Part shown: positions 1 to 64,000 of the stretch, piece by piece
How positions within the stretch are numbered: the stretch's first letter is position 1
Layout: each line of letters begins with the position of its first letter
Assembly (NCBI GenBank): GCA_902522465.1
Contig: CABYVV010000005.1
Span: 26,361 to 90,360 of the forward strand
Origin: an uncultured Alphaproteobacteria bacterium
GTDB taxonomy: Bacteria > Pseudomonadota > Alphaproteobacteria > Methylaequorales > Methylaequoraceae
Reading direction: 5' to 3'
DNA length: 64,000 nucleotides
Position numbers and translations under genes: made by a program
Notes under the pieces: generated by a model
Databases searched by the model: none
What the model was told of the DNA's origin: nothing
Seen by the model: only the letters and a program-made list of their open reading frames with translations

Positions 1-2
1 GA

Positions 3-512
3 AATTCATACGAATCTGAGGTTGGAACTTTTAAAAATTCATTGAAGACTGATACTAAAAACTTTCGTCAATTTCCAGAATGGGTAAAAAAAAATAAAAA
101 AATATTAGAAAATAAAAATATAGGAATATTTTGCACTGGTGGAATCAGATGTGAAAAAGCAAGTAGTTATATGTTAAAAATGGGTTTAAGAAATATATAT
201 CAACTAAATGGAGGAATAATAGAATATTTAAAAAAAACAAAAAACAAAAATAAATTCTGGAAAGGTGAATGTTTTGTTTTTGATGAAAGAGTAACACTTG
301 ATGAAAACTTAGAAAAAGGAAGTTATACCCAATGTTTTGCATGCAGATCACCTATCACCAAAAAAGAAAGAAAGTCATTGTTATTTAAGCCAGGAGTATC
401 ATGCCCTAAATGTCATGATATAAAAACTACAAATCAGAAAAAAAGATATAAAGAAAGACACAAACAAATTGAAATTGCCAAAAAAAAAAAAATTAGACAT
501 TTAGGTAGTTAA
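3..512 (+). CDS. trhO: Rhodanese-domain protein, TrhO/YceA-like (UPF0176, tRNA uridine(34) hydroxylase family). The 5' end is truncated by the window edge.
   Basis: Frame 3 is open from base 3. The rhodanese active-site loop CTGGIRCEKA and a C-terminal CxxC...CPKC zinc-ribbon-like tail are both typical of TrhO. The ORF track starts at the internal Met at 42. Confidence 0.6.
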   Translation, partial: NSYESEVGTFKNSLKTDTKNFRQFPEWVKKNKKILENKNIGIFCTGGIRCEKASSYMLKMGLRNIYQLNGGIIEYLKKTKNKNKFWKGECFVFDERVTLDENLEKGSYTQCFACRSPITKKERKSLLFKPGVSCPKCHDIKTTNQKKRYKERHKQIEIAKKKKIRHLGS

Positions 513-1570
513 TCACTGCCTAGTTTTGGTATTGAATATTTTTTCATTTTTTCGATTAAAGTTGTTCTATTTATTTTTAGACTGCGAGAGGCTTCTGTTA
601 CTGAACCCTTATTTTTCTTTAGAGCACCCTCAATCAAATTTAGTTCAACCTCACTAAGATGACGCCTAAGGTCAATTTTATCCATCATTTCAAACCATTT
701 TTTATAATCATTTGGATGAGGTAGAAAATTCATTTCAGTTTTTTCTGTTTTTATCTCTGTAAGTTCAGATGTCATTTCCCATAAAACATTTTTCTCATCT
801 TGATTATCAGGAAGATTGATTTTCAATAAATTTTCTTTGACATTTTTAGAAGTTATATTTTTTTTAGGGAATATTATAGCTGCCCTTTCAATTACATTTC
901 GTAGTTCTCTCACATTTCCTGGCCAAACATACTCCTGCAGTGCTTTGATGGCTGATGGATCAATTTGAGGTATAGAAGAACCACTTTTTTTTAACTCATC
1001 TAGAATGTGATCCACTAATACTGGAATGTCTTCTCTTCTTTCAGACAATGTCGGAATTTCGATAGGAAACACATTAATTCTGTAAAATAGATCCGCTCTA
1101 AAATGCCCTTCATCAATTTTTTTTTCTATATTCTGATGCGTTGCACAAATTAACCTTAAGTTGAGTTCAATTTCGTTTTTCCCACCAACGCGTTGAATTT
1201 TTCTAGTTTCAATTGCTCTTAGTAATTTAGCCTGAAGAGGAAGCGGCATATCCCCAATCTCATCTAAAAATAAGGTTCCGTTATCGGAAGATTCAAATCT
1301 TCCCTCTCGTCTTGAGTCAGCACCAGTAAATGCACCTTTCTCATGACCAAACAGTTCAGATTCTAATAGTTCTGATGGAATTGCTGCACAATTAACATTA
1401 ACCAAATCACCTTTTCTTTCTGATGAATTATGAATTGCTTTTGCAACAACGTCTTTTCCACAACCTGTTTCACCTCTTAACAAAACTGTTGAGTTAGACT
1501 GTGCAACCATACTCACTAATTTCTTTAATTGAATAGTTGCCTCACATTGGCCTTTTATTATATTTGACAT
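509..1570 (-). CDS. Sigma-54-dependent transcriptional activator. It has an AAA+ sigma-54 interaction domain and a C-terminal Fis-type HTH, but no N-terminal receiver or regulatory domain.
   Basis: Walker A GETGCGKD, the GAFTGA motif (EKGAFTGA), an arginine-finger region and a C-terminal HTH (RSLKINRTTLIEKMKKY). The protein begins directly with the AAA+ domain. Confidence 0.85.
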   Translation of the reverse strand: MSNIIKGQCEATIQLKKLVSMVAQSNSTVLLRGETGCGKDVVAKAIHNSSERKGDLVNVNCAAIPSELLESELFGHEKGAFTGADSRREGRFESSDNGTLFLDEIGDMPLPLQAKLLRAIETRKIQRVGGKNEIELNLRLICATHQNIEKKIDEGHFRADLFYRINVFPIEIPTLSERREDIPVLVDHILDELKKSGSSIPQIDPSAIKALQEYVWPGNVRELRNVIERAAIIFPKKNITSKNVKENLLKINLPDNQDEKNVLWEMTSELTEIKTEKTEMNFLPHPNDYKKWFEMMDKIDLRRHLSEVELNLIEGALKKNKGSVTEASRSLKINRTTLIEKMKKYSIPKLGSD

Positions 1571-1706
1571 TAGCTCACCTAAATGAATTTTATAATGTCA
1601 GAAAAATGACAATAATCAAATTTTAAAATTAAAAAAAAAAAAAAAATTATTTTAAGTCATTGATTTAGTTGTTAAAAAAATTGCAAAAAAAAAAAAATTA
1701 TTTATT

Positions 1707-1722
1707 TGGCAATATTTTTGCT
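1707..1722 (+). promoter_or_regulatory. Putative sigma-54 (-24/-12) promoter for the activator-fliE-fliF-fliG-fliH-fliI-fliJ operon.
   Basis: TGGCAA-N-TTTGC with GG(1708-09)-N10-GC(1720-21) spacing, 35 nt upstream of the start codon at 1756. It is preceded by two A13-A15 tracts. Confidence 0.5.
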
Positions 1723-1755
1723 TTCTAGGTTTTAGTAAAAAAAAAGGAATTAAAT

Positions 1756-2913
1756 ATGAAGGAAATATTTATAATTAAAGATTGCTTTGACTCTTATGAA
1801 GAGGTCCATAAGCATTTTTTAACAAAAGGTAATAATGTTAATGTATTAAGTTATGAAGAAGCAATCAATTTAAATTCTTCAAAATCAATAGTTGTAATTC
1901 ATCAAAAATTAGAAGAAAAAAAGGGTGGTAAATCAGAAATATTGAAATTTGCAAGGGATATTGGTTGTATTAAAATTATAACTATAAACTCTAACTATGA
2001 TAATGGATATTCAATTTGTAAAGAGATGGGTGGGGCATACATAAAGTTATCCTTCAAAAACATCGATGAAGTTATAAAAGAAATTATTTTCCAGATAATC
2101 TCAACTGAGAAATATAGTTTTTCAGATAAAAAAACAATCTGTCTTGTAAATATGGTTGAAAAGGTTGCAACAACTGACGTAACTGTTTTCATTCACGGAC
2201 CTACTGGAACCGGAAAAGAAGTAATTTCCAACCTTATACACAAGAAATCAGATAGGGCAGACAAACCATTTATTGCAATTAATTGTGCTGCTATCCCAGA
2301 AAATATGCTAGAAGCAATGTTATTTGGCCATGAAAAAGGGGCATTTACCGGTGCTTCCTCAGCAAATAAAGGGATTTTTAGAGCAGCTGATACAGGAACC
2401 CTATTATTGGATGAAATTTCTGAAATGCCATTGTCGCTTCAAGCTAAACTCCTAAGAGTCTTACAAGAAAAAAAGGTAACTCCTATTGGGGGTCAAAGAG
2501 ACATTGATGTAAATGTAAGGGTAATTGCAACTACAAATAGAGATATGTTGAATGAGGTAAAAGAGAAAAAGTTTCGAGAGGATTTATATTATAGATTAAA
2601 TGTTTTTCCAATTGAAACTCACAATTTATCTGAAAGACCAGATGATATTTTACCCATCAGCATTGCTTTACTGAATAGACATACTGAAGAAAGTTTTTTA
2701 CCTTATATAAGTGACGAGGCACAAAAAATTCTAAGAGAATACAGTTGGCCAGGAAACGTAAGAGAACTTGAAAATGTTCTACAAAGAGCAATAGTTCTAT
2801 GTGAAAACAATATAATAGATGAAAAAGACATAATGATTGATGTCTCAAAACAGAGTAATTTTTATAATAATATTCAAGAAAACTTATCAGAAAAAAAAGC
2901 AATACAAGCTTAA
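1756..2913 (+). CDS. Sigma-54-dependent activator. It has an N-terminal degenerate receiver-like (FleQ-type) domain plus the AAA+ domain, and appears to lack the C-terminal HTH.
   Basis: Walker A GPTGTGKE, GAFTGA (EKGAFTGA) and an ESFLPY...WPGNVRELEN region. The roughly 130 aa N-terminal domain has His rather than Asp at the expected phospho-acceptor position (VVIHQKL). The C-terminus ends soon after the AAA+ lid with no Fis-like helix-turn-helix. Confidence 0.8.
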   Translation: MKEIFIIKDCFDSYEEVHKHFLTKGNNVNVLSYEEAINLNSSKSIVVIHQKLEEKKGGKSEILKFARDIGCIKIITINSNYDNGYSICKEMGGAYIKLSFKNIDEVIKEIIFQIISTEKYSFSDKKTICLVNMVEKVATTDVTVFIHGPTGTGKEVISNLIHKKSDRADKPFIAINCAAIPENMLEAMLFGHEKGAFTGASSANKGIFRAADTGTLLLDEISEMPLSLQAKLLRVLQEKKVTPIGGQRDIDVNVRVIATTNRDMLNEVKEKKFREDLYYRLNVFPIETHNLSERPDDILPISIALLNRHTEESFLPYISDEAQKILREYSWPGNVRELENVLQRAIVLCENNIIDEKDIMIDVSKQSNFYNNIQENLSEKKAIQA

Positions 2914-2929
2914 AAATTTAGGAGAAAAA

Positions 2930-3268
2930 ATGAAACCAAGTCTTACAAATCTTAAACCAACAGTTACAATGCCCAGCAATCAAACTGAAATAAAAAATAT
3001 TCAAGAAGAGGTTGCTAACTTATCACCAAAAATAATTGAACCACAGGATGGAGGATTTTTGGAGAATATTAAATCAGCAATTCAAGAGGTTTCCGATACC
3101 CAAAAGCAAAGTGCCGAACTTACAAAAAACTTTGAACTCGGGCTAGAAAACGATTTAACCAAGGTTATGATCCAGCAACAATTGTCAAGTTTAGGGTTCC
3201 AGATGACTTTGAATGTAAGAAATAAAGTACTGAGTGCATATAAAGATATAATGAATATGCCTGTTTAA
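2930..3268 (+). CDS. fliE: Flagellar hook-basal body complex protein FliE.
   Basis: 112 aa. The C-terminus VMIQQQLSSLGFQMTLNVRNKVLSAYKDIMNMPV matches the FliE signature. The RBS GGAGAAAAAA lies immediately upstream. The ORF-track start at 2837 overlaps the upstream gene and was rejected. Confidence 0.8.
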   Translation: MKPSLTNLKPTVTMPSNQTEIKNIQEEVANLSPKIIEPQDGGFLENIKSAIQEVSDTQKQSAELTKNFELGLENDLTKVMIQQQLSSLGFQMTLNVRNKVLSAYKDIMNMPV

Positions 3269-3285
3269 ATTAAAAGGAAAAGATT

Positions 3286-5007
3286 ATGGCTGAAGACATA
3301 CAAACTGCTGAATTAGCAAAGACTCAAATAACCAATCAGGGAATTTTAGCAAATATTGGAAATTCACTTGAAAAAATAAAAAAATTCTCAAATGAACCCG
3401 CTGTTCAAAGATCAATTCCTGTTATGATTACCTTATTTGTAATATTCATAGGTTTAGTTTTTTTTATATCCTTTAGAGAACCATCAAGAACAACTCTATT
3501 TTCTGCACTACCAGAACACGAGAAATCAAGAGTCATGGACGTTTTAAGAGCTAATGGTATTGATGTATCAATCGATAGAACTACAGGTGAGATTTTAGTT
3601 CCATCTCCAGAATATTATGAAGCAAAAATGAAACTTGCAGCTGAAGGACTTCCAAGCTCTGTTCCTCAGGGATATGATGTTTTAGAGAAAATACCAATGG
3701 GAACTAGTAGATCAGTTGAATTTATGAAAATGAAACAAACGCAAGAAATCGAACTTGCGCGATCAATAAATGAAATAGCTAATATTGTTGGAGCTAGAGT
3801 GCATCTTGCAATTCCAGAAAAATCGGTTTTTGTAAGAGATTCTTCTCCACCAACTGCCTCGGTTTTTGTAAAATTAGCTGATGGAAGAGCCCTAGGCTTG
3901 GAACAGATTCGTTCAATAGTACATATTGTTTCTTCATCTATTCCAAACATGACATCAGATAACGTTACTGTGGTAGATCAATATGGTTCACTTCTATCTA
4001 AACCTGAAGATGATCCAAATCTTGCAATGACCGAAAAACAGTTGGCTCACAGAGTAAAAATAGAATCTATTTACAGGGAAAGAATTTTATCATTGGTTTC
4101 TCCTATCGTAGGAGCTGGAAATCTAACAGCTCAGGTTAATGTTGAAATGGACTTTACAAGTAATCAAACAACCGAAGAAATTTTTGATCCAGAAAGCATT
4201 TCAACTAGAAGTGAACAAAATAGTCAAGATGAGTCTACTGATAGACCAGCCAGAGGAGTTCCAGGTGCTGTAGCAAATCAAGCTCCACTTGCTGCGGATT
4301 TACAGGTGGCAGCCCCCGAAACTGGTGAGCCAGCGGAATTTAAACAAAGATCTTCTAGTAATGTGAAAAATTATGAAGTTAGTAAAAAACTTAGTACAAC
4401 AGTTGGACAGATTGGAAAAATTAAAAAAGTAAAAACAGCAGTTTTAGTCAAAAATAAAATCGTTGAAACTCCAGAAGGTACGATTTCGCAACCCATTAGT
4501 GACGAAGACAAAGAGAAAATTACCTCTTTAGTGAAAGAAGCAGTAGGTTTTAACGAAGATAGAGAAGATTCTATCGTAGTAACTAGTGGAGATTTTATTC
4601 AAGAAATGGATGTTATCTCAAAAAAATGGTATGAAGAATCTTGGTTTCAAAATATGATTGGACAACTATCAACTGTTCTTATTCTAGCAATTGTAACATT
4701 CGGAGCTTTAAAACCTCTGTTAAACAGAATTTTAGTACCATCAGCAGGAGTAGCAGGTGCGCCTGGTGGAGCTTCAGAAGCTGATCTAGAAGCTGAAGAA
4801 GCTGAAGATGAAGTCCAAGTTCAAGAAGGTGAATCTTTAGAAGATATTAAAGCTAAACTAAAACCAAAAAAATCAACAATCTCAGCAGATATGCTTGATA
4901 CAGCAAATACTTACGATGACAAGGTTGCTGTAATACGAATGATTGTTGGTGATGAAGCTGGAAAAGTTTCTAACGTATTCAGACAATTAATGAAAAAAGA
5001 TGTATAA
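3286..5007 (+). CDS. fliF: Flagellar MS-ring protein FliF.
   Basis: 573 aa. It has an N-terminal TM segment, a YscJ/FliF family core and a C-terminal TM segment, in the right position between fliE and fliG. Confidence 0.9.
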   Translation: MAEDIQTAELAKTQITNQGILANIGNSLEKIKKFSNEPAVQRSIPVMITLFVIFIGLVFFISFREPSRTTLFSALPEHEKSRVMDVLRANGIDVSIDRTTGEILVPSPEYYEAKMKLAAEGLPSSVPQGYDVLEKIPMGTSRSVEFMKMKQTQEIELARSINEIANIVGARVHLAIPEKSVFVRDSSPPTASVFVKLADGRALGLEQIRSIVHIVSSSIPNMTSDNVTVVDQYGSLLSKPEDDPNLAMTEKQLAHRVKIESIYRERILSLVSPIVGAGNLTAQVNVEMDFTSNQTTEEIFDPESISTRSEQNSQDESTDRPARGVPGAVANQAPLAADLQVAAPETGEPAEFKQRSSSNVKNYEVSKKLSTTVGQIGKIKKVKTAVLVKNKIVETPEGTISQPISDEDKEKITSLVKEAVGFNEDREDSIVVTSGDFIQEMDVISKKWYEESWFQNMIGQLSTVLILAIVTFGALKPLLNRILVPSAGVAGAPGGASEADLEAEEAEDEVQVQEGESLEDIKAKLKPKKSTISADMLDTANTYDDKVAVIRMIVGDEAGKVSNVFRQLMKKDV

Positions 5008-5030
5008 TAATCTTTATAAGGAGTATACAG

Positions 5031-6080
5031 ATGGCTGAAAAAGCTAAGGAAGAAAGTAAGGAAGAAGAAGAAAAGTCACAATACGAGCAGCTAACTAGCA
5101 CTCAAAAATGTGCAATTCTAATGATGTTACTGGGAGAAGAAGAAGCTTCAGAAATTCTTAAAAACCTTGGACCAAAAGAAGTTCAACAGTTGGGTAAAGA
5201 AATGTACAACGTTCAGGGTTTAGATCAAGATACAGTAAACCGGGTTCTTGATGAATTCCTAGCAATAATAAAAACGCAAACTGATCTAGGTATGGGGTCA
5301 ACTAATTATATAAGAAATGTAATGACAAAAGCACTTGGAGAAAATAAGGCACAATCAGTTTTAGGGAGAATAACTCCAACTGAAAGTGATAAGCCAATTG
5401 AAATTTTAGATTGGATGGACGCAAGATCTGTTGCAGAACTAATTTCTGATGAGCACCCGCAGATTATGGCGTTAATAATTTCATACCTTGAAGCTGGTGT
5501 TGCAGCCGACGTTCTTACTCTATTACCCGAGGAAACACAGTCAGACATAATACATAGAATTGCTACATTAGAAACGGTTCAACCCGATGCACTGGCAGAG
5601 TTAGAGAGAGTCATGCAACTAAAGTTCAAAACAAATACATCTTTACGCGCATCATCTGTAGGAGGTGTAAAGGATGCAGCATCTATAATGAACTTTACTA
5701 AACAAAATATGGAACAAAGAATCATGAAAACACTGGGTGAGAAAGATAGAAACCTAGCGAAAGAAATACAAGAAAGTATGTTTACATTTGACACACTGAT
5801 TTTAATGGACGATAGAAGTATGCAAACACTTTTAAGGAATGTTGATCAAGAAATTTTAATCATTGCTCTCAAAGGAACAGAAGACGAATTAAAAGATAAA
5901 ATTTTTTCTTGTATGTCACAAAGAGCCTCTGCAAATATAAGAGACGAGATGGAGGTGCTTGGACCATTAAGATTAACAGAGGTTCAGGAAGCCCAAAAAG
6001 CTATCATTAATGTAGCTAGAACAATGTCTGATGAAGGAACTATTGTTCTTGCTGGAAGAGGTGGAGATGACTTTGTATGA
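5031..6080 (+). CDS. fliG: Flagellar motor switch protein FliG.
   Basis: 349 aa. The FliG middle and C-terminal domains are present and the protein ends ...EGTIVLAGRGGDDFV. Gene order also supports the call. Confidence 0.9.
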   Translation: MAEKAKEESKEEEEKSQYEQLTSTQKCAILMMLLGEEEASEILKNLGPKEVQQLGKEMYNVQGLDQDTVNRVLDEFLAIIKTQTDLGMGSTNYIRNVMTKALGENKAQSVLGRITPTESDKPIEILDWMDARSVAELISDEHPQIMALIISYLEAGVAADVLTLLPEETQSDIIHRIATLETVQPDALAELERVMQLKFKTNTSLRASSVGGVKDAASIMNFTKQNMEQRIMKTLGEKDRNLAKEIQESMFTFDTLILMDDRSMQTLLRNVDQEILIIALKGTEDELKDKIFSCMSQRASANIRDEMEVLGPLRLTEVQEAQKAIINVARTMSDEGTIVLAGRGGDDFV

Positions 6081-6967
6081 TGCCATTAAAAGAAAATGAG
6101 GAATCTGCTAATAAAGTAGAAAAAGTTTCTGGAGCATTAAGCACAGAAGAAATAGTAAGTTTATTAAGCAAAAGTAATAAAGATTTTATAAAAGAATCTG
6201 AGATTTCGTCCACCATAACAAATCTATTTAAAAAGATTACTCCAAAAATCCTTGCAAAAAAAAAAGAGGATGATGACTTAAAAATTAAAAATGAAACGGA
6301 AAAACAAACCGAAGAACTTCTTGAAGAAGTAAAACCTCAGGATATTGAAAATGACGAAAAAAAAGATCCTGTATTAGAAAAGAAATATACAGAAGCTGAA
6401 GCACAAAAATTAGCTAATGAATATGCCAAACAATATTACAACAATGGATACAAACTAGGGGTTAAGAAAACCACAGAAGAATTACAGAAAGGCGATATGG
6501 CTCTAGCTGTTACATTCAAGAAAACTGCTGATAATATCTTTGCGGTTACACCAGATTTTTCAAAAAAATTAACTCTTTCAATTAATAAGCTTATTTTAAA
6601 AATAACTAATGAAGTTTTAGGTTATGAAATTGATAACAATAACCCAATTTTTCAAAATAAAATAAAAGAACTTGTTAATTCAATTGAAAAATCAGTTAAT
6701 GCTGTGGAGATTTATCTTAATGAGCAAGATTTAAAATCAATTAGTGATTATAACAAACAAAATAATATTTCTTTTTCTTATAAATTACTCCCTGATTCAA
6801 AACTTCAAAGAGGAGATTTAAGAGTTAAATCTGGATCAATTGAAGTTGGAGACATCGTATCCAATAAAATTAATTTTTCTGATTCAAATGACTTAAATTT
6901 GAATTTAAAGTTTGATTCTAATAATGATAAATTAAGTAATCAACCAAAACAAAAACCTAATACTTGA
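6077..6967 (+). CDS. fliH: Flagellar assembly protein FliH, the negative regulator of FliI.
   Basis: It sits between fliG and fliI with a 4 nt overlap to fliG. The protein is charged and coiled-coil rich with a FliH-like C-terminal domain. The call rests mostly on position. Confidence 0.6.
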   Translation: MMPLKENEESANKVEKVSGALSTEEIVSLLSKSNKDFIKESEISSTITNLFKKITPKILAKKKEDDDLKIKNETEKQTEELLEEVKPQDIENDEKKDPVLEKKYTEAEAQKLANEYAKQYYNNGYKLGVKKTTEELQKGDMALAVTFKKTADNIFAVTPDFSKKLTLSINKLILKITNEVLGYEIDNNNPIFQNKIKELVNSIEKSVNAVEIYLNEQDLKSISDYNKQNNISFSYKLLPDSKLQRGDLRVKSGSIEVGDIVSNKINFSDSNDLNLNLKFDSNNDKLSNQPKQKPNT

Positions 6968-6968
6968 T

Positions 6969-8288
6969 ATGATTCTTGCTGAGAACATATTAAGGAATGC
7001 TGAAAAGCATAGAATAAGTAGAAATAGAATCTACAAAAGTAAAACAACAAAATTTGATGGAAAAGTTGTTGAATGCGATTCTTTTCCCTCGCCTATCGGA
7101 ACAATTTGTCAAATTGAATGTGATGATAAAACTTATGTAACAGGAGAAATTATAGGATTCAAGGAAAATAAAAATATAATCGCAGTTCATGAAATGAATG
7201 CCAATATAATCTTAGGATCTACAATCAAAGTTTTAAACTCATCAAATGATATCGAAGTCGGTCCTCAAATTCTCGGAAGAGTGGTCGATGCGTTTGGAAA
7301 ACCAATTGATGGAGGTGACGACAATATTGGACTAAATGAACTTTGGCCAATAAATGGAAAAAATATAAATCCAATGAACAGAAAACCAATTAATGAAGTT
7401 TTAGACGTTGGTATTAGAGCTATAAACTCATTATTTACAGTTGGAAGAGGCCAAAGGTTAGGAATAATTGCAGGCTCAGGTGTAGGCAAGTCCATATTAT
7501 TGGGTATGATGACAAAATTCACCAATGCTGATGTAGTTGTTGTTGCGTTAATTGGAGAAAGAGGAAGAGAGCTAGGTAATTTTGTATCAGAAATTTTGAA
7601 TGATGAATCAAGAAAAAGGACTGTAACTGTAGCTGTTCCAGCTGATAAATCTCCTTTGTTAAGAATAAAAGGAGCAGAACGAGCAACATCTATTGCCGAA
7701 TATTTCAGATCAAAGGGTAAAAATGTTTTACTAATCATGGATTCCCTTACAAGAATTGCTCATGCGAAAAGAGAAGTTGGTTTAGCATTAGGAGAACAAC
7801 CAACATCAAAGGGCTATCCTCCTTCAGTAATTTCTATGATTCCAAGTCTGATTGAAAGAACAGGAACTGGTTCCAAAGATGAAGGAACAATCACAAGTTT
7901 TTACACAATTCTCGCAGACTCTGATGACACAAATGATCCTGTCGTCGATACAGCTCGAGCAATATTGGATGGCCATATTGTTCTTTCTAGAGAACTGGCA
8001 CAATTAGGAATTTTTCCTGCAATAGATTTAAATCAATCACTAAGTAGAGTAATGAATTCCATAGTTTCTGATGAACACCAGAATAAATCTGAAATTATAA
8101 AGAAATTTTATTCAATATATCAAGAAAATAAAGATCTTGTTCTGATGGGCGGATACAATCAAGGACAAAATGCTGATATAGACAGTGCCTTGATAAATTG
8201 GCCTAAAATTTGCGAGTTAATCAAACAAAATTATAAGGTAAAATCTGATTTTAATAGTAGCTACGAAAGTTTAAATAAAATAAATTAA
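6969..8288 (+). CDS. fliI: Flagellum-specific ATP synthase FliI.
   Basis: Walker A GSGVGKS, Walker B LLIMDSLTR, and F1/T3SS ATPase-family similarity throughout. Confidence 0.9.
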   Translation: MILAENILRNAEKHRISRNRIYKSKTTKFDGKVVECDSFPSPIGTICQIECDDKTYVTGEIIGFKENKNIIAVHEMNANIILGSTIKVLNSSNDIEVGPQILGRVVDAFGKPIDGGDDNIGLNELWPINGKNINPMNRKPINEVLDVGIRAINSLFTVGRGQRLGIIAGSGVGKSILLGMMTKFTNADVVVVALIGERGRELGNFVSEILNDESRKRTVTVAVPADKSPLLRIKGAERATSIAEYFRSKGKNVLLIMDSLTRIAHAKREVGLALGEQPTSKGYPPSVISMIPSLIERTGTGSKDEGTITSFYTILADSDDTNDPVVDTARAILDGHIVLSRELAQLGIFPAIDLNQSLSRVMNSIVSDEHQNKSEIIKKFYSIYQENKDLVLMGGYNQGQNADIDSALINWPKICELIKQNYKVKSDFNSSYESLNKIN

Positions 8289-8702
8289 ATGAAAAAAAAT
8301 AAATACGATACTTTCTTAATTCTTAAAAAGCTAAAAAAAAATAAATTACTTAATAATTTGAACACACTGAGTATTGAAAAAGATAAAATTAAATTAGTCA
8401 AAGAAACCTTGCATGAAATGATAGATGCTTCAAATATTGATAATTTTGAAGAAACCTTAGGTTCTACATTAAAAGTAAGAGCTAATTTTAGGCAAAATTT
8501 AATGAACAAACTTGAAATTTCATCTAATAGGCAAAATCATTTGCAGAATGAGATCAACAACAATCTCTCTGCCATTGGAAAGATTGAAAAACAAAAAGAG
8601 AAAATTCTAGAAAAAAAAAAAATAGAAGAAGAAAAAAAGCAAAATCTCATCGAATTAAAAAAAGATAATTATTTTAAACCTAAAAATTTCATTCCTTTTT
8701 AG
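8289..8702 (+). CDS. fliJ: Flagellar export chaperone FliJ.
   Basis: A 137 aa coiled-coil protein immediately after fliI. The call rests on position and size. Confidence 0.6.
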   Translation: MKKNKYDTFLILKKLKKNKLLNNLNTLSIEKDKIKLVKETLHEMIDASNIDNFEETLGSTLKVRANFRQNLMNKLEISSNRQNHLQNEINNNLSAIGKIEKQKEKILEKKKIEEEKKQNLIELKKDNYFKPKNFIPF

Positions 8703-8705
8703 GAG

Positions 8706-8721
8706 TGGCACTATAATTGCA
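8706..8721 (+). promoter_or_regulatory. Sigma-54 promoter in front of the fliK-fliL-fliM-fliN operon.
   Basis: A perfect consensus, TGGCAC-tataa-TTGCA, directly after the fliJ stop and 24 nt before the fliK ATG. Confidence 0.65.
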
Positions 8722-8744
8722 GAATTGTTAGTAAAAAGGCAGTT

Positions 8745-10025
8745 ATGGTTGCAATAAATAATAATTTAAACGAAAAATTCAAAATTCTTACTTCAAAAAA
8801 CGCATTTGATCAAAATGATCAATTATTTGCGGAATTATTTGCATTGATGAATTCAAATGTTGTCAGCAGTAAAGAAAAAGAAGTTCTTCAGAATATCATC
8901 ACTGAATCAAATGAAAACTCGTCGGCAAAAAAACTTTTAGATTCAAGTCAAATCAATTCCATCAATAATACTTCAAAGACTTCTGTCAATGAAAATGAGT
9001 TAGCATTAGCCAAATCACTTGCGGAAATTTTTTATAAAGAACTTGGAATCGATGAAAATTCTCAATTGCCTGATAAGATTAAAGAGTTGTCGAATAAGGA
9101 AAATTTTAATATTAGACCAGATTTAAGTAAAAATGATGTTAAAGACCTACATAAATCATTAGATCTGTTTGAAGAAAAAGAGATTGAAGATAGATCACCA
9201 AGAAATTTAACAATCAAAATAGAAAAAAAAGTTTTTGACAATAGTAAAAAACAACATCATCAAATACAAATTGGTTCAAGTCTAGATGTAAAATTTAATA
9301 AAACTATTAATAAAGAACCAAAATTAAATATTTCGAAAAATGAAAAAATTTTAAATATTAGTCAAAATTCTGCTCAAGTAGAGAAAAAAATAAAAAAGAA
9401 AAATAAACAACTTGGTCAAAGTTCAAAAAGTGTATTCGAGGATATTAAAACACAAATAAATGAGGCCAAAGGAGATATAAAAACAGCACGAGTTAATAAT
9501 ATAAAAACACAAACTCCAAGAGATAATAAAATCTCAATTAAAAAGGAATCCTTTGAAAAAAATGACACTAAGACATTGGATAACAAACAAACTTTCGCAA
9601 ACCTTAACAATAAAGAATTTTTAAATTTGCTAGAAAGTAGTTGGGGAGAGAAGTTTTCTAAAATAATCAAGAATTCAGTAAACAATGGTAATAATAAAGT
9701 AGAAATAGAACTCAAACCCCACAATTTAGGAAAACTTAATTTAGAAGTTTCACTAAAAAACAATAAAACTTTCATTAACATCAGCTCGGAAAATCAAGAA
9801 GTTGTAAATATACTGAATGAAAACCTTCCTCGCTTTACTGAAATAATTGACAAAGAAAATAAATCATTTTCAAGTTTTGTTAATACTAATAATCAAAATG
9901 GTAACTTCGGTGAAAACAAAGAAAAGAAAACTGTAATTTCACAGGACAACTTAATAAAAAAGAAAAAGAATATTGAATCAAAGATTAATAAAATTAGTAA
10001 TCATAATATTGATGTGAATGCTTAA
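8745..10025 (+). CDS. fliK: Flagellar hook-length control protein FliK.
   Basis: A low-complexity N/K/S-rich N-terminal region and a C-terminal Flg_hook-like domain (VEIELKPHNLGKLNLEVSLKNNKTFINISSENQEV..NENLPRFTEII). It sits after fliJ. Confidence 0.65.
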   Translation: MVAINNNLNEKFKILTSKNAFDQNDQLFAELFALMNSNVVSSKEKEVLQNIITESNENSSAKKLLDSSQINSINNTSKTSVNENELALAKSLAEIFYKELGIDENSQLPDKIKELSNKENFNIRPDLSKNDVKDLHKSLDLFEEKEIEDRSPRNLTIKIEKKVFDNSKKQHHQIQIGSSLDVKFNKTINKEPKLNISKNEKILNISQNSAQVEKKIKKKNKQLGQSSKSVFEDIKTQINEAKGDIKTARVNNIKTQTPRDNKISIKKESFEKNDTKTLDNKQTFANLNNKEFLNLLESSWGEKFSKIIKNSVNNGNNKVEIELKPHNLGKLNLEVSLKNNKTFINISSENQEVVNILNENLPRFTEIIDKENKSFSSFVNTNNQNGNFGENKEKKTVISQDNLIKKKKNIESKINKISNHNIDVNA

Positions 10026-10052
10026 TTGATTTAAAGTATTAAGGAGAAAAAA

Positions 10053-10682
10053 ATGGCTGAAGAAAACAATCAAGAAAATGAAAAAAAATCCCCATTAAAA
10101 TTAATTTTAATGATAGTTGGAGGAGTTGTTCTTCTAGGATTGGGAATAGGCGTTGGTATATTCATGGGTGGAGGAGATGGTACCGATCCTTCGGCAGAAA
10201 TATCTAAAATTATTGAAAAAAAAGAAAATCCTGACGAAAAAGAAAGTAAAGAAGAAAATGAGGAAGAATTAGCAGAAGAGTGTGCTGAGGAAGAAAAAGA
10301 TGAAGAAGGGAATTGTCCAACTGGGCCAAAAAAAATTCCTAAAATCACACCTGAAGAAGAAATCTTTACAACAACGTATTACGAATTTCCAGGAAACTTT
10401 ACTGCGAATTTGAAAGGATCAAAGAAGTTTCTTCAATTATCAGTTGGAGTTTCAACTCAATATGATGAGCAAGTTATGGTGAATGTAGAAAGTCATCAAT
10501 TAGCCTTAAGGTCAGAAATTCTTACCATAATGTCAGAATTTTCATCTGAAGACATAGCCGGAAAAGATGGTAAATATAGGTTAGCAGAATCTTTAAGAGA
10601 TGGGATTAATGAAGTTTTAGTAAAAGTAGAGGGGTTTGGTGGAATTGAAAATGTACATTTCACATCCTTTGTTGTACAATAG
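10053..10682 (+). CDS. fliL: Flagellar basal-body-associated protein FliL.
   Basis: A single N-terminal TM segment (LILMIVGGVVLLGLGIGVGIFM) followed by a FliL-type periplasmic domain. It is positioned before fliM. Confidence 0.75.
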   Translation: MAEENNQENEKKSPLKLILMIVGGVVLLGLGIGVGIFMGGGDGTDPSAEISKIIEKKENPDEKESKEENEEELAEECAEEEKDEEGNCPTGPKKIPKITPEEEIFTTTYYEFPGNFTANLKGSKKFLQLSVGVSTQYDEQVMVNVESHQLALRSEILTIMSEFSSEDIAGKDGKYRLAESLRDGINEVLVKVEGFGGIENVHFTSFVVQ

Positions 10683-10696
10683 CAATTAATATAATT

Positions 10697-11677
10697 ATGA
10701 GTGAACCGTCAAGAAAATTATCAAGTGAAGAAGTAAATGCTTTAATGGATGGTTTGAAGTCTGGTGATCTCAGTGCATCTACTTCAGTCAGAGATGGCGA
10801 TGACATCGAATACAAAAAGTTCAATTTTGGATCGGATGACTTATCGCTATTGGGCGACTACTATGCTCTTCGACTAATAAATGAGAGGTTTGCAAGAACT
10901 GTTAGAGGGGTTTTTTTACCTTTACTTAGAGTTCAACCTAGAATAAGTTCTTTTCCACCTGAGGTAAAATCTTTTGAAGAATATAGTTCCGGTCTAGATG
11001 CATTTATGAGTTTGACAAACAGTAGAATAGACGAATTAAGAGGATCTATGTTAACAGTTCTTCCACCTTCTTTTGTGAGTTTGTGTACAAGTAGTAGATA
11101 TGGTGGAAAACTTGAAGTTAATGAGACAGCAAGAACAGAATTCACAGCAACAGAAGAAAAAATAATTGAGGTAATAAACAATGGTATTTCAGATGTTCTA
11201 GAGCAATGTTGGAAAGATCTAACTCCAATTTCGATAAAATTTCAGAGTAGAGAACAAAATCCCCAGTTTGCTGCTTTTGTTGAATCAACAGATCTAGTAA
11301 TAGTTTGTTCTTTCGTCATGCAGTTACCAAATATTGATTCAATGTCTTTCGATGTAGTTTACCCACTTCAAACATTAAAACCAGTTTCTTCCTTACTGAG
11401 ATCCAGAGTGCAATCTGATGTAGTAGAATCTAATATGACATGGAGAGATAAATTAGAAAAAGCAGTTTTAGAAGTTCCATTGATGGTTAAAAGTAATTTG
11501 TCAGAACCAATAGTTTCAATGTCAAAATTACTTAGGATGAAATCTGGTGATACCCTCGCTGTCAACCTTGAGGATACTGTAGATTTTTATGTAGAAAATC
11601 AGAAATACTTTAAAGCAGAAATGGGAGAACTAAATGGTAATGCCTCAGTTAAACTTTCAAATAGAATAAACAATTAA
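10697..11677 (+). CDS. fliM: Flagellar motor switch protein FliM.
   Basis: An N-terminal CheY-P binding motif (LSSEEVNALMDGL), a CheC-like middle domain and a C-terminal SpoA-like region. Confidence 0.85.
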   Translation: MSEPSRKLSSEEVNALMDGLKSGDLSASTSVRDGDDIEYKKFNFGSDDLSLLGDYYALRLINERFARTVRGVFLPLLRVQPRISSFPPEVKSFEEYSSGLDAFMSLTNSRIDELRGSMLTVLPPSFVSLCTSSRYGGKLEVNETARTEFTATEEKIIEVINNGISDVLEQCWKDLTPISIKFQSREQNPQFAAFVESTDLVIVCSFVMQLPNIDSMSFDVVYPLQTLKPVSSLLRSRVQSDVVESNMTWRDKLEKAVLEVPLMVKSNLSEPIVSMSKLLRMKSGDTLAVNLEDTVDFYVENQKYFKAEMGELNGNASVKLSNRINN

Positions 11678-11688
11678 GGAGAAAAATT

Positions 11689-12090
11689 ATGAATGCAGAA
11701 ACAGTAGAAAAAGAACAAAACCCAACTGCAGAGGCGAAAGAAAACGCAGCAGAAAAGGAAGCTTCAACTAATGAAAATCCTGTTGACAACAAAGAAGAAT
11801 CAAATAAAAAAGTAGAAACAAACTCTGCCGCTGTAAGTAATCTTCGACTCCTAGAAAATATCGAAGTTAGACTTACTGTTGAAGTTGGAAATACAGAAAT
11901 AAAAATAAAAGATCTTCTAAGATTAAATGAAGGATCAGTTATTGAACTTGATCGTTTAGCTGGCGACGCACTAGATATACTAGCTAATGGAACTAAAATT
12001 GCCAAAGGCGAAGTTGTAATGGTAGGAGAAAAATTCGGTATAAGATTCACAGAAGTTGCAACTCCTGAAGAACTTATGCAGAACTTGTAG
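11689..12090 (+). CDS. fliN: Flagellar motor switch protein FliN.
   Basis: A C-terminal SpoA/FliN domain (VRLTVEVGNTEIKIKDLLRLNEGSVIELDRLAGDALDILANGTKIAKGEVV). Confidence 0.85.
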   Translation: MNAETVEKEQNPTAEAKENAAEKEASTNENPVDNKEESNKKVETNSAAVSNLRLLENIEVRLTVEVGNTEIKIKDLLRLNEGSVIELDRLAGDALDILANGTKIAKGEVVMVGEKFGIRFTEVATPEELMQNL

Positions 12091-12168
12091 CGTCATCTAT
12101 TTGACGTCAATATTTTAAGTTTTTTTTTTTTCAATAAAATCAATTGTTTAGATAACTTTATTTATAAA

Positions 12169-12184
12169 CGGCAAAGTTCTTGCA
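12169..12184 (+). promoter_or_regulatory. Putative sigma-54 promoter for fliO-fliP-fliQ-fliR-flhB.
   Basis: CGGCAA-agttc-TTGCA with GG(12170-71)-N10-GC(12182-83) spacing, about 35 nt upstream of the fliO start. Confidence 0.5.
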
Positions 12185-12217
12185 TCTTATTTCTAAAAAA
12201 TTTAAGAAGAGGGAAAA

Positions 12218-12541
12218 ATGCCAGAATATACAGGTCCAAGTTTATCAAACTATTTATTAGTCTTAGGTTTCCTAGCATTGTTATTTATAGGATTCTATTA
12301 CATCAAGAAAAACAGACACATAATTTCTAAAACAATCAATTCCAAAAGAAGAATGAAAGTATCTGAGGTAACTGTGTTAGGTCAGGGAGACAGAGCCTTA
12401 ATCTTAAACTTAGATGATAAAGATTACTTATTCATTTCCGGTAAGAACTCAGGTGCTTTATTAACAGAGATTAAGCATAAAAGTATTAAAACAAATAACC
12501 TTGAAAAGGTGTTTGAAAAAAGGCTAATGAATGAAAAATAG
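12218..12541 (+). CDS. fliO: Flagellar biosynthesis protein FliO.
   Basis: 107 aa with a single TM helix (YLLVLGFLALLFIGFYYI), located immediately before fliP and overlapping it slightly. Confidence 0.55.
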   Translation: MPEYTGPSLSNYLLVLGFLALLFIGFYYIKKNRHIISKTINSKRRMKVSEVTVLGQGDRALILNLDDKDYLFISGKNSGALLTEIKHKSIKTNNLEKVFEKRLMNEK

Positions 12542-13274
12542 TTTAATTATTTTCTTTCTGGTATTTTTACCTACCTTAGCTTTCTCACAGGTTGCTCCTC
12601 AAGGACTTGAGGCTTTAACTATTACAGAATCTGCAAATGGAACAAAAACCTATTCTGTGTCTTTAAAAATTCTTGCCTTGATGACTGCTCTAACAATTCT
12701 TCCATCATTAGTACTTGGCATGACTGCATTTACTAGGATTATAATTGTAATGTCAATTTTAAGACAAGCACTTGGCACTCAACAAACACCCCCCAATCAA
12801 ATATTAGTAGCGATTTCATTATTTTTGACATTTTTTATAATGGCTCCAACTTTCAATAAAATTTATTCGGATGTTTCAGGACCTTACAATAAAGGTGAAA
12901 TGAACCTTACTGAGGCAGTGGAGAGTGGTGGAGGTGAATTAAAAAAATTTATGATTAAAAATACAAGAAAAAATGATTTACTAATGTTTTCACAGATGGC
13001 TAATGAAGGTGATTTTGAAGATAGCACTCAAGTTCCATTTTACATAGTTCTTCCGGCTTATATAACAAGTGAATTGAAAACCGCCTTTCAGATTGGGTTC
13101 TTACTTTTTTTACCTTTTCTTGTAATTGATATGGTGGTTGCATCAGTCCTAATGTCGCTTGGAATGATGATGTTATCACCAATGTTGATTGCACTACCAT
13201 TTAAATTACTTTTATTTGTGTTAGTAGATGGTTGGTCAATGACCGTTGGATCTCTTGTAGGAACTTTTTCATAG
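12531..13274 (+). CDS. fliP: Flagellar export apparatus protein FliP.
   Basis: A signal peptide plus the conserved FliP core (LTALTILPSLVLGMTAFTRIIIVMSILRQALGTQQTPPNQIL). Confidence 0.9.
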   Translation: MKNSLIIFFLVFLPTLAFSQVAPQGLEALTITESANGTKTYSVSLKILALMTALTILPSLVLGMTAFTRIIIVMSILRQALGTQQTPPNQILVAISLFLTFFIMAPTFNKIYSDVSGPYNKGEMNLTEAVESGGGELKKFMIKNTRKNDLLMFSQMANEGDFEDSTQVPFYIVLPAYITSELKTAFQIGFLLFLPFLVIDMVVASVLMSLGMMMLSPMLIALPFKLLLFVLVDGWSMTVGSLVGTFS

Positions 13275-13292
13275 TTTACTGAGGAGAATAAA

Positions 13293-13559
13293 ATGGGATT
13301 TGATGAAAACGTTGAAATGATAAGATTAGCTTTCTACCAGGTGCTAATATCAAGTGGTCCATTTTTAGGAGCAGCATTAGCAATTGGATTAATAATAGGA
13401 ATTGTTCAAGCAGCCACCTCTATTCAGGAAATGACCTTAAGCTTTGTACCAAAAATTGTAATTGTAATTTTCGCAATTGGTTTTCTTGCAAATTTTCTTT
13501 TAGTGAGTTTAACAGACTATTTTAATTTTATATTTGATACGATATCAGGTATCAATTAA
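13293..13559 (+). CDS. fliQ: Flagellar export apparatus protein FliQ.
   Basis: An 88 aa protein with two TM segments, of the FliQ family. Confidence 0.85.
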   Translation: MGFDENVEMIRLAFYQVLISSGPFLGAALAIGLIIGIVQAATSIQEMTLSFVPKIVIVIFAIGFLANFLLVSLTDYFNFIFDTISGIN

Positions 13560-14374
13560 TGTTTATTCCCCTACCCTTTTATAATCCAATGGATGCTCTA
13601 CCTGGTCTTGAGCTTAATTCAGTTTTAGAATATTTATTTAAATTTTTTTTATGTTCAGTTAGGCTCTCAGCATTTTTTATTTCAAGTCCTTTTTTTGGAT
13701 CAAGAGTAATTCCACTCAATATTAAAATTTTATTCTCTTTAGTAATATCTTTTTTTTATTTTGGATATCTATCTGATATTGAAATTTCAAAACAAGTTTT
13801 AGATCATCTATTTATAATTGTAATTGTTGAAGCACTTATTGGGCTAGCACTTGGCTTAACTCTAACGATTTGGTTTGCTGCTGCCAGTTTAGCTGGTGAA
13901 AAAATTGCATCTACAACTGGTCTGGGTTTTTCTCAAATGGTTGATCCTGATACTGGAGGACAGACACCGGTAATAAGTTTAATAATGGATTTGTTTCTTG
14001 TGACTATTTTTCTTTCACTTAACGGGCACCTTATAGCAATTGAATTTTTATTTAAAAGTTTTGAAATTTTTAACATCAACAGTGGACTTCCTCCCATTGG
14101 ATTGGTTGGTTTAGGAATAGAAGCTGCTGGAGCAATGTTCTATACCGGTGGGCTAATTATGCTACCAGTTGTTGGAGCACTTTTAATGACTAATATTGCT
14201 GTAGGAATAATAACAAGAGCTGCTCCCCAATTGAATATGTTTTCTTTTGCTTTTCCAGTAACTATGATTTTAGCTTTCTTCATAATGTATATTTCCTCCC
14301 AATCAATTGGTAATGCTTTTGCTGAATTAACAAAAAGCTCACTTGAATCAATAGAAAACATTCTATCTAACTAA
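13559..14374 (+). CDS. fliR: Flagellar export apparatus protein FliR.
   Basis: A 271 aa polytopic membrane protein, start-overlapped with fliQ, of the FliR family. Confidence 0.85.
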   Translation: MFIPLPFYNPMDALPGLELNSVLEYLFKFFLCSVRLSAFFISSPFFGSRVIPLNIKILFSLVISFFYFGYLSDIEISKQVLDHLFIIVIVEALIGLALGLTLTIWFAAASLAGEKIASTTGLGFSQMVDPDTGGQTPVISLIMDLFLVTIFLSLNGHLIAIEFLFKSFEIFNINSGLPPIGLVGLGIEAAGAMFYTGGLIMLPVVGALLMTNIAVGIITRAAPQLNMFSFAFPVTMILAFFIMYISSQSIGNAFAELTKSSLESIENILSN

Positions 14375-14385
14375 AAGGTTTCACT

Positions 14386-15537
14386 ATGGCAGAAGATAGA
14401 GACGAAAGTCAGGAAAAAACACAAGAACCCACACCCAGACGATTGGAAAAAGCCAAGGAGGATGGGAAAGTCTTATCTTCTAAGGAAGCATTTGTGTTTA
14501 CTTCAATGTTTGTTGGGGTATTACTATTTTATTTATCACCAATGTTATTGGATGATTTTCTAAAGATATGTAAATCTTTTTTTTCATTTGGACCTGAAGT
14601 AGCAAATGGAAAATCTCCTTTAGAATCTATGGCTACGGTTATTAGGTTTTTATTACAAGTTTTTTTGATTTTCTCAATACCACTCCTTATTGTAAGCATC
14701 ATTACACAATTTGTTGTGGGTGGTATAAATTTTTCAATAAAGTCTATTTATTGGAAATTTGAAAAATTGAATCCAATAAAAGGATTAAAAAGAATTTTTT
14801 CGATAAAAGGTTTGGTTGAATTAATAAAAGCAATTCTAAAAGTTACATTGCTTGGCGCTGTATCTTTTTTTGTAATCAACAAATATTTACCAGACATTAC
14901 AAATTTAACGAGCGCCAATATTTTTTCTGCAGTTAATAGAATGACTTCTTTTTTTCCTGAGTTAGCTCTTGCTCTTATGTTAGTTCTGGCATTTCTTGCA
15001 ATTATAGACGTGATTTATCAAAAATATGATTATATCAAACAATTAAGAATGTCCCATCAAGATCTTAAAGACGAATACAAGGAAACAGATGGACAACCAG
15101 AAGTAAAACAAAAAATTAGAAAATTACAAGCTCAAGCTGCAATGAAAGGAAGAAAGGAAGCTTCATCAGTTGATGATTTAAAAGAAGCAACAGCAATAAT
15201 AACAAACCCAACCCATTTTGCCGTAGCATTAAAATACGAGGTAGGTGAATCAACAGCTCCAATAATAATTTCTAAAGGAAGAGGTAAAAATGCCGAATCA
15301 ATTATTAAAAAAGGAAAAGAACTTGAAATAGGAACAATGCAAAGTCCAAAATTAGCAAGGGCTCTTTATTACACATGCGAAATTGGAGATGAAATAATTA
15401 GTAAACTTTACAATGCAGTTGCTATTGCATTAGCTTATATTTATAAAGTAAATAACGGAGAAGAAATCGAGAAACCAGAAATTGAGTTGCCAGAAGATAT
15501 GATTTATGACGAATTTGGAAGAAAAAATGATAAATAG
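14386..15537 (+). CDS. flhB: Flagellar export switch protein FlhB.
   Basis: An N-terminus MAEDRDESQEKTQEPTPRRLEKAKEDG, four TM segments and the NPTH autocleavage motif (ITNPTHFAVALKY). Confidence 0.9.
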   Translation: MAEDRDESQEKTQEPTPRRLEKAKEDGKVLSSKEAFVFTSMFVGVLLFYLSPMLLDDFLKICKSFFSFGPEVANGKSPLESMATVIRFLLQVFLIFSIPLLIVSIITQFVVGGINFSIKSIYWKFEKLNPIKGLKRIFSIKGLVELIKAILKVTLLGAVSFFVINKYLPDITNLTSANIFSAVNRMTSFFPELALALMLVLAFLAIIDVIYQKYDYIKQLRMSHQDLKDEYKETDGQPEVKQKIRKLQAQAAMKGRKEASSVDDLKEATAIITNPTHFAVALKYEVGESTAPIIISKGRGKNAESIIKKGKELEIGTMQSPKLARALYYTCEIGDEIISKLYNAVAIALAYIYKVNNGEEIEKPEIELPEDMIYDEFGRKNDK

Positions 15538-15748
15538 AGGAATTTCTCAACTCATTGTAACAATAGCATTTTTTTATAGCTCTATTATATGTCATTTTAA
15601 AGCTATGGAATTAATTGAAGAAAATAAATTGTTTTTTGCTATTTTTTTGTGGTTTTGTTCTTTTTCTTCTTTTTGTGGCGCATTAAGATTTCAAATAGCA
15701 AAAATGGTTTATAAATTAAGGGATTATTTAAAAAATGAATCAAAATAA
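15506..15748 (+). CDS. Hypothetical small membrane protein with two TM helices.
   Basis: An 80 aa ORF overlapping the 3' end of flhB. It fills what would otherwise be an unusually long gap for this genome. No homology is recognised. Confidence 0.25.
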   Translation: MTNLEEKMINRGISQLIVTIAFFYSSIICHFKAMELIEENKLFFAIFLWFCSFSSFCGALRFQIAKMVYKLRDYLKNESK

Positions 15749-15935
15749 CTGCAGCATTTGTATGCATTTTTATGTGACATACAAAAAAAATTTTCCTTAC
15801 GGATGCAAAGCATTCGGAATAATATCAAAAAATAACCCATATTCCGAAATTAAAAAAGTTTCTGGCACAAATTGTGCACTATTTTCAAAAAAAATAAAAA
15901 ATGATAAAATAAAGATAAAAGGAAGAATTGCATGA
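15735..15935 (+). CDS. Hypothetical small Cys-containing protein, possibly a zinc ribbon. It may be spurious.
   Basis: A 66 aa ORF with CSIC...GC...NC residues. A sigma-54 promoter lies inside it, and it was kept only because the genome is so compact. Confidence 0.2.
   Translation: MNQNNCSICMHFYVTYKKNFPYGCKAFGIISKNNPYSEIKKVSGTNCALFSKKIKNDKIKIKGRIA
15863..15879 (+). promoter_or_regulatory. Sigma-54 promoter for the three-gene operon of unknown function (15932-18053).
   Basis: TGGCAC-aaatt-GTGCA with GG(15864-65)-N10-GC(15876-77) spacing, about 55 nt upstream of the ATG at 15932. Confidence 0.55.
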
Positions 15936-16657
15936 CACAACAACTTAATGCAATGCAAGAAAGCATAAAGATAGCGCTTGACGCAGCAGATGCTGCTACT
16001 GATGTAACATCTGAATACAAAAGAATAAAAAATGAATATTTAAAAACGGAGCAAAAAATGAAAGAAATCCATAAATATACTACTATCATTTTTTCGGGTT
16101 CTATTGCGACAGCAGTAATTGCAATAATCTTAACAGGATTATTATATTTTAAATCTCTATCAGAGCTAGAGGAGATGACGAGTACTAGTAGAGAAGCACT
16201 AGTTGTATTTGCTGAAAATGTTGAAAATGTTAATAAAGCAGTTGATAACATGAACTCTAGTCTTGCAAGACACACTGACCTACTCAATGCAAGCGAAGAA
16301 ATGAAAACTAAAATCGAAGAACTTTCCTCTGCCATTAATTCTAATGATAAGAAGCTAATGATTAACTTATCCAAAGAAATTACAAATTTATCTAGCGGTT
16401 TATCTAAATCAATAAAAAACGAAACCGAAAAGCTCGGAAAATCAATTCAGGAGTCAGGAGTTATGACTTCAGCTAGTGTTAATAAAGAAATTGGAAAGTT
16501 ATTGAAAGATAATAAAAAAAACCAAAATGTTAAATTATTAAAAGAACTTTCTAACAGCACTTCTTCGCTAAATGCAGCATTAGAGGCAATTTCAAGTCAA
16601 AATAAGCTTTTAGTTAAAGAAATTAAAGACCAAAAAGAAAACATTACTTTCCCATAA
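15932..16657 (+). CDS. Hypothetical membrane-anchored coiled-coil protein with a single TM segment near residue 50-73.
   Basis: 241 aa. It has a TM segment (TTIIFSGSIATAVIAIILTGLLYF) followed by a long heptad-rich S/N/K/E region. It is the first gene behind a sigma-54 promoter directly downstream of flhB. Confidence 0.6.
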   Translation: MTQQLNAMQESIKIALDAADAATDVTSEYKRIKNEYLKTEQKMKEIHKYTTIIFSGSIATAVIAIILTGLLYFKSLSELEEMTSTSREALVVFAENVENVNKAVDNMNSSLARHTDLLNASEEMKTKIEELSSAINSNDKKLMINLSKEITNLSSGLSKSIKNETEKLGKSIQESGVMTSASVNKEIGKLLKDNKKNQNVKLLKELSNSTSSLNAALEAISSQNKLLVKEIKDQKENITFP

Positions 16658-16661
16658 AAAA

Positions 16662-17444
16662 ATGGCTGAAAAAGAAGAAGGAAATTTTCTAATAAAGATA
16701 GATAAATTAGTCAATGGGAGTTATGCATTCAAGGTCTTCCTTAAACCAAATGATATCATTGTAGCTTTAGACAACCAGTTCTACACTTTTGGAGAAAAAC
16801 AATTAACCTCTGACCTTAAAGAAATAAAAACAAATCAACAAAAAGCTATTCTAACAGTTCTTCGTGATGATATTTTTTTTGACTTAAAAGTTGAAAAAAG
16901 CCTTGGTTGTAAGTTCGTGACAACTACCAAAGATGAAACTACCAAAATTAAGTCTTTATATTCTTCCAGAAAAATTTACGAAACTGAAGAACTTAATGAA
17001 TATATTGCTATGCGAGATGTTTACAGAAATTATGAAATAATAGAAAATTCGAGTTCATTATCAGCGGGAATTTTTCCTCCCTTATGGCTTGCTTACTCAC
17101 AAAAATGGTGGGTGCTATTTTTATTAGTTGCGATCATGGGAATTTCTCTTTGTGTAAATTCATACCTTTTTTTATTGGGTTGGTTGCTCACCTCTATATA
17201 TTGCTACAAAGCTCAACTGAATTTGCTTTTTAGCTTTTCTATGCTTGAAGGAAAAGTTTTTTGCATGAAATTGGTTGCTAGCTCAATGGATGAAGCACAA
17301 AAAATAGTTAGACAACTTGATCCAAAATCTAAATTCAAATTCACAAAACTTCCAAATCCTCTAATTGAAGAAGTAGACGAAAAAAAGGACAAGAAAGAAG
17401 ATAAAGAAAACATTGTTGATGAAAAAGAAACTGTAATAGTGTAG
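16662..17444 (+). CDS. Hypothetical membrane protein with an N-terminal PDZ-like soluble domain, two TM helices and an acidic C-tail.
   Basis: 260 aa and translationally close-coupled to the upstream gene. The TM region is WWVLFLLVAIMGISLCVNSYLFLLGWLLTSIY. Confidence 0.55.
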   Translation: MAEKEEGNFLIKIDKLVNGSYAFKVFLKPNDIIVALDNQFYTFGEKQLTSDLKEIKTNQQKAILTVLRDDIFFDLKVEKSLGCKFVTTTKDETTKIKSLYSSRKIYETEELNEYIAMRDVYRNYEIIENSSSLSAGIFPPLWLAYSQKWWVLFLLVAIMGISLCVNSYLFLLGWLLTSIYCYKAQLNLLFSFSMLEGKVFCMKLVASSMDEAQKIVRQLDPKSKFKFTKLPNPLIEEVDEKKDKKEDKENIVDEKETVIV

Positions 17445-17453
17445 TATCAACTC

Positions 17454-18053
17454 ATGGTTGCAGATAAATATACTATACAAGCCGAGACTTTGATGAAGGC
17501 TGCAATTGAAGATTACACTGAAATAATTCAAGAAGTAAAATCTTCAGATGCAAATCTTACAACACTTAAAGGAATCCGAATAAATATCCAAGGAAAACCA
17601 AGAAGGTTAGTTGATGTTGGAGATATTAAAAAAACTGAAAATGAAAATGTTGTTCAAATACTAGTTTTTAATACTGATCATATTCCACTTCTAACCGAGA
17701 AGATTGATGAAGTAGAATTTAATTATGAAGTAGATGGACAATTTATTAACACAGACTTACCTGAACCAGGTTACAAACAATTAATGGAAGTAGTCGATGA
17801 TCTAAATAGAAAGAAAAATTCTGCCAATGCAAGATTGACAAAAGCCAAATCAGAAGCAACGACTAGAGCAAGAACAGCTCTTGAAAATGATTTTATTTCA
17901 CAGGGGGTTGCTAATGCTGTCTCGAGAAAATGTTCTGAAATGTACGAACTATACTCATCCCAAATAGACGAACTTACAATGCAAAAAATCAATGATATTT
18001 TAGGTGATGAATATTTTGAAAAATATAAAAAAGAAGAGTTAGACTTAGAGTAA
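17454..18053 (+). CDS. Hypothetical soluble protein, the third gene of the sigma-54 operon.
   Basis: 199 aa with balanced composition and no recognised domain. Confidence 0.55.
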   Translation: MVADKYTIQAETLMKAAIEDYTEIIQEVKSSDANLTTLKGIRINIQGKPRRLVDVGDIKKTENENVVQILVFNTDHIPLLTEKIDEVEFNYEVDGQFINTDLPEPGYKQLMEVVDDLNRKKNSANARLTKAKSEATTRARTALENDFISQGVANAVSRKCSEMYELYSSQIDELTMQKINDILGDEYFEKYKKEELDLE

Positions 18054-18054
18054 A

Positions 18055-19008
18055 TTAAAGTTTTAAATTCAAATTTGATCCTTTAATTTTTAATTCTTGA
18101 TTAAGATATTTTTGTTTCATAACATTTTTATTATCCTGCATATTAGCTTTTTCATTTAATTCATTGGGTTGCCATATTGGATAATCAAAGTTTATCTCCC
18201 TAAATTGCTGAATCTTATTTCTATCTACTTCATCCACCTTTTGAGAAACATCAATTTTCTTTTTCTCAGTATTTACAAAAGGTTTTATATCAACTTTTTT
18301 ATCATAATTTGTTGGATTTTTTTGAATTAGTTTTGGAATTTCTCTATTGGAATCTTTAAGATTATTTTCATATCTTGAAGCAGATTTCAACAAATCGAAA
18401 CTAGCCAACTCTTTATTATCTTTTTCATTAGTGATAGATTCTTTGATTGAACTAATTTTATTTTGTTTATCATTTTTTGTTAATTCAGCATTAATAGAGC
18501 TAGAACTTAACTGACTCCTTCTCCACCATTCTCCAGTTTCATTTTTGGTATAATATTTAAGGTTAGTATTATTTTTTTTGTTTTCAGCTACATTACTATT
18601 TTCAAAATTCTTTTCTTTGTCTTTCCATAGATTACTTATTCCACTGGCATCAAGAGCAAGTTCAGTTGGAGTTTTGTCAAAGATTTTATTAAAAACCCAA
18701 TTTCCAAATCCAACCATTGCCCCTATTGGGCCACCGTACATAAATCCACCCAGACTATTTTGAATGAGATCTCTATCAGATTTATCATCATCAGAGTTCA
18801 TACTTGAGTAAATACCACTTACAAGAGGAAGATTTTGTAGTGGGTTTACAAGACCTCTAAACCAATCCCAAAATGACGATGTAGCTGTTTGATCTTTATT
18901 TTCTTGATTATTACTAATAGAAGTCTTTGTTTCTAAATTTTCATTAATTTTTTTAATTTGAAACTTTTGATTTTTAATTGAATGAAATGGGCTGTCTTGA
19001 ATATTCAT
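18055..19008 (-). CDS. Hypothetical protein, the last gene of the motA-motB operon.
   Basis: 317 aa with a 1 nt gap to the motB stop. It has a Gly-rich hydrophobic patch (GGFMYGGPIGAMVGFGNWVF) and no recognised domain. Confidence 0.55.
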   Translation of the reverse strand: MNIQDSPFHSIKNQKFQIKKINENLETKTSISNNQENKDQTATSSFWDWFRGLVNPLQNLPLVSGIYSSMNSDDDKSDRDLIQNSLGGFMYGGPIGAMVGFGNWVFNKIFDKTPTELALDASGISNLWKDKEKNFENSNVAENKKNNTNLKYYTKNETGEWWRRSQLSSSSINAELTKNDKQNKISSIKESITNEKDNKELASFDLLKSASRYENNLKDSNREIPKLIQKNPTNYDKKVDIKPFVNTEKKKIDVSQKVDEVDRNKIQQFREINFDYPIWQPNELNEKANMQDNKNVMKQKYLNQELKIKGSNLNLKL

Positions 19009-19009
19009 T

Positions 19010-20194
19010 TTAATAATTTATTTCTATTTCAATTCTTCTGTTTTTTGCTCTTCCCTGTCTTGTATCATTAGATTCAACAGGTCTAGTTTCACCATAGCTT
19101 ATGGCTTTCATTCTTTTAGGATCAAGCGCTTTGTTAGTTGAAAGTTGTTGAACAACCGAGGCTGATCTTGCTGCCGCAAGATCCCAATTGTCTCTATAAT
19201 TAGAACCAAATGTCAAAGGGACGTTGTCAGTATGACCCATTACTAAAATTTCACTTCTGCCCTTTTGATTCTGCTCTGCAATCTTGGACATTATTTCTCT
19301 TGCTTTTCTAGTGAGTTCTGCAGAACCAGACTTAAATGCTCCAGCAGATCCAACAGTTATAATTACCTTGTCCTCTTCTCTATCAACATTGACTAAACCC
19401 TCTCCAATCTCTTGTTTAAGAGCAATTTTGAGTTTATCCTCTGCAAGTTCTGCCTTTTTTGCCTCCTCCTTTGCTGATTGACTCATTTCTGATTGTCCCA
19501 CACTATCCCCTTCTTTTCCTTCTGCCTCACTTTTTCCTTGGCTTGATGAAGCTGTTGCTAAATCTGCCAGTTGTTTTTCTAAACCTCCAATTAAGACTTC
19601 CGAATCTGATTTACCAGACGCAGCTTTAACCGATTCAACTGCGTTTAAGGTTTCTTGTAATAGTTGTGGTAATTCTTTTTCATCTGCCTCAGTTGGTGTA
19701 AAATTAACCACAACTTTGTTACCTAATGCCTCCACCTTGATATCACCTCTCGCGATAGCTTCTTGAATGTTTTTGGCAAGTTCTTGAGCCTCTTCTTTCT
19801 CACCATCATCTTTTGTGTTATCTTCTTTTTTTGTTTGAAGCTCAACCTTTGGCTGGTCAACCTCCGTTGTCTGTTGTTTCAAATTATCCTGAACAGCTGG
19901 CGTTGGATTTGGGCTAAAATTTAATGAAAGAATTGTTGTACCTTTTGGCGGTTCAACAACTGGGATAACCCTTTGAATACCAAAAGCATTCTTCATACTT
20001 CCACTAATTTGCTTAAATTTTGGAACGTTAAATTCTGCAAATGAAAGAATTAAAACAAAAAAGGCCATCAGCAATGTTGCCATATCAGCAAATGTTGCCA
20101 TCCAGGCTGGCGCTCCTTTTGGGGGACATTCTGGACATTCATGTTCCTCTTCTTCATTTGAAGTCTCTTGATTTTCGGTTTTCTCCTCAGCCAT
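19010..20194 (-). CDS. motB: Flagellar stator protein MotB, with an OmpA-like peptidoglycan-binding domain.
   Basis: An N-terminal TM segment (WMATFADMATLLMAFFVLIL) and a C-terminal OmpA_C domain (ILVMGHTDNVP...NRRIEIEI). A long acidic linker separates them. Confidence 0.85.
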   Translation of the reverse strand: MAEEKTENQETSNEEEEHECPECPPKGAPAWMATFADMATLLMAFFVLILSFAEFNVPKFKQISGSMKNAFGIQRVIPVVEPPKGTTILSLNFSPNPTPAVQDNLKQQTTEVDQPKVELQTKKEDNTKDDGEKEEAQELAKNIQEAIARGDIKVEALGNKVVVNFTPTEADEKELPQLLQETLNAVESVKAASGKSDSEVLIGGLEKQLADLATASSSQGKSEAEGKEGDSVGQSEMSQSAKEEAKKAELAEDKLKIALKQEIGEGLVNVDREEDKVIITVGSAGAFKSGSAELTRKAREIMSKIAEQNQKGRSEILVMGHTDNVPLTFGSNYRDNWDLAAARSASVVQQLSTNKALDPKRMKAISYGETRPVESNDTRQGRAKNRRIEIEINY

Positions 20195-20204
20195 GATTTA
20201 AACT

Positions 20205-20978
20205 TTAACCCCCAGCTGCAGCTTCTATTAGTTTTTGTTTTTCTTTTGGTGGGAGATTTGCAACAAGTTGATCTTGAATATTTCTTGGACTTTCTCCTCT
20301 AGAAATAAACTGTAAACCTGTAATAATCATTTCCCTGTAAGTTGTTTCGTAAGCTGAATATCCTTTTAATTTAATAACAATAGGCATGAAAATCGTATTT
20401 GCAATCATAGCTCCGTAAAGCGTGGTCAAAAGAGCAACTGCCATTGCAGGACCGATTGCTTTTGGATCTGCCATGTTACCTAGCATAGCAACAAGGCCAA
20501 CCAAAGTTCCAATCATTCCCATTGCAGGGGCTATATCAACCCAAGATTGAGCACAACCAATATTTTTCTCATGACGAACTTGCATAGCTTTAAGCTCTTT
20601 TTTTAATTGGATGGTTAACTTTGATTCATCTGCCCCGTCTACCAACATTTGCAAACCACCATCAAAAAACGGATCGGGTGTTTCCTGTCCCTCTAATGCC
20701 ATCATTCCATCTTTTCTTGCAATACCTGCTAATTCTACAATCCTTTCAATTAGTTCGTCCATTTTTTTTACTGGTGGTTTAAAAGCCTTACCAAAAGCTC
20801 CGAAAGAACCTAAATAAACAGGTAATGGAGCTGTATACATAACTGCAAAAAAGGAACCACCAAAAACAATTAATATCGATGGGACGTCAATATATGACCC
20901 CAATCCACCAGCTGAAATCATTGCACCAGCAATCATTCCTATTGTACCTAAAAACCCGATTAAAGTAGCTAAATCCAT
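20205..20978 (-). CDS. motA: Flagellar stator protein MotA (PomA-like).
   Basis: A 257 aa MotA/TolQ/ExbB family protein with four TM segments, located immediately upstream of motB. Confidence 0.85.
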   Translation of the reverse strand: MDLATLIGFLGTIGMIAGAMISAGGLGSYIDVPSILIVFGGSFFAVMYTAPLPVYLGSFGAFGKAFKPPVKKMDELIERIVELAGIARKDGMMALEGQETPDPFFDGGLQMLVDGADESKLTIQLKKELKAMQVRHEKNIGCAQSWVDIAPAMGMIGTLVGLVAMLGNMADPKAIGPAMAVALLTTLYGAMIANTIFMPIVIKLKGYSAYETTYREMIITGLQFISRGESPRNIQDQLVANLPPKEKQKLIEAAAGG

Positions 20979-21029
20979 TTATTTATCCATTAACAGTTTA
21001 TATTTTAAATAGTATTTTGGTATAGATTC

Positions 21030-21047
21030 TGCAACTTTAATACCAAA
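21030..21047 (-). promoter_or_regulatory. Putative sigma-54 promoter for motA-motB and the 317 aa unknown gene.
   Basis: On the minus strand, TTGGTA-ttaaag-TTGCA, with GG (revcomp of CC at 21043-44)-N10-GC(21031-32) spacing, about 55 nt upstream of the motA start. Confidence 0.45.
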
Positions 21048-21088
21048 ATTCATTTTTTTTTTTTTAATTTAACATTTTATTGTAATAT

Positions 21089-21568
21089 ATGAAAATGATC
21101 AAAATCAAATTAATAATAATTACTCTGATCCTTGTTTTTTCAAAAGTCAATGCGTCTAATTTCATTGACAAGGGCTACTATGTTATTGATTTAAAAAATA
21201 AAATTGAATGGTTAAAATGTACTACTGGACAACAATGGAGCGATAAAGACAATACATGCCTAGGTAGAGCAGTAAAATTAGATTATCATTCAATAGAGGA
21301 AGCAATCAAACAACTTGATGATCAACTAGAAGGAAATTGGAGACTTCCTACAAGGAAAGAACTAGAAAGTTTGATTTGTAAAAGCTGTGAAGGAGTTAAA
21401 ATAGATAAAATCTTGTTTCCAAATACACCTGCCGAACCCTTTTGGACCTCTCAGAGAAACTGGTGGTCACCGAAGTTTTTCTGGTCTGTTAATTTTTTTA
21501 CCGGACATTCCTATGGACGCTTTGTTCCTGAGAAAGAACTATTTGTTAGGTTCGTTAAAGATCGTTAA
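21089..21568 (+). CDS. Secreted DUF1566 (Lcl C-terminal domain) protein.
   Basis: A signal peptide and a GNWRLPTRKELESL motif characteristic of DUF1566. Confidence 0.55.
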   Translation: MKMIKIKLIIITLILVFSKVNASNFIDKGYYVIDLKNKIEWLKCTTGQQWSDKDNTCLGRAVKLDYHSIEEAIKQLDDQLEGNWRLPTRKELESLICKSCEGVKIDKILFPNTPAEPFWTSQRNWWSPKFFWSVNFFTGHSYGRFVPEKELFVRFVKDR

Positions 21569-21765
21569 TCTTTTGTTCTTTTATACTCTAATAATTTTCC
21601 TATAAATATGGCGATACCTAATAAAAAAATTACTTTAACTGCGTTCCATGGTGTAACAAATGAAAGATAACTCAATTGATCTTTAAACATTAAAGCTGTT
21701 ATTATAATTAAAAGAATAAAAGCGATGAAAAATCTTATATATATGCAAATTCTACAATGTTTCAT
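21565..21765 (-). CDS. Hypothetical small membrane protein.
   Basis: 66 aa with two hydrophobic helices. It shows 4 nt overlaps with both neighbouring genes. Confidence 0.3.
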   Translation of the reverse strand: MKHCRICIYIRFFIAFILLIIITALMFKDQLSYLSFVTPWNAVKVIFLLGIAIFIGKLLEYKRTKD

Positions 21766-22373
21766 TTTTTTAGAATCAAACAGTTAATCTTTTTTGATTT
21801 TGAAAATTTACAAATCGAATCTGCAATCTCTCTATTCTTTGAAATATAAATTAACTTAAAAAGTTTATTTTCAGAAAGAATCTTAAGATTATCAGAAAAT
21901 TCTGGATATTTAGCTGAAATTTGCTTCGAAATTAAATCTTTTTGTTTTTCTGCGTTGTTAATTTTAGAAAAAGCTCCAAACTGAATTTTTATTGTTTTTT
22001 GCGTACTATTTTGTTTTGAAATAGTTTTCTTTACCTCTTCATTTTTTATAACTTTTTTAGCCTCTGTAACTTTTATATTTGGATTAATTGATGATTCTGA
22101 AATGGTTGGTTTTTCAATAATTTCCTGATTTTTTTTACTTTTAATGTCTTTTAGTTTCCGATTTGGCTCTTTTTCAGGCAATGTATTAATTGTTGGATCA
22201 TCTATTTTTTTATTTATTGTTGAATCTTCATTCTTAATTTCCTTATCAATTTGATCAGACATAACGTAATCTTCTTTATAAAAATCTTCATTTTTTGATG
22301 TCAGGATTCTAACGTTAAAAAAAACTAAAAGAAAAATTGATGGTATAAGAATTAGCGGTAAGATTTTAATCAT
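21762..22373 (-). CDS. SPOR-domain protein with an N-terminal TM anchor. It is predicted to bind septal or denuded peptidoglycan.
   Basis: A C-terminal SPOR-like domain (IKIQFGAFSKINNAEKQKDLISKQISAKYPEFS...), an N-terminal TM segment and a low-complexity linker. Confidence 0.6.
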   Translation of the reverse strand: MIKILPLILIPSIFLLVFFNVRILTSKNEDFYKEDYVMSDQIDKEIKNEDSTINKKIDDPTINTLPEKEPNRKLKDIKSKKNQEIIEKPTISESSINPNIKVTEAKKVIKNEEVKKTISKQNSTQKTIKIQFGAFSKINNAEKQKDLISKQISAKYPEFSDNLKILSENKLFKLIYISKNREIADSICKFSKSKKINCLILKK

Positions 22374-22559
22374 AATTAAAATAATAAGATAAATTCAAAA
22401 ATTTACTAGGAATATAAGCATTTCAAAAGTTTTTTTATATTTATTTTTTAAAAAATACATTAAAATTCAAGTCAAAATTCTGACTTCCCAAACATGTCAA
22501 ATTAAAGTTTTGCATTTTTTTTAAAAAAATTGTGAAATAATCATGAAAGGATAAAAATT

Positions 22560-24026
22560 ATGCAAATTTCACAGAATCTTAAGTTAAAGCAGAGTCAATC
22601 ACTAGTTATGACTCCTCAACTTCAACAAGCAATAAAATTACTTCAACTTAACAATCTTGAGTTAAGCAACTTGGTTAACAAAGAATTAGAAGAGAACCCG
22701 TTTCTTGAAAATGAAAATGAAAGCGTTGAATTAGAGGATAACAAAAATAATGAATATGAAGAAACAAATGACCTAAAGGATTCTTTTGAAAATGGTGAAT
22801 CTATTTCAGATGAACCAAAAAATGAAGATTATGAAAATAGATGGGATACCGAAAATAATTATGAAAGTTTTAAAAAGGGAAATTCTTTAGATCATAATGA
22901 TGTTGGAAGTGTAATAGAACAAACTCTTAGTAATAAAGTCTCACTGAAGTCTATTATTCAAAGCCAAGCTGATCTCCAATTTCAATCTAAAGAAGATAAA
23001 AGAATCTCTGAAATTTTAACAGATTATATCGATGAGAATGGATGGATTACAGAAAACTTAGTTAATATTTCAGAATTCAGTGGTTTTAAAATTTCTGAGA
23101 TTGAAAGAATTTTAAAAATTATGCAAACATTTGAACCTGACGGAATTTTTGCAAGGAATTTAAAAGAATGCCTTAAAATTCAACTAAGAAACAAGCAAAT
23201 GCTTGTTAACACATCTGAAGTAATAATAGATAATTTAGAAATGTTAGGTAATGGAAATATTAAATCACTTCAAAAGCTAACGTCCCTTAAAGAGGAAGAA
23301 CTTAGAGAACAAATAAAAATTATTAGGTCTTTAGATCCAAAACCAGGTAAAAAATATTCAGATGATAATTCAAATATCTTTCATCCTGATGTTATTGTTT
23401 CGAGAGTCAATTCCGATTGGTCTGTAGAACTTAATGAAAGCACTCTCCCCAAGATAACTATTAATGAAGACTACGTGAAAGAAATTGAAAGTCTCAAATG
23501 CAAAGAATCAGACAAAAAATTTATTAATGAATCTCTAAATTCAGCTAAATGGTTATTAAAAGCCATTCAACAAAGAAATTTAACTACCTTAAAAATTAGC
23601 TCTGAAATAGTTAATCAACAGAAACAATTCTTTGAAAAAGGCAAGAAATTCCTTAAACCAATGGTTCTAAAGGATGTGGCCAAAAAAATTAATATGCATG
23701 AAAGTACAGTTAGTAGAGTAACTTCAGATAAATTAATGCTTACTCCACGAGGAATCTTCGAAATGAAATTGTTCTTCAGTGCCTCAATTAGTAGTACAAA
23801 AAAAGGTGAGACTCACTCAGCTGAATCTGTGAGAGAATCACTAAAAAAATTAATAAGTTCTGAACCTGTAAATAACCCCTTGAGTGACGAAATGCTTGTG
23901 GAAAAGCTACAAGACGAGGGCATCGATTTAGCGAGAAGAACGGTTGCAAAATATAGAGAATTATTAAATATTCCAGCATCCTCTGTGAGAAGAAAAATAA
24001 TGAAGATTCAAAATATTAACTTATAA
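22560..24026 (+). CDS. rpoN: RNA polymerase sigma-54 factor RpoN.
   Basis: An N-terminal region I (MQISQNLKLKQSQSLVMTPQLQQAIKLLQLNNLEL), a core-binding domain, the HTH and the RpoN box (ARRTVAKYRE). Confidence 0.9.
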   Translation: MQISQNLKLKQSQSLVMTPQLQQAIKLLQLNNLELSNLVNKELEENPFLENENESVELEDNKNNEYEETNDLKDSFENGESISDEPKNEDYENRWDTENNYESFKKGNSLDHNDVGSVIEQTLSNKVSLKSIIQSQADLQFQSKEDKRISEILTDYIDENGWITENLVNISEFSGFKISEIERILKIMQTFEPDGIFARNLKECLKIQLRNKQMLVNTSEVIIDNLEMLGNGNIKSLQKLTSLKEEELREQIKIIRSLDPKPGKKYSDDNSNIFHPDVIVSRVNSDWSVELNESTLPKITINEDYVKEIESLKCKESDKKFINESLNSAKWLLKAIQQRNLTTLKISSEIVNQQKQFFEKGKKFLKPMVLKDVAKKINMHESTVSRVTSDKLMLTPRGIFEMKLFFSASISSTKKGETHSAESVRESLKKLISSEPVNNPLSDEMLVEKLQDEGIDLARRTVAKYRELLNIPASSVRRKIMKIQNINL

Positions 24027-24097
24027 ACTTTGTTAAAAAAATATACTTGAATTGACCTTTTAAAGTCTTGATATTGATACACTGTTTTGTCTAGTGT

Positions 24098-24268
24098 TTA
24101 TGAATATCTAACTCTCTTAAATTCTTTAGTAGAATGATCTAAAAAATATGATAGAGGAAACACATCTGTCTTTACGTGTTTATCTTCGTCAAAATGAGTT
24201 ATCTTTATCATGGGATTTAATGTTGTTACACTATAATTTTTTGTATTAGATTTAATTTCTTCTTTCAT
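24098..24268 (-). CDS. Hypothetical 56 aa protein, not in the ORF track.
   Basis: MKEEIKSNTKNYSVTTLNPMIKITHFDEDKHVKTDVFPLSYFLDHSTKEFKRVRYS. A strong AGGAG RBS lies 7 nt upstream, and the gene is co-oriented with the upstream lytic transglycosylase. Confidence 0.3.
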   Translation of the reverse strand: MKEEIKSNTKNYSVTTLNPMIKITHFDEDKHVKTDVFPLSYFLDHSTKEFKRVRYS

Positions 24269-24320
24269 TTTTTCTCCTTTTATCGTTAAATTTGCAAAAA
24301 TCTTGCCAAATACAAAAAAG

Positions 24321-24926
24321 TTAAATCTTTTCTTTCTCTAAAATTTCCTTAAAAAACTTTACCTTTTGCTTATTTTTTTCAAAATAATTAGTTTTAATAA
24401 TTATTTTTTTTTGCCTTAAATTATTCCAAAAAGAGTATACTTTTTTTAAATATATTTTCTGCCTATACGGGATCGATGAATGATATCTGGAGATAGCTTC
24501 ATTCCAAGATTTGTGCCTCTTAAATAATTTATATAAGAAACTAGCTGCGTATTTTACATTTTGTTCAGGTTCAATCATCTGAGATACATTTTCAAAATTA
24601 TTCAGATGGTATTTAGTATTGATTTGCATGCATCCAACATCAATACTTTTTTTATCAGCATTTTTTTCTAAATAATTTAATACATCTTCTTTCCTATCGA
24701 AATAAATTGACTTACCCGATACGTTTAATGTCCAGGGCCATGATGAAAAACCATTTTTTTCTTTTTTTATGCCGGATTCTACCAAAGAAATTGAAGTCAG
24801 AAGGTTATTAGGTAAATTAAAAGCTTTACCATATTTTTCAGTATAAAAGTTACAACTTTTTATATTTTCTGAATTTGAATTAGTGTAAGGAAATATAAAA
24901 AAAAATAATGTGATAATTTTTTTCAT
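24321..24926 (-). CDS. Secreted lytic transglycosylase of the SLT-domain family.
   Basis: A signal peptide, the SLT catalytic region (LTSISLVESG with the catalytic Glu) and the downstream motif IDVGCMQIN. Confidence 0.7.
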   Translation of the reverse strand: MKKIITLFFFIFPYTNSNSENIKSCNFYTEKYGKAFNLPNNLLTSISLVESGIKKEKNGFSSWPWTLNVSGKSIYFDRKEDVLNYLEKNADKKSIDVGCMQINTKYHLNNFENVSQMIEPEQNVKYAASFLYKLFKRHKSWNEAISRYHSSIPYRQKIYLKKVYSFWNNLRQKKIIIKTNYFEKNKQKVKFFKEILEKEKI

Positions 24927-24958
24927 ACAAAAGTATGAGCAAATTAAATGCCAAATAT

Positions 24959-26419
24959 TTATTTTTTTATTATAGAACTACTTAAAAGATCTCTACCAAC
25001 AGATATAAAGTTATAAGGATTGACAGATTTTCCATTTACTTTTACTTCATAATGCAAGTGAGCGCCAACTGCTCTTCCTGTGGATCCCATTCTTCCAATG
25101 ACCTGACCTTCAGTTACATTTGCTCCTTTTTTTACACTAAGCCTATGCAAGTGACCATAAAGAGTTGTAACTCCATGTTTATGTACGATTTTGATAGTTT
25201 TTCCGAAAGATCCATTTCTTCCTGAAAACGAAACATATCCATCTGCAGGCGCTCTCACTTCCTCTTGCCATGTTCCAGCCATATCAATACCGTGATGCAT
25301 TTGTTTTCTTTTTGATTTTGGATGAATTCTATAACCGTATGGACTTGACACGTAATAATACTGCATTGGAGGTTTCAAAGGAACATATATTATAGCATCT
25401 TTCAAATCCTGAAGAATCTGGAATCTTAAAGAGGTGTAATCCAGTAACTCCTCATTATCTCTATAGTTGATATTTTCTGTTAGTAAATTATTTATTTTAT
25501 GTATATCTAACTTTTCTGGTTTTAATTTTAATTCTACGAATACATTCATCAACTGAATAATTTCTGAATCTATTTTTTTGGTGAAGTTAATAATTTTTAG
25601 TTTTTTTGTTCTGGGAGCAACAAATGGAATCACTGGTAATTTGTTGTAAGCAAATTTATTATTATTTATTTTTGAAATTTTGGTAGAACCTACTTTACTC
25701 TCGATTGCGTGTTCCATAGCAATCATTTCTGGACTCGCAATTTTTGAGAATTGTTCGAATTTTACTTCATCTGAATGATTTACATCATCTGGAAAACTTA
25801 TTGAAATATTCCCCATTAAATTTTTAAGATTATCTATTTTTTCTTTTATTTGAATTTTGACATTATTAGATTTTTCTTTGTTTGTTGTTAATTCGTCTTC
25901 TTTATTTATGACAATTTGAATTTTTTCTGAGTTTAGTACTTGATCATTAATGGTTTTTTCTTTGGCAAGATCTTTTAGGGTTTGAATTTCTGTTTTTGTA
26001 AAACTTTGACTTGTTATTTCAGTATTTTTGTAAGTTAAATACGCGAAGAATGATGAAAAACCTAAAAATACTAATTGTAACATTTTAAAGGTGAAGACTA
26101 AAACCAAAATGAAAGCCGAAATATAGTGCTTGATATTAAATACCACCTCAATTGGTCCTCTTTTCGTGAAATATAAAAATCTCCTCTCTTTTAATAAATG
26201 TTTTAAATTTTTGGAAAACACACTTAAGTTTTTAGAAAAAACACTTGTTTCACCGAACCTTTGACTAGACTTTAGGTTTCTTAACAAACTAGATTTAATG
26301 TTATCATACGTAGATCTTTTGAAGAGATTTTCCATATTGATTATTTTAGATATAATACAATTACTAACATCATATTTGTTAGAAGTTGCATAAGCATAAT
26401 CAATAGCATTAGTTTCCAT
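24959..26419 (-). CDS. M23 family (LytM-type) peptidoglycan endopeptidase with an internal TM segment.
   Basis: A C-terminal M23 domain with HHGIDMAG...GRMGSTGRAVGAHLHYEV (HxxxD and HxH zinc ligands). The TM helix is near residue 100-130. Confidence 0.85.
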   Translation of the reverse strand: METNAIDYAYATSNKYDVSNCIISKIINMENLFKRSTYDNIKSSLLRNLKSSQRFGETSVFSKNLSVFSKNLKHLLKERRFLYFTKRGPIEVVFNIKHYISAFILVLVFTFKMLQLVFLGFSSFFAYLTYKNTEITSQSFTKTEIQTLKDLAKEKTINDQVLNSEKIQIVINKEDELTTNKEKSNNVKIQIKEKIDNLKNLMGNISISFPDDVNHSDEVKFEQFSKIASPEMIAMEHAIESKVGSTKISKINNNKFAYNKLPVIPFVAPRTKKLKIINFTKKIDSEIIQLMNVFVELKLKPEKLDIHKINNLLTENINYRDNEELLDYTSLRFQILQDLKDAIIYVPLKPPMQYYYVSSPYGYRIHPKSKRKQMHHGIDMAGTWQEEVRAPADGYVSFSGRNGSFGKTIKIVHKHGVTTLYGHLHRLSVKKGANVTEGQVIGRMGSTGRAVGAHLHYEVKVNGKSVNPYNFISVGRDLLSSSIIKK

Positions 26420-26895
26420 GAAATAGGATTACTAACATTTAAACTAAACTGAGGGAAAGGTTGCTTTTCATCAATTTTTACTGATTGTTTGTTCTCATCT
26501 ACCACTCTTTCATTCTGATAGTCATCATATTTTTTGAAACTTTCTTTGGATTCTTGTTTATTTCTTTTAAAATAGTTGGATTCATTGAGGTTTTCATTTT
26601 TTTGTTTATTATCTTTATCAATTTTAGCAGTTGTAATATAAACTTTATCTTCAATTGATTTTGATTTATTTTCTTCGGTTTTTGAAACATTTAATTTAGC
26701 TGAAATTTTAGCTTCGATGTTTTCTGTTTTAAAAACTTCATTATCAGTCTTAGTTTTTTGGTTAGGAACTCGATTATCGTTGATATCGTTAGCAGGTTTT
26801 TTTCTATCTTCCACACCTCCTTTTTGTCCTGGAACTGTAATCTGATTTCTCATCTTTTCTATTCTATCTCTTATATCAATAACTTGTTCTGTCAT
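26341..26895 (-). CDS. Hypothetical charged, low-complexity protein with a C-terminal hydrophobic anchor.
   Basis: 184 aa. It overlaps the M23 gene start by 79 nt in another frame. It may be a separate tail-anchored protein or part of a mis-framed N-terminus. Confidence 0.3.
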   Translation of the reverse strand: MTEQVIDIRDRIEKMRNQITVPGQKGGVEDRKKPANDINDNRVPNQKTKTDNEVFKTENIEAKISAKLNVSKTEENKSKSIEDKVYITTAKIDKDNKQKNENLNESNYFKRNKQESKESFKKYDDYQNERVVDENKQSVKIDEKQPFPQFSLNVSNPISWKLMLLIMLMQLLTNMMLVIVLYLK

Positions 26896-27023
26896 AATAA
26901 TATCAAACTACTATATTTTATTAAAAAAGTAAATTTATGCATTTAGTAAGCCAAAATTAATAATAAAAACTTTTTTTTTAAATTTTTTTATGATAATCAT
27001 AAACTTTTACAAAGGTTTAAAGT

Positions 27024-27039
27024 TGGCAAAATAATTGCA
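27024..27039 (+). promoter_or_regulatory. Sigma-54 promoter for the three-bactofilin operon.
   Basis: TGGCAA-aataa-TTGCA with perfect spacing. T-rich tracts lie upstream. Confidence 0.6.
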
Positions 27040-27050
27040 CTAATTTAAAA

Positions 27051-27473
27051 ATGTTTTCAAGAGACTCTGATAAAGTATCCAAAACCTCAACCTCATCTAG
27101 CGTTATAGGTACGGAAATGCAAATTAATGGCAATATCAAGTGCAGTGGTAAACTAGTTCTTAAAGGAATGGTAAAAGGTAACATAGAATGCGAACACGTT
27201 CACATTTCAGCAGAGGGAACCCAAACAGGAAATATTAAGGCAATCGAGTGTATTATAGGAGGTAAGTTTACAGGAGACGTAGTCGCCGATTCACTGGCAT
27301 TTGAATCCAATGCAAATATTAAAGGAAATATGTATTATAATAGTCTGAGCGCAAGACCTGGATCAAATCTTGAAATTCACCTCTTTAGGGGGCTTGAAAA
27401 AAGAATTGAAGATAAAAGTCCAACTAAAGATAAAACAAAAAAAAGCACAAATAAAAAAAATAAAGGAACCTAA
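27051..27473 (+). CDS. Bactofilin (DUF583) paralogue 1.
   Basis: Repeating beta-helical windings G-x-I/V-x-G...(INGNIKCSGKLVLKGMVKGNIECEHVHISAEGTQTGNIKA...) and a K-rich C-tail. The start may instead be the ATG at 27114, because the ATG at 27051 sits at the predicted transcription start. Confidence 0.8.
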   Translation: MFSRDSDKVSKTSTSSSVIGTEMQINGNIKCSGKLVLKGMVKGNIECEHVHISAEGTQTGNIKAIECIIGGKFTGDVVADSLAFESNANIKGNMYYNSLSARPGSNLEIHLFRGLEKRIEDKSPTKDKTKKSTNKKNKGT

Positions 27474-27476
27474 AGT

Positions 27477-27833
27477 ATGGCAGATAATCAATCAATAATA
27501 GGAAAAGGAGCAATCTTTAAGGGAAAAATATCAAATGCTTCTACTATTGAAATTAACGGTAGAGTTGAAGCTGATATTAAATCTGATAAGGTAACTCTCG
27601 GAAAAGCTGCATCACTTGAAGGATCAATTATATCTGAACTGGTTGTAATTTCAGGAAATTATCAAGGAAAGATTAAGGCAGATTCTGTATGGTTAACAGA
27701 CTCATCAGTAATTACAGGGGAAATTAATTATAAATCTTTGCAAATGGATAGAGGTGCAGCACTTAATTGTAAAATTATTCATAACTGGGATGAAAACAAG
27801 TTGAGAAATAAAAAAGAGGAGTCTGATAATTAA
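27477..27833 (+). CDS. Bactofilin paralogue 2.
   Basis: The bactofilin repeat core (IIGKGAIFKGKISNASTIEINGRVEADIKSDKVTLGKAASLEGSII...). It lies 3 nt after paralogue 1. Confidence 0.8.
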   Translation: MADNQSIIGKGAIFKGKISNASTIEINGRVEADIKSDKVTLGKAASLEGSIISELVVISGNYQGKIKADSVWLTDSSVITGEINYKSLQMDRGAALNCKIIHNWDENKLRNKKEESDN

Positions 27834-27835
27834 AT

Positions 27836-28153
27836 ATGAGTGATGTAACATATATAAATAAAGATCTTTTAATGGAGGGCTCACTTGAGTCAAAAGATGG
27901 ACAGGTTGTAATTGCAGGTCATTATAAAGGAAATATTATTGCAAGGTCAGTTATAATTGAACAATCAGCTTTGTTCAATGGAAATATAAATGCAGAACAT
28001 CTCAAGGTTGAGGGCAAGGTAGATGGGGATATTACCGCAGATCTTCTTGAAGTATCTAATAGTGGGGTTATTGATGGTAAGTTAAAGACAAATTCTTTAT
28101 CCGTTGATACCGGCGCACAAATATCAGGAAATGTTGGAAGAATCTCTACTTAG
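27836..28153 (+). CDS. Bactofilin paralogue 3.
   Basis: The bactofilin repeat core (VVIAGHYKGNIIARSVIIEQSALFNGNINAEHLKVEGKVDGDITADLLEV...). It lies 2 nt after paralogue 2. Confidence 0.8.
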   Translation: MSDVTYINKDLLMEGSLESKDGQVVIAGHYKGNIIARSVIIEQSALFNGNINAEHLKVEGKVDGDITADLLEVSNSGVIDGKLKTNSLSVDTGAQISGNVGRIST

Positions 28154-28396
28154 TTCAAATTTCTTTTGAGTCTCTATACAGTTTTTAAAAAAATTAATTG
28201 TGTGTTCCTCACCATCAAATTTTTCCAGATTTATAGACGCAAACCTTCCAGCCGCAAGTGAAACTGCCCACAAATCACTTTTATCTATAGCATATTTACT
28301 TAAAATTAATTCAACTTCATCTCTTATCTGTTCCATTTTTTCCCTTTTTTTCTTAATCAAACAAGGAAATTTAATAACATTATTTATTTTTTTCAT
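28124..28396 (-). CDS. Hypothetical small protein.
   Basis: 90 aa with balanced, charged composition. It is convergent with the bactofilin operon. The overlapping plus-strand ORF at 28200-28451 has antisense-like F/L/I/S composition and was rejected. Confidence 0.45.
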   Translation of the reverse strand: MKKINNVIKFPCLIKKKREKMEQIRDEVELILSKYAIDKSDLWAVSLAAGRFASINLEKFDGEEHTINFFKNCIETQKKFELSRDSSNIS

Positions 28397-28477
28397 GAAA
28401 GTTTTAACGGCATATTTTAAAATTATTTTAATAAATTATTTATTTATTTAAATCAAAGTTTTAGATATATAATAAAA

Positions 28478-28867
28478 ATGGATATGAAAAAAAAACCTCA
28501 AAATCTTCCAGTTAAAGCTAAACAAAATGAAGTAATAACTGTTAACCAAGAGAAATCTAATACTTTAGATATTACTCAAAAACTTCACCATCTAAAAAAC
28601 AGAGCAGATGTAAGAAAATATCTTCCAGATATTTTAGGAAGAGTCTTAGCTAGAATTTGGATTGATTCTGACTTCAAAGAAGAATTTGAGAAAGATCCCC
28701 AAAAAACACTTGAATATAATGGTGTTTATCTTCCAGAAGATATGTCTATAGAGTTCCAAAAACCTAATTCAGATAGACCAAGAATTGTCGTGTATGAACA
28801 ACGACCTAACTCTAGATTTAAATTAAGAGTTCTTTATCTACAACTCATAATGATGGCAGGTAGGTGA
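28478..28867 (+). CDS. NHLP-type (nitrile hydratase leader peptide-like) domain protein with no core peptide.
   Basis: Residues 45-110 align with NHLP leaders: ARIWIDSDFKEEFEKDPQKTLEYNGVYLPEDMSIEF matches AKAWKDAEYKQRLLSDPKAVLEEELGMQLPEGLEVRVVEE. The protein terminates as ...MMAG-R-stop, where a Gly-Gly cleavage site and a core peptide would normally follow. Confidence 0.5.
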   Translation: MDMKKKPQNLPVKAKQNEVITVNQEKSNTLDITQKLHHLKNRADVRKYLPDILGRVLARIWIDSDFKEEFEKDPQKTLEYNGVYLPEDMSIEFQKPNSDRPRIVVYEQRPNSRFKLRVLYLQLIMMAGR

Positions 28868-29514
28868 AAAAATATATTTTTATAATTTTGTTCAATTGCG
28901 TCATTACAAACGTTTTTGCAGACAACCATAAAGATATTAAAAACAATATTATTGATGACGAAAGTTATTATAAAAAAGGAGTAGGTTTTTATGATAATGG
29001 GGAATTTAAAAAATCATTCATTGTTTTTTTCAATCTTGCTGAGAAAGGAAATAAGGATGCTATTTTTAACTTATCAAACATGTTTTATGAGGGAATTGGA
29101 ACAACGCAGGACTTCAGCAAATCTCTGGAATACACATGGCTGTGTTCATTAAATGGAAATAAAAGATGTTTAAAAAAGATCGAATCTATAGAAGAAAAGT
29201 TAGACAAAGATGAGTTCATTAAAATATCTCAAAGAATTCCAGAAATTTTAGAAAAGGATTTTGTAAATTTAAATGACAAAATTTCAGCTTTCAAACTAGG
29301 TTATTGGTATGAAAAAATTTCACCAGAAATTGATTTTGAAAAATCATATTTATGGTATTCTGTTTCTGTAACTGCTGGCGTTTATAAAGCAATGAAAATG
29401 AGAGATAGAGTTGGAAAGATGATTGAAAAAAAAAAAATTTTAGCTATTCAGGAACAAGCAAATCAGATTTATACTAAAGATATGTATTTTAACTCAAAAA
29501 AGGAAGATGAATGA
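28864..29514 (+). CDS. Secreted Sel1-like repeat (TPR-like) protein.
   Basis: A GTG start, a signal peptide (…NVFA-DNH) and Sel1 repeats (AIFNLSNMFYEGIGTTQDFSKSLEYTWLCSLNG; LGYWYEKISPEIDFEKSYLWYSVSVTAG). Confidence 0.6.
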   Translation: MKKYIFIILFNCVITNVFADNHKDIKNNIIDDESYYKKGVGFYDNGEFKKSFIVFFNLAEKGNKDAIFNLSNMFYEGIGTTQDFSKSLEYTWLCSLNGNKRCLKKIESIEEKLDKDEFIKISQRIPEILEKDFVNLNDKISAFKLGYWYEKISPEIDFEKSYLWYSVSVTAGVYKAMKMRDRVGKMIEKKKILAIQEQANQIYTKDMYFNSKKEDE

Positions 29515-29753
29515 TTTTTAAAGTTCATTGGATCATTGATGGTATAGCTGAAATAGACGCTAAAAGTAAAACAGAAGCTGAAAAAATAGTTCAGGAAGGT
29601 TTAGAAAATTACGTAAAAGAATCTGATGTTTTGATGAATAAGTTTGTTGCAAAGTCAATTCAAGGTACTGCATATGAACCAGGAAGTGATGAAAATAAAA
29701 AAAAAAATGAAGATGAAAACACTAAAACTAACACCGATTTGGAAAATTCTTAG
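29511..29753 (+). CDS. Hypothetical small protein.
   Basis: 80 aa. An ATGA start/stop overlap with the upstream gene suggests translational coupling. Confidence 0.3.
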   Translation: MIFKVHWIIDGIAEIDAKSKTEAEKIVQEGLENYVKESDVLMNKFVAKSIQGTAYEPGSDENKKKNEDENTKTNTDLENS

Positions 29754-30024
29754 CTTTACTTTAATATTCGCATTTCTCATTCCAACTACTGCTATTTCAC
29801 TCCCTAAATCTAAAGGCAGAACGTATGCGCCCGAGGAAGGAACCTTTGACAGAAGAAAAAGGATAGTAATTCAACCAAAATGTAGATTAATTAGTGAGAA
29901 AAAAATCCCTGACGATGTTATATGTACATATCAGTCTCAAAAAAGAGGAGCAAAAGAAAAACAAATATATTTAGGGTCACCAGGTAACACCTGTCAAAAA
30001 GAGATTGTATGCCCAAAGAAATAG
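29707..30024 (+). CDS. Hypothetical secreted small protein with four Cys.
   Basis: A signal peptide (MKMKTLKLTPIWKILSFTLIFAFLIPTTAISLP) and C-terminal Cys pairs. The true start is uncertain because it overlaps the previous ORF. Confidence 0.35.
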   Translation: MKMKTLKLTPIWKILSFTLIFAFLIPTTAISLPKSKGRTYAPEEGTFDRRKRIVIQPKCRLISEKKIPDDVICTYQSQKRGAKEKQIYLGSPGNTCQKEIVCPKK

Positions 30025-30029
30025 CTCAA

Positions 30030-30960
30030 ATGGAGTGGGAAAATAAATTATCATAAAATAAGATTAAGATGCTGGCAACTACTTGAACCAGGTCAGGAGA
30101 AAGATTATCTAAGCAAAATCATTGATCTTTTTCTATTAGCGTTAATAACACTTAATGTTTTTTCAGTAATACTAGAGACGGTCGATCAAGTATACTATAG
30201 ATTTGAGATTTATTTCTCACGCTTCGAATATTTTTCAGTATTTGTTTTTACAGTCGAATATTTATTAAGATTATGGTCTTGTGTCTCTGATAAAGTAAAT
30301 GAAGACACCAACTCAAAAAAAAGATTAAAATATATATTTAGTTTTGGAGCAATTATAGATGCAGTTGCCATATTGCCGAGTTTAATTGCAATTTTTTACC
30401 CATCAATTGATTTAAGGTTTATAAGAGCATTAAGAATAATAAGGTTACTAAAATTCTCCAGATATTCTGGTTCTATAAATAGTCTTATTTCTGTTTTATG
30501 GGATCAAAGAAGATCATTTGGCGCTGCATTTTTTTTACTTTTCATTGCGCTTATAATAGTTTCAAGTGGAATGTATCTTGTAGAAAAAGATATTCAACCA
30601 GAAAAGTTTGGAAGCATCCCACACTCCATGTGGTGGGCACTAGTGACACTCACAACAGTTGGATATGGAGATGTATACCCTGTAACACCTTTAGGAAAAA
30701 TGTTTGGATCAATAAGTATTATCCTTGGCATCGGTACAGTTGCATTGCCAGCGGGGATAATGGCATCTGCTTTTACTGAATTCACAAGACGCAATCAAAA
30801 ACGCTACGAAGATAAATTTAAAGATATGCTACAAGATGATGTAATTGATAAGGATGAAAGAGAAGAACTTAAATTATTATCTGAAAAACTCAATTTGTCT
30901 GACGAAGATATAGGTGCAATAGAAGAGCATTATAAGGAAAGAAAAAAAAAAGAAAACTAA
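30030..30960 (+). CDS. Voltage-gated K+ channel (6TM Kv-type) with an apparent +1 frameshift near the 5' end.
   Basis: The selectivity filter TTVGYGD and an S4 with repeated basic residues (RALRIIRLLKFSRY). The channel reading frame is open from 30025, but it has no ATG, GTG or TTG start until 30373, downstream of S1-S4. An ATG at 30030 (MEWENKLS*) lies in the +2 frame. Removing one A from the A4 run at 30039-42 gives the continuous ORF MEWEINYHKIRLRCWQLLEPG... Confidence 0.6.
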
Positions 30961-33900
30961 CCTACTGAACCTATAAAATGAGTTATGCCAGTGCTCACCC
31001 TCCTTGCACATTCATACAATGCTTCCAATTGCTTAAATATATTTTTTTCTTCTTTAGTGTAATTGATATTCGTTTCACTGACATAATTTGATTTATCTGA
31101 AAATCCTGAATTAGAAGTCTTTTCCCTTCCTACAGGAAAAATTTTCCTCAATATACTTACAGCGTCAACCACATCAAATCGTATTAACTTAGCTATAATT
31201 TCATCTCTTGAAGTACCTGCTTGATCACTAAATTTTGGAACTCTTACTGAAAGTAAAAAAATTTCATGAAAGATAGCTACTCTTACTCCATGCATAAGTA
31301 ATAATTCGTCTCTGATCTCTTTTTCAATTACTCTTCCTCTTCCCACTGCAATTCTGCCTCTAAGTTTTCTTCCCAAAATCCAATTTCTAATTTCCATATA
31401 CTCTTGATGTAATTTTCTGTAAACTTTGTGAAGTCTCCAATGTACATCAAATTTTTCAAGGAGGTTAGCGACTTCTTTCATATTTTCACTCCTTTCAGAA
31501 TCAGCTGTTCTTGTCGACCAAGAAAGCCACATTCCTGGATCAAAACAATCTATATATGCTTTAAGGACTTCAATATCACTAAATGCAAATGCATGCTGTA
31601 CAATATCCATTATTCTCCTGAACCTCTCTGATTTGTTGTAATATTTTATAAATTTTTTTGGATCTTTTTTTAAATAACTACCAATGCCACCGAGTGAGTT
31701 TGCAAGCATACCAAGTTGTTGTAAAATTGAATTTTGAGGGATTGCTCTTGTTTGGCTTGGATGATAAACTAATGTTTTTACTGAATTATCAACATGCCTT
31801 TTCACAGATCTTGAACCAGTTGAATGAGTTAAGTTTGATCCAAAAATATTTAAGAGAGCTGCATAGTTTGGATCATCCATAATTTCAGTGTTAAAGTTTT
31901 TAATTGTATTTACAAATTCAATCCCAAAATCAGGTGATTCATAAAATGGATCATTAACAAAAAGATTTTCTTTGCCAAAACAAAACTCAACTATTCTTGA
32001 AATAGACGCTAATGCTAGGTCATGATTCATAAAATGCTGATAACCATCACCACCCTGAAAACTAATTTCCTGAATTAAATTAATTTTCCATTCTTTAAGT
32101 TTTTTTCTTGTATAATTACAATTAACATATTTCAGCCTATCTGATAAAGATACTGGGTGCCCGCCTCTTCCGATAGACTCTCCATGTGTGTTAAATATTA
32201 ATAATTTAACTTCGGTAAGGTTGTGATCATGCATTGCTTTAGCAATTTTTCTTTGTAAATTTTCTATTGAGAGAACTGCAGCTGACTGACCCAAATATCT
32301 TCCTGCGTCAGAAAAACCTGTTTGAACGGTAAGTTTTTTTCTAGAAATCAGATATTTTTTAAAATTATGGTTTTTTAACAACGTCTTAATAACATCATGA
32401 CCCATTTCTAGACCCCGTTCAGTCTCAAACAATGGCGATATATCAATTTTTTCTTCAACACCAAATAATTTTGAGAAGTATAAAGCAGTCATTACAGTTA
32501 ATGGATAATCACACTCGGCTATAAGAAATCTAATAGGTTGATTTTCATCAATATACTTTAAGATTTGTTTTGTTAACATAAAATACCTTCTTGCATTCAT
32601 ATTTTCTTCAAATATGCTACCAAAATTTATTTTCACCGGTTTTACTTTATCGATTAATCTGGAAATAATGTTTAAGTATGTAATTTTATTTGAAGGATCA
32701 TTTGGGTCACCGGTTAAATCAATTTCCTTTGAAATCGCATTATTAAGTTGATTCGCATTTAATCTTAAGTGCGTTCTGCCTAAACCAAGTCCAAAGTTAA
32801 TAATCTCAATTTTCATAAGAATTAGACTATCAATTACTTTTTGTTGTTCATTAATCTCTTTTTTCCTAATTGAAGCAATTAATTGATCAAAAATAATAGT
32901 AAGTTGGTTTGTATTTGTTAATAATTTTGATTTATTTTTATGCATAAAATTTGAAATTTTCTTTATGAGAGAAAAATCATCTACAAAAGCTTTTTGCGAA
33001 AAACTTTCATGAGCCTCAGTATTAACTGATATTGAATGATTTAAAATCTCTTTGACTTTAAATAGCTCTTTTTTTAATGATTTACTTTTAGAATCTTTGA
33101 TAAGTTGATCTAAGCTTTCATTATACAACTCCAATTGAGCTAATTTTACCTCAAGCCTTTTTGCAAAACTATCATTCCAGAAAATATCTCCTCTTCCATC
33201 AACATCATATCCTACCCAAGTGTAAAGTTTGAATATTTGTGGTTGAATATGATAATACTCATCAGGGTATAAATTTTTTGATACATCTAAAACAACTTTA
33301 AAAAATGTCTTTAGTGATTTTTGTAAGTATTTTAATGCTGACATTGACAACTTGTGTTCAAAATCAAGCGTTATTTTTTTTTCAGGTCTTTGCTCTGTTT
33401 TAAAAACTTCTTTTACGATTTTTTTAAGTTCTTTATCAGTTAAATATTTGTTTTTTTCTTTAGATGTTGCTAACTTTGCTAATTCAATCATCATTTTGTA
33501 TGTCATTCCAAAGGTAGGATGTGCAGTTAAAACTATTCCAAACACTTCTGTTTTTAAAATTGAATTAAACTCCTCAAAAGATATCAGAGTATTTTTTTTA
33601 TAAGCTAGGGACTTTATATGTTTTTCAATGACCAAGATATTTTTTTTTAAATCAGTAGTTCCCATGTAAGATTTTAGTCTATCTGCTCTAAGTCCAAATG
33701 ATCCAACTGCAAGTCTTTGTATAAGTGCTTCAAGGGCAGAGTAATTTAATTTATTTTTTTCCAATCTTCTAGAAATATCAAGTGCAAGCATTGTTATAGA
33801 ATTAGAAAAAGGATCTTTTTCAGCCCCAGATCTAATTTTATCTAAGTCTTTTTGGAGTATTTTTCTTAATTGTTGAGTATCTATATCCCTGTCTACTGGA

Positions 33901-33986
33901 AAACAACTCCATGTTTCGGGCAATAATGGTTTCCTATATAAATCCATTTCCGAATGAGATAATTTTCTTATATTTATACTTGTCAT
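30957..33986 (-). CDS. Phosphoenolpyruvate carboxylase family protein, divergent and 1009 aa.
   Basis: The PEPC catalytic motifs are present in the canonical order and spacing: VLTAHPTF (the TAHPT His loop), GFSDAGRY (compare GYSDSGKDAG) and FNTHGESIGRGGHP (compare FHGRGGxxGRGGxP). The C-terminal residue is Gly. The N-terminus and the overall length are atypical. Confidence 0.5.
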   Translation of the reverse strand: MTSINIRKLSHSEMDLYRKPLLPETWSCFPVDRDIDTQQLRKILQKDLDKIRSGAEKDPFSNSITMLALDISRRLEKNKLNYSALEALIQRLAVGSFGLRADRLKSYMGTTDLKKNILVIEKHIKSLAYKKNTLISFEEFNSILKTEVFGIVLTAHPTFGMTYKMMIELAKLATSKEKNKYLTDKELKKIVKEVFKTEQRPEKKITLDFEHKLSMSALKYLQKSLKTFFKVVLDVSKNLYPDEYYHIQPQIFKLYTWVGYDVDGRGDIFWNDSFAKRLEVKLAQLELYNESLDQLIKDSKSKSLKKELFKVKEILNHSISVNTEAHESFSQKAFVDDFSLIKKISNFMHKNKSKLLTNTNQLTIIFDQLIASIRKKEINEQQKVIDSLILMKIEIINFGLGLGRTHLRLNANQLNNAISKEIDLTGDPNDPSNKITYLNIISRLIDKVKPVKINFGSIFEENMNARRYFMLTKQILKYIDENQPIRFLIAECDYPLTVMTALYFSKLFGVEEKIDISPLFETERGLEMGHDVIKTLLKNHNFKKYLISRKKLTVQTGFSDAGRYLGQSAAVLSIENLQRKIAKAMHDHNLTEVKLLIFNTHGESIGRGGHPVSLSDRLKYVNCNYTRKKLKEWKINLIQEISFQGGDGYQHFMNHDLALASISRIVEFCFGKENLFVNDPFYESPDFGIEFVNTIKNFNTEIMDDPNYAALLNIFGSNLTHSTGSRSVKRHVDNSVKTLVYHPSQTRAIPQNSILQQLGMLANSLGGIGSYLKKDPKKFIKYYNKSERFRRIMDIVQHAFAFSDIEVLKAYIDCFDPGMWLSWSTRTADSERSENMKEVANLLEKFDVHWRLHKVYRKLHQEYMEIRNWILGRKLRGRIAVGRGRVIEKEIRDELLLMHGVRVAIFHEIFLLSVRVPKFSDQAGTSRDEIIAKLIRFDVVDAVSILRKIFPVGREKTSNSGFSDKSNYVSETNINYTKEEKNIFKQLEALYECARRVSTGITHFIGSVG

Positions 33987-34061
33987 GTTGCGAAAAATTA
34001 TATATTAGGTTTATATCATAAATTGCTATCATTAATATGATGTTTTAAAAGAAAATATTTA

Positions 34062-34832
34062 ATGGCTCTCTTAAAAGAAAAAGTTACACACATTCACCAC
34101 TGGACAGATAAAACCTTTAGTTTTAAAACAACTCGTAACCCTGGGTTTAGGTTTAAAAATGGAGAATTTGCAATGATAGGTTTGGAAATAGAGGGAAAGC
34201 CATTGCTAAGAGCATACTCTGTTGTTAGCCCAAATCATGAAGATCACCTTGAATTCCTTAGTATAAAAGTTCCTAATGGTCCATTAACTAGTAAACTTCA
34301 ACACATTAAAGAAAATGATGAAATCGTTGTTAATTCAAAACCAACTGGAACATTGGTGTGTGATTATCTTCTGCCAGGAAGAAATCTTTTTTTATTTTCT
34401 ACTGGTACTGGATTAGCTCCATTTATGAGTATTGTGAGAGATCCAGAAACATATGAAAAATTTGAAAAAATAATTTTAACCCATACAGTACGTAAAGTTA
34501 ATGAATTAGCTTATAAAGATTTATTAGATAATCTCAATAGTGATGATGTGTATAGAGAGGTAACTAAAGGACAATTTATTTATTTTAATACAGTGACGAG
34601 AGAAACTTGGGAGAGAGAAGGAAGAATAACAGATTGGATAACAAATAAAAAACTCTGGAGTAAGGTTAATGTTCCTGAATTTAATCCTTCACATGATAGA
34701 GTCATGATCTGTGGTTCTGAATCAATGACATTCGATTTGAAGAAAATTTTTGAAGACATGGGCTCTTCAGAAGGATCAACAAAGATTCAGGGAGGGTTTG
34801 TTATTGAAAAAGCCTTTGCTGAAAAATCATGA
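34062..34832 (+). CDS. fpr: Ferredoxin/flavodoxin-NADP+ reductase.
   Basis: 256 aa, colinear with E. coli Fpr: WTDKTFSF, GEFAMIGLEIEGKPLLRAYS, and the FAD and NADP-binding regions (GTGLAPFMSI). Confidence 0.85.
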   Translation: MALLKEKVTHIHHWTDKTFSFKTTRNPGFRFKNGEFAMIGLEIEGKPLLRAYSVVSPNHEDHLEFLSIKVPNGPLTSKLQHIKENDEIVVNSKPTGTLVCDYLLPGRNLFLFSTGTGLAPFMSIVRDPETYEKFEKIILTHTVRKVNELAYKDLLDNLNSDDVYREVTKGQFIYFNTVTRETWEREGRITDWITNKKLWSKVNVPEFNPSHDRVMICGSESMTFDLKKIFEDMGSSEGSTKIQGGFVIEKAFAEKS

Positions 34833-35467
34833 TTAAATTAATTTATTTTGACTTTAATTTTTGGAGAATAGATATATTAAGATTAAGTCTAGCTCATTCT
34901 AATATTCCTTATAAGTTTGAACGTTTGGTAAGAAATGAATGGCCAAACAATAAGAAAAAATTTCCGTTTGGTCAACTTCCTGTAATGGTTTTAAATAAAA
35001 AGGTATTTTCTCACACACATTCGTTAGCAAGATATTGTGCAAAAAAAGCAATGCTTTACGATGAAAATGAAATTAAAATTTTAGTAATTGATCAAGTTTT
35101 GGACTGGGCAAATGAAATAACAAATCTAATTGCTCCATCAATAAGAGCAGCTATGCGTGAAAAAAATTTTGAAAAATCAAAAAAATTAAGATTAGCTTTT
35201 ATAAAAAATGACCTATTAATATGGTTTTCTTATTTACAATCACTGTTTCAGAAATCCTCAATAAATGGTCAATTTTTTACAGACAAATTTAGTATTGCAG
35301 ATATTACGGCTTGGAGGGTTATTTATTGGTTTACGTCAGGACATCTAGATATGATTGACAAAACCTTTATTGACAAATTACCAGACTTAAAAAAGTTTTA
35401 TGAAAATATAAATAATTACCAACCACTCACAAAACTTCCAGAGTTTAAGGCTATTACTAAGAATTAA
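34829..35467 (+). CDS. Glutathione S-transferase family protein.
   Basis: An N-terminal thioredoxin-like fold (FGQLPVMVLNKKVFSHTHSLARY) and a C-terminal helical domain. Confidence 0.55.
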   Translation: MIKLIYFDFNFWRIDILRLSLAHSNIPYKFERLVRNEWPNNKKKFPFGQLPVMVLNKKVFSHTHSLARYCAKKAMLYDENEIKILVIDQVLDWANEITNLIAPSIRAAMREKNFEKSKKLRLAFIKNDLLIWFSYLQSLFQKSSINGQFFTDKFSIADITAWRVIYWFTSGHLDMIDKTFIDKLPDLKKFYENINNYQPLTKLPEFKAITKN

Positions 35468-36726
35468 TTTTTACCAGAAATTTGAATCTCAATAGGAAAT
35501 TTTTTTCTCATCCAAAAAAGAATTAATAAACCAGGTAAACCAAATATAGTTGAAATAATAAAAAAATTACCCCAGCCAAATGATTCCACTATGAATCCTG
35601 AAGGTGAGGATAAGAATGTTCTTGCCAGACCCATAAAAGAAGAAAGCAATGCATATTGTGTTGCGGAATACTCTTTCTTGCATAATACTGATAGATAAGC
35701 TACAAACGCCGCTGATCCCAAACCTCCTGAAAAATTTTCTCCAGCAACTGTAATAAGCAAAAATACAAAATCTGCCCCGACACTATTTAACATAACATAT
35801 AACAAGTTTGAAAATATTTGAAAGATCCCTGAGACAATCAAAGAATTAATTAAACCAACTTGATTTACTAAATAACCACCGATAAAAACTCCAAATAATG
35901 TCATTATCACACCAAAAATCTTGCTTGCATTAGCAATCTCTATATTTGAGAAGCCTATTTTAACGTAAAATGGATTCGCCATTATACCAGCAACAACATC
36001 TCCAAACTTAAAAAAAAATATAAATAGTAGAACTATTCCTATTTTTAAAAAACTATTTCTACATACAAACTCTTTGAAAGGGGCTAAAAGGTTCTCATTA
36101 TTGTTATTGATTTCACTAACACTTTCTAACTTTATGAGAAATATTGTAAATATTGACAGCACAAAAATTATTCCAGAAATAATTATAAAAACTATGGGCC
36201 AGGAGTATAAATTTTTAAGATAAAGAGAACCAGCACCTGCTAAAATACCTCCAAACCTATAACCAAATTGAGTTGCGGCCGCTCCTGCTCCTTGCAGTTC
36301 ATCATTAAGAATTTCAATTCTAAAAGCATCAATAACTATGTCTTGATTTGCAGAAAAAAAGGCTGTTGATAAAGCAAAAAATGCTGTTAGAAGTAAATTT
36401 TGGGAAGGATTACTTGATCCTAAAAATATTAGGGAAATTATTAAAAAAATTTGAGTTATTAATAACCAGGATTTTCTCATTCCCAGATACTTTGAGAGAA
36501 TAGGTATTTTATAAGTATCAACAATTGGAGCCCAGAGAAATTTTAAACTCCATGGTATCTGGGTCAATGCGAATAATCCAACTGTTGAGATATCGATGTT
36601 TTCTCGTGTTAACCAAATAAATAAGGTTGATAACACCATATAAAGTGGGATACCACTGGCTATTCCCATTAAAAAAATTACAAATATTTTTTTGGATAAA
36701 TAAATATTTAAAAAATTCTTATTCAT
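35464..36726 (-). CDS. ampG: AmpG-family MFS muropeptide permease.
   Basis: A 420 aa 12-TM MFS protein. The N-terminus GIPLYMVLSTLFIWLTRENIDISTVGLF...LKFLWAPIVDTY matches the AmpG signature. Confidence 0.7.
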   Translation of the reverse strand: MNKNFLNIYLSKKIFVIFLMGIASGIPLYMVLSTLFIWLTRENIDISTVGLFALTQIPWSLKFLWAPIVDTYKIPILSKYLGMRKSWLLITQIFLIISLIFLGSSNPSQNLLLTAFFALSTAFFSANQDIVIDAFRIEILNDELQGAGAAATQFGYRFGGILAGAGSLYLKNLYSWPIVFIIISGIIFVLSIFTIFLIKLESVSEINNNNENLLAPFKEFVCRNSFLKIGIVLLFIFFFKFGDVVAGIMANPFYVKIGFSNIEIANASKIFGVIMTLFGVFIGGYLVNQVGLINSLIVSGIFQIFSNLLYVMLNSVGADFVFLLITVAGENFSGGLGSAAFVAYLSVLCKKEYSATQYALLSSFMGLARTFLSSPSGFIVESFGWGNFFIISTIFGLPGLLILFWMRKKFPIEIQISGKN

Positions 36727-36768
36727 AATTATTGTTGAATTTTAGTTTATAATAACAATAATAGGTAT

Positions 36769-37161
36769 ATGTTAATTAAAATAATCATTTATTGTTTTTC
36801 ATTCTTAAGTCTAGTTTCATTTGAAAAAGCAAATTCCTCTGATCACATTCCAAATATTGTAGGAACTTGGGTAGGCGTAAACAAAACATTATCAGAACAA
36901 AGAGGATTCAGAACCTGGGAAAAAAAAGTAGAGATACTTGAACAAAAAGGAAGAAGGTTTAAAGGTACATTTTCATATACCGACGGAACAAAAAATTTTT
37001 TCGGGGTAATCCACCCGGATAACGTGACTGTAACATGGGTTGCTTCAAATAGTAGAGGCTACAATTTAGGAAAGCTATTAGATAAAAATAGATTAAGTGC
37101 TTGTTATGTAGAATCTGGAATTGACGCAACAGCAGGCTGCGCAGATTTAGAAAGAAAATAA
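36769..37161 (+). CDS. Hypothetical secreted protein.
   Basis: 130 aa with a signal peptide and no recognised domain. Confidence 0.4.
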   Translation: MLIKIIIYCFSFLSLVSFEKANSSDHIPNIVGTWVGVNKTLSEQRGFRTWEKKVEILEQKGRRFKGTFSYTDGTKNFFGVIHPDNVTVTWVASNSRGYNLGKLLDKNRLSACYVESGIDATAGCADLERK

Positions 37162-37887
37162 TCAGTTTATTAGATTCCCGAAGAGGTTTTTTAAATATTT
37201 GCTTTTCTTAGAACTTAAATCACAAACATCCCCTTTCCAATAAACTTGAGAATCTTCCAATACAACAGTTTCCTTAAAGTATTTCATTACACTTTTCATG
37301 TCGGATGTAACAACAATAAGTGTGGTATTTAAACTTGTAGATAATTTCTTTATAATTTTAAATATCATATTTGTTTTTATAGGGTCTAAGCCCGCCGTTG
37401 GCTCATCTAAAATTAAAAACTCTGGTTTGTGAGATATAGCTCTTGCTATCGCAACTCTTTTTCTCATTCCACCAGAAAGTTGATTTGGAAACAAAAAAGC
37501 ATCATTTTTTTCTAACCCCACTAGTTTCAAAATCTCAAAGGTTCTCTTTAATAATTTCTTTTTTGGTTTTTTATCTAGACTTCTAAACATAACATTTTCC
37601 CAAACACTTAAACTGTCAAAAAGAGCATCTTTTTGAAAGACTACTCCAAACCTTTTATAAATTTCACTGATCTCAGGGTCTGTTGTAGAAACTCCGTTAA
37701 TAGTAATATGACCAGAATTCGGTTTAAGTATTCCAATGATTGTTTTCAACAAAGAACTTTTTCCTGAGGACCCTCTTCCTAAAATACACATTGGTTTATT
37801 TGGCATAACAATAAAACTTATGTCTTTGAGTATAGATTTGCGATCTATCGACAGTGATACTTTTTTTAAAACGATTGTATTTTTCAT
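37162..37887 (-). CDS. ABC transporter ATP-binding protein.
   Basis: Walker A GRGSSGKSSLLK, the signature LSGGMRKRVAIARA and Walker B FLILDEPTAGLD. No permease gene is adjacent. Confidence 0.75.
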   Translation of the reverse strand: MKNTIVLKKVSLSIDRKSILKDISFIVMPNKPMCILGRGSSGKSSLLKTIIGILKPNSGHITINGVSTTDPEISEIYKRFGVVFQKDALFDSLSVWENVMFRSLDKKPKKKLLKRTFEILKLVGLEKNDAFLFPNQLSGGMRKRVAIARAISHKPEFLILDEPTAGLDPIKTNMIFKIIKKLSTSLNTTLIVVTSDMKSVMKYFKETVVLEDSQVYWKGDVCDLSSKKSKYLKNLFGNLIN

Positions 37888-37910
37888 CTAATTTAATGCT
37901 ACGATATCAT

Positions 37911-38645
37911 ATGCAGATTAATTATAAACAATCATTTATTGATTTTACTAAAGGATCGGTAATTATAGCAGGTGCTGGGCCAGGAAATATAGAACTGATT
38001 ACACTAAAAGTTTTCAATGCAATCAAAGATGCAGATGTTATAATTTACGATGCTCTTGTCAATAAAGACTTACTAAAATTCTCAAAAAAAAATTCTAAAC
38101 ATATTTTCGGAGGTAAAACAGCCAAAAAAAAGGCTTGCTCGCAAAGTGAAATCAATGAATGGATGATATTTTACGCAAGAAAGAATAAAAGGGTTCTCAG
38201 ATTAAAAGGAGGAGACCCGAGTTTTTTCAGCAGAGGAAGTCAGGAAATAAAATTTCTTAAAGAAAAAAAAATAAAGTATAAGATTTTTTCAGGAATTTCA
38301 TCTTCGCAACAAGCTGTCTTAAATGCCAATTTAGATTTTTTTAATAAATATGGTATATGTAATTTTATTACTGGTCACAGGAAAATTAAAGAAACACAAA
38401 AAATTTCTGATATGAGAAAGATATTTCATAATAAAGGAAAAATCATTGTTTACATGGGTGTTGGACAAATTAAAACAATTTCAAGTGAATTAATTAATCT
38501 TGGCATGAAAACAAATACAAAAGTAACAATAGTATCTAATGCTTCTTTAGATAATCAGAGAATATTTCGGTCTAATATAAGTAAGGTTACTGGACAGGTA
38601 GTCAGAAAAAAGATTCTACCACCTTCTATTATTGTCATAAATTAA
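37911..38645 (+). CDS. cobA: Uroporphyrinogen-III C-methyltransferase.
   Basis: VIIAGAGPGNIELITLKV, VLRLKGGDPSFFSRGSQE, and the tetrapyrrole methylase family. The start was moved from 37854 to the ATG at 37911 to remove a divergent overlap. Confidence 0.8.
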   Translation: MQINYKQSFIDFTKGSVIIAGAGPGNIELITLKVFNAIKDADVIIYDALVNKDLLKFSKKNSKHIFGGKTAKKKACSQSEINEWMIFYARKNKRVLRLKGGDPSFFSRGSQEIKFLKEKKIKYKIFSGISSSQQAVLNANLDFFNKYGICNFITGHRKIKETQKISDMRKIFHNKGKIIVYMGVGQIKTISSELINLGMKTNTKVTIVSNASLDNQRIFRSNISKVTGQVVRKKILPPSIIVIN

Positions 38646-38658
38646 AGTTACAAATAAA

Positions 38659-39519
38659 ATGAAAAAATACATTGAGTCTTCATTTTTATTTATTTTCTTT
38701 TATTTATTTAAAATCTTTGGAGTTCGGATGTCATCCTTCTTAGGAGGGGTTACACTTTACTCTTATGGATTATTCTCAAAGAGAAACACAATTATTGAGA
38801 AAAATTTGAAGAGAGTTTTTCCAAAAATTACTGAAAGTAAATCAAAAGAATTAATACACAAAATGTGGTTTCATTTTGGAAGGGTTATCGGAGAATATCC
38901 AAATTTAAATCGTCTTGAAGTAGGTAAAAATAAGAATATAACAATTTCAAATCAAAAAAACCTACTAGACCCTCTAAAAAAAAATAAAAATTGTCTTTTT
39001 TTTTCAGCTCATATTGGCAACTGGGAGTTAACATCCCATTTACTCACTAAGCTCGGATTCAAGATTCATTTCATTTATAGAGCCCCTAATAATAGATATG
39101 CTGATAATTTATTAAGAAAAATTAGAAAAAGCTATGGTGTAGGTTTGATAAGGAAAGGTAAACATGGTGCAAGACAATGTTTAAAAATACTTAATAAAAA
39201 AGGTGGACATATTGGTATGTTAATTGATCAAAAAATGAATGACGGTATAGACTCACTCTTTTTTAATGAATTAGTGAAATCTCCCTCTGCAATTGCAAAA
39301 TTTGCATTGAAATTTAAATGTCCAATTATACCAGCAGTTTGTATACGAAAAAATTCTATTTTTTTTAATGTTTCATATTTAAAGCCAATTTCAGTCTCAA
39401 AGATAAAAAAACTAGGAAGTGAAAAAAAAATCATGGATTATCTCAATAAATACGTTGAAAATTGGATAAAGCAAAATCCTGAACAGTGGATCTGGTTCCA
39501 TAATAGATGGAATGATTAA
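38659..39519 (+). CDS. lpxL: Lipid A biosynthesis lauroyl/myristoyl acyltransferase of the LpxL/HtrB family.
   Basis: An N-terminal TM segment and the HX4D-type motif FFSAHIGNWEL. Confidence 0.7.
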   Translation: MKKYIESSFLFIFFYLFKIFGVRMSSFLGGVTLYSYGLFSKRNTIIEKNLKRVFPKITESKSKELIHKMWFHFGRVIGEYPNLNRLEVGKNKNITISNQKNLLDPLKKNKNCLFFSAHIGNWELTSHLLTKLGFKIHFIYRAPNNRYADNLLRKIRKSYGVGLIRKGKHGARQCLKILNKKGGHIGMLIDQKMNDGIDSLFFNELVKSPSAIAKFALKFKCPIIPAVCIRKNSIFFNVSYLKPISVSKIKKLGSEKKIMDYLNKYVENWIKQNPEQWIWFHNRWND

Positions 39520-40448
39520 AGAATAGATTTTACAACATTAGAAACCCTAGAAGCTTCATTAATTGGTTTATAGCTCCAAAAACTTAATTTTCCATAAAAA
39601 AATTTTATTACACTTCTTTTTTTTAGAATTAGGGAAAAATCTTTAATTTTTTTTTTTAATTTTTTTACTTCATGAATAAATACAGGTTTCCCAGTTGAAA
39701 TGCAATCGGAGATCATACTGACTGAATCTTGAGTAACGATAAAAAACTCAGAATATTTTATAAGGTACCAGTAGGGATTTGGTTCCTTGTAATCATATAA
39801 AAGATGTGTTGATTTTTTATTCTCCAATATTATTTGTTTAATTATTTGTTCTGTTCTTCTCGATAAGCAATAAATAATATGTACGCTATCTTTAATATTG
39901 TTAACATATTTTACCAACTTTAAAGCATCTTCCTTTGTTAAATTAGAACTTTTTCCTGAACCACCCACAAAACATGAAACAATTTTCCTTTTTCTAAATA
40001 AATCCTGATATTTTTTTTTTTCATTATTTTCCAAAGGTTTTTTATCAACTAAAGTTCCAAAGATTTTTACTGTATTATTTAAATTTTTAACTCTTTTAAA
40101 ATCATGTGATGGTAAAATAATTAGATCAAAGCTTTTTCTTAAAAGGTAAGGATCAAAAATATGGACATTTCTACAAGAATTTTTTTTTTTTATTAATATA
40201 CTATAAGGCGCAGAGATTCTTCCACATGAAATTATTAGATCACAATAATTTACTTGTATTTTTTTTTTATAATTATTTAAATTTAGAAAAAAAAAAATTA
40301 AGAAATTTGGCAAATAATGTATAATCTCTCTTTTTATGGTTAGATACTCGATTTTAACTTTTTGCTTCTTTCTAAGGTATCCTGTCAAAGCCATACATTG
40401 ATTCAAGCTACTTTTTTTTTCATCGGTTATGATAAGTATTCTTTTCAT
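39516..40448 (-). CDS. ELM1/DUF1022-family protein, a putative glycosyltransferase-like protein.
   Basis: The N-terminus RILIITDEKKSSLNQCMALTGYL resembles the DUF1022 start. It lies next to lipid A genes. Confidence 0.4.
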   Translation of the reverse strand: MKRILIITDEKKSSLNQCMALTGYLRKKQKVKIEYLTIKREIIHYLPNFLIFFFLNLNNYKKKIQVNYCDLIISCGRISAPYSILIKKKNSCRNVHIFDPYLLRKSFDLIILPSHDFKRVKNLNNTVKIFGTLVDKKPLENNEKKKYQDLFRKRKIVSCFVGGSGKSSNLTKEDALKLVKYVNNIKDSVHIIYCLSRRTEQIIKQIILENKKSTHLLYDYKEPNPYWYLIKYSEFFIVTQDSVSMISDCISTGKPVFIHEVKKLKKKIKDFSLILKKRSVIKFFYGKLSFWSYKPINEASRVSNVVKSIL

Positions 40449-41145
40449 AAAAATATTTTTTTTTTAAAAATAAGTATATTAATCTTTTATATAAAATTGC
40501 TAAATAGATCATAAATATCATCGCAAAAATATTGTCACTAAAAAAGTGTCCTCCCATTGCCATTCTACAAAAAAATACTAAGAAACCTAATATAAAGTTT
40601 AAGATTAAAAAATAATGTTTTTTTAAAAGTATTGTACCTACTACAAATGAGAATGCTGCTGAAGTTTCACCACTAATCCAAGAACAGTTTCGCTCACATT
40701 GATCTGATTTTAAAAATGCTGGAGTAAATATTTTTTTTCCACCAAATTCCTCAACATGTACTGGCCTAGCTCTGCCCCATGTGTCTTTAAAATATAGATT
40801 TGCAATAATACCACAGCCAACAATAGGTCCAATTATCAGACCTATCATCGAATATTTTATTCTGAATTTATTATTAATTTGAATTTTTTGTGATTTATTT
40901 ATCATTTGAATAAATAAAATAAAAATTGCAAAGATTGGAATTATAATCATCAACTCTTTTAGGATAACCCTTAAATCCTTAATAAATATAAAATGCTCTG
41001 AGATAAATTTATTTTTGTAAAAAAAAATTTTTGATAAAAAAATGTCTAAGTTAGGAAAGAATAAAAAAAGGAAAAAAAAGAAAAAAAAAAGAACTGTATT
41101 ATAAAAAAATAAATTCTTAACTAATTTTTCATACATTAGCGACAA
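40420..41145 (-). CDS. PAP2-family membrane phosphatase, an LpxE-like candidate lipid A phosphatase.
   Basis: The PAP2 motifs KDTWGRARP (KX6RP), SGET (a degenerate PSGH) and RMAMGGHFFSD (SRX5HX3D), with multiple TM segments. Confidence 0.6.
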   Translation of the reverse strand: MSLMYEKLVKNLFFYNTVLFFFFFFLFLFFPNLDIFLSKIFFYKNKFISEHFIFIKDLRVILKELMIIIPIFAIFILFIQMINKSQKIQINNKFRIKYSMIGLIIGPIVGCGIIANLYFKDTWGRARPVHVEEFGGKKIFTPAFLKSDQCERNCSWISGETSAAFSFVVGTILLKKHYFLILNFILGFLVFFCRMAMGGHFFSDNIFAMIFMIYLAILYKRLIYLFLKKKYFYEKNTYHNR

Positions 41146-41151
41146 GAGTTT

Positions 41152-41535
41152 CTACTTAAAATTTCTTTTTGGTTTAAGTACATTCAAGTATCGTAATCTT
41201 AAAACTATTATTGCAAGAGCTATTATTAAAATTGCTAATGATTCATAAATTAAAATTGATGGATCCAAATCTTTTTTCTGCAGTATTATTAATCTTGATA
41301 TAGCTGTTATTGCAATTACTAGTGGATAAGTTATTCTGATTTCAGCATTTGCAAGATAGACCCTAATCATACCCATAACTTCAACATAAATGAAAAGTAG
41401 AAGTAAATCAGCCAACTCAACCTTCATCTTTTTTACCATTAAGGTTATTTCACTGACAAAACCGACAATGGCTCCAGCCAAAATCAAAAGAACAGAGATG
41501 ATTTGTATTAAACGTATAACTTTTTCTACATTCAT
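41152..41535 (-). CDS. Small four-TM membrane protein, possibly PsiE-like.
   Basis: 127 aa with four hydrophobic helices. The family assignment is weak. Confidence 0.35.
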   Translation of the reverse strand: MNVEKVIRLIQIISVLLILAGAIVGFVSEITLMVKKMKVELADLLLLFIYVEVMGMIRVYLANAEIRITYPLVIAITAISRLIILQKKDLDPSILIYESLAILIIALAIIVLRLRYLNVLKPKRNFK

Positions 41536-41549
41536 AAATATATAATTGC

Positions 41550-42674
41550 TTATTTTTGAATTAAGTCAATTAAACATTTAATCAAATAATCTATTTCATA
41601 AAAAGTATTATATGAATGTATTGATATTCTGTTTAGACTTTTAATTTTATTTTTCTTAAAATAGAATTCACACGTCTCTTTTTTTGTAATGGATGAGAGA
41701 ATTCTTTTTTTTATTAAGTAATTATAAATTTGTTCAGAATTAATACCTTCGATATTAAATGTATTTATGCCAGATAAAAGTTTTGTATTTTCATAGAATT
41801 TAATTTTGTTGTATTTTTTAAGTTTGAATCGTAAATAACTACTTTTCTTTCTTATGTCTAATTCGATTTTTTGTATCGACTTTTTATTAATACAGTCAAT
41901 CGCCTCTGTTAGGCCTAATTTTAATGCTGGAGAATATTCAAAATTTTCAAATATTTTTGATTTTACAATTTTTATTTTATCTTGAACTATTTTTGAATTT
42001 TTCAAATCTAGTATATTTGGACATACAAAGTTAAGAACATTAGAGTTGACATAAATAAAACCAGTCCCTCTTGGGCCTCTTAAATATTTTCTTCCTGAAC
42101 CCACTAAAACATCACATTTTATTTTTTTAACATTAATATTGACCTGACCTAGTGATTGACAGGCATCCACAATAAAAAGTGCTTTTGGATTTTTTTGCTT
42201 AATGGATCTACCAATTTTTTCAACCTCTATTATGTCTCCACATTGTGAAGCTATGTGACAAACACAAATCGCAACTGTATTTTCATCAATTTTACTTTCT
42301 AAATCTTTAATGCAAACACTACCATCCTTTTTTAATTTTGAAATTCTAATATTTATAGAATTTTTTTTAAAATAAATAAAATTGCTTCCATACTCATTAT
42401 CTAAAATTATAACATTATCATTTTTAGAAATTTTTATAGAGTTTAAAAATAAATTCCAGGCTATAGTTGAGTTTTGGAGAAAAGATACTTCATTTTCATT
42501 ACATTTAATCAATTTTGCTAAACTTTTATAAAATCTATTAATTTTTTTTTTATAAATGAATTCAGCAAGATATCCTCCATATTTCTTTTCAATTAGTAAG
42601 TAATTATTGATTGCCTCATCAACAGAATTAAAGGATTTACTTGAACCTGCGTTATTAAAGTTTACGTAATTCAA
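41550..42674 (-). CDS. egtE: Class V PLP-dependent aminotransferase/C-S lyase, a candidate EgtE.
   Basis: The class V fold (DACQSLGQ...GSGRKYLRGPRGTGFIYV). It has a 4 nt overlap with egtD and lies last in the egtB-egtD-egtE operon. Confidence 0.65.
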   Translation of the reverse strand: MNYVNFNNAGSSKSFNSVDEAINNYLLIEKKYGGYLAEFIYKKKINRFYKSLAKLIKCNENEVSFLQNSTIAWNLFLNSIKISKNDNVIILDNEYGSNFIYFKKNSINIRISKLKKDGSVCIKDLESKIDENTVAICVCHIASQCGDIIEVEKIGRSIKQKNPKALFIVDACQSLGQVNINVKKIKCDVLVGSGRKYLRGPRGTGFIYVNSNVLNFVCPNILDLKNSKIVQDKIKIVKSKIFENFEYSPALKLGLTEAIDCINKKSIQKIELDIRKKSSYLRFKLKKYNKIKFYENTKLLSGINTFNIEGINSEQIYNYLIKKRILSSITKKETCEFYFKKNKIKSLNRISIHSYNTFYEIDYLIKCLIDLIQK

Positions 42675-43648
42675 AAACTAACAACTTTCAAAAAAAAAAT
42701 ACCAAAAAAGGATTTTTTATCCTTCAAGACTTTTTTTATCTCCATTTGTGCTGTTCCAGCAAGCTTTTTAAAATTTTCAATAGAATATTTATAGGAATTT
42801 TCAGTATGGATGGTCTCACCAGTTTTAAAAGTAATATGATTATTGATAAAATTCACTGAATGATCCTTATTACTAACCAGATGCATCTCCAACCTACTTT
42901 TTTCATTATTAAAAAAGGCCTTATGATTAAAATTATCTGAATCAAAAGAAGTATTAAATTTTTTGTTTAAACCGTTTAAAATATTTTTATTAAATAATTC
43001 AGTTACACCCTCTGAGTCGTTATAAGCTTTTTCGATTATTGTTTTATCTTTTTTAAGGTCTACTCCTACTATCAAAAAATTATCTGGCCCTAAAATATTT
43101 GAAAAACTTTTCAATAATTTTTTTGCATCACTTGGACAATAATTTCCAATTGTTGATCCTGGAAAAAAACCAATTTTTTTTTTCGAACTATCTGTCAATT
43201 TTTTAATACTTTTAATTTGATTAAAATCAGCACAAATAGCTTTAACCTTGAGATTTGGAAAATATTTTGCTGAATGAAGAGCATTTTTAAATAAAAAATC
43301 TTTACTTATGTCAATTGGAATATATTCAACTGGTTTTTTTAATGATTTAAGGAGTCTTTTTATTTTTTCATTTGATCCACTTCCAAATTCAATTACAGAG
43401 GAATCTGATGGTAAGTAATCATAAAATTCTTTTCTATTATCATCTAATATTTCGATTTCTTTTTGAGTTGGATAATAATCTTTTAATTTGGTGATTTTAT
43501 CAAATAAAATAGACCCAGTTTCATCATAGAAAAATTTTGAACTAATTTGTTTTTGTTGTTTATTTAACAAACCATTTAAAATTTCACTCGTATCATTTTT
43601 GATTGAATTATAAATATTATGATAGCTTATATTTTCTATACTTTTCAT
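42671..43648 (-). CDS. egtD: L-histidine N-alpha-methyltransferase EgtD.
   Basis: The EgtD signature FFYDETGSILFDKITKLKDYYPTQKEIEIL and a SAM-binding fold (VIEFGSGSNEK). The start was chosen at the internal Met that gives an ATGA overlap with the egtB stop. Confidence 0.8.
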   Translation of the reverse strand: MKSIENISYHNIYNSIKNDTSEILNGLLNKQQKQISSKFFYDETGSILFDKITKLKDYYPTQKEIEILDDNRKEFYDYLPSDSSVIEFGSGSNEKIKRLLKSLKKPVEYIPIDISKDFLFKNALHSAKYFPNLKVKAICADFNQIKSIKKLTDSSKKKIGFFPGSTIGNYCPSDAKKLLKSFSNILGPDNFLIVGVDLKKDKTIIEKAYNDSEGVTELFNKNILNGLNKKFNTSFDSDNFNHKAFFNNEKSRLEMHLVSNKDHSVNFINNHITFKTGETIHTENSYKYSIENFKKLAGTAQMEIKKVLKDKKSFFGIFFLKVVSF

Positions 43649-44889
43649 AGGTCTTCTACGAGTCTCAAACCTGAAAATTGCCATCTATTGTGAGGATAGT
43701 AAAAATTCCTATAAGAAGATCTAATATGTTTTTTTGGAGTTGCGAATGATCCACCCTTGAGAACAAATTGGTTACACATAAATTTACTATTATATTCCAT
43801 AAGTTCTTTTTTATACGGTTTGTAATTTTTAAAAGGGGCATAGTTACTGCAAGTCCATAACCAAAGATTCCCATATAGTGATTTTGCATAATTTTGGTTT
43901 TTATAACTCACTTCCATAAAGTTGTTGTTCTCTAAAAAATTACCTTTTATCGATTTTTGTTTTAACAAATATTCAAGTTCAAACTCAGAGGGCAATCTTA
44001 ATCCTTTATACTTTGCATATGCACACGCCTCATAGAAACTTATATGTGAAACAGGTAAAGAATCTTCAATTTTTATTACACCTTTTAAAGTAAAATGGAA
44101 GTTATTATCTAACCAATACAAAGGTTTTGTAATATTATTTTTTTTTATAAATTCCCATCCATCAGATAACCAATATTCATGCGATTGATAGCCACCTTCT
44201 TTAATAAATTCTTTCCAATCTTTATTTGTTACATAATTAGTTAATTTTAAGGGATCAATAGAACTAAGGCCTTTTGGCATTTCATTATCATAACAAAAGG
44301 TCTCTGCTGAACATCCATACTCGAATTTTTTTATTTTACTTATAACAAATTCATTGTTATTTGTTTTTGGTGATTTGTCCAAAGCACCTAAAACTGAATA
44401 GGAAGGCTTTAAAGGATTAGAATAAAAAATATTTTTTATATCCATTAAAATTAACTCTTGATGTTGTTCTTCATGATTAATTCCAATTTCTATTAGGAAG
44501 TTTACTGAATTATTATTTTTTAATAATTTAATTATGTTTTCATCAATACTTTCTCTATATTTTAAAATTTCTTTTAAAAGAGGCCTGTTTAAATAACCCC
44601 TTTTTTCTCTGGAGTTGAATGGACCAACGCTGTTGTAATATGAATTAAAAATAAAATCAAATTCCTTACCAAAAATTTGGTATTCCTTAAGGTATGGGAC
44701 AAGTAAAAATTTCTCAAAAAACCATGTAGTATGACCAAGATGCCATTTGATTGGACTGACGAAATCTTCGGTTTGAATAACCATATCTTCGGAATGAAGA
44801 TTAGAAATCAAGTGATTTGTCTTTTTTCTAGTTTTAATAAACTCATCAATCAATGAATTTTCTTTGAGTTTCTTTAAAGATCCATCCAT
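43645..44889 (-). CDS. egtB: Ergothioneine biosynthesis sulfoxide synthase EgtB, a DinB_2 domain plus an FGE-sulfatase-like domain.
   Basis: A DinB-like N-domain with the iron ligands HX3HXE (INHEEQHQE) and a C-terminal FGE-like domain (GNLWLWTCSNY...GGSFATP...). Confidence 0.85.
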   Translation of the reverse strand: MDGSLKKLKENSLIDEFIKTRKKTNHLISNLHSEDMVIQTEDFVSPIKWHLGHTTWFFEKFLLVPYLKEYQIFGKEFDFIFNSYYNSVGPFNSREKRGYLNRPLLKEILKYRESIDENIIKLLKNNNSVNFLIEIGINHEEQHQELILMDIKNIFYSNPLKPSYSVLGALDKSPKTNNNEFVISKIKKFEYGCSAETFCYDNEMPKGLSSIDPLKLTNYVTNKDWKEFIKEGGYQSHEYWLSDGWEFIKKNNITKPLYWLDNNFHFTLKGVIKIEDSLPVSHISFYEACAYAKYKGLRLPSEFELEYLLKQKSIKGNFLENNNFMEVSYKNQNYAKSLYGNLWLWTCSNYAPFKNYKPYKKELMEYNSKFMCNQFVLKGGSFATPKKHIRSSYRNFYYPHNRWQFSGLRLVEDL

Positions 44890-44995
44890 AGGGTTATTAT
44901 TAAAGATTTTTTTTAGAAGTCAACTTTCTGTTTCATTATTAAAGAAATTTAATTAAATAATAAGTAAACTTTGGTTATTTATACTCAATTATTTT

Positions 44996-45394
44996 TTAAT
45001 AAATTAAGATACTCGCAACACTTAACGCATAATTTTTTTCATGAGAAATTGAAACAGAAACTAATACCTTACTATTTTTTTTTTTAAGTCCGGTTAATAT
45101 TTTTTTGGATCGACCAACTAAGTTAATTTCAGGCTTATTAAACTTGTTGTTAATTATTTCTATATTTTTATATGTGACACCATTTCTAAATCCAAAGCCT
45201 AAGGCTTTACTTACCGCCTCTTTTGCTGCAAATATACCGGATAATTTTTCATTTCTTTTTTTAGTGTTGGAATAATTAAAATTGAGTAATTCTTTTTCTG
45301 ACAATATTTTATTAAAAAATTTTTTTCCATACAATGAAATTACTTTTTTAATTCGTTTCGTTTCTACAATATCTATGCCTTGAGAAAAATACAT
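44996..45394 (-). CDS. acpS: Holo-[acyl-carrier-protein] synthase.
   Basis: 132 aa. GIDIVETKRI and FAAKEAVSKALG are typical of AcpS. Confidence 0.8.
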   Translation of the reverse strand: MYFSQGIDIVETKRIKKVISLYGKKFFNKILSEKELLNFNYSNTKKRNEKLSGIFAAKEAVSKALGFGFRNGVTYKNIEIINNKFNKPEINLVGRSKKILTGLKKKNSKVLVSVSISHEKNYALSVASILIY

Positions 45395-45417
45395 AGTTTA
45401 ATTTATCATCAAAAAAT

Positions 45418-46527
45418 TTATTTAAAATATTTTTTACAATATTCTGTTACATAATTTCCAATGGGTATTGATGAAGTCAATCCAGGGGATTCAATACCTA
45501 GTAAATTTACCAAACCTTTAATTTTATGATCATTAAATGTTTGGATTATAAAATCATTGTCATCAACTTTTGTTCTTATACCACAATAGTCAATTTCAAC
45601 TTTTCTAGATATTATATTTGGCCAAAATGAAGATATAGATTTAATGAATTTACTAACTATATTCTCATTTACATTATAATTAATCTCCTCAACAACTTCT
45701 TCATCTGGTCCAAATATTGTCTGATTACTCAAATTTATAGTTGAATGAATCCCTAATCCATCTTTGGATGGAAGTGGATAAATCAGTCGTTTAAAAGGAG
45801 ATTTTCCAGATAATTTTATATAATTTCCTTTAACATACTTAATATTTGGAACGAAATAATTTTTTTTTTTACTTATTTCTTTAGCTAATTTATGGCTATT
45901 CAAACCAGCACTATTTATAAATATTTTGGTTGAATAACTTTGAGTATTATTTACTGTAAATCTTATTGTATTATTTATAATATCTTCAATTCCGACTTTA
46001 CAATTATAAACTACTTTCCCATTATTTTTTTCTATATCAACAATAAAATTTAACATCAAATCGTGAACATCAATTATACCTGTACTATCGGATAGCAAAG
46101 CAGAATGACAAGTAAGGTCTGGTTCAATAAGTTTTAACTCTTGCAAACTTAAATGTTTAAGGATTACATTATTTTTTTTAGCATTTTTTTGCAATTTAAA
46201 AAGTTTATCTGTTTCTTTATAGTTTTTAGCAAATATAATCTTCCCACACTTTTTAAATTTAATTTTTCTGTTTGATGCATATTCATATAATGCTTTATTT
46301 CCTTCTCTACAAAAAATTGATTTGAATGATGACTGATTGTAGTAGATACCTGCATGTATAACACCACTATTTCTTGAACTAGTTTCCTGACCAAAGTTAC
46401 TGTTTGATTCCAGCACTGTAACTCGAAATCCTGATTTAGATAGACTCCTTGCTACCGACAAACCTATTACCCCCGCCCCTACAACAACACAATCAAAGTC
46501 ATATTTTTTGTTTTTTCTATATATCAT
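45418..46527 (-). CDS. FAD-dependent oxidoreductase, L-2-hydroxyglutarate oxidase-like.
   Basis: The Rossmann motif VVVGAGVIGLSVA and SRNSGVIHAGIYY match the LhgO/DAO family. Confidence 0.7.
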   Translation of the reverse strand: MIYRKNKKYDFDCVVVGAGVIGLSVARSLSKSGFRVTVLESNSNFGQETSSRNSGVIHAGIYYNQSSFKSIFCREGNKALYEYASNRKIKFKKCGKIIFAKNYKETDKLFKLQKNAKKNNVILKHLSLQELKLIEPDLTCHSALLSDSTGIIDVHDLMLNFIVDIEKNNGKVVYNCKVGIEDIINNTIRFTVNNTQSYSTKIFINSAGLNSHKLAKEISKKKNYFVPNIKYVKGNYIKLSGKSPFKRLIYPLPSKDGLGIHSTINLSNQTIFGPDEEVVEEINYNVNENIVSKFIKSISSFWPNIISRKVEIDYCGIRTKVDDNDFIIQTFNDHKIKGLVNLLGIESPGLTSSIPIGNYVTEYCKKYFK

Positions 46528-46529
46528 TA

Positions 46530-47936
46530 TTAGAAGTAATTAAGGTGACTCTTTTTTCCTCTTATCAGATCATTAACAAAGAGAACAACAATCAATAAGA
46601 TTAGAGGATAAACAGGCATTAAATATCTTGGAGTACCAATGTTTATAAAAGAGACAAAAAAGAGATGACTTTGAACAGACAAAACTAAAAAGACTAATGA
46701 AATATATTTTTTCGGATTTTTTAAGAAACCATAAATGTAATTCATTAAGATTACTATTAGTATTAACATAAGAGATAAGAAAAATAATAAATTAATTTTC
46801 AAAAGATTAATATTCGGTGAATAAATATTTGAAGAAGATTTTTCAAGTAACTCATTTACATAAATATTTTCATTACTTTTATTTATATCCATTGAACTTA
46901 AAAAAATATTTTTTGAGCCAGGTGTCCATAACGAAAAATAATGGGCCAAACTTAGCTTAAAATATTCAAAAGGATACTTAGAAATGATACTTATGAGAAT
47001 TTTTTTTTGATCTACGTATTCATCATTGAAGTAAATATTATCAGATATCACTGTAATGTTTAACTTTTTCCATATTTTATCTGATATTTGAAATTGACCT
47101 ACAACTTCAAAGTCTGAAATTAAATTTGTTTTTAGTACTGGATTTTTAACTTCTTTCAAATAATTATTAAATTTTTTTGATTCAGTTTGTATTTCATCCA
47201 GATAAGGTTTCAGTTTTTCGTCAAAATCACTTAATTTAAAACTATCTGTTCCACTTAACATAAATATTTTTCCAAAATAAATATTTTCTTTCTGTGTAGT
47301 GCGGACTTCGTTGGTTTGAAAAAAATAATAGTTTTCAATTAAAGGTAATAAAGTGAAACTAATCAAAAAGAATATAATTTTATTTTTTTGGCCTAGACAT
47401 AAAAAAATTAAAGTAAGAAAAAAACTAAGTATAATTCCTTCATGTTTCAATGAAGAAATTCCACCTAAACAAAGACCTAATATAATACAATCAAACCTTG
47501 TTTTTTTTTTTTTTAAAAGAATGGCTATTGAGATATTTATAAAGCTAAATAAAAATGATTCAGTTAGGATTATTTTACAAAAAGAAGTATAAAAAATATT
47601 TAAAACTACAAGAAAATAAAAAATTATTATTAATTTTCTGTTAATTTCTAAAATAATTAGAGACTTAAATATTAAAAAAAGACTAATTATGAAGAATATT
47701 TTTTGAATTAAAAGTACATGACGTAAATCATTTGTATAAAATATATCAAGAAAAAGTGGGTAAATTGCAAGTCTATATGCTCCATTGTCTATATATGAAG
47801 AACTATCAGGTGCTAGAGAAGAAAAAAAGCTAATAGAATGTGTAATGATAAAATAAGTAATGATGAAGAAGAATAAAAAAAAAATAATGTCTCGCTTCAT
47901 TTTTTTCAAATAATTTATACAATCAAATTTTATCAT
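46530..47936 (-). CDS. Polytopic membrane protein, possibly a GT39/GT83-like glycosyltransferase.
   Basis: 468 aa with at least ten TM helices in the N-terminal half and a soluble C-terminal half. It is the first gene of the glycan island. Confidence 0.45.
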   Translation of the reverse strand: MIKFDCINYLKKMKRDIIFFLFFFIITYFIITHSISFFSSLAPDSSSYIDNGAYRLAIYPLFLDIFYTNDLRHVLLIQKIFFIISLFLIFKSLIILEINRKLIIIFYFLVVLNIFYTSFCKIILTESFLFSFINISIAILLKKKKTRFDCIILGLCLGGISSLKHEGIILSFFLTLIFLCLGQKNKIIFFLISFTLLPLIENYYFFQTNEVRTTQKENIYFGKIFMLSGTDSFKLSDFDEKLKPYLDEIQTESKKFNNYLKEVKNPVLKTNLISDFEVVGQFQISDKIWKKLNITVISDNIYFNDEYVDQKKILISIISKYPFEYFKLSLAHYFSLWTPGSKNIFLSSMDINKSNENIYVNELLEKSSSNIYSPNINLLKINLLFFLSLMLILIVILMNYIYGFLKNPKKYISLVFLVLSVQSHLFFVSFINIGTPRYLMPVYPLILLIVVLFVNDLIRGKKSHLNYF

Positions 47937-49080
47937 ATATTTCTTTATATCTGTTTATCATTTCTTTATAATTGAATAATTGATTAACTTTTTTTTTATT
48001 ATTTTTTCCCATCATTTTTGATTTTTCCTTTTCAAGGAGCATTTTTTGTATCAGATTTGCAATTCCTTGGTAGTCTCTTTGTTTCACAATATAACCATTA
48101 ATTTGGTTGTCTAGAATTTCCGTTATATTACCTGAATCAGTGCTAATTATAGGAAGTGAACAATTCATATACTCAACTATTGCATTTGATGATCCCTCAT
48201 GATCAGATAATAAAATACCTATTTTTGCTGATTTAAGAATTTTCTCTGGAGCAATTTGAATTCCTTTAAAAATTATTTTTTCTTGTAGATCATATTTTTT
48301 TATTAGATCTTGTAGTTTTAATTTATATTTATTATTACCATCACCGATGATTAATAATTTCCATTTTTTGAAGGATCTATTTAAAACATTTAAAGATTCA
48401 ATAAGATGAATATGTCCTTTGTAAGGAATTAGGTTTGCTAAACATACAATAATGTTAATTTTTGTTAAATCTTCATTTACTGTATTTTTTTGTTTTTTTT
48501 TATAATCATTTTTCTTTTCAGTAATAAATTTTTTTATACCATTCTTAATTTCTATTATCTTTTTAATATCAACTCCTTCATCAGAAATAAGTTGATTTTT
48601 TAAATTATTAGAGTTAACTAAAATATATCTCATTTTCTTATGAAGACGATTTTCCCAAAATTTAATAAAAGGATATTTTTTCTGATAGTAATTTGTTGAT
48701 CGTCTACTCATTATCAATCTTGTTTTTCTTTGAAGAATACAAATCGTGCCAGCGATTAAATAAGATTTTGGTAAAAAAAAGTGAATTATACACTTTTTTG
48801 GTTTTAAAATTTTCCATAACTGGTTAATAAGAAAAAAATATTTTAAAAATCCAAACTTGAATCCACCATCTCCTAAATTTATTAATTTTATTCTGGTCGG
48901 AAGATGAGGAGATAATAAACCTTTATTTTTCAAACAAATAATTTCCACTTTGTAATTATTAGATATTGATGTTGCTAAATTGAATAAATGCTTTTCTGTT
49001 CCACCTATATCTAAACTCGGAATTATATATACTATAGATTTATTCTTTGAGAAAGTCATCGTACCAAATCTGAAAAACAA
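47923..49080 (-). CDS. Glycosyltransferase family 1 (GT4-type).
   Basis: The C-terminal EX7E-type motif region EGSSNAIVEYMNCSLPIISTD. Confidence 0.75.
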   Translation of the reverse strand: MFFRFGTMTFSKNKSIVYIIPSLDIGGTEKHLFNLATSISNNYKVEIICLKNKGLLSPHLPTRIKLINLGDGGFKFGFLKYFFLINQLWKILKPKKCIIHFFLPKSYLIAGTICILQRKTRLIMSRRSTNYYQKKYPFIKFWENRLHKKMRYILVNSNNLKNQLISDEGVDIKKIIEIKNGIKKFITEKKNDYKKKQKNTVNEDLTKINIIVCLANLIPYKGHIHLIESLNVLNRSFKKWKLLIIGDGNNKYKLKLQDLIKKYDLQEKIIFKGIQIAPEKILKSAKIGILLSDHEGSSNAIVEYMNCSLPIISTDSGNITEILDNQINGYIVKQRDYQGIANLIQKMLLEKEKSKMMGKNNKKKVNQLFNYKEMINRYKEIYDKI

Positions 49081-50947
49081 TAAGGTTCCAAACTAAATAA
49101 TAATTTTTTATTGTTTTATTAGATATTAAATTATCAATACTTATGTGATTTAATATTCCTTGTTTTTTTAATTTACTCTGATTGAGAGTTGATTTTACTA
49201 AATCTTTTAAATCACCATTTAACCATTCATTTAATGGGATTGAAAATCCTTTCTTAGGCCGAATAAACAAATTCTCCGGCAAATATTTTTTAAGTATTTT
49301 CTTTAAAATTAATTTTTGATTTGAGTTATTTACAGTGTATTTTGGACTAATTCTCTTTACATGTTCCAAAACAATCTTTTCTAAAAAAGGTACTCTTGTT
49401 TCAAGTGATACATTCATACTAGCTCTATCAACTTTCGCTAAAATGTCATCTGGTAAATAAGTTTTGAAGTCTAGTATTTGCATATATTTTTCAAAAGAAT
49501 GCTTGTCTAACAAAGATTTAGAAGAACTAAATAATGTATCTTTCTCATTTGCCTCTTTTACGAAAATATTTGGAGTTGTTGTATAACTTGTAAGTATCCT
49601 ATAAATTTCTGCTCTTGAATTTGCATCAAAGAGGTTTGAAATTTTTTCAATTTTATTATTAAATTCTGGAATACCAAATGTGAAGTTTTTATTCTGTAAA
49701 ATAGAATAATTTTTGGACACTATATATCTAAGTATTTTTTTTATAAAAGTTTTAATATTTTTTGGTAATCTGTAGCCAGTTTTATAGAAATTATTTGAAT
49801 ATTTATATCTATTATAACCCCCAAATAATTCATCTCCACCATCACCAGATAAAGCAACCTTTACGCTTGAACTTGTATACTGTGACAAAATAAAGGTGGG
49901 TATCTGTGAAGAATCAGCAAATGGTTCTGAATATATATTTGAAATCTTCGGTATAACATTTAATAAATCTTTAGAAGAAATAATCATTTCATTATGTTCG
50001 GTTTTAAGATGTTGGGAAATTTTTTTCGAATAGACTGACTCGTCATAATTTTTATCTTCAAATCCAATTGTAAAGGTTTTAACTTTAGAAGGACTAAGTT
50101 CATTCATTAAGGCAGTAATTAACGATGAATCAATTCCACCTGACAGGAAAGAAGCAATCTTTACGTCTGAAATCATACAATTAGAAACTGCTTGTTTTAG
50201 GATATCTTCTGTAGAATCAATAATTTTTTTTTGTGAATATTTATATTCTTCTTTTTTTTCGTCAAAATCCCAGTATTGTTTTGTTGTAATCTGCTTATTA
50301 GATGAAAAATTTAGTACTGTAGCTGGTTGAAACTTATTTACATTCTTAAATATGGTCCATGGTGCTGGAATATATCCGTGTCTTAGATAATTTGTTAATG
50401 AATCTGGGTCTACTTGTAAATTATTAAAAATTTTTTTGAACGCAGATAATTCTGAAGCAAAAAAGAAAATATTATCTAAATAACACCAATATATTGGCTT
50501 AATACCTACTCTATCATTAATCAAAATTAAATTTTTTTCGATTTTATCCCATATACCAAATGCATACATACCTTCAATTTTCTGCAATGTTTTTTCAATT
50601 CCAAAAACTGAAACATATTCCAGCAAAATTTTGGTATCAGAATTCACTCCTTTCACGTCTATATATTTAGATAAATCATTTTTTAATTTTACAAAGTTAT
50701 AAATTTCTCCATTAAATGTTAATACAAATCTTCCATTTTCAGAGGTCATTGGTTGATTAGCTGAATCACTTAAATCAATAATCGATAACCTACAATGACC
50801 AAATCCAACTCTATTTTTATTATCCACCCAACAACCATTTGAATCTGGACCTCTATGGTGCATTGTTTTGTTAATTTGTTCAAGATGATATTTTTTATCT
50901 ATTTGAACTACTTTGTTTGTTTCGATTATACCTGAAATTCCACACAT
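49040..50947 (-). CDS. asnB: Asparagine synthetase (glutamine-hydrolysing) family amidotransferase.
   Basis: An N-terminal MCGISG Ntn nucleophile and the PP-loop SGGIDSS. Confidence 0.85.
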   Translation of the reverse strand: MCGISGIIETNKVVQIDKKYHLEQINKTMHHRGPDSNGCWVDNKNRVGFGHCRLSIIDLSDSANQPMTSENGRFVLTFNGEIYNFVKLKNDLSKYIDVKGVNSDTKILLEYVSVFGIEKTLQKIEGMYAFGIWDKIEKNLILINDRVGIKPIYWCYLDNIFFFASELSAFKKIFNNLQVDPDSLTNYLRHGYIPAPWTIFKNVNKFQPATVLNFSSNKQITTKQYWDFDEKKEEYKYSQKKIIDSTEDILKQAVSNCMISDVKIASFLSGGIDSSLITALMNELSPSKVKTFTIGFEDKNYDESVYSKKISQHLKTEHNEMIISSKDLLNVIPKISNIYSEPFADSSQIPTFILSQYTSSSVKVALSGDGGDELFGGYNRYKYSNNFYKTGYRLPKNIKTFIKKILRYIVSKNYSILQNKNFTFGIPEFNNKIEKISNLFDANSRAEIYRILTSYTTTPNIFVKEANEKDTLFSSSKSLLDKHSFEKYMQILDFKTYLPDDILAKVDRASMNVSLETRVPFLEKIVLEHVKRISPKYTVNNSNQKLILKKILKKYLPENLFIRPKKGFSIPLNEWLNGDLKDLVKSTLNQSKLKKQGILNHISIDNLISNKTIKNYYLVWNLIVFQIWYDDFLKE

Positions 50948-51020
50948 TATTAGTCAGTCTTATATAGATTTAAAGTTTATAAGATTTTCTGAGTACTTTA
51001 AATAAATTATAACCATGCTT

Positions 51021-51179
51021 TTAAAAAATTGTGTAAATGAAAGGGGCAATTGCAGTTCCTTGTGTTAAAACAATTAGTCCACCAAAAATAAATAGAAAGA
51101 AAAGAATTGGTATTAACCAAAATTTTTTTCTATTTATGATAAAACCCAAGAACTCTTTGATAAATTCTATCATTCTCAT
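51021..51179 (-). CDS. DUF5989-like small membrane protein, not in the ORF track.
   Basis: 52 aa: MRMIEFIKEFLGFIINRKKFWLIPILFFLFIFGGLIVLTQGTAIAPFIYTIF. The conserved pattern is EF-KEF...RKKFWL.P.........G.......APFIYT.F. Confidence 0.45.
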   Translation of the reverse strand: MRMIEFIKEFLGFIINRKKFWLIPILFFLFIFGGLIVLTQGTAIAPFIYTIF

Positions 51180-51210
51180 TTCTTCAAAATTTTTAAGAAG
51201 CTATCAAAGG

Positions 51211-52221
51211 TCATAAATGTTCTTTCAATATAGAAAAGACTCTTTTTGAAAATTCCAAGGTACCAGTCGGATTAAAATGTGCATCATTTTTGAAATAATA
51301 ATGATCTCCCATCGTATTTACAATAAAATGTTTTATATTTTTTTTATTTAGACAAGATGATAAACTTTTATAGTAATTTTGATTTTCCAAGTTATTTCTT
51401 CCAGGTATATTAAATACTTTAAGGCTTTCTGACTGATCTTTGATTGCAGATATTATTGAACACAATTTTCCAATATCGAAATATTTCATATTATCAGGTT
51501 TTTTAATAAAATTATAAAACGTATTATAGTAAAATCTTATGATACCAACTGAGTATGATCTTTTCAAAAATAAAAAAAAAGAGGGAGGCAATCTTCTTAA
51601 AACAGTATTTTTATATTGTAATAGTTTTCCTTCTACTACAAAAGTTGTTTTACTTTCAATCTTATTGCAATTTTTGTCTAAAACATCTACAATTTTGTTA
51701 TTACTGTCAATACACAGATTATTAGAAATATCTTGAATATCATTTTCATACAAAAATAAAATATTTTTTTTATTTTGATACTCTTTGTTATGCCTTATAA
51801 AGTTTAAATAGGAGTCGGGACTTCTTCCTGTGAAATAACCCATATTTATAAAATCGTAATTTTTCATAAAAAGTTTTTCAACAAGATGGGGTATAGTTTG
51901 ATTATTTTCTACACCAAATCCAAATATAAAAGAGTCTCCATACATAAAATATCTATCACGATCGTCTAGTTCCTCATCTCTCATACCCAAACTATTGGTT
52001 TTCACCGTTACATCAAATGAGGCGTTTGAGTATGAAAATCTTCCCTCAAAATTTCTTTTTAAGGAAAATTCTGTATTTTCAGCATGATCAAAATGATTCA
52101 CAATTATTTTTTGAGGAATGAACTGGTAGGGTATATTTGGTTTAAATATTTGCGCTAATAGTTCAAAAATAAAAACTAATAATAGCAAATATAAAATAAA
52201 AAAAAATATTATTTTATTCAT
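51211..52221 (-). CDS. Membrane-anchored SGNH/GDSL-like hydrolase family protein.
   Basis: An N-terminal TM segment and a GDSL-type block, FMYGDSFIFGFGV. Confidence 0.45.
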   Translation of the reverse strand: MNKIIFFFILYLLLLVFIFELLAQIFKPNIPYQFIPQKIIVNHFDHAENTEFSLKRNFEGRFSYSNASFDVTVKTNSLGMRDEELDDRDRYFMYGDSFIFGFGVENNQTIPHLVEKLFMKNYDFINMGYFTGRSPDSYLNFIRHNKEYQNKKNILFLYENDIQDISNNLCIDSNNKIVDVLDKNCNKIESKTTFVVEGKLLQYKNTVLRRLPPSFFLFLKRSYSVGIIRFYYNTFYNFIKKPDNMKYFDIGKLCSIISAIKDQSESLKVFNIPGRNNLENQNYYKSLSSCLNKKNIKHFIVNTMGDHYYFKNDAHFNPTGTLEFSKRVFSILKEHL

Positions 52222-53536
52222 TTTTCTTTTTTTTTAATAATCGTGTCAAATAATTGTAACCATAGATAGTTAATAAGAAAAGCAGACATTCAATTGGTAA
52301 CCTTGATCTTGCATGTCCATTGAATATTACAATTACAAAAGAAAATAATATAAACATAATAACTGCTAAATATCTATGATTTTTGATTTTGAATAACAAA
52401 ATAAAAAAACCAATAATTGATAAAACTTTTAATAGAAAGTTTATTGTTAAAGCAATAATCTTGATATATTTAGAATCAGATTGGATATTTTTTGTTAATA
52501 TAAAATTTTCTGGATCCTTAACATCAATGTTTCCAAATAATATATTTAAGTAAGAAGATCCCGATGCAAAAAAGAATTTGATTGTTGATCTGGCCCATAG
52601 TTCAGTATACGAGGACAATGGATATGAAAGTAATTTACCTAGGTAATATTTTCTATACCAATTGGTAATTTCATCGTTCGATAACTTTCCTACATCTTCA
52701 AAACTTTGATAAAACTCTTCTTTAGCTTCCAATTCAATTTTGTCATCATGTAAAAGATTTAAATCAATTTTCTCATCTAAAGTTGTCGATTCAAGTAAAG
52801 TTATATTCCATGATAAATGTTCTAACTCTTTTTCAGTATTTCCAATATTGGTTAGGTTTGAATTATGCTTGGAAATTAACCATGGACCATATGAGACAAA
52901 AATTGCAATTGAGAAAATTAGAATTGATTTTAGAAAAAATTTAAATTTTTTTTCATTTATCATAACGAAAAATATCAACAATATTATTAATAGGCTTAAA
53001 TAAATTCCTTCATATCTTGTTAATGAAGCCAATCCTAGAAAAAGTCCGCAAAAAAAAATTGCGTTAATTTCTTTATCTTTATACCATTTTAAATAATAGA
53101 AAAACACAGTTGTCAAAAGTAGACTATAAATTGTCTCTGTTAAAACAAAATTTGCATGTGCTAATAGATTTGGATTCAATAATACTAATGTAAAAACAAA
53201 ATAATCTCTTTTATTAAAAAATATTTCATAAATTTTCTCTGCTACTACAGCTGTTATAAATGCACAAAACAATTGAAAAACTATCAAAAAATTAATATTG
53301 GTGTTAAAAAATTTACTTATAATATTTACAAGAACAATATATAATGGTGGTTTTTGAACACTAATTAAATTACTAAGATAATCTTTTCCGAAAATCAAAT
53401 TATCTGAAATATTGATGATATTGTATCCATCGTTAATTAATCTGATTTTACTATCCACTGTAAAAAGAAAATATAAATTTAAAATTAAAAAAATAAAAAT
53501 TGAAAGATACGCTAAATTTTGATTGTTAATTTTCAT
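52214..53536 (-). CDS. Polytopic membrane protein, possibly a GT39/ArnT-like glycosyltransferase.
   Basis: 440 aa and 10-12 TM segments. It is a paralogue-like partner to the gene at 46530-47936. Confidence 0.45.
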   Translation of the reverse strand: MKINNQNLAYLSIFIFLILNLYFLFTVDSKIRLINDGYNIINISDNLIFGKDYLSNLISVQKPPLYIVLVNIISKFFNTNINFLIVFQLFCAFITAVVAEKIYEIFFNKRDYFVFTLVLLNPNLLAHANFVLTETIYSLLLTTVFFYYLKWYKDKEINAIFFCGLFLGLASLTRYEGIYLSLLIILLIFFVMINEKKFKFFLKSILIFSIAIFVSYGPWLISKHNSNLTNIGNTEKELEHLSWNITLLESTTLDEKIDLNLLHDDKIELEAKEEFYQSFEDVGKLSNDEITNWYRKYYLGKLLSYPLSSYTELWARSTIKFFFASGSSYLNILFGNIDVKDPENFILTKNIQSDSKYIKIIALTINFLLKVLSIIGFFILLFKIKNHRYLAVIMFILFSFVIVIFNGHARSRLPIECLLFLLTIYGYNYLTRLLKKKKNE

Positions 53537-54389
53537 TTAAAATTTGTCTAATATATTCTGAATATTGATTACTATTGGATAAATTTTTAATAATTTCATT
53601 TTTTGAGAGATATCCCATTCTAAAAGAAATCTCTTCTGGACAACCAATTTGAATACCTTGTCTTTCCTGGATTGATTTAACAAATGTAGAGGCATTATAT
53701 AGACCATCAACAGTTCCAGCATCTAACCATGCATATCCTCTTCCTAACTTTTCAGCAAAAAGCTCGCCTTTTGCAAGATACATTCTGTTAATGTCAGTTA
53801 TTTGTAACTCATCATTAATGGATGGTTTTACTTTTTTAGCAAATTCAATGACTTTATTGTCATAAAAATAGAGGCCAATAACTGCAAAATTAGACTTAGG
53901 ACTTTTTGGTTTCTCAACCAATGAGCAAACTTTGTCATTTTTGTCAAACTCAATCACTCCATAATATTCTGGATTTTTAACTCTATAAGCAAAAACTTTT
54001 GCACCTCGATGGTTTTCTTTAGATTTTTTAAGATTTGACATCAGTGAATCACCAAATAGAAGGTTGTCTCCCAAAACCAATGCCACATTATGATTCCCAA
54101 TGAAATTCTCACCTATTAGGAATGCTTCAGCTACTCCATTTTGTTTAAACTGAATCTCATAACTAATTTTTATTCCTAGATTTAATCCATTACCAAGCAG
54201 TGCTTTGTAGGCTTCTAAATCTCTTTTCATACAAATAATAAGAATATCTTTTATACCAGCCATCATTAGTAATGTTAGAGGATAAAAAATCATTGGCTTA
54301 TCATAAACAGGTAATAACTGCTTACTAGTTGAAACAGTAACTGGATATAATCTCGATCCATAACCGCCTGCCAAAATTATTCCCTTCAT
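53526..54389 (-). CDS. rmlA: Glucose-1-phosphate thymidylyltransferase.
   Basis: GIILAGGYGSRLYPVT and the rest of the RmlA family core. Confidence 0.9.
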   Translation of the reverse strand: MKGIILAGGYGSRLYPVTVSTSKQLLPVYDKPMIFYPLTLLMMAGIKDILIICMKRDLEAYKALLGNGLNLGIKISYEIQFKQNGVAEAFLIGENFIGNHNVALVLGDNLLFGDSLMSNLKKSKENHRGAKVFAYRVKNPEYYGVIEFDKNDKVCSLVEKPKSPKSNFAVIGLYFYDNKVIEFAKKVKPSINDELQITDINRMYLAKGELFAEKLGRGYAWLDAGTVDGLYNASTFVKSIQERQGIQIGCPEEISFRMGYLSKNEIIKNLSNSNQYSEYIRQILNEN

Positions 54390-55447
54390 TTTTTCTCTCC
54401 TAGCCCAACTCTAAGGTTAAATCCTTTTTTTATTTTTTTTTTCCACCATTTTTCGTTCCTTATATACCAGTCTATTGTTTCAACTATTCCAGATTTGAAA
54501 TTTATTTCTTTTTTCCATCCAAGTTTTTTTATTTTATTTGAATTTAAAGAATATCTAAAATCATGACCCGGTCTATCTTGAACAAGCTTTATTAATTTTT
54601 TATAGGATTCTTTTTTTGGTTTAACCTTATCTAAATAAATACAAATAATATTTGCCAATTCAATATTACAAAACTCCTCACCACTACCTATTAAATATCT
54701 TTCTCCAACTCTTCCATTTAACATTATTTCAAATAAAGCTTTACAGTGATCATCTACATGAATCCATTCTCTTATATTCTTACCAGAACCATAAATTGGG
54801 ATATTTTGGTTGGTCAAAGCCTTGCTGATTGACAGCGGAATAAATTTCTCAATTAATTGCCATGGGCCATAATTGTTACAGGAATGTGTAATAATTACTG
54901 GAATTCCGTATGTTGTGTGCCAGGCTTTTACCAAATGATCAGCTGCTGCCTTTGAAGCAGAATAAGGAGATTTTGGATCATATCTAGTTAATTCATTAAA
55001 TTTAGGTGAGTTTTTTCCTAATGAACCAAATACTTCATCTGTTGAAATGTGAATATAATTTTTTACTTTTTTTCTTCTAATTCCTTCCAAAATATTAACG
55101 GTTCCATTTATATTCGTTTTTACAAATATATCCGAACCATCGATTGATCTATCGACATGACTCTCGGCTGCAAAGTTTACTACGTAATCAAAATCATTTT
55201 TTAAGAAAAATTTTAATACTTCCTTTTTATTGTTAATATCAATTTTAAAAAAACTTATATCATTCATCACATGACTTATTCTCTCTAAATCTGAAGCATA
55301 AGTTAAACTATCTATAACATAAGTCTTATAATGCTTTGACACAGCCATATCTACAAACTTCGATCCAATAAAGCCAGCACCGCCAAAAACTAGAATTTTA
55401 TTTTGAGATTTCTTTTTCATAAATTGGTAAAATCTCACTCCAGTCAT
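54386..55447 (-). CDS. rmlB: dTDP-glucose 4,6-dehydratase.
   Basis: GGAGFIGS plus the YxxxK catalytic dyad (YSASKAAADHLV), in the extended SDR family. Confidence 0.9.
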   Translation of the reverse strand: MTGVRFYQFMKKKSQNKILVFGGAGFIGSKFVDMAVSKHYKTYVIDSLTYASDLERISHVMNDISFFKIDINNKKEVLKFFLKNDFDYVVNFAAESHVDRSIDGSDIFVKTNINGTVNILEGIRRKKVKNYIHISTDEVFGSLGKNSPKFNELTRYDPKSPYSASKAAADHLVKAWHTTYGIPVIITHSCNNYGPWQLIEKFIPLSISKALTNQNIPIYGSGKNIREWIHVDDHCKALFEIMLNGRVGERYLIGSGEEFCNIELANIICIYLDKVKPKKESYKKLIKLVQDRPGHDFRYSLNSNKIKKLGWKKEINFKSGIVETIDWYIRNEKWWKKKIKKGFNLRVGLGEKK

Positions 55448-56531
55448 ATTTCATTGAAATTTTTTTTGAACGTTCTCCAAATTCCTTTAACTTATCTGAA
55501 CTACAACAAATAACTTCTAAAAGAATTTCTTTCATTCTTTCACTTACTTTTTTTTTATTTCTAATATCAATTAACCAACCATTATCATCAAATAATTCTA
55601 CGTTACCCTTTTCTTTTGATATTACAATAGGTAAATTATAACTCATTGCTTCTATTAAGGCTAAAGAGTTTCCTTCAGGAAAAGATGGAAATAAATAAAT
55701 ATCAGAATTAATATAATGTTTCTTTAGGTGTTTATGATCAATGCCTTTAATAATTTTTACATTTTTTTGTAAATCATTATTATTAATATATGTTTTTATA
55801 TTTTCAAATTCTGGACCGTTTCCAATAATCGTGAGCTTAATTTTATCTAAATATTTTTTTTCAAGTAATGTCATTGCTTGTAAAATAATATAAAAACCCT
55901 TTCTTTTAACAAGTCTTCCAACAATTAATAAATCAAGATATGTTTTATTTATTTTTTTTTTTTTATATTTAAGTTTAGTTGACGCACCATTTTTTACTAT
56001 CACATAATTTTTATAACCATAAATTCTTTCATATTCATACTCTAGACCCTCAGCAACAAAAACCTTATTTGCCTTTTTCAATATTAATTTCGTGAGAGGT
56101 TTTAAAAAAAAAAGAATAAATGAGAACTTTGACTTAATAGTATGTAAATCTGCTCCACCTACAAATATGTAATTTTTATATCCATATAGAATTGAGGCTA
56201 AAAAACCTATTAGTCCGCTGGGTACTATAAATAAAGATAATACTTTATTGTAACCTCTTTTTTTCAACTTTATAAATGAAAGTAATCCTTTTACAAAAAA
56301 TATTATTAGACTAGTTAAATTCGAACCTCTATCATTATTTGATAAACAATTGATTCTGACAATCTCGAAGTTCTTTTTTTTTTTGATTTTTTCAACTTTG
56401 GAATAATTACAAGTTATTAATTTAACTTTATATTCTTTTTTTAATAAATAATTGATTATTTCATTCAACAATATTACTCCCCCTGACCTTACAGGAAAAT
56501 ATTCATGAGAAATTAAAATAATACTTTTCAT
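55398..56531 (-). CDS. Glycosyltransferase family 1.
   Basis: EGNSLALIEAMSYNLPIVIS in a GT-B fold. Confidence 0.75.
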   Translation of the reverse strand: MKSIILISHEYFPVRSGGVILLNEIINYLLKKEYKVKLITCNYSKVEKIKKKKNFEIVRINCLSNNDRGSNLTSLIIFFVKGLLSFIKLKKRGYNKVLSLFIVPSGLIGFLASILYGYKNYIFVGGADLHTIKSKFSFILFFLKPLTKLILKKANKVFVAEGLEYEYERIYGYKNYVIVKNGASTKLKYKKKKINKTYLDLLIVGRLVKRKGFYIILQAMTLLEKKYLDKIKLTIIGNGPEFENIKTYINNNDLQKNVKIIKGIDHKHLKKHYINSDIYLFPSFPEGNSLALIEAMSYNLPIVISKEKGNVELFDDNGWLIDIRNKKKVSERMKEILLEVICCSSDKLKEFGERSKKISMKYDWSEILPIYEKEISK

Positions 56532-57460
56532 ATTTGTTTTATATTAAAAAGCTTAATAATACTCAGACAGAAACCGCTAAATAAACCGGAAAAAATATAA
56601 ACAAAATATACTACAGATGATAATGCTATTATATTTTCAAATTTATCCTTTTTAATATCTAAAAAATTCCACATTAAAAATTCCGAGATTCCCCTCCCGT
56701 GAATTGTTATTGGTAAAACATTAGCTATTTCAAGTAGAGGTGTTAGAAAACCAAATGTTGAGTATTTGCTCTCAAACCCAAGGTCAATTGCAACTATATA
56801 AAACATTACAGTAGAAAGAGAAATTGTCATAAAAGCTATTAAATATAATTTAATAAAAAAAAGTTTGTCTTTACTCACAGTTAAAGTAAATTCCATAATT
56901 TCTCTTAACAAAGAGACTAACTTCTTTAAAATGTTAATTTCTATTTTTGTTTTATTTAAGAGCTTTTTAAAGGAGCTAAAAAATATATCCATTATAAATG
57001 TTAAAAAGAAAATAAAAAATAATGTAAGAATTGAAGAATATACATAATTCTGTAAATAAATAGAAATAAGATAGTAACAACAAAATATTATTAAACTAAT
57101 TAAAAAATTGTATCTTAGAAAAATTATAGAACTTATTATTTTTTTTTTTTCAAAACCCTCTAACATTTTATATTTGTAAACATCACTTCCAACTCTGCCT
57201 GGAATAAAAGTATCAAAAAAGAAACTTAAAAAATTTATTCTCTGAATTCTTAAGAATCTTAAATTTATTTGATTTTTTTTTAATATAAAAAACCACCTTG
57301 TGGCTTGAAGAAAAAGACATAAAAACATAAAAATAAACAAAAAAAAAACAGTTTGTAATTTTACTTTTTTGATAAGGTGAAATAAAATTTCTATATCAAC
57401 GAACTTGATCACCAAAACCATTAAAAAAACGATCAAAATAAACTTAGTTACATTAATCAT
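56528..57460 (-). CDS. Flippase-like membrane protein (UPF0104/LPG-synthase TM-like).
   Basis: 310 aa with eight TM helices. This family is typically paired with a GT2 polyprenol-phosphate glycosyltransferase. Confidence 0.4.
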   Translation of the reverse strand: MINVTKFILIVFLMVLVIKFVDIEILFHLIKKVKLQTVFFLFIFMFLCLFLQATRWFFILKKNQINLRFLRIQRINFLSFFFDTFIPGRVGSDVYKYKMLEGFEKKKIISSIIFLRYNFLISLIIFCCYYLISIYLQNYVYSSILTLFFIFFLTFIMDIFFSSFKKLLNKTKIEINILKKLVSLLREIMEFTLTVSKDKLFFIKLYLIAFMTISLSTVMFYIVAIDLGFESKYSTFGFLTPLLEIANVLPITIHGRGISEFLMWNFLDIKKDKFENIIALSSVVYFVYIFSGLFSGFCLSIIKLFNIKQI

Positions 57461-58356
57461 TTTTTTTCAACTATCAATTGTGCTAGTATTCCAAAACTAA
57501 TTAACTGTACACCAAGAAAAATTAACACAATTACAAGGTTTGAGTTTTCAATTGGCTTTGTTGATAATCCCAAAAAGAAATTATAAATTTGAAAAAATGA
57601 TATCATTATTGCAAGAAATAAAAATAAAAGCCCCGTTAGTCCAAAAACTTTCATCGGCTTTATCCCAACTAATACCATTAATAACTGGTAAATAACTTTA
57701 AATGGATACTTAAGACTTACAAAAGAATCTCCTGATTCGCGCAGGTTAAAGCTAACATCAACATGAGCAAACCTCATTTGTTTATGATATGCATCAAGTA
57801 AAATTTGTTGTGTATAATTATAATCTCCCGGTATTCTAAAAATATCCAAATAATTTTTATTAACTGCAAATATCCCTGGCTGGCTGTCTTTTAGATCCCA
57901 GTTGGTTAATTTCTTCATTAATCCGGTAAATAATTTATTACCTATTCTTCTGATAAAAGGCATTGTATATGATATTTTTTTAAAACGATTTCCATATACA
58001 ATATCTGAATAATTTCCAAGCAAAGGTTCTATAATTTTATTTATATCTTTGGCACTATGTTGCAAATCTGCATCAAATTTAACTACAAAGTCTGAGCCTC
58101 TTTCTTTGGCAATATTTAACCCAGTTCTGACAGCAGCTCCAAGTCCAAGGTTTGTATTGTGAGAAACTAAAATAATTTTCTTAAATTTCTTTAACTTTTT
58201 ATAAGATTGATCATTAGATCCATCATTTATAACAATTATTTCAGGAGTGATCTTTTTTTTTTTTAATGAAGGAAAGATTTCTATGACAGAATCAATGGTT
58301 TTTATAATTGTTTTTTCTTCATTAAAGACAGGGATAATTATTGAAATTTTTTTCAT
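57457..58356 (-). CDS. Glycosyltransferase family 2, a polyprenol-phosphate sugar transferase (GtrB/ArnC-like).
   Basis: SIIIPVFNEEKTI, DGSND and a DxD region, plus two C-terminal TM helices. Confidence 0.8.
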   Translation of the reverse strand: MKKISIIIPVFNEEKTIIKTIDSVIEIFPSLKKKKITPEIIVINDGSNDQSYKKLKKFKKIILVSHNTNLGLGAAVRTGLNIAKERGSDFVVKFDADLQHSAKDINKIIEPLLGNYSDIVYGNRFKKISYTMPFIRRIGNKLFTGLMKKLTNWDLKDSQPGIFAVNKNYLDIFRIPGDYNYTQQILLDAYHKQMRFAHVDVSFNLRESGDSFVSLKYPFKVIYQLLMVLVGIKPMKVFGLTGLLFLFLAIMISFFQIYNFFLGLSTKPIENSNLVIVLIFLGVQLISFGILAQLIVEKK

Positions 58357-58411
58357 AAAATCATGTTATCATAAGAAGACCACTATTAACTATTTGTAAA
58401 CCAATTTTTAA

Positions 58412-58554
58412 TTATCTTTGCAAGATATTGTAAATCCAATGGTTTATCCCTGGAATACAAAAACCTTTGTGGTTAAATACTGTTATTTGATTATCTTTAG
58501 CAATCTTTAACATTGATACTTTTAAATATATTTGATCATCATCAGAAAGATAAT
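58412..58554 (-). pseudogene. Decayed glycosyltransferase gene fragment.
   Basis: The minus strand translates to DYLSDDDQIYLKVSMLKIAKDNQITVFNHKGFCIPGINHWIYNILQR*. A second remnant, RPFNEEKII at about 58585-58611, resembles the GT2 N-terminal PVFNEEKTII motif. There is no start codon or full-length ORF. Confidence 0.25.
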
Positions 58555-58648
58555 CAAAGACTTATCTTAAACGAAGAAACCACCAGAAATCAAATTATTT
58601 TTTCTTCATTAAAAGGACGTAATTATTTTAATTTTTCAATAAAAGGAT

Positions 58649-59428
58649 TTAATCATGACTTTTAATTTTGTTTATTTTTGTTATGGTTTCAACAAACCAT
58701 GCTTTCGTTGGGAAACAAGGTCTTCTTTTATTATAATTCGATAACTTTAAATTAAAAAATTTAATTAAAAACTTATTTAATAAATTTCCACTATAACTAA
58801 GATTAAATTTTTTGAATTCTTGCTTTTTTTTTTTATCAAATTCAGCCTCAACAATTGTATGACTCCAATTTTTATAAACATCTAATTCATTATCATACAG
58901 TAATTTTGAAATCTCTTTATCTTTGGTTAATCCTGGTTTCATGATTTTAGCATTACTAAAACCGCAGCTACCTAGTATTTTTTTTAAAGTGTATTCATTA
59001 TGAAGATAATAATGGTCATGATATAAAACTTGAGTGATAAAAGTTTCGACATAGTTGTTGTTGGGTAAATCTGGAAGTATCTCGTCAAATTTTAAATGTT
59101 TTTTTTTTTTATAATCATTAATCATTTTATCAAAATCCGGTACGACAGATCTTACTATCCCTCCATGTTTTAATATTCTTGCACATTCCAAAAAATGATT
59201 TACTAACTCTCTATATGTTAGATGTTCAATTGTACCCCTAGACCATATAAAATCTACATTATTATCTTCAAGAGGTATATGGTGAGTCATATCACATAAA
59301 AAATCGGGTGGATTTGGGTGTTTATTTTTAAGAATATTTATGTCAGTGTGGATAAATCCATCAAGTCTATGATTTCCACAGCCTACATATAAACGTGTTT
59401 TTTTTTTATTTCGATTATTTACCATCAT
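58649..59428 (-). CDS. Class I SAM-dependent methyltransferase.
   Basis: A Gly-rich motif (LYVGCGNHRLDG) and an RILKHGGIV region. Confidence 0.6.
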   Translation of the reverse strand: MMVNNRNKKKTRLYVGCGNHRLDGFIHTDINILKNKHPNPPDFLCDMTHHIPLEDNNVDFIWSRGTIEHLTYRELVNHFLECARILKHGGIVRSVVPDFDKMINDYKKKKHLKFDEILPDLPNNNYVETFITQVLYHDHYYLHNEYTLKKILGSCGFSNAKIMKPGLTKDKEISKLLYDNELDVYKNWSHTIVEAEFDKKKKQEFKKFNLSYSGNLLNKFLIKFFNLKLSNYNKRRPCFPTKAWFVETITKINKIKSHD

Positions 59429-59469
59429 ATAGTTATACTAGTCTGTCAAATTAATTCAATTTTGAGATA

Positions 59470-60588
59470 TTAGTTTTTTCTCTTAAACGATTTTTTTATA
59501 TTTTCAATTACATACTCAATTTCAATTTCAGTGTGATGAGGTGATATTGGAAGACTTATAATAGTTTTACTTATTTGCTCTGTAAGACGTAAATCAAACT
59601 TATTTAAATTTAATTCTTTATAACATTTTTGTTTATGAGGAGGAATTGGATAATGGATTAACGTTTGGATATTTTTTTCTTTTAAAAATGCTTGAAATTT
59701 ATCTCTATTCCTTAATCTTATAACAAATAAATGCCAAGAATGTTTACAATAGCTTTCCTCTGTAGGAAGAGTCAAATCTAAGCTTTTAAGTTCATTAATA
59801 TATATGCCTGCAATTTTTTTTCTTTTTTTATTCCATTTATTCAATTTTTTTAGTTTCTCAATTAAAAAAGCAGCTTGTATAGTATCAAGCCTATTATTAA
59901 AACCCTTGAAAGAATTGTAATATTTTACGTTTGAACCATAATTTCTTAGGCAACTAATTTTTTGGGCTAATTTATTGCTATTAGTTGTAATTGCGCCAGC
60001 ATCACCCATTGCTCCCAAATTTTTTCCGGGATAAAAAGACCAACAAACTATATCTCCATGCGAACCAATATCTATTTTATTATATTTTGATCCATGAGCC
60101 TGAGCAGCATCTATAATAATTTTAAGGTTATATTTTTTAGCTATAATTAATACTTTTTCTATATCAACTACATGTCCATAAAGATAAACTAACATTATGG
60201 CTTTTGTTTTTTTTGTAATTCTATTTTCAATTTTTTTTATATCCATATTGTACGTTTTTGAATTAGGTTCAACTGGAACAGGCATTGCGTTACAATGAGA
60301 TATTGCTAACCAAGAAGCTATGTAAGTATTTGACGGAACTATAACCTCATCATCAACTCCAATATTTAATGCTTTTAATGCAAGCATAAGAGCATCTAAA
60401 CCGGACGAAACTCCCACGCAATAATTTGATCTAGAGTATTTAGCAAATTTATTTTCAAAGTCTTCAAGAATTTTTCCTCCTATAAAGAAACCAGAATTTA
60501 TTGTTTTTTCGAGGGATATTTGTACTTCTTTATTTAATTCCACCCAACCTTCTTTAATCTTAGAAAACTGAACTTTCATTTTATACAA
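59470..60588 (-). CDS. DegT/DnrJ/EryC1-family sugar aminotransferase.
   Basis: The PLP fold with DAAQAHGSKY...SFYPGKNLGAMGDAGAITTN. Confidence 0.85.
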   Translation of the reverse strand: MYKMKVQFSKIKEGWVELNKEVQISLEKTINSGFFIGGKILEDFENKFAKYSRSNYCVGVSSGLDALMLALKALNIGVDDEVIVPSNTYIASWLAISHCNAMPVPVEPNSKTYNMDIKKIENRITKKTKAIMLVYLYGHVVDIEKVLIIAKKYNLKIIIDAAQAHGSKYNKIDIGSHGDIVCWSFYPGKNLGAMGDAGAITTNSNKLAQKISCLRNYGSNVKYYNSFKGFNNRLDTIQAAFLIEKLKKLNKWNKKRKKIAGIYINELKSLDLTLPTEESYCKHSWHLFVIRLRNRDKFQAFLKEKNIQTLIHYPIPPHKQKCYKELNLNKFDLRLTEQISKTIISLPISPHHTEIEIEYVIENIKKSFKRKN

Positions 60589-61429
60589 AATCCTTTGTGA
60601 TTATTTCCAATTTATTAGTAATTATTCCCAATCCATAATCCTTATTGGTAAGAATGAGAAAAAAATTCTTTGTTTTTTTGTTTTTCAAAATTTGAACATT
60701 GTCTTTTAAGTCAGTATTTAAATATTTGTCATAGAAAGTATCTAGCATAAAGTTATCCGAACCCATCCTAAAAATTCTCAAGCATCCTTTAATTTTGTCC
60801 AATATATTTTTATACCTCATGTATTTTATTTCATTAATAATTAGATCGGCAGTGGTTAATGAACCAACTTTAATTCCATGATTTGCGTCCAAGAATTCTT
60901 CAATAGCTGACATCACACCCTGTTTTTTTGAATTCTGAAACTCACTAGGAATATTTCTTATGTCACAATATTGATCTTTCCTTGACCATTTTCCGTAGAC
61001 ATCATTCAATATTATACAGTAATTATCTGCTAGATTCTTTTTTAATGATTCCAACTCATTTTTAACAGTAAAATAATTATGATCCCCATCTATGATTACT
61101 ACTTCAAATTTTTTTTTTTCTTTTTTAAGATAATTTAGACTAAGTTCTTTTTTTACAGTCCAGAGATTTTGAAATTTTTTATTTATTCTCCCTGAGAGAA
61201 ATCTAGGGTTAATACATCCATAATCGTTGTGTGCAGCTTTATATTTTTCAGGGATATTACCACTCCAGCCCATCGGTTCAACAGAGGTCAGATTTGAATT
61301 ATTTTTCGAGCACCATTTTAAAATCTCTATGGTTGTAGCGCCTTCGTAAACTCCAATTTCTAGAATGTTTTTACAATTGTAAGACTTTAAAATCTTTTCA
61401 ATATAATTACTAAATAATTTATGCATCAT
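60581..61429 (-). CDS. Class I SAM-dependent methyltransferase, CmcI/TylF-like.
   Basis: ILEIGVYEGATT and VIIDGDHNYF. Confidence 0.5.
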   Translation of the reverse strand: MMHKLFSNYIEKILKSYNCKNILEIGVYEGATTIEILKWCSKNNSNLTSVEPMGWSGNIPEKYKAAHNDYGCINPRFLSGRINKKFQNLWTVKKELSLNYLKKEKKKFEVVIIDGDHNYFTVKNELESLKKNLADNYCIILNDVYGKWSRKDQYCDIRNIPSEFQNSKKQGVMSAIEEFLDANHGIKVGSLTTADLIINEIKYMRYKNILDKIKGCLRIFRMGSDNFMLDTFYDKYLNTDLKDNVQILKNKKTKNFFLILTNKDYGLGIITNKLEIITKDFV

Positions 61430-61847
61430 TGTTTTTTTTTATTAATTTTTCATATGAATTAAAATCTCTTATATAATCATCCTCATTATACAAAGTTGAA
61501 GCAATAATTCCTAAGATACAATCATTAGAAAAGTTTTTCATCCAGTGCCAACACATTTTTGGTATTATAAGAGGTTTACTTTTAGCTGATAATTTGATTT
61601 TGTTTTTCTTTTTTTTTATTCCAAAAAAATAAAAGTCAAAATTTCCATTTAAGGTTAATAAACATTGAACTGTTTTTTTATGTGCGTGATATCCTCTTTC
61701 AATATTATTTGGAACATTACTTATAAAATAAATTCTTTTAAAGTTAAATATTTGAGTTGTTTTTTTCACCTCCAAGTATTTTAGAACTCCTCTGTTATCA
61801 GAAATTTTTTCTATATTAATAAAATAGGGTTTGTTATTATTTTTCAT
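61419..61847 (-). CDS. Cupin-fold dTDP-4-keto-6-deoxyhexose 3,4-ketoisomerase (FdtA/QdtA/WxcM-like).
   Basis: 142 aa. DNRGVLKYLE ... KRIYFISNVPNNIERGYHAHKK match the FdtA family His pair. Confidence 0.6.
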   Translation of the reverse strand: MKNNNKPYFINIEKISDNRGVLKYLEVKKTTQIFNFKRIYFISNVPNNIERGYHAHKKTVQCLLTLNGNFDFYFFGIKKKKNKIKLSAKSKPLIIPKMCWHWMKNFSNDCILGIIASTLYNEDDYIRDFNSYEKLIKKNNDA

Positions 61848-61878
61848 AAAAATTAGTTAGTTGAATACCATGCATAAA

Positions 61879-63033
61879 TTACTTATTCATCTTATATTTA
61901 ATAATTTTATTAAAAAACTTGGCATGACTTGCAACACAAGTATCCAATGAATAGTTTTTAAGTACAGATCTGTATGCAGATTGACCAATTTCTTTTCGAA
62001 GTTTTCTGCTTTTTATTAAATTTGAAAAAGCGTTAATAAATTTGTTTTTATCTCCAATATTATATACAAAACCATTTTTTGAATTTTTAATTATTTCTTT
62101 ATTTCCCCCAATATCTGAAACAATGATTGGTTTTTTTAATGCCATTGACTCTAAAATAGAATTTGACAAACTTTCATTCCTAATTGGTAATAAAGTCATG
62201 ATATTTGATGAAATTATATATTCAAAAACATTTTTTTGTGAACCTAATATTTTAAGTTCAATTCCCAAATTATTTTTTGATGCAAAATTTAACAGTTCCT
62301 CCTTTCTTCCAAGTTCATTACCAATAAAGAGAATTATTAATTTTTCTTTCTCCTGAGGTTTTAGCAAGCTCAATATTTCGATCAACTCTTTATGTCCTTT
62401 ATATGCAATAAGGTTGGCAACACAGGAAATTATTATTTTATTTTTAGGAATATTGAGACTTTTTCTTACCTTACAATCAATCTTCTGATGGTCAAATTTA
62501 TTGTTAATATGTATTCCATTTTTGATAAATTTAATTCTATCTTTTTCAACCTTCTCATCCATTAAGTCTCTTTTTACTGCACCACTATTAACCATATAGT
62601 AGTCGATATTTTTATCTATAATTCTCTCTAAGATAGAGACTATTAATTTATTCTTTTTATAATCATTCAGTCCTCTTCTAGAGCATATTCTAACTGATTT
62701 AGGATAAAAAAATGATAACATTCCGCCATATAAAAGTGATTGTGGAAGATAGTAATTAATAATATCTGGCTTCCAATACATTTCAAGTTTTGAAAGTCTA
62801 TAAATAAAAGAAGAAAGTTTGAAGATTTTATTAATAAAACCAATCTTAATTTGACTGTTATATTCTGAAATTTCTACAGATTTCTCTAATTCTTTTTTAA
62901 AAATACCTCCACTTGATATTAAACAAATTTTTATTTCAAATTCTAATTTAGATAACCTTGGGATTAAAAGCGAAAGTTGTCTCTCAGTGCCGCCTGCATT
63001 TAGTGAATCAATTATTATAAGAATTTTTTTCAT
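61879..63033 (-). CDS. Glycosyltransferase family 1.
   Basis: The N-terminus ILIIIDSLNAGGTERQ and a C-terminal GT-B domain. Confidence 0.75.
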   Translation of the reverse strand: MKKILIIIDSLNAGGTERQLSLLIPRLSKLEFEIKICLISSGGIFKKELEKSVEISEYNSQIKIGFINKIFKLSSFIYRLSKLEMYWKPDIINYYLPQSLLYGGMLSFFYPKSVRICSRRGLNDYKKNKLIVSILERIIDKNIDYYMVNSGAVKRDLMDEKVEKDRIKFIKNGIHINNKFDHQKIDCKVRKSLNIPKNKIIISCVANLIAYKGHKELIEILSLLKPQEKEKLIILFIGNELGRKEELLNFASKNNLGIELKILGSQKNVFEYIISSNIMTLLPIRNESLSNSILESMALKKPIIVSDIGGNKEIIKNSKNGFVYNIGDKNKFINAFSNLIKSRKLRKEIGQSAYRSVLKNYSLDTCVASHAKFFNKIIKYKMNK

Positions 63034-64000
63034 TTTTTTAAAACGCTCTTTACGAAATAATTTTCGTATATATCTAAGACTTTTTCATTTATTGGGAAAA
63101 TCAAATTAGATTTGAAAGATTTAAGTTCTTTTAACGTTATTTTTTTTTCTTTATTACTTTTTTCAAGGCCACTTAATTCATGTAAAAGGTCATATTTTGA
63201 ATCAACGTACCAGTCTTTAAAAAAAGTATCATAAATTAGAGAATTAAATACAGTTTTCCTCAGATAAAAGGTTGGTTTTTTATCAAATAGGCTGTCAATT
63301 ACAACACTAGTTGCTGAAAAAATAGTTGCATCACAAAATTTTTGTAAGCTAAAAGAAGAATAACTCTCACACATGATAAAATTTTTATTTTTTAATAAGT
63401 AGTTAATGTGATCGGTTTGTCCTCTAGTGTGAGGTTTAAGAAAGATTCTTAATTTCTTATTATTACTAATATAGTTGATGGTTTCAAAAATTCTTTTTTG
63501 GTCTACTCCATGCTTCTCTTTAGTTAAAAACCATACTATATTTAATTTGTCATCGCAAAAAGACTTTTTTAGGAAATCAATTTGTTTCTTATAAATTTCC
63601 TCAAGTTTCTCTCTCCATTCTGCAGAAAATCTTACAGAACCAAGGGGAACTAATTGTGTTTTATTTATATTAAAATAATAACTTAAAGTTTTATGATTTT
63701 GATTGCTTATACATATGTATTTGTCTGCATTCACTTCTTTGTTTATTCCTACATTTTCCCTGTATGGATCAACTTCATCATCGTCGTAATGAATATTATT
63801 CCAGTTCTCAACAGCGTGTGGTACGGACAAAACTTTGACTCCCAAGCTTTTGAAAGTTTTTACAAAATGATTGATAACCATATCGTGTCCGTGGTCTATT
63901 ATTAATAGATCAGGTTCTTTATCTATTTTTTTATAAATATCAGATGGGGATATTTTAAGAATTTGATTTATAGTGATTTTTTCAATAAATTTTTTAAATT
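63030..64000 (-). CDS. Hypothetical polysaccharide-biosynthesis-associated protein whose N-terminus lies beyond the window.
   Basis: The minus-strand ORF is open upstream of the annotated Met at 63881 (…KIDKEPDLLIIDHGHDMVINHF…) through to base 64000, so the gene is 5'-truncated by the window. Confidence 0.4.
   Translation of the reverse strand, partial: FKKFIEKITINQILKISPSDIYKKIDKEPDLLIIDHGHDMVINHFVKTFKSLGVKVLSVPHAVENWNNIHYDDDEVDPYRENVGINKEVNADKYICISNQNHKTLSYYFNINKTQLVPLGSVRFSAEWREKLEEIYKKQIDFLKKSFCDDKLNIVWFLTKEKHGVDQKRIFETINYISNNKKLRIFLKPHTRGQTDHINYLLKNKNFIMCESYSSFSLQKFCDATIFSATSVVIDSLFDKKPTFYLRKTVFNSLIYDTFFKDWYVDSKYDLLHELSGLEKSNKEKKITLKELKSFKSNLIFPINEKVLDIYENYFVKSVLKK

Follow-up and report, generated by a model that had tools for sequence, protein, structure and literature searches.

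How can a flagellar gene cluster be governed by two sigma-54 activators of which neither has a full set of domains? The question is raised by two divergent genes, here called A and B, in a stretch of 64,000 nucleotides (the window) from an uncultured marine alphaproteobacterium. The host genome has a GC content of about 29%. An assignment of the host to AEGEAN-169/HIMB59 found no support, since the word 'flagellar' is absent from the genomic description of that clade. ORF A (509..1570, minus strand) encodes a 353-aa bacterial enhancer-binding protein (bEBP) of FleQ type, in which a Pfam scan placed Sigma54_activat at residues 6-171 (E 3.9e-68), AAA_lid_14 at residues 177-255 and HTH_8 at residues 305-345 (E 1.1e-10); in window coordinates these correspond to the AAA+ domain at 1058-1555, the lid at 806-1042 and the HTH at 536-658. 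ORF B (1756..2913, plus strand) encodes a FleT-type enhancer-binding protein of 385 aa, with an N-domain of about 120 aa that is a candidate pseudo-receiver (1756-2124), followed by Sigma54_activat at residues 126-287 (E 3.2e-69; AAA+ domain at 2131-2616) and a lid at residues 293-368 (2632-2859).

A preliminary description of this DNA had held that the two activators have complementary losses, A being devoid of a regulatory N-domain and B of an HTH, and the Pfam scan at E<=1, which would also have revealed a hidden HTH in B or a regulatory domain in A, bore this out. No N-terminal regulatory domain was detected in ORF A at that threshold, the AAA+ domain beginning at residue 6, and there is no room for one, because the reading frame is closed by a TGA 10 codons before the ATG and the two ORFs are only 185 bp apart. 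No HTH family matched ORF B even at E<=1, only 17 residues remain after its lid, and the HTH is missing in all relatives of B as well. The Walker A, Walker B, GAFTGA, arginine-finger and sensor II motifs are intact in both proteins.

The same description had named a frameshift as a possible cause of the truncation, and one may extend this doubt to a mis-called start codon or to a decaying pseudogene cluster. We found no point that supports such an artefact, which we consider extraordinarily improbable: besides the in-frame stop upstream of A and the tight spacings (185 bp between A and B, 17 nt between B and the next gene), the catalytic motifs of both proteins are preserved, and the A-type (353-360 aa) and B-type (381-388 aa) architectures are kept in more than 20 related loci. 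More than 200 database proteins, at 68-97% identity, agree with them in length and domain set, and the divergent layout itself is shared by about 21 loci from the clade of the window and by four Rhodobacteraceae species. Since both architectures and lengths recur in this way across relatives, a frameshift or a pseudogene is excluded.

Downstream of B, the start codon of fliE was found at 2930, 17 nt past the stop codon of B, and the genes that follow are all co-directional with gaps of 0-24 nt or short overlaps: fliE (2930-3268), fliF (3286-5007), fliG (5031-6080), fliH (6077-6967), fliI (6969-8288) and fliJ (8289-8702), all on the plus strand. Their coordinates come from the ORF list; fliE was recognized by its Pfam match, and fliF to fliJ were named by size, gene order and the Pfam table of Cereibacter (Rhodobacter) sphaeroides. 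From this spacing we infer that B and fliE to fliJ are co-transcribed. A predicted sigma-54 (-24/-12) promoter, TGGCAATATTTTTGCT, lies on the plus strand at 1707..1722, with one mismatch to the consensus that we scanned (TGGCAC-N5-TTGCW), and ends 34 nt before the ATG of B. The earlier view that B heads the fliE-fliJ operon behind a sigma-54 promoter thus stands. A pattern scan recovered the promoter in 20 of the 21 loci of the clade, at positions -46 to -53 relative to the ATG; in an alignment of 15 loci, one of which is the locus missed by the scan, its TTGG and TTGCTT columns do not vary. The next sigma-54 promoter, this one a perfect match (TGGCACTATAATTGCA, 8706..8721, plus strand), appears only before fliK (8745-10025) and marks where the B-fliJ operon ends and a candidate later-class fliK unit begins. 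Over the whole window we counted 27 sigma-54-like sites where 15.3 were expected, and the best ones precede flagellar genes.

What, then, are A and B? The closest solved relative of A is Pseudomonas aeruginosa FleQ (E 5.6e-84), in an alignment that covers only FleQ residues 149-484, so that the N-terminal FleQ domain of about 140 aa has no counterpart in A; the gammaproteobacterial homologs are 481-491 aa long, compared with 353 aa for A. In a neighbour-joining tree of AAA+ cores, A clusters with A-like proteins of the Rhodobacteraceae in a group that is sister to gammaproteobacterial FlrA/FleQ, and the Rhodobacteraceae genes adjoining fleT orthologs share its architecture at 366-375 aa. Judged by its sequence, A is a member of the FleQ/FlrA type; its orthology to C. 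sphaeroides FleQ specifically would be supported through these proxies, as fleQ is absent within 10 kb of fleT in that species. For B, the best profile match among solved structures was the AAA+ domain of Vibrio cholerae FlrC (E 4.5e-93), the next family following at 3.5e-78. B shares 49% identity with C. sphaeroides FleT over residues 44-366 and, in the neighbour-joining tree of AAA+ cores, groups with Rhodobacteraceae FleT proteins, including the Cereibacter johrii gene, as sister to gammaproteobacterial FlrC. By these comparisons B is an ortholog of Rhodobacteraceae/Cereibacter FleT, which has itself been named as an ortholog of FleR (bioRxiv 10.1101/2021.08.29.457346). The pair had been called reminiscent of FleQ/FleT; the link was rightly drawn, but it was drawn too weakly for a FleT ortholog that stands next to an activator of FleQ/FlrA type. 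The pair belongs to the known FleQ/FleT system and is not a new kind of regulator.

The likeness to the C. sphaeroides Fla1 system extends to the organization of the genes. According to the parts of the literature that recount the work of Poggio et al. 2005 and Pena-Sanchez et al. 2009 (PMC7277832, PMC11999139, PMC10084136), an HTH-less activator there heads fleT-fliEFGHIJ behind a sigma-54 promoter, as B does here. In strain WS8N, the fleT ortholog, annotated at 378 aa, heads fliE-F-G-H-I-J-K-L-M-N exactly like B, and we found TGGCACGATCCCTGC upstream of this long fleT ORF, at the position equivalent to that of the B promoter. The second activator of C. sphaeroides, FleQ, bears an HTH and is without an N-terminal regulatory domain (PMC9542535), as is A. 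The rpoN gene of the window (sigma-54, 488 aa; 22560..24026, plus strand; Pfam Sigma54_AID, Sigma54_CBD and Sigma54_DBD) lies within the flagellar cluster and parallels rpoN2 of the fla1 locus (PMC7277832). The domains had been thought to be partitioned differently from those of the C. sphaeroides proteins, a claim for which we find no support: when N-domain profiles were compared, the N-domain of C. sphaeroides FleT proved homologous to that of B (hhalign probability 96.6%, E 6e-10). Because FleT, at its annotated 378 aa, carries this homologous N-domain, the partition is the same in both systems, and the supposed difference goes back to reviews in which FleT consists of an AAA+ domain alone. 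The two systems do differ in layout, since A and B are adjacent and divergent around a single control region of 185 bp, whereas C. sphaeroides fleQ lies more than 10 kb from fleT, and a che operon is found upstream of fleT in C. sphaeroides, unlike in the window. The finding leaves the understanding of how such systems work unchanged. What it adds is breadth: the FleQ/FleT hetero-activator paradigm, which represents one of the very few mixed sigma-54 activator systems known and had been tied to a single purple bacterium, now reaches a lineage of marine alphaproteobacteria that is abundant, uncultured and genome-streamlined, as well as many Rhodobacteraceae.

The control region shared by A and B contains two further elements upstream of the B promoter. 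A palindrome of the form GTCA-N6-TGAC (GTCAGAAAAATGAC, inside ATGTCAGAAAAATGACAA; 1597..1610) resembles a FleQ box and is a candidate upstream activating sequence for A. Placed upstream of both genes, it is 27 nt from the ATG of A and about 100 bp from the B promoter, with its centre about 128 nt ahead of the predicted B transcription start. Of 21 relatives of the window's clade, 20 retain both half-sites, GTCA and TGAC, without change amid otherwise diverged AT-rich spacers, as do all 15 aligned sequences. The palindrome agrees with GTCaNTAAAtTGAC, the FleQ box of P. aeruginosa, but this Pseudomonas consensus has in itself little predictive power (PMC6120874). The window contains three exact GTCA-N6-TGAC sites, each in an intergenic region of flagellar genes, where 0.36 would be expected; with one mismatch allowed, 12 were found where 12.4 were expected, and because such sites are not enriched we report exact ones only. 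The second box (12092-12105) lies upstream of fliO-P-Q-R-flhB and is followed by a sigma-54-like site, CGGCAAAGTTCTTGCA, on the plus strand at 12169-12184; the third (22471..22484) precedes the ATG of rpoN by 76 nt. Between the palindrome and the B promoter we read from the sequence an IHF-like site, TAAGTCATTGATT (1653..1665), whose reverse complement AATCAATGACTTA corresponds to WATCAANNNNTTR, which we take to be the IHF consensus; its TAA and TG columns are invariant in the 15-locus alignment. All of this is packed into 185 bp, so that palindrome, IHF-like site and -24/-12 elements form a compact region that can be tested directly. A sigma-70 promoter for A was also sought, and the consensus matched 14 times compared with 13.1 in shuffled sequence, which is no excess.

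The position of B behind a sigma-54 promoter had been taken to imply autoregulation. This does not follow, as B is without a DNA-binding domain and the conserved palindrome points to A. Indeed, the palindrome and the IHF-like site upstream of the B promoter would indicate activation by A and not direct autoregulation by B, and any feedback of B on its own promoter would be indirect because B has no DNA-binding domain.

We think it probable that the pair acts as a two-activator master switch of the FleQ/FleT type for a Fla1-type (gammaproteobacteria-like) flagellar cluster. A would be the DNA-binding master activator, presumably descended from FlrA/FleQ with loss of the N-domain, and its oligomers would bind the predicted site at palindrome GTCAGAAAAATGAC. 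Bending of the DNA at the IHF-like site may help these oligomers to reach the promoter of the B-fliEFGHIJ operon, which A would activate with the cluster's own RpoN. B would be a descendant of FlrC/FleR that has lost its HTH and its partner kinase and no longer binds DNA, and, by analogy with C. sphaeroides, it could join A in mixed AAA+ rings. The same analogy suggests that mixed rings might redirect A to later sigma-54 promoters, such as those of fliK, fliO, motA and others, while lowering the activation of B's own promoter. In C. sphaeroides, FleQ alone activates PfleT, and FleQ together with FleT is needed for the other promoters (PMC10084136, PMC11999139, PMC7277832).

One could also suppose that A and B act independently and in sequence, as the regulators of Vibrio or Pseudomonas do, with A driving the early operon and B homo-oligomers subsequently activating the later sigma-54 promoters from solution, without DNA binding, like FlgR. 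The AAA+ domain of B is closest to that of FlrC, its ATPase and GAFTGA motifs are all intact, and activators without a DNA-binding domain that work alone do exist, namely CtcC and FlgR (PMC3162934). The AAA+ cores of the pair are indeed closest to those of the Vibrio FlrA/FlrB-FlrC and Pseudomonas FleQ/FleS-FleR cascades, A to FleQ/FlrA and B to FlrC, and B occupies the position of FlrC/FleR directly upstream of fliE. Compared with those cascades, however, A is without the FleQ domain of about 140 aa, B is without an HTH and without a receiver with a conserved Asp, no histidine kinase gene lies between A and B, and the two genes point away from each other, whereas those of the cascades run in one direction. 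FlgR (Helicobacter/Campylobacter) and CtcC (Chlamydia) resemble B in having a receiver-type N-domain and an AAA+ domain but no HTH (PMC3162934); they nevertheless carry bona fide phosphorylatable receivers, have cognate kinases and act alone, whereas Pfam recognizes no receiver in the N-domain of B, where the acceptor position is not conserved either. We found no histidine kinase gene adjoining the pair, nor among the window ORFs scanned to about 45.4 kb, and since no kinase stands beside B and the acceptor position is not conserved, control of the FlrBC or FlgSR type is absent. B is moreover an ortholog of FleT, which by itself activates no flagellar sigma-54 promoters (PMC11999139), so that independent action seems to us unlikely.

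We give still less credence to the idea that B is mainly an anti-activator, which would poison or titrate A rings in a negative feedback on its own operon and play no positive role later. Such a role would suit a protein that does not carry a DNA-binding domain and whose promoter probably depends on A. Yet B shares with more than 100 relatives a strict conservation of the GAFTGA, Walker A, Walker B, arginine-finger and sensor II motifs, and a pure inhibitor would need none of these; class III expression in the model organism requires FleT (PMC7277832, PMC10084136). The master switch of FleQ/FleT type can also be set beside HrpR/HrpS of Pseudomonas syringae, a pair of paralogous enhancer-binding proteins, devoid of canonical regulatory domains, that must hetero-oligomerize in order to function (PMC4145663, PMC9542535). 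HrpR and HrpS are tandem paralogs that both retain an HTH and control type III secretion, whereas A and B descend from different flagellar regulators and only one of the partners is predicted to bind DNA.

The N-domain of B deserves a separate discussion. It had been described as a degenerate receiver-like domain; a domain of about 120 aa does exist, and the AlphaFold2 model of the N-domain has a pLDDT of 86.8, but its likeness to a receiver is weak. Residues 1-125 have no Pfam match, Response_reg fails to match even at E<=1, and the homology to the receivers of gammaproteobacterial FlrC proteins was not significant (hhalign E 0.025-0.7). A phmmer search of 1.84 billion representative proteins returned 28 hits and no bridge to other families; nearly all of the hits are short and most match from their own first residue, which, going by the alignments, makes the short ones truncated copies of B's own family. 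In a full-length AlphaFold2 model of B the AAA+ part was of low confidence (mean pLDDT 66), and we therefore used the N-domain model alone and drew no inference on interfaces. His49 of B closes the predicted strand beta-3 on its C-terminal side, where receivers have their phospho-acceptor Asp; hhalign places it one residue away from the acceptor position.

The replacement of this Asp by His, pointed out in the preliminary description, is true of the B protein of the window, but it does not characterize the family. No conserved phospho-acceptor Asp was found there: in 117 relatives of the window's clade the column holds D in 78, H in 17, N in 16 and S in 4 cases, and among 118 Rhodobacteraceae FleT proteins it holds S in 106 and A in 9. 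The acceptor position is thus H in the window's B, mostly D in its clade and S in the Rhodobacteraceae, and since the column varies between D, H, N and S within the clade, the His is a variable position of a pseudo-receiver and not a defining substitution.

The N-domain of B is probably a phosphorylation-independent pseudo-receiver that modulates assembly. More tentatively, and with rather less than even confidence, we propose that it represents a conserved, phosphorylation-independent pseudo-receiver found throughout the FleT family, and the missing regulatory input of the FleQ/FleT switch. If this were true, the N-domain could, for example, gate the entry of FleT into mixed rings with FleQ or couple the transition from class II to class III to an assembly signal, replacing the lost FlrB/FleS kinase. 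Such a reading would include C. sphaeroides FleT, which according to reviews is the "only bEBP lacking both R and D domains". Reviews describe FleT as consisting of the AAA+ domain only (PMC7175178, PMC3162934, PMC10084136), and, on the profile comparison given above, those that deny it this N-domain would appear imprecise. The conservation of the N-domain across the family, C. sphaeroides included, suggests that the textbook AAA+-only view of FleT merits re-examination.

At the left end of the window, two sigma-54 activators separated by 185 bp are transcribed divergently, the FleQ-type ORF A (509-1570, minus strand, 353 aa) and the FleT-type ORF B (1756-2913, plus strand, 385 aa). In A, the Pfam Sigma54_activat domain (residues 6-171, E 3.9e-68) is followed by AAA_lid_14 (residues 177-255) and HTH_8 (residues 305-345, E 1.1e-10), and the Pfam scan found no domain ahead of the AAA+ region. 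In B, the N-terminal 125 residues have no Pfam match, Sigma54_activat (residues 126-287, E 3.2e-69) and a lid (residues 293-368) follow, and the protein ends 17 residues later, with no Pfam HTH family matching it even at E<=1. The preliminary description of a divergent pair, A without an N-terminal regulatory domain and B without a C-terminal HTH, is thus borne out. Since an in-frame stop lies 10 codons 5' of the A ATG and the fliE ATG (2930) comes only 17 nt after the B stop, there is no space for the missing domain in either gene. The AAA+ cores share 44% identity, and both proteins have intact Walker A, Walker B, GAFTGA, arginine-finger and sensor II motifs. The GC content of the window is about 29%.

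We give practically no credence to the idea that these truncations are an artefact, such as a frameshift. When species-representative genomes were scanned, about 21 loci were recovered from single-cell and metagenome-assembled genomes of uncultured marine Alphaproteobacteria, and the divergent pair is kept in every one whose contig extends far enough, A with 354-360 aa and an HTH, B with 381-388 aa and none. Each protein is also represented by more than 100 database clusters of constant length (68-97% identity). The clade-wide pair, these clusters and lengths, and the lack of space for further domains rule the artefact out.

As had been proposed, B stands at the head of a fliE, F, G, H, I, J run, whose genes overlap slightly or lie 0-24 nt apart, behind its own sigma-54 promoter (TGGCAATATTTTTGCT, 1707-1722, one mismatch to the consensus, 34 nt ahead of the B ATG). 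The longest fliE ORF (2837-3268) opens with a TTG at 2837 and shares its first 77 nt with the 3' end of B. Translation more likely begins at the ATG at 2930, for which there is an AGGAG ribosome-binding site. A perfect sigma-54 site directly 3' of fliJ (8706-8721) begins the fliK unit; from there on, the cluster comprises fliK-L-M-N-O-P-Q-R-flhB, motAB and an rpoN of its own (22560-24026). More good sites lie ahead of fliO, the ORF at 15932, motA and genes at about 24.3, 24.9 and 27.0 kb, and the window holds 27 sigma-54 matches against 15.3 expected.

In C. sphaeroides, the fleT-fliEFGHIJ operon is activated by FleQ with RpoN2, FleT, devoid of a DNA-binding domain, does not act as an activator by itself, and class III promoters, the later flagellar ones, are activated by FleQ/FleT hetero-oligomers (PMC7277832, PMC11999139, PMC10084136, PMC11655674). 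The strain WS8N ortholog of B (P0122) likewise heads fliE-F-G-H-I-J-K-L-M-N, and is 49% identical to B over residues 44-366. From this gene order and identity we conclude that B is an ortholog of FleT and that the pair represents a FleQ/FleT system, a stronger relation than the resemblance first suggested. Four Rhodobacteraceae species (L037, L039, L041, L045) share the A/B-type adjacency. It is not universal: a che operon takes the place of the A-like gene upstream of fleT in Cereibacter and Thalassovita. The locus is another system of a known kind, in an abundant and previously unstudied marine lineage.

The profile of B has its best match in the AAA+ domain of V. cholerae FlrC (E 4.5e-93), the runner-up family being weaker by 15 orders of magnitude, while A best matches P. 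aeruginosa FleQ residues 149-484, that is, FleQ minus its N-terminal domain. A neighbour-joining tree built on the AAA+ cores places A among the genes adjoining fleT orthologs in the four Rhodobacteraceae, in a group sister to gammaproteobacterial FlrA/FleQ. B falls among the Rhodobacteraceae FleT proteins, one of them encoded upstream of fliE in Cereibacter johrii, and is sister to gammaproteobacterial FlrC. In gammaproteobacterial loci both homologs retain their full length (FlrA 481-491 aa; FlrC, HTH included, 454-483 aa) and are co-directional with a kinase-sized gap between them, whereas the window's pair is divergent. By the matches, tree and full-length homologs together, the window carries the FlrA / FlrBC module in its alphaproteobacterial, Fla1-type form, in which A has lost its N-domain and B its HTH. 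The kinase is gone as well, the window ORFs scanned, up to about 45.4 kb, including no histidine kinase. Tandem flagellar-type sigma-54 activator pairs in Steroidobacteraceae and related MAGs (L059, L064, L069, L071, L074, L076, L079, about 2450-4990) are another reduced FlrA/FlrC arrangement: both members (385-419 and 326-353 aa) appear to lack N-terminal domains and have C-terminal tails long enough for an HTH.

Reviews state that FleT has neither a regulatory nor a DNA-binding domain (PMC7175178, PMC3162934, PMC10084136), and describe it as the sole enhancer-binding protein lacking both. However, NCBI annotates WS8N fleT as 378 aa (L081/L082 10001-11137, chromosome), of which about 120 aa form an N-domain homologous to that of B, the ATG of this long ORF has the sigma-54 promoter TGGCACGATCCCTGC some 45 nt ahead of it, and in C. 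johrii the frame is open and conserved 5' of the internal Met (further loci L038 1-120 and L033 3875-5041). Nearly all Rhodobacteraceae FleT orthologs have 375-430 aa and carry the N-domain, whose profile aligns with that of the marine clade (probability 96.6%, E 6.3e-10, residues 1-102). The long ORF, promoter position, open frame and homology indicate that the partition is the same in B and FleT; the difference claimed earlier stems from an imprecise literature description. This N-domain, conserved throughout the family, model protein included, yet called absent in reviews, is the most interesting by-product of the analysis.

For the earlier description of the N-domain as receiver-like, the evidence is weak. 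Pfam matched no receiver family to it, and hhalign against gammaproteobacterial FlrC receivers gave E 0.025 to 0.7. The AlphaFold2 model of residues 1-123, a confident one (pLDDT 86.8, pTM 0.82), has a beta1-alpha1-beta2-alpha2-beta3-alpha3-beta4-beta-beta5-alpha5 topology, with a strand at the place of helix 4. Foldseek found no PDB match at E<=1e-3; above that, the best matches are flavodoxin-like alpha/beta folds, and receivers account for about 14 of the top 50 (TM-scores up to 0.63/0.67). Because B descends from FlrC, it is simplest to read the domain as a heavily degenerate receiver, though this is not proven. The reported replacement of the acceptor Asp by His is real in B, where the C-terminal end of beta-3 carries His49, but the column varies, both in the window's clade (D 78, H 17, N 16, S 4 of 117) and in Rhodobacteraceae (S 106, A 9 of 118). 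The receiver Thr and Lys positions are likewise unconserved, so that phosphorylation is not a conserved feature of the FleT-type family.

Alignment of the A-B spacers from 15 loci revealed three invariant islands in otherwise diverged AT-rich DNA: a palindrome, TGTCAGAA..TGACA (1597-1610), a TAA....TG core inside TAAGTCATTGATT (1653-1665), and the -24/-12 elements. The reverse complement of TAAGTCATTGATT fits the IHF consensus, WATCAANNNNTTR, making it an IHF-like site. Poly-A tracts at 1628-1646 (16 A) and 1686-1698 (13 A), similarly placed in related loci, may give intrinsic curvature between enhancer and promoter. With its centre some 128 nt ahead of the predicted B transcript start, the palindrome fits the P. 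aeruginosa FleQ box GTCaNTAAAtTGAC, a Pseudomonas consensus, at all specified positions but two (PMC6120874). The 64 kb contain three exact GTCA-N6-TGAC sites (0.36 expected), all of them between flagellar genes: in the A-B spacer, before fliO and before rpoN. With one mismatch permitted, the enrichment in the window is gone. The fliO copy (12092-12105) lies 64 nt ahead of a sigma-54-like site; the rpoN copy (22471-22484) lies 76 nt ahead of the start codon with no sigma-54 site between, and hints that A may control rpoN too.

The spacer thus reads as a classic enhancer, bending site and sigma-54 promoter layout, which points to the HTH-bearing A as activator of the B operon. The autoregulation implied in the preliminary description can only be indirect, because B lacks a DNA-binding domain; by analogy with the C. 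sphaeroides model, B would act on its own operon by titrating A into mixed rings. The palindrome lies 27 nt from the A ATG and may also serve self-regulation of A; we make no such claim because sigma-70-like matches occur only at background frequency.

The observed architectures, orthology, operon structure and conserved cis-elements of the pair are probably best explained by a four-step switch, whose binding events, mixed rings and promoter classes we infer. A would bind the palindrome and switch on B-fliEFGHIJ; B would build up and enter mixed AAA+ rings with A; these rings would redirect activation to later sigma-54 promoters while dampening the early promoter; and the B N-domain would modulate the switch without phosphorylation. 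That B instead acts alone from solution, like FlgR, is unlikely given its FleT orthology and the loss of kinase and acceptor residue, and a role as pure anti-activator is more doubtful still, as its GAFTGA and ATPase motifs are strictly conserved.

Elsewhere in the window, a sigma-54 promoter, TGGCACAAATTGTGCA, precedes two ORFs (15932-16657 and 16662-17444; region 15863-18053), and a 317-aa minus-strand ORF (18055-19008) adjoins motB; none has a Pfam match, and all three are candidate lineage-specific flagellar proteins. Other good sigma-54 promoters stand in front of a 56-aa ORF, a FlgJ-like gene with an SLT domain, and two bactofilin genes (regions 24098-24268, minus; 24321-24926, minus; 27051-27833, plus), and bactofilins under apparent sigma-54 control beside a flagellar cluster may be linked to polar placement. 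A 1009-aa ORF (30957-33986, minus), whose sole match is weak and partial (PEP carboxylase, E 1.6e-19, residues 132-612), is presumably an atypical or divergent PEPC. Adjacent Methyltransf_33 (EgtD-like) and DinB_2 + FGE-sulfatase (EgtB-like) genes (42671-44889, minus) form a putative ergothioneine-type biosynthesis pair in this streamlined genome.

Follow-up and report, generated by a model that had tools for sequence, protein, structure and literature searches.

In the Fla1 flagellar system of Rhodobacter (Cereibacter) sphaeroides, FleT leads the fliE-J operon and rpoN2 lies within the cluster; FleT alone is inactive there, and the known FleQ/FleT complex is an activator. Helicobacter pylori FlgR and Chlamydia CtcC are sigma-54 activators without a DNA-binding domain that act without enhancers, both being phosphorylated receivers of a cognate kinase. 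A flat FleQ/sigma-54 tier also exists, in Pseudomonas putida, where FleQ fires most Class II flagellar promoters. The published Pseudomonas FleQ consensus is GTCaNTAAAtTGAC / GTCAaAAAAtTGAC, and real Pseudomonas FleQ targets often have no recognizable box (PMC6120874). Here, we describe the putative sigma-54 regulon of a flagellar cluster of gamma-proteobacterial type whose host is an uncultured, AT-rich marine alphaproteobacterium, analyzed over a 64-kb stretch of DNA (the window).

Probable sigma-54 elements and the genes behind them

An initial annotation had placed six GG-N10-GC elements in the window. All six were located at their coordinates, correctly oriented and ahead of the named operons at a spacing of 12 to 54 nt from the start codon, and the operon contents were confirmed (activator-fliEFGHIJ; fliK-fliL-fliM-fliN; fliOPQR-flhB; three unannotated genes; motA-motB plus an unknown gene; bactofilins), which supports the proposed coverage of structural, motor, and noncanonical genes by these elements. 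P1 (TGGCAATATTTTTGCT; 1707 to 1722, + strand) would drive the operon of EBP2 and fliE, fliF, fliG, fliH, fliI, and a fliJ-sized open reading frame (ORF) without a family match (the fli genes at 2930 to 8702, +). P2 (TGGCACTATAATTGCA; 8706 to 8721, +), which does match the consensus perfectly, as claimed, begins 4 nt past the fliJ stop codon and precedes fliK, fliL, fliM, and fliN (8745 to 12090, +). P3 (CGGCAAAGTTCTTGCA; 12169 to 12184, +) would drive fliO, fliP, fliQ, fliR, and flhB (12218 to 15537, +). P4 (TGGCACAAATTGTGCA; 15863 to 15878, +) is a probable promoter embedded in coding sequence. P5 (TGGTATTAAAGTTGCA; 21030 to 21045, − strand), invariant in 17/17 relatives, faces the motor operon (18055 to 20978, −), comprising pomA/motA (20205 to 20978), motB (19010 to 20194), and an unknown 317-aa gene (18055 to 19008). 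P8 (TGGCAAAATAATTGCA; 27024 to 27039, +) precedes three tandem bactofilin genes (27051 to 28153) and is missing in approximately 14 of 36 relatives, a more distant subset.

The list of six was nonetheless short, having missed two equally good elements: P6 (TGGCAAGATTTTTGCA; 24293 to 24308, −), ahead of a conserved 56-aa ORF (24098 to 24268, −), and P7 (TGGCATTTAATTTGCT; 24938 to 24953, −), ahead of an SltF-like, SLT-domain lytic transglycosylase gene whose product carries a signal peptide (24321 to 24926, −). A possible divergent promoter, likewise absent from the initial annotation, was found at 21018 to 21033 (+; TGGTATAGATTCTGCA) for an Lcl_C-domain gene (21089 to 21568); it overlaps P5 by 4 nt and is kept in 25/30 relatives and lost in some.

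The window was scanned with the consensus TGGCAC-N5-TTGCW (GG and GC mandatory) against 300 dinucleotide shuffles. At ≤1 mismatch, 6 sites were observed versus a mean of 0.46 in shuffles (maximum, 3), a thirteen-fold excess; at ≤2 mismatches, 17 were observed versus 3.5. AT-rich consensus scans yield many weak matches (134 sites versus 94 expected at ≤3 mismatches), and P4 is a small palindrome within an ORF, so that the elements might be chance matches in AT-rich DNA, or operators or hairpins for another factor. Chance sits poorly with the excess at ≤1 mismatch, and the motifs lack symmetry. Although noncoding DNA makes up only ∼5% of the window, every site with ≤1 mismatch lies in the first 27 kb, directed at a gene at promoter distance, and the same scan returned none in the 37 kb of nonflagellar sequence. 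The elements also co-occur with rpoN and two GAFTGA activators.

Relatives agree with this picture. In 791 kb of related sequence the background is nearly nil, with 172 of 193 sites (≤1 mismatch) at positions orthologous to P1 to P8. Between 9 and 35 diverged relatives retain each element, although identity in the downstream proteins is just 35 to 98% and the flanks have drifted. Conservation reaches 95 to 100% at the 11 specified motif positions; in the flanks it is 53 to 79%, except at P4, where they are coding and it rises to as much as 90%. As a control, look-alike sites within coding sequence vary at the T and C positions among relatives. Even a distant relative (L023; 63% G+C) retains elements before its activator, fliK, and fliO/P equivalents. 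The sequence evidence indicates that these elements are very probably sigma-54 promoters, and their being chance matches, operators, or hairpins is highly improbable.

P4 calls for more caution. It is not intergenic but lies within a conserved 66-aa, four-cysteine ORF (15735 to 15935, +), it carries GTGCA instead of TTGCA at −12, and it contains the palindrome GCACA-AAT-TGTGC. Its conservation is confounded by these features, and as a promoter it is probable at a confidence below that of the others. The site could instead be kept for the protein sequence SGT(N/D)CA or for a small hairpin, with the three conserved genes downstream (15932 to 18053, +) read from P3 in a long fliO-flhB-...-18053 operon. 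The host ORF is clearly conserved, its stop codon overlapping the next start codon, and this lends the idea some weight, as do the −12 variant and the palindrome. Codon usage points the other way: 18/18 relatives keep GGC, a rare Gly codon (8.4% usage), whereas Gly codons elsewhere in the ORF vary; TCT, the Ser codon supplying the first T, is likewise fixed; and look-alikes in other genes drift at those positions. We regard conservation for protein or hairpin as possible but somewhat unlikely and retain P4 as a probable promoter. Two of the three downstream genes have no family match; the third (17454 to 18053) encodes a divergent protein resembling ribosome recycling factor.

At P7, 13 nt separate the −12 C from the start codon and a Shine-Dalgarno sequence is lacking, and P8 shares this geometry (12 to 13 nt from −12 C to start codon; no Shine-Dalgarno sequence). 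The spacing places the predicted start sites on the start codons, and together with the missing Shine-Dalgarno sequence it predicts a leaderless P7 transcript; the P8 transcript is likewise predicted to be leaderless. Shine-Dalgarno sequences occur in most of the other leaders (17/18, 7/9, 23/23, 22/22, and 22/24), with just 2/18 at motA.

Activators, upstream boxes, and tiers

The sigma-54 gene rpoN (22560 to 24026, +) is complete, encoding all three Pfam domains (activator-interacting, core-binding, and DNA-binding) and the RpoN box ARRTVAKYR; it sits among the promoters, as had been claimed. Two putative activators with complementary domain sets are encoded near P1. EBP1 (509 to 1570, −), a FleQ-like protein whose gene had been overlooked in the initial annotation, combines an AAA+ domain (GAFTGA, residue 79) with a Fis-type helix-turn-helix (HTH) at the C terminus and lacks a regulatory domain at the N terminus. 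The P1 operon opens with the gene for EBP2 (1756 to 2913, +), a FleT-like protein conserved across all relatives. EBP2 consists of an alpha/beta domain of ∼125 aa at the N terminus and an AAA+ domain in which the Walker A motif and the GAFTGA loop (residue 195) are intact; it lacks a DNA-binding domain (HTH). Its N-terminal domain is lineage specific, with a weak fold match to receivers, and the phospho-acceptor Asp is not conserved, being His in the window sequence but Asp in some relatives.

Upstream of P1, a FleQ-box-like palindrome (TGTCAGAAAAATGACA, GTCA-N6-TGAC; 1596 to 1611) lies 26 nt from the fleQ (EBP1) start codon and ∼129 nt before the start site predicted for P1, and is a candidate for both enhancer and autoregulatory functions; between it and P1 is an element resembling the IHF consensus (WATCAANNNNTTR; 1653 to 1665, −), fixed in position in 14/18 relatives. 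P3 is preceded by a second such palindrome (CGTCATCTATTTGACG; 12091 to 12106), adjoining the fliN stop codon ∼97 nt before the predicted start site, and by an IHF-like element (AATCAATTGTTTA; 12138 to 12150, +) in a conserved ATCAAT-N3-ATCAATNACTTA block, fixed in 16/23 relatives. The third exact box (22470 to 22485) is 75 nt upstream of rpoN, followed by an invariant block, TGTCAAATTAAAGTTTTGCAT; no GG-N10-GC element occurs there. These three occurrences of GTCA-N6-TGAC (by our estimate, about 0.5 expected from base composition) are all intergenic and conserved, and the palindrome agrees with the published consensus, which derives from Pseudomonas (PMC6120874).

The promoters divide into two architectures. 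P1 and P3 have the layout of classical enhancer-dependent promoters and share one order: palindrome about 100 to 130 nt before the predicted start site, IHF-like bending site, and −24/−12 element. P2, P4, P5, P6, P7, and P8 are bare −24/−12 elements packed right behind the preceding gene; a conserved GTCA-N6-TGAC box, found only at P1, P3, and rpoN, is absent from these six, and an IHF-like element is fixed in position in just 0 to 1 relatives. A missing box does not imply independence from EBP1 because Pseudomonas FleQ targets often show none.

With moderate confidence, we favor a model of at least eight sigma-54 promoters, an RpoN encoded in the cluster, and two tiers under two activators. 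At least eight promoters would be transcribed by this RpoN. We infer both the palindrome-binding protein and the order of activation: EBP1 (AAA+ plus HTH) would bind the palindromes and first activate the operons for the MS ring and export apparatus and, with them, EBP2; EBP2, having no DNA-binding domain, would then open the enhancerless promoters, from solution alone or as a mixed oligomer with EBP1. The third box, next to a sigma-70-like promoter before rpoN, may let EBP1 tune the sigma-54 supply.

The initial annotation had proposed a flat hierarchy driven by RpoN together with a single enhancer-binding protein. This flat reading is not supported: the two activators with complementary domains and the split of the promoters into two architectures suggest that a tiered cascade of the R. 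sphaeroides FleQ/FleT type fits better. A flat tier, with all eight promoters switched on together by one activator species, either EBP1 or a constitutive EBP1/EBP2 complex, would follow the P. putida precedent and is compatible with the core motif common to all eight and with FleQ targets that frequently lack a recognizable box (PMC6120874). We consider it rather unlikely, given that, of the eight, only P1 and P3 have a conserved box and IHF-like element and that a second, HTH-less activator conserved in all relatives, a hallmark of the tiered R. sphaeroides system, is encoded in the P1 operon.

EBP2 might alternatively be a brake: the mixed rings it formed with EBP1 would be less active and would subject P1 and P3 to negative feedback, and the bare promoters would use cryptic EBP1 sites or an activator encoded elsewhere. 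Its missing DNA-binding domain, its lineage-specific N terminus, and the inactivity of FleT alone in R. sphaeroides are consistent with this; intact Walker A and GAFTGA motifs would be superfluous in a pure inhibitor, however, and the known FleQ/FleT complex is an activator, making a brake improbable. The two-tier model remains our preferred reading.

The statement that no sigma-28 class is evident holds in the window but is uninformative, and absence of that class is not judgeable because flagellin, hook, rod, flgM, and fliA genes are all missing from the window; what lies to the left of fleQ in relatives is housekeeping sequence. Control of the "whole motility region" by these promoters, as had been proposed, likewise applies to the part of the flagellar regulon in the window and not beyond.

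Comparison with known systems

EBP2 resembles FlgR and CtcC in having an AAA+ domain with GAFTGA, lacking an HTH, and apparently serving flagellar promoters without a detectable upstream activator site; unlike them, its N-terminal domain has no conserved phospho-acceptor Asp and only weakly matches the receiver fold.

With the Pseudomonas and Vibrio FleQ (FlrA)-sigma-54 cascades, the cluster shares the order fliEFGHIJ / fliK-L-M-N / fliOPQR-flhB, sigma-54 promoters ahead of those operons, a PomA-like stator, the GTCA-N6-TGAC FleQ-box geometry (PMC6120874), and IHF-like elements, IHF sites being associated with FleQ targets there (PMC6120874). It differs in that EBP1 is without the N-terminal domain of FleQ type, the role of second activator falls to an HTH-less protein and not to an HTH-bearing two-component response regulator (FleR or FlrC), and no FleN/FlhF or FliA genes lie within the window.

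R. sphaeroides Fla1 (FleQ, FleT, and RpoN2) differs in other respects: here the cluster is split and has no flg, flhA, fliC, fliA, or che genes in its vicinity, the boxes look like the FleQ site of Pseudomonas, the putative sigma-54 regulon reaches bactofilins and unknown genes, and two transcripts are predicted to be leaderless. By domain architecture and gene position, EBP1 and EBP2 are nonetheless likened to its FleQ and FleT. Both have a master sigma-54 activator equipped with a DNA-binding domain and a second one that lacks it, whose gene comes first in a fliEFGHIJ operon preceded by a sigma-54 promoter. Also common to both are the location of rpoN in the flagellar cluster, the assignment of motAB to sigma-54, not sigma-28, and a Sec-exported SLT-type flagellar muramidase (SltF) replacing the FlgJ muramidase domain. 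The circuit would thus be of a well-known type, sigma-54 tiers under two activators, here in a new lineage.

Probable sigma-54 promoters of the flagellar cluster

The flagellar core cluster makes up the first 30 kb of the window. It begins with two sigma-54 activator genes, EBP1 (509-1570, minus strand, called fleQ) and EBP2 (1756-2913, plus strand), the latter followed by fliE, fliF, fliG, fliH, fliI, and a fliJ-sized open reading frame (ORF) (fliE from 2930, run to 8702). Located 3' of that ORF are fliK-fliL-fliM-fliN, then fliO-fliP-fliQ-fliR-flhB, and, 3' of flhB, two small ORFs and three unannotated genes. A minus-strand motor operon (pomA/motA-motB plus one gene without annotation) comes next, with an Lcl_C-domain gene and rpoN (22560-24026) 3' of it. 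After rpoN, the minus strand carries a 56-aa ORF, a soluble lytic transglycosylase (SLT)-domain protein with a signal peptide, an M23 peptidase, and one unannotated gene, and three tandem bactofilins end the cluster. The remaining 30 to 64 kb holds housekeeping genes and a glycosyltransferase island at 25% G+C. Its 41000-64000 block (24 to 26% G+C, all minus strand; glycosyltransferases, aminotransferases, asparagine synthase, and unannotated genes), free of sigma-54 motifs, is probably an island of variable surface-polysaccharide genes. Neither Rfam nor tRNA searches of the window gave a match.

Sigma-54 elements were scored against TGGCAC-N5-TTGCW, with GG and GC obligatory and mismatches counted at the other seven specified positions. 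The initial annotation had placed six such promoters before operons of this region, and all were found, each facing its named operon: P1 (1707-1722, plus; EBP2-fliEFGHIJ), P2 (8706-8721, plus; fliK to fliN), P3 (12169-12184, plus; fliO to flhB), P4 (15863-15878, plus; three genes), P5 (21030-21045, minus; motor operon), and P8 (27024-27039, plus; bactofilins). That annotation had overlooked two of the six best sites, P6 (24293-24308, minus), before the 56-aa ORF, and P7 (24938-24953, minus), before the SLT gene. All eight carry 0 to 2 mismatches with exact GG-N10-GC spacing. The window contains 6 sites with ≤1 mismatch (mean, 0.46; maximum, 3 in 300 dinucleotide-preserving shuffles) and 17 with ≤2 (3.5 in shuffles). 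The six best all fall in the first 27 kb, with a same-strand start codon 12 to 54 nt downstream, in a window that is only ~5% noncoding. Elsewhere in the AT-rich window such motifs are uncommon, and the nonflagellar 37 kb has no site of ≤1 mismatch. The trans-acting parts are also encoded: RpoN has its three domains and RpoN box, and EBP1 and EBP2 both have GAFTGA. Scans for sigma-70 and terminator consensus sequences gave counts not above shuffles and are uninformative at 30% G+C; the "terminators" flagged at 12090 and 15865 are a FleQ-like box and P4 themselves.

To assess conservation, we collected loci around FliM (23, genomic) and around the M23 peptidase (80, metagenomic) and took, for each promoter, the region upstream of the orthologous start codon. 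The relatives are uncultured marine Alphaproteobacteria (single-cell genomes and metagenome-assembled genomes) with FliM 78 to 96% identical and synteny kept; one distant relative (L023) has 63% G+C and a FliM 43% identical. One relative has its EBP1 homologue on a contig of 1.5 Mb, suggestive of a small genome in what would be a streamlined marine lineage. In a long-read assembly (L104; contig mantis_2__contig_17002_pilon), many flagellar genes, including both EBP2 halves, fliI, and fliG, were called as fragments, probably reflecting homopolymer frameshift errors in AT-rich DNA and not pseudogenes.

GG-N10-GC with ≤2 mismatches occurred at the same place in all relatives examined for P1 (17), P2 (8), P3 (22), P4 (21), P5 (17), P6 (25), and P7 (35), and the P8 element was kept in about 21 of 36. 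Across 161 nonredundant orthologous sites, GG, GC, and their spacing were 100% kept, and the eleven specified motif positions were 95 to 100% conserved versus 53 to 79% in the flanks (outside the P4 coding context), with downstream proteins as low as 35% (FliK) or 40% (56-aa ORF) identical. In the relatives' 791 kb, 172 of 193 sites with ≤1 mismatch lay at orthologous promoter positions, and several of the other 21 are evidently orthologues missed by gene mapping. Two-mismatch look-alikes inside fliF, fliN, fliR, and motA served as a negative control; codon constraint keeps their GG and GC, the initial T and final C of TGGC vary among relatives, as in coding sequence, and they were rejected as promoters. 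The distant relative has sites with ≤1 mismatch before its activator, fliK, and fliO/P equivalents (1207, 8026, and 11318), and the promoter layout is therefore older than the AT-rich lineage. The earlier count is thus confirmed and extended to eight, possibly nine, sigma-54 promoters, and we consider each of the seven other than P4 very probably real.

P4 is embedded in a conserved 66-aa ORF (15735-15935, plus), where its motif encodes Ser-Gly-Thr-Asn-Cys-Ala, conserved at the protein level, so that the element could be read as coding sequence. Counted against a promoter are its -12 element, GTGCA, and a palindrome in the site, GCACA-AAT-TGTGC. Counted for one are two fixed codons. All 18 clean alignments use GGC for this Gly, a codon with only 8.4% of Gly usage here, and the ORF's other three Gly codons vary freely; the Ser codon, TCT, source of the motif's first T, is likewise fixed. 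On balance, P4 is a probable embedded promoter, held with less confidence than the other seven. The 66-aa protein has four cysteines (CxxC ... GC ... C), yielded no family match, and is translationally coupled to the next gene, whose ATG overlaps its TGA (ATGA). The last gene of the P4 operon (17454-18053, plus) encodes a highly divergent ribosome recycling factor (RRF)-like protein (Pfam RRF, 42.8 bits) that aligns full-length to PDB 1ge9 (E = 9e-6) and scores only 30 bits against the frr equivalog (cutoff, 149); an RRF paralogue within a flagellar cluster was unexpected.

For P7 and, within the close clade, for P8, a Shine-Dalgarno sequence is absent and 12 to 13 nt separate the -12 C from the start codon, as expected for leaderless transcripts. 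A start codon fixed where sigma-54 transcription should begin lends indirect support to the predicted start sites, which for P1 to P8 lie near 1733, 8732, 12195, 15889, 21019 (minus), 24282 (minus), 24926 (minus), and 27050. Leaders at P1, P2, P3, P4, and P6 are 24 to 55 nt long, nearly all with a Shine-Dalgarno sequence, and the P5 (motA) leader mostly lacks one (present in 2 of 18). A literature search on leaderless sigma-54 flagellar transcripts found nothing relevant.

Enhancer-like boxes and box-less promoters

When the whole fleQ-EBP2 intergenic region was aligned, a palindrome at 1596-1611, TGTCAGAAAAATGACA, proved invariant. The exact form GTCA-N6-TGAC occurs three times in the window (1596, 12091, and 22470; GTCAGAAAAATGAC, GTCATCTATTTGAC, and GTCAAAATTCTGAC) versus about 0.5 expected from base composition by our estimate. 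All three are in flagellar intergenic DNA and kept in every relative; the 12091 copy immediately follows the fliN stop codon, and the 22470 copy is upstream of rpoN. Published FleQ consensus sequences are GTCaNTAAAtTGAC in Pseudomonas aeruginosa and GTCAaAAAAtTGAC in Pseudomonas putida (PMC6120874), and the boxes match in geometry, half-sites, and A/T-rich spacer, the consensus being that of Pseudomonas and a 14-bp palindrome. A role as terminators was considered for these palindromes and rejected, given stems of only 4 to 5 bp and the placement of two of the three between divergent genes. The boxes are instead candidate EBP1 binding sites.

Between the box and the -24 element, both P1 and P3 have a conserved ATCAAT-N3-ATCAATNACTTA block holding the integration host factor (IHF) consensus WATCAANNNNTTR, at a fixed position in 14 of 18 (P1) and 16 of 23 (P3) relatives; the consensus is not enriched window-wide (19 versus 16), and only this fixed conserved position counts. 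Relative to the predicted transcription starts, the boxes lie at about -129 (P1) and -97 (P3) and the IHF-like sites at about -74 and -51. Judged from sequence, P1 and P3 have the classical layout of a putative enhancer, a bend, and a -24/-12 element. At P2 and P4 to P8, no conserved box was found within -350 to +200, no IHF-like element within 110 nt, and no shared upstream motif beyond coding conservation. These six box-less promoters sit tightly against the preceding gene: the gap is 4 nt from the fliJ stop codon to P2, 5 nt from the M23 stop codon to P7, and 12 nt from the SLT stop codon to P6, and P4 falls within an ORF.

Upstream of rpoN, 22470-22541 is almost invariant across relatives with 40 to 80% protein identity. 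It comprises the FleQ-like box, TGTCAAATTAAAGTTTTGCAT, an A-run, and TTGTGAAATAAT, in that order and with no GG-N10-GC, and looks like a putative regulated sigma-70-type promoter rather than a sigma-54 promoter. At 21018-21045, P5 and a weaker plus-strand GG-N10-GC overlap by 4 nt, forming an inverted repeat (TTTTGGTAT-N14-ATACCAAAA); the plus-strand half is lost in some relatives that still have the Lcl_C gene (L011, L018, L019, and L021). Another strongly conserved intergenic block (TATGCATTTAGTAAGCCAAAATTAATAATAAAAACTTTTTTTTT...; 26930-27005) separates a divergent 184-aa gene from the bactofilins, includes a palindrome resembling a Fur box (ATGATAATCAT; 26990-27000), and is kept even in relatives without P8.

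The two activators differ in domain content, and their lengths are the same in relatives. EBP1 (353 aa) consists of an AAA+ domain with GAFTGA and a Fis-type helix-turn-helix (HTH) (HTH_8, residues 305 to 345), with no N-terminal domain; an exact-sequence look-up returned no record. EBP2 (385 aa) has a ~125-aa N-terminal domain and an AAA+ domain with GAFTGA, ends 17 residues past the AAA+ lid, and gave no HTH match. A homology search with its N-terminal domain recovered 18 close relatives only, mostly fragments, and by this measure the domain is lineage specific. Its strands and helices alternate in a receiver-like manner, with His at the phospho-acceptor position in the window and Asp in some relatives. 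The domain model (pLDDT 77) showed weak similarity to receiver and flavodoxin-like folds and no PDB match at E ≤ 0.001.

Neither fliA, flgM, nor flagellin genes were found in the window or the flanks of relatives; left of fleQ, relatives carry housekeeping genes only, with no further flagellar genes or fliA. A sigma-28 consensus scan of the window showed no excess. Its best sigma-28-like match (28404-28430, minus; TAAA-N15-GCCGTTAA, 1 mismatch) is 8 nt upstream of a 90-aa ORF (28124-28396, minus), a single such match being within chance expectation.

Regulatory hierarchy and comparison with known systems

Flagellar cascades driven by sigma-54 are well established in Pseudomonas, Vibrio, Campylobacter, Caulobacter, and Rhodobacter sphaeroides, and what the basic claim contributes is therefore a further lineage rather than a new principle. 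The present data provide a complete cis/trans parts list for an abundant uncultured marine group (exact promoters, a candidate activator box, and two architecture classes) and, through guilt by promoter, assign bactofilins, an SltF-like enzyme, an RRF-like protein, and several unannotated ORFs to the flagellar regulon. They also offer a natural instance in which very compact sigma-54 promoters without enhancers are paired with an activator that has no DNA-binding domain; some of these promoters are predicted to give leaderless mRNAs. In 24959-28153, an M23 peptidase related to Helicobacter/Campylobacter cell-shape peptidases (Pgp/Csd-like matches) and the three bactofilins adjoin flagellar genes, a hint that the cell may be curved or helical, with its shape genes partly sigma-54 controlled.

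We infer the following steps from the sequences, their conservation, and the domain contents. EBP1 would bind the boxes and open P1 and P3 with IHF-assisted looping, supplying EBP2 together with the MS ring, the FliG rotor protein, the export gate, and the ATPase complex for export. Acting from solution by itself, or in a mixture with EBP1, EBP2 would then open the enhancer-less promoters: P2 for control of hook length and the remaining switch components, P5 for the stator, P7 for the SltF-like enzyme, P8 for the bactofilins, and P4 and P6 for unannotated genes. EBP1 may also modulate sigma-54 supply, since the box 75 nt upstream of rpoN adjoins the invariant block and a sigma-70-like -10, and fleQ may be autoregulated, since the box at 1596 is 26 nt from its start codon.

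A broader and more doubtful reading, which we offer as a tentative possibility, is that sigma-54 here is essentially a dedicated motility-and-shape factor with a split FleQ. One half (AAA+ and HTH) would bind enhancers, and the other (alpha/beta and AAA+, no HTH) would serve enhancer-less promoters in 4- to 12-nt gaps or inside coding sequence. Two mRNAs would be leaderless, and membership in one regulon would link the building of flagella with a bactofilin cytoskeleton, a dedicated lytic transglycosylase, an RRF-like paralogue, and several unannotated proteins. If true, those unannotated proteins would be candidate new flagellar or cell-shape components.

The initial annotation had read the region as sigma-54 organized, with rpoN inside it, and driven through a flat hierarchy. 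The organization holds. A flat model has a documented precedent in P. putida, where most structural operons form a single tier driven by FleQ and sigma-54 and the last tier depends on FliA; nonetheless, with two activators and two promoter architectures, a tiered hierarchy of the FleQ/FleT type is more likely. In R. sphaeroides Fla1, the fleT-fliEFGHIJ operon is activated by FleQ with RpoN2, rpoN2 is inside the flagellar cluster, and SltF is a Sec-exported SLT enzyme that opens the cell wall for the rod. FleT there has no DNA-binding domain and is inactive alone, and its hetero-oligomers with FleQ activate class III promoters, including those of motAB and fliA. The window likewise pairs an HTH-bearing master activator (EBP1) with a second activator lacking a DNA-binding domain (EBP2), which leads a sigma-54 fliEFGHIJ operon in conserved synteny (P1 at 1707, EBP2, and fliE from 2930 to the end of the run at 8702), and has rpoN within the cluster, between the motor operon and the SLT/bactofilin genes. 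Every architectural feature of Fla1 that was tested is thus reproduced, and by analogy the two promoter architectures are compatible with EBP1-EBP2 hetero-oligomers switching promoter class, as in R. sphaeroides.

What the first reader, a model, noticed from the sequence alone, without database searches (positions are those of the whole stretch)
18055..21047. The motA-motB operon carries an extra uncharacterised third gene
A 317 aa ORF starts 1 nt after the motB stop. It has no other promoter space, so it is almost certainly co-transcribed from the sigma-54 promoter upstream of motA. It has no recognisable domain and no clear TM helix, only a Gly-rich hydrophobic stretch. This makes it a candidate stator accessory protein, comparable in role to MotX/MotY or FliL-like modulators.
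Basis: inference. Interest (0 to 1): 0.55.

Follow-up and report, generated by a model that had tools for sequence, protein, structure and literature searches.

The report
Unnamed flagellar gene behind motB
The third gene of this motA-motB operon is real and belongs to an undescribed protein family of Alphaproteobacteria that gene order and promoters tie to the flagellum, but a specific role at the stator is still only an inference.

Summary
On the minus strand, motA (20978-20205), motB (20194-19010) and a 317-aa ORF (19008-18055) form one tight unit. It sits behind a conserved sigma-54 promoter (21045-21030), with one base between the motB stop and the ORF start and no terminator.

The ORF ("X") is a real gene. 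It has 374 homologues and no Pfam, NCBIfam or PDB match. Its ~85-residue Gly/Pro-rich core is 85% conserved, while the flanks are 21-40% identical and look disordered. It has no signal peptide and no true transmembrane helix.

Three lines link the family to flagella:
- X follows motB, by overlap or a 1-2 nt gap, in all 21 related low-GC marine loci.
- A paralogue overlaps fliI by 4 nt in Azospirillum flagellar clusters; in one marine contig it starts 14 nt after fliI.
- About 140 other alphaproteobacterial loci place X away from motility genes (ribBA-X-ykuD). Of 141 scored, 136 carry a sigma-54 promoter, and about half of those carry the published FlbD enhancer, CCCGGCA-N5-TGCCGGG.

So X is a new flagellar-regulon family. 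A stator-specific role, comparable to MotX/MotY or FliL, is not shown. Its topology differs from theirs, and the fliI linkage points equally to export or assembly.

The parts
21030..21045 (-). Sigma-54 type -24/-12 promoter element TGGTATTAAAGTTGCA, upstream of motA
   Evidence: Exact match to TGGYAY-N5-TTGCW. The window has 3 such sites against 0.18 expected. The element is invariant in L001-L003 within a variable spacer.
20205..20978 (-). motA (257 aa), PomA-like stator A subunit
   Evidence: Pfam MotA_ExbB E=1e-25. NCBIfam PomA model 269 bits, which is below its cut-off. 97-98% identical in L001-L005.
19010..20194 (-). motB (394 aa), stator B subunit with plug, long linker and OmpA-like peptidoglycan-binding domain
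   Evidence: Pfam MotB_plug and OmpA. NCBIfam PRK08944 scores 274.7 bits, above its cut-off of 259.
19006..19012 (-). motB stop / X start junction (TAA-A-ATG)
   Evidence: Read directly from the sequence. The equivalent junction is a 1-2 nt gap in L001-L003, a 1-nt overlap (TAATG) in L086, and an 11-nt overlap (ATG inside the last motB codons) at the loci of the sister clade where an ATG was found.
18055..19008 (-). X, a 317-aa protein of an undescribed alphaproteobacterial family
   Evidence: 374 homologues. No Pfam, NCBIfam or PDB match. AlphaFold2 mean pLDDT 49, mostly disordered.
18619..18882 (-). Conserved core of X (residues 43-130). It holds the invariant F-x-x-x-hydrophobic, NPLQxxP and GGxxYGGPxG motifs.
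   Evidence: 85% mean identity in the close clade, against 21-40% elsewhere in the protein. This is the only part conserved across all 150+ distant homologues. Predicted all-helical at pLDDT 66.
18685..18753 (-). Gly/Pro-rich moderately hydrophobic segment (residues 86-108), not a classical transmembrane helix
   Evidence: Kyte-Doolittle 19-residue maximum 0.9. Hessa-type sum +7.4, against +0.6 for the MotB transmembrane helix.
18058..18204 (-). C-terminal conserved islands of X (residues 269-317: F-x-E-I-N-F-x-Y-P-x-W, K-Y, and the terminal N-x-K-L)
   Evidence: Column conservation among 44 full-length close homologues. Other subfamilies carry a short C-terminal motif instead (ALDKYQAMKK type).
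22560..24026 (+). rpoN (sigma-54), the factor needed for the operon's promoter
   Evidence: In the syntenic locus L001 the matching ORF carries the Sigma54_AID, CBD and DBD domains. That ORF is 77-78% identical to the window ORF.
509..2913 (.). Divergent pair of sigma-54 enhancer-binding proteins. 509-1570(-) has an HTH. 1756-2913(+) has no HTH and precedes fliF-fliG-fliH-fliI.
   Evidence: Pfam Sigma54_activat in both; HTH_8 only in the first. The layout matches the FleQ/FleT hierarchy of R. sphaeroides Fla1, in which motAB are class III genes (PMC7277832).

Best explanation
X is a soluble, largely disordered accessory protein of the flagellum. It belongs to a previously undescribed family found across Alphaproteobacteria.

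Shown:
- In this genome X is the third cistron of the sigma-54-dependent motA-motB operon. Its start lies 1 nt after the motB stop, or overlaps motB in the sister clade. It is therefore made together with the stator, probably in a fixed ratio to MotB through translational coupling.
- The architecture is a polar N-terminus, an ~85-residue conserved Gly/Pro-rich core, a long fast-evolving spacer, and a short conserved C-terminal motif.

Inferred (overall about 0.45):
- In this lineage X works on or with the stator, acting as a tether. The core would dock on one flagellar partner and the C-terminal motif on another, helping MotA/MotB units to be installed or anchored at the basal body.
- Route to its site of action (about 0.35 of the total). 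X has no Sec signal or transmembrane helix. It does have a disordered N-terminus followed by an invariant F-x-x-x-hydrophobic motif. I favour export through the flagellar type III system into the periplasm, where the peptidoglycan-binding domain of MotB acts.
- The alternative route is action at the cytoplasmic face, on the MotA loop, the MotB N-terminus or FliI.
For: Operon anatomy:
- A conserved sigma-54 promoter and no terminator.
- A 1-nt junction in the window, conserved as a gap or overlap in relatives.

Co-conservation with motB:
- L001-L005 keep motA-motB-X although X is only 40-44% identical, while MotA is 97-98% and MotB 92-94% identical.
- L086 and L087 (core about 30-40% identical to X) directly follow a MotB C-terminus.
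- 13 of 13 low-GC metagenome loci have MotB immediately upstream.

Family-level link to flagella:
- X-type genes overlap fliI by 4 nt in 4 of 4 Azospirillum plasmid flagellar clusters examined. In marine contig L088 the X-type gene starts 14 nt after fliI.
- In 141 scored loci away from motility genes, a sigma-54 element lies upstream of X. The strict pattern occurs in 65 loci against 0.29 expected. A match of >=8/10 occurs in 136 of 141, against a background of 0.15 per 500 nt.
- A dyad found de novo, CCCGGCA-N5-TGCCGGG, sits 53-116 bp upstream of the promoter. It matches >=12 of 14 positions in 63 of 133 promoters and in 0 of 311 control regions.
- That dyad is the published Caulobacter FlbD site (PMC3333781).
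- All three sigma-54 sites in the window precede flagellar or flagellum-type genes: fliK, motA and an SLT-domain gene.
- In R. sphaeroides Fla1, motAB are likewise sigma-54 class III genes.

Solubility and export hints:
- No hydrophobic N-terminal leader is visible in the sequence and no transmembrane helix is predicted.
- F is present in 131 of 137 sequences, with a hydrophobic residue at +4 in 136 of 137, a median of 37-61 residues from the N-terminus. [quoted passage not shown]
Against: - The motB-linked proteins form one clade (rough NJ tree). The motB linkage may therefore be a single rearrangement inherited vertically in a densely packed genome, not repeated selection.
- Most family members are not next to motAB, and another subfamily is coupled to fliI. 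The family's conserved partner need not be the stator.
- There is no physical evidence of interaction.
- The structure models are of low confidence: pLDDT 49 for the whole protein and 66 for the core.
- F-x-x-x-hydrophobic is a weak, common motif, and export is untested.
- No FlbD-type dyad is found in the window itself. There the regulators are FleQ/FleT-like.
- X evolves far faster than MotA and MotB outside its core.
Confidence: 0.45

Rival explanations
1. X is a general flagellar assembly or export factor, not a stator partner. It might be an early substrate, or a helper of the export ATPase or export gate. Its place behind motB would then only reflect a convenient sigma-54 class III transcription unit in a compact genome.
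For: - A paralogue overlaps fliI by 4 nt in the Azospirillum alpha-type flagellar clusters, and in L088 the X-type gene starts 14 nt after fliI.
- Stand-alone copies have sigma-54/FlbD class III-type promoters, like rod and hook genes.
- X has no signal peptide, a disordered N-terminus and an invariant F-x-x-x-hydrophobic motif.
- The motB linkage is probably a single event.
Against: - This window already encodes FliH, FliI and an ORF in the fliJ position.
- X shows no similarity to the FlgJ rod-binding domain (hhalign probability 0.1) or to any flagellar Pfam family.
- The motB-X coupling has been kept, by overlap or a 1-2 nt gap, across lineages whose MotB proteins are only 57-69% identical to the window's.
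Confidence: 0.3
2. X has no flagellar role. It would be an envelope or housekeeping protein, for example a partner of the neighbouring YkuD-like protein, that was carried into the motAB operon by rearrangement.
For: - In most genomes X lies between ribBA and a YkuD-domain gene, next to yggS, a porin gene and leuS.
- The X-ykuD gap is <=32 nt in 29 of 64 loci.
- Intergenic spacers are tiny everywhere in this window.
Against: - Sigma-54 plus FlbD-type enhancers lie upstream of those same stand-alone copies.
- There is an independent coupling to fliI within flagellar clusters.
- Every low-GC marine homologue recovered was motB-linked. No homologue turned up in a setting typical of non-motile SAR11.
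Confidence: 0.1
3. X is an integral-membrane stator subunit of the MotF or FliL type, anchored by its Gly-rich segment and carrying a periplasmic C-terminal part.
For: - The layout resembles R. sphaeroides MotF, which has a transmembrane segment at 54-74 and a large periplasmic C-terminus.
- Weak compositional matches of the Gly-rich stretch to glycine-zipper membrane segments: Tim22, E about 0.5, and C19orf12, E 0.21.
- The long variable tail could be a periplasmic spacer.
Against: - Hydrophobicity is far below transmembrane level: Kyte-Doolittle 0.9, and an insertion sum of +7.4 against +0.6 for MotB. The same holds in distant homologues.
- The flanks show no positive-inside charge pattern (sequence).
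- The segment has invariant Gly and Pro residues.
Confidence: 0.05

Closest known systems
MotF of Rhodobacter (Cereibacter) sphaeroides Fla1
   Same: It is a lineage-restricted, otherwise unannotated protein needed by a sigma-54 (FleQ/FleT) controlled flagellum of gammaproteobacterial type, and it acts on MotB (PMC7277832). It is of similar size, with a conserved N-proximal segment followed by a long C-terminal part.
   Different: MotF has a true transmembrane helix (residues 54-74) and is confined to Rhodobacteraceae. X has no predicted transmembrane helix and occurs in many alphaproteobacterial orders. Homology could not be tested because no MotF sequence was at hand.
FliL (PF03748)
   Same: A stator-associated modulator encoded in flagellar operons.
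   Different: FliL is a single-pass membrane protein with a periplasmic FliL domain. The window has its own FliL at 10053-10682, and X does not match the family.
MotX/MotY (T-ring of Vibrio PomAB motors)
   Same: Extra proteins that stabilise PomAB-type stators. The stator here is PomA/PomB-like.
   Different: As I recall, MotX and MotY are Sec-exported, MotY has an OmpA-like domain, and MotX has Sel1 repeats. X has no signal peptide and none of these domains.
MotC/MotE (Sinorhizobium, Agrobacterium) and MotK/MotE (Cereibacter Fla2)
   Same: Alphaproteobacterial stator partners encoded next to motB. They are precedents for lineage-specific motor proteins (titles and abstracts).
   Different: Those are periplasmic proteins that bind the periplasmic part of MotB. 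X has no Sec signal and no detectable similarity.
Early (rod/hook-type) flagellar type III export substrates such as FlgD, FliK, FlgJ
   Same: [quoted passage not shown] In alphaproteobacteria with FlbD they are expressed from sigma-54/FlbD promoters.
   Different: X has no similarity to any of them (FlgJ domain), and its export is untested.

Membership tests
FliL (PF03748) | FliL domain detectable by profile; N-terminal transmembrane helix | tested here: not met
   No Pfam hit at E<=0.1. No TM-grade segment. The genuine FliL is at 10053-10682.
MotY / OmpA-like peptidoglycan binders | OmpA-like C-terminal domain (PF00691) and a Sec signal peptide | tested here: not met
   No OmpA hit for X, while MotB scores 62 bits on the same model. 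The N-terminus is polar and shows no hydrophobic leader by eye; no dedicated signal-peptide predictor was run.
MotX (Sel1-repeat T-ring protein) | Sel1/TPR repeats and a Sec signal peptide | tested here: not met
   No Sel1 or TPR hit and no signal peptide.
R. sphaeroides MotF | A single transmembrane helix near residue 54-74 with a periplasmic C-terminal region | tested here: not met
   The best 19-residue window of X scores Kyte-Doolittle 0.9 and an insertion sum of +7.4. The defining feature is taken from PMC7277832.
R. sphaeroides MotF | Sequence homology to MotF | not testable with these tools
FlgJ rod-binding domain (PF10135) | Profile similarity to the rod-binding domain | tested here: not met
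   No Pfam hit. hhalign of the X core profile against the FlgJ-like protein of L088 gives probability 0.1.
FlbD/sigma-54 (class III/IV) flagellar regulon of Alphaproteobacteria | Sigma-54 -24/-12 promoter upstream of the gene | tested here: met
   In the window, the promoter of the motAB-X operon is at 21045-21030. Among stand-alone homologues, 136 of 141 loci score >=8/10 and 65 match the strict pattern, against 0.29 expected.
FlbD/sigma-54 (class III/IV) flagellar regulon of Alphaproteobacteria | FlbD enhancer (ftr) CCCGGCA-N5-TGCCGGG near the promoter | tested here: inconclusive
   Met for the stand-alone homologues: >=12 of 14 matches in 63 of 133 promoters against 0 of 311 controls, located 53-116 bp upstream. 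The site is as quoted in PMC3333781. Not found in the window, where the activators are FleQ/FleT-like.
Early flagellar type III export substrates | [quoted passage not shown] | tested here: inconclusive
   In the window protein the motif is F46-W-D-W-F50 and Ile is at position 3. F is present in 131 of 137 sequences, with a hydrophobic residue at +4 in 136 of 137. The motif is too degenerate to prove export.
Early flagellar type III export substrates | Demonstrated secretion that depends on FlhA/FlhB/FliI | not testable with these tools
   This needs a secretion assay.

The most novel reading that the evidence does not exclude
X defines an unrecognised, widely conserved flagellar component of Alphaproteobacteria. 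It would be exported by the flagellar type III system without a Sec signal. In the periplasm it would act as a tether that couples local peptidoglycan handling to the anchoring of stator units through MotB. In most genomes it is transcribed ahead of a YkuD-type L,D-transpeptidase-like protein that also lacks a signal peptide. This would be a two-gene analogue of the adaptor-plus-enzyme logic of FlgJ.
Probability: 0.15. Interest if true: 0.75.

Novelty: new variant of a known kind. Interest (0 to 1): 0.55.

Why it matters
Lineage-specific motor proteins (MotX/Y, FlgT, MotF, MotC/E/K, FliL paralogues) explain much of the diversity in torque and stator dynamics among flagella. They are still being found one genus at a time.

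This family has no name, no Pfam or NCBIfam model and no solved structure. Yet it is present in hundreds of alphaproteobacterial genomes:
- at least 595 hits in a species-level genome scan;
- two paralogues in Azospirillum;
- a very abundant, streamlined, roughly 30% GC marine lineage.

Three independent flagellar signatures now make it directly testable in tractable organisms such as Azospirillum brasilense and Magnetospirillum. If it turns out to be required for rotation or assembly, it would add a conserved part to the alphaproteobacterial flagellum. It would also give a function to a common 'hypothetical protein'.

Tried and rejected
Searches for a known family or fold:
- Pfam and NCBIfam scans of X and of ten distant homologues gave nothing.
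- A PDB profile search gave only E>0.2 compositional hits.
- AlphaFold2 of the full protein gave pLDDT 49, and of the core with a 137-sequence alignment pLDDT 66. Both are too weak for fold inference.
- Foldseek against PDB gave nothing below E=6. The afdb50 library was unavailable.
- hhalign against a FlgJ rod-binding protein gave no similarity.

Regulatory motifs:
- CtrA boxes and a sigma-28-like motif upstream of stand-alone X genes were not enriched. My first 'loose' sigma-54 regex in that call had the wrong spacing and should be ignored.
- The conserved response regulator upstream of the ribBA-X locus is an OmpR-family protein, not CtrA by NCBIfam.
- The FlbD dyad is not enriched in the window.
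- Neither sigma-54 nor the dyad is enriched in L088.

Other dead ends:
- A FliI-like hit in L152 turned out to be atpD.
- No MotB-X fusion proteins were seen among long homologues.
- The third homologue search, with MotB, returned only near-identical MotBs and no taxon names. Cluster look-ups gave no names either. The organism is therefore identified only as a low-GC marine alphaproteobacterium.
- The old FlbD papers and the FlbD ChIP-seq supplement are not held.
- P0319 (107 aa) looked like a core-only version but comes from a frameshift-rich long-read contig. Genuine short forms do exist, for example P0340.
Full report
**1. What is in the window**

All three genes lie on the minus strand:
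- motA, 20978-20205, 257 aa;
- motB, 20194-19010, 394 aa;
- a 317-aa ORF, 19008-18055, called X here.

The motB stop (TAA, 19012-19010) and the X start (ATG, 19008) are separated by one base. MotA matches MotA_ExbB and is closest to the PomA model. MotB has MotB_plug plus OmpA and passes the NCBIfam PRK08944 cut-off.

A sigma-54 -24/-12 element, TGGTATTAAAGTTGCA, sits at 21045-21030. The window contains three such sites against 0.18 expected. This one is invariant in three relatives whose surrounding spacer varies. The other two sites precede fliK (8706) and an SLT-domain gene (24953).

The scan found no terminator-like site on the minus strand between motA and the end of X. One sigma-70-like match lies inside motB and is not informative in DNA of about 30% GC.

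One caveat applies. Genes are packed 1-12 nt apart throughout this window, so tight spacing alone is weak evidence of a functional link.

**2. Surroundings**

The window carries a flagellar cluster of the gammaproteobacterial or R. sphaeroides Fla1 type:
- A sigma-54 activator with an HTH (509-1570, minus strand) faces a second activator without an HTH (1756-2913).
- These are followed by fliF, fliG, fliH, fliI and an ORF in the fliJ position.
- Next comes a sigma-54 site, then fliK, fliL, fliM, fliN, fliP, fliQ, fliR and flhB.
- Five unannotated ORFs follow, the last an RRF-domain paralogue.
- That string converges on X-motB-motA, and rpoN lies 1.5 kb beyond motA.

In R. sphaeroides Fla1, FleQ activates an operon containing fleT and fliEFGHIJ. 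FleQ/FleT then activate class III genes, which include motA and motB (PMC7277832). A sigma-54-driven motAB operon therefore fits a known scheme.

**3. X is a real gene of an undescribed family**

- X has 374 homologues at E<=1e-3 in the word-indexed search.
- It has 156 cluster representatives in the exhaustive search, 41 of them below 1e-30.
- Neither X nor ten distant homologues match any Pfam or NCBIfam model. A core profile finds nothing in the PDB.

Alignments show one conserved module of about 85 residues, X residues 43-130. In the window protein it reads S-F-W-D-W-F-x-G-L-V-N-P-L-Q-N-L-P ... Y ... G-G-F-M-Y-G-G-P-I-G. The invariant or nearly invariant positions are F46, N55, P56, Q58, P61, Y67, G87, G88, G92, G93, P94 and G96.

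Among 44 full-length close relatives the core is 85% identical to X. The N-terminus is 28%, the middle 21% and the C-terminal part 40% identical, the last with small conserved islands.

Across the family the tail varies greatly in length: listed proteins run from about 120 to almost 500 residues, and maximal ORFs in high-GC loci reach 925. It is low-complexity: Asn/Lys-rich here, Pro/Ala/Gln-rich in high-GC genomes. Many members end in a short conserved motif.

AlphaFold2 gives a mean pLDDT of 49 for the whole protein. For the core with a 137-sequence alignment it gives 66, all helical. Foldseek finds no PDB neighbour.

The Gly-rich stretch is not a transmembrane helix. Its Kyte-Doolittle value is 0.9 against 2.16 for MotB, and its insertion sum is +7.4 against +0.6. 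There is no signal peptide.

**4. Where relatives are encoded**

(a) *Close clade.* In loci L001-L005 the order is rpoN / motA-motB-X / RRF-like ... flhB. X is only 40-44% identical, while MotA is 97-98% and MotB 92-94% identical.

(b) *Sister low-GC marine lineages.*
- P0161 and P0163 follow a MotB C-terminus.
- 13 of 13 low-GC metagenome loci (L094-L106; MotB 57-69% identical where enough of the gene is on the contig, and only its last 19 residues in L104) have MotB directly upstream.
- Where an ATG start was found in these loci, it lies inside the last motB codons, an 11-nt overlap.
- A rough NJ tree groups all motB-linked proteins together. This is probably one relocation that was then inherited vertically.

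(c) *fliI-linked copies.*
- P0162 sits directly after fliI in an alpha-type flagellar cluster containing flaF, flbT and DUF1217.
- A tblastn of the core against plasmids finds 11 Azospirillum megaplasmids.
- In all four examined (Sp7 p3, 4B p5, B510 pAB510e, TSH58 p04), a 199-208-aa 'hypothetical protein' with the X core overlaps the end of fliI by 4 nt inside the flagellar cluster.

(d) *Stand-alone copies.*
- A species-level genome scan gave at least 595 relatives. They include Azospirillum, Nitrospirillum, Magnetospirillum, Kiloniella, Pelagibius, Thalassobaculum, Terasakiella, Ferrovibrio, Tepidicaulis, Parvibaculaceae and Micavibrio.
- None of the 80 loci kept has MotA, MotB or FlhB within 8 kb.
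- Where annotated, the order is OmpR-type regulator / ribBA - X - YkuD-domain gene / yggS.
- 67 high-GC metagenome loci likewise have none of MotA or MotB, and most show parts of that same gene order.

By location, then, most homologues are outside motility clusters.

**5. Regulation rescues the flagellar link**

I scanned the 500 nt before the core in 141 stand-alone loci.
- The strict pattern TGG[CT]A[CT]-N5-TTGC occurs on the coding strand in 65 loci, against 0.29 expected from the rest of the same loci.
- With GG and GC fixed and at least 8 of 10 consensus positions matched, 136 of 141 loci have a site, against a background of 0.15 per 500 nt.
- The sites lie after the ribBA stop, a median of 161 nt before the core. 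That places them a few tens of nucleotides before the X start.

A de novo dyad search upstream of these promoters returned GGCA-N5-TGCC in 39 of 61 loci and in 0 of 61 controls. It extends to CCCGGCA-N5-TGCCGGG and lies 53-116 bp upstream of the -24 element. Scored over 14 positions, 63 of 133 promoters reach at least 12, against 0 of 311 control regions.

This is the sequence quoted for the Caulobacter crescentus FlbD binding site, 'CCCGGCAxxxxxTGCCGGG' (PMC3333781, citing Wu, Benson and Newton 1995). FlbD is the sigma-54 activator of class III/IV flagellar genes (PMC3930126; PMC4083442).

CtrA boxes and a sigma-28-like motif are not enriched. The stand-alone X genes therefore look like members of the FlbD/sigma-54 flagellar regulon. 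The dyad is absent from the window, which is consistent with its FleQ/FleT-type activators.

**6. What it most likely does**

Shown:
- X is co-expressed with the stator here.
- The family is tied to flagella by three independent signatures.
- The protein is soluble by sequence criteria and mostly disordered, with one small conserved module.

Inferred:
- In this lineage X acts on or with the stator, at about 0.45. The basis is the conserved translational coupling to motB across lineages whose MotB proteins have diverged to 57-69% identity.
- Because a different subfamily is coupled to fliI, a general assembly or export role is a serious rival, at about 0.3.

How a protein with no Sec signal would reach a periplasmic site is open. 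The invariant F-x-x-x-hydrophobic motif opens the core. F is present in 131 of 137 sequences, with a hydrophobic residue at +4 in 136 of 137, a median of 37-61 residues from the N-terminus. It follows a disordered polar N-terminus. This resembles the gate recognition motif of early flagellar export substrates (PMC8983047).

Other features also lean towards export through the flagellar type III system:
- class III-type promoters;
- extended Pro/Ala-rich spacers;
- a downstream YkuD-like gene that itself lacks a signal peptide.

None of these is proof.

**7. Comparison with known systems**

X works, at most, like the lineage-specific stator helpers: MotF of R. sphaeroides, FliL, MotX/MotY, and MotC/MotE/MotK. 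It fails the testable membership features of each, having no FliL, OmpA or Sel1 domain, no signal peptide and no transmembrane helix. It is not related to the FlgJ rod-binding domain.

It is best described as a new protein family within the known category of accessory flagellar proteins. Recent screens still find such alphaproteobacterial genes, for example ATU0568, ATU0583 and MotF in Agrobacterium (PMC9812332).

**8. Verdict**

- Novelty: a new variant of a known kind.
- Interest: 0.55. The family is widespread, unnamed and immediately testable in Azospirillum or Magnetospirillum. Its existence is not in itself surprising to a flagellum specialist.

Noticed in passing
window 17454-18053 (+): A 199-aa paralogue of ribosome recycling factor is the last gene of the fliK...flhB string. 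It scores Pfam RRF E=6e-11, but NCBIfam frr only 30 bits against a cut-off of 149. It converges on X with the two stop codons 1 nt apart. It sits at the same position and is 84-90% identical in L001-L005. An RRF-fold protein inside a flagellar operon is unexplained.
   Followed up: partly
window 15506-17444 (+): Four ORFs after flhB (80, 66, 241 and 260 aa) have no family match above threshold. They are conserved in the same order in relatives (orf241 93-95% and orf260 66-75% identical). They are possibly further lineage-specific flagellar genes.
   Followed up: partly
window 509-2913: A divergent pair of sigma-54 enhancer-binding proteins. One has an HTH_8 domain but no receiver domain. The other has no HTH and precedes the fliF-G-H-I genes. 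This resembles FleQ/FleT of R. sphaeroides Fla1.
   Followed up: partly
window 24321-26419 (-), 27051-27473 (+): An exact sigma-54 promoter match (24953-24938) precedes a 201-aa SLT-domain gene, which lies next to an M23 peptidase gene. This may be a flagellum-specific lytic transglycosylase. A bactofilin gene lies nearby.
   Followed up: no
window 19010-20194 (-): MotB is unusually long at 394 aa. It has a charged Glu/Lys/Ala-rich linker of about 170 residues between the plug and the OmpA domain. Its cytoplasmic N-terminus carries a Cys motif, HECPECPP.
   Followed up: no
L009 8958-9506; L091 6388-6900; 64 of 80 genome loci: In most alphaproteobacteria the X homologue is followed on the same strand by a ~170-aa YkuD (L,D-transpeptidase fold) protein. 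The gap is <=32 nt in 29 of 64 loci. This protein has the catalytic H...GC motif but no signal peptide. It may be co-transcribed from the sigma-54/FlbD promoter.
   Followed up: partly
L174 8899-9504 (AMK58_RS26225); L175 8902-9510 (AZOLI_RS27300); L176; L177: Azospirillum carries a second copy of the family that overlaps fliI by 4 nt. It lies in the plasmid-borne alpha-type flagellar cluster and is annotated only as 'hypothetical protein'.
   Followed up: yes
L006-L085 and L107-L173, upstream of ribBA: A highly conserved OmpR-family response regulator (up to 94% identical between distant loci) is divergently placed next to ribBA-X. It is not CtrA by NCBIfam (118 bits against a cut-off of 350). 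Its identity is unresolved.
   Followed up: partly
one search hit list (MotB relatives): Near-identical MotB proteins (88-100% identity) fill the top 120 clusters from marine metagenomes. One sits on a 1.58-Mb contig. The source lineage is therefore an abundant, streamlined, motile marine bacterium of about 30% GC. Its taxon could not be named with the tools used.
   Followed up: partly
L090: This long-read contig has frameshifted motA, motB, flhB and fliP. The 107-aa 'short' X (P0319) from it is an assembly artefact, not a natural core-only form.
   Followed up: yes
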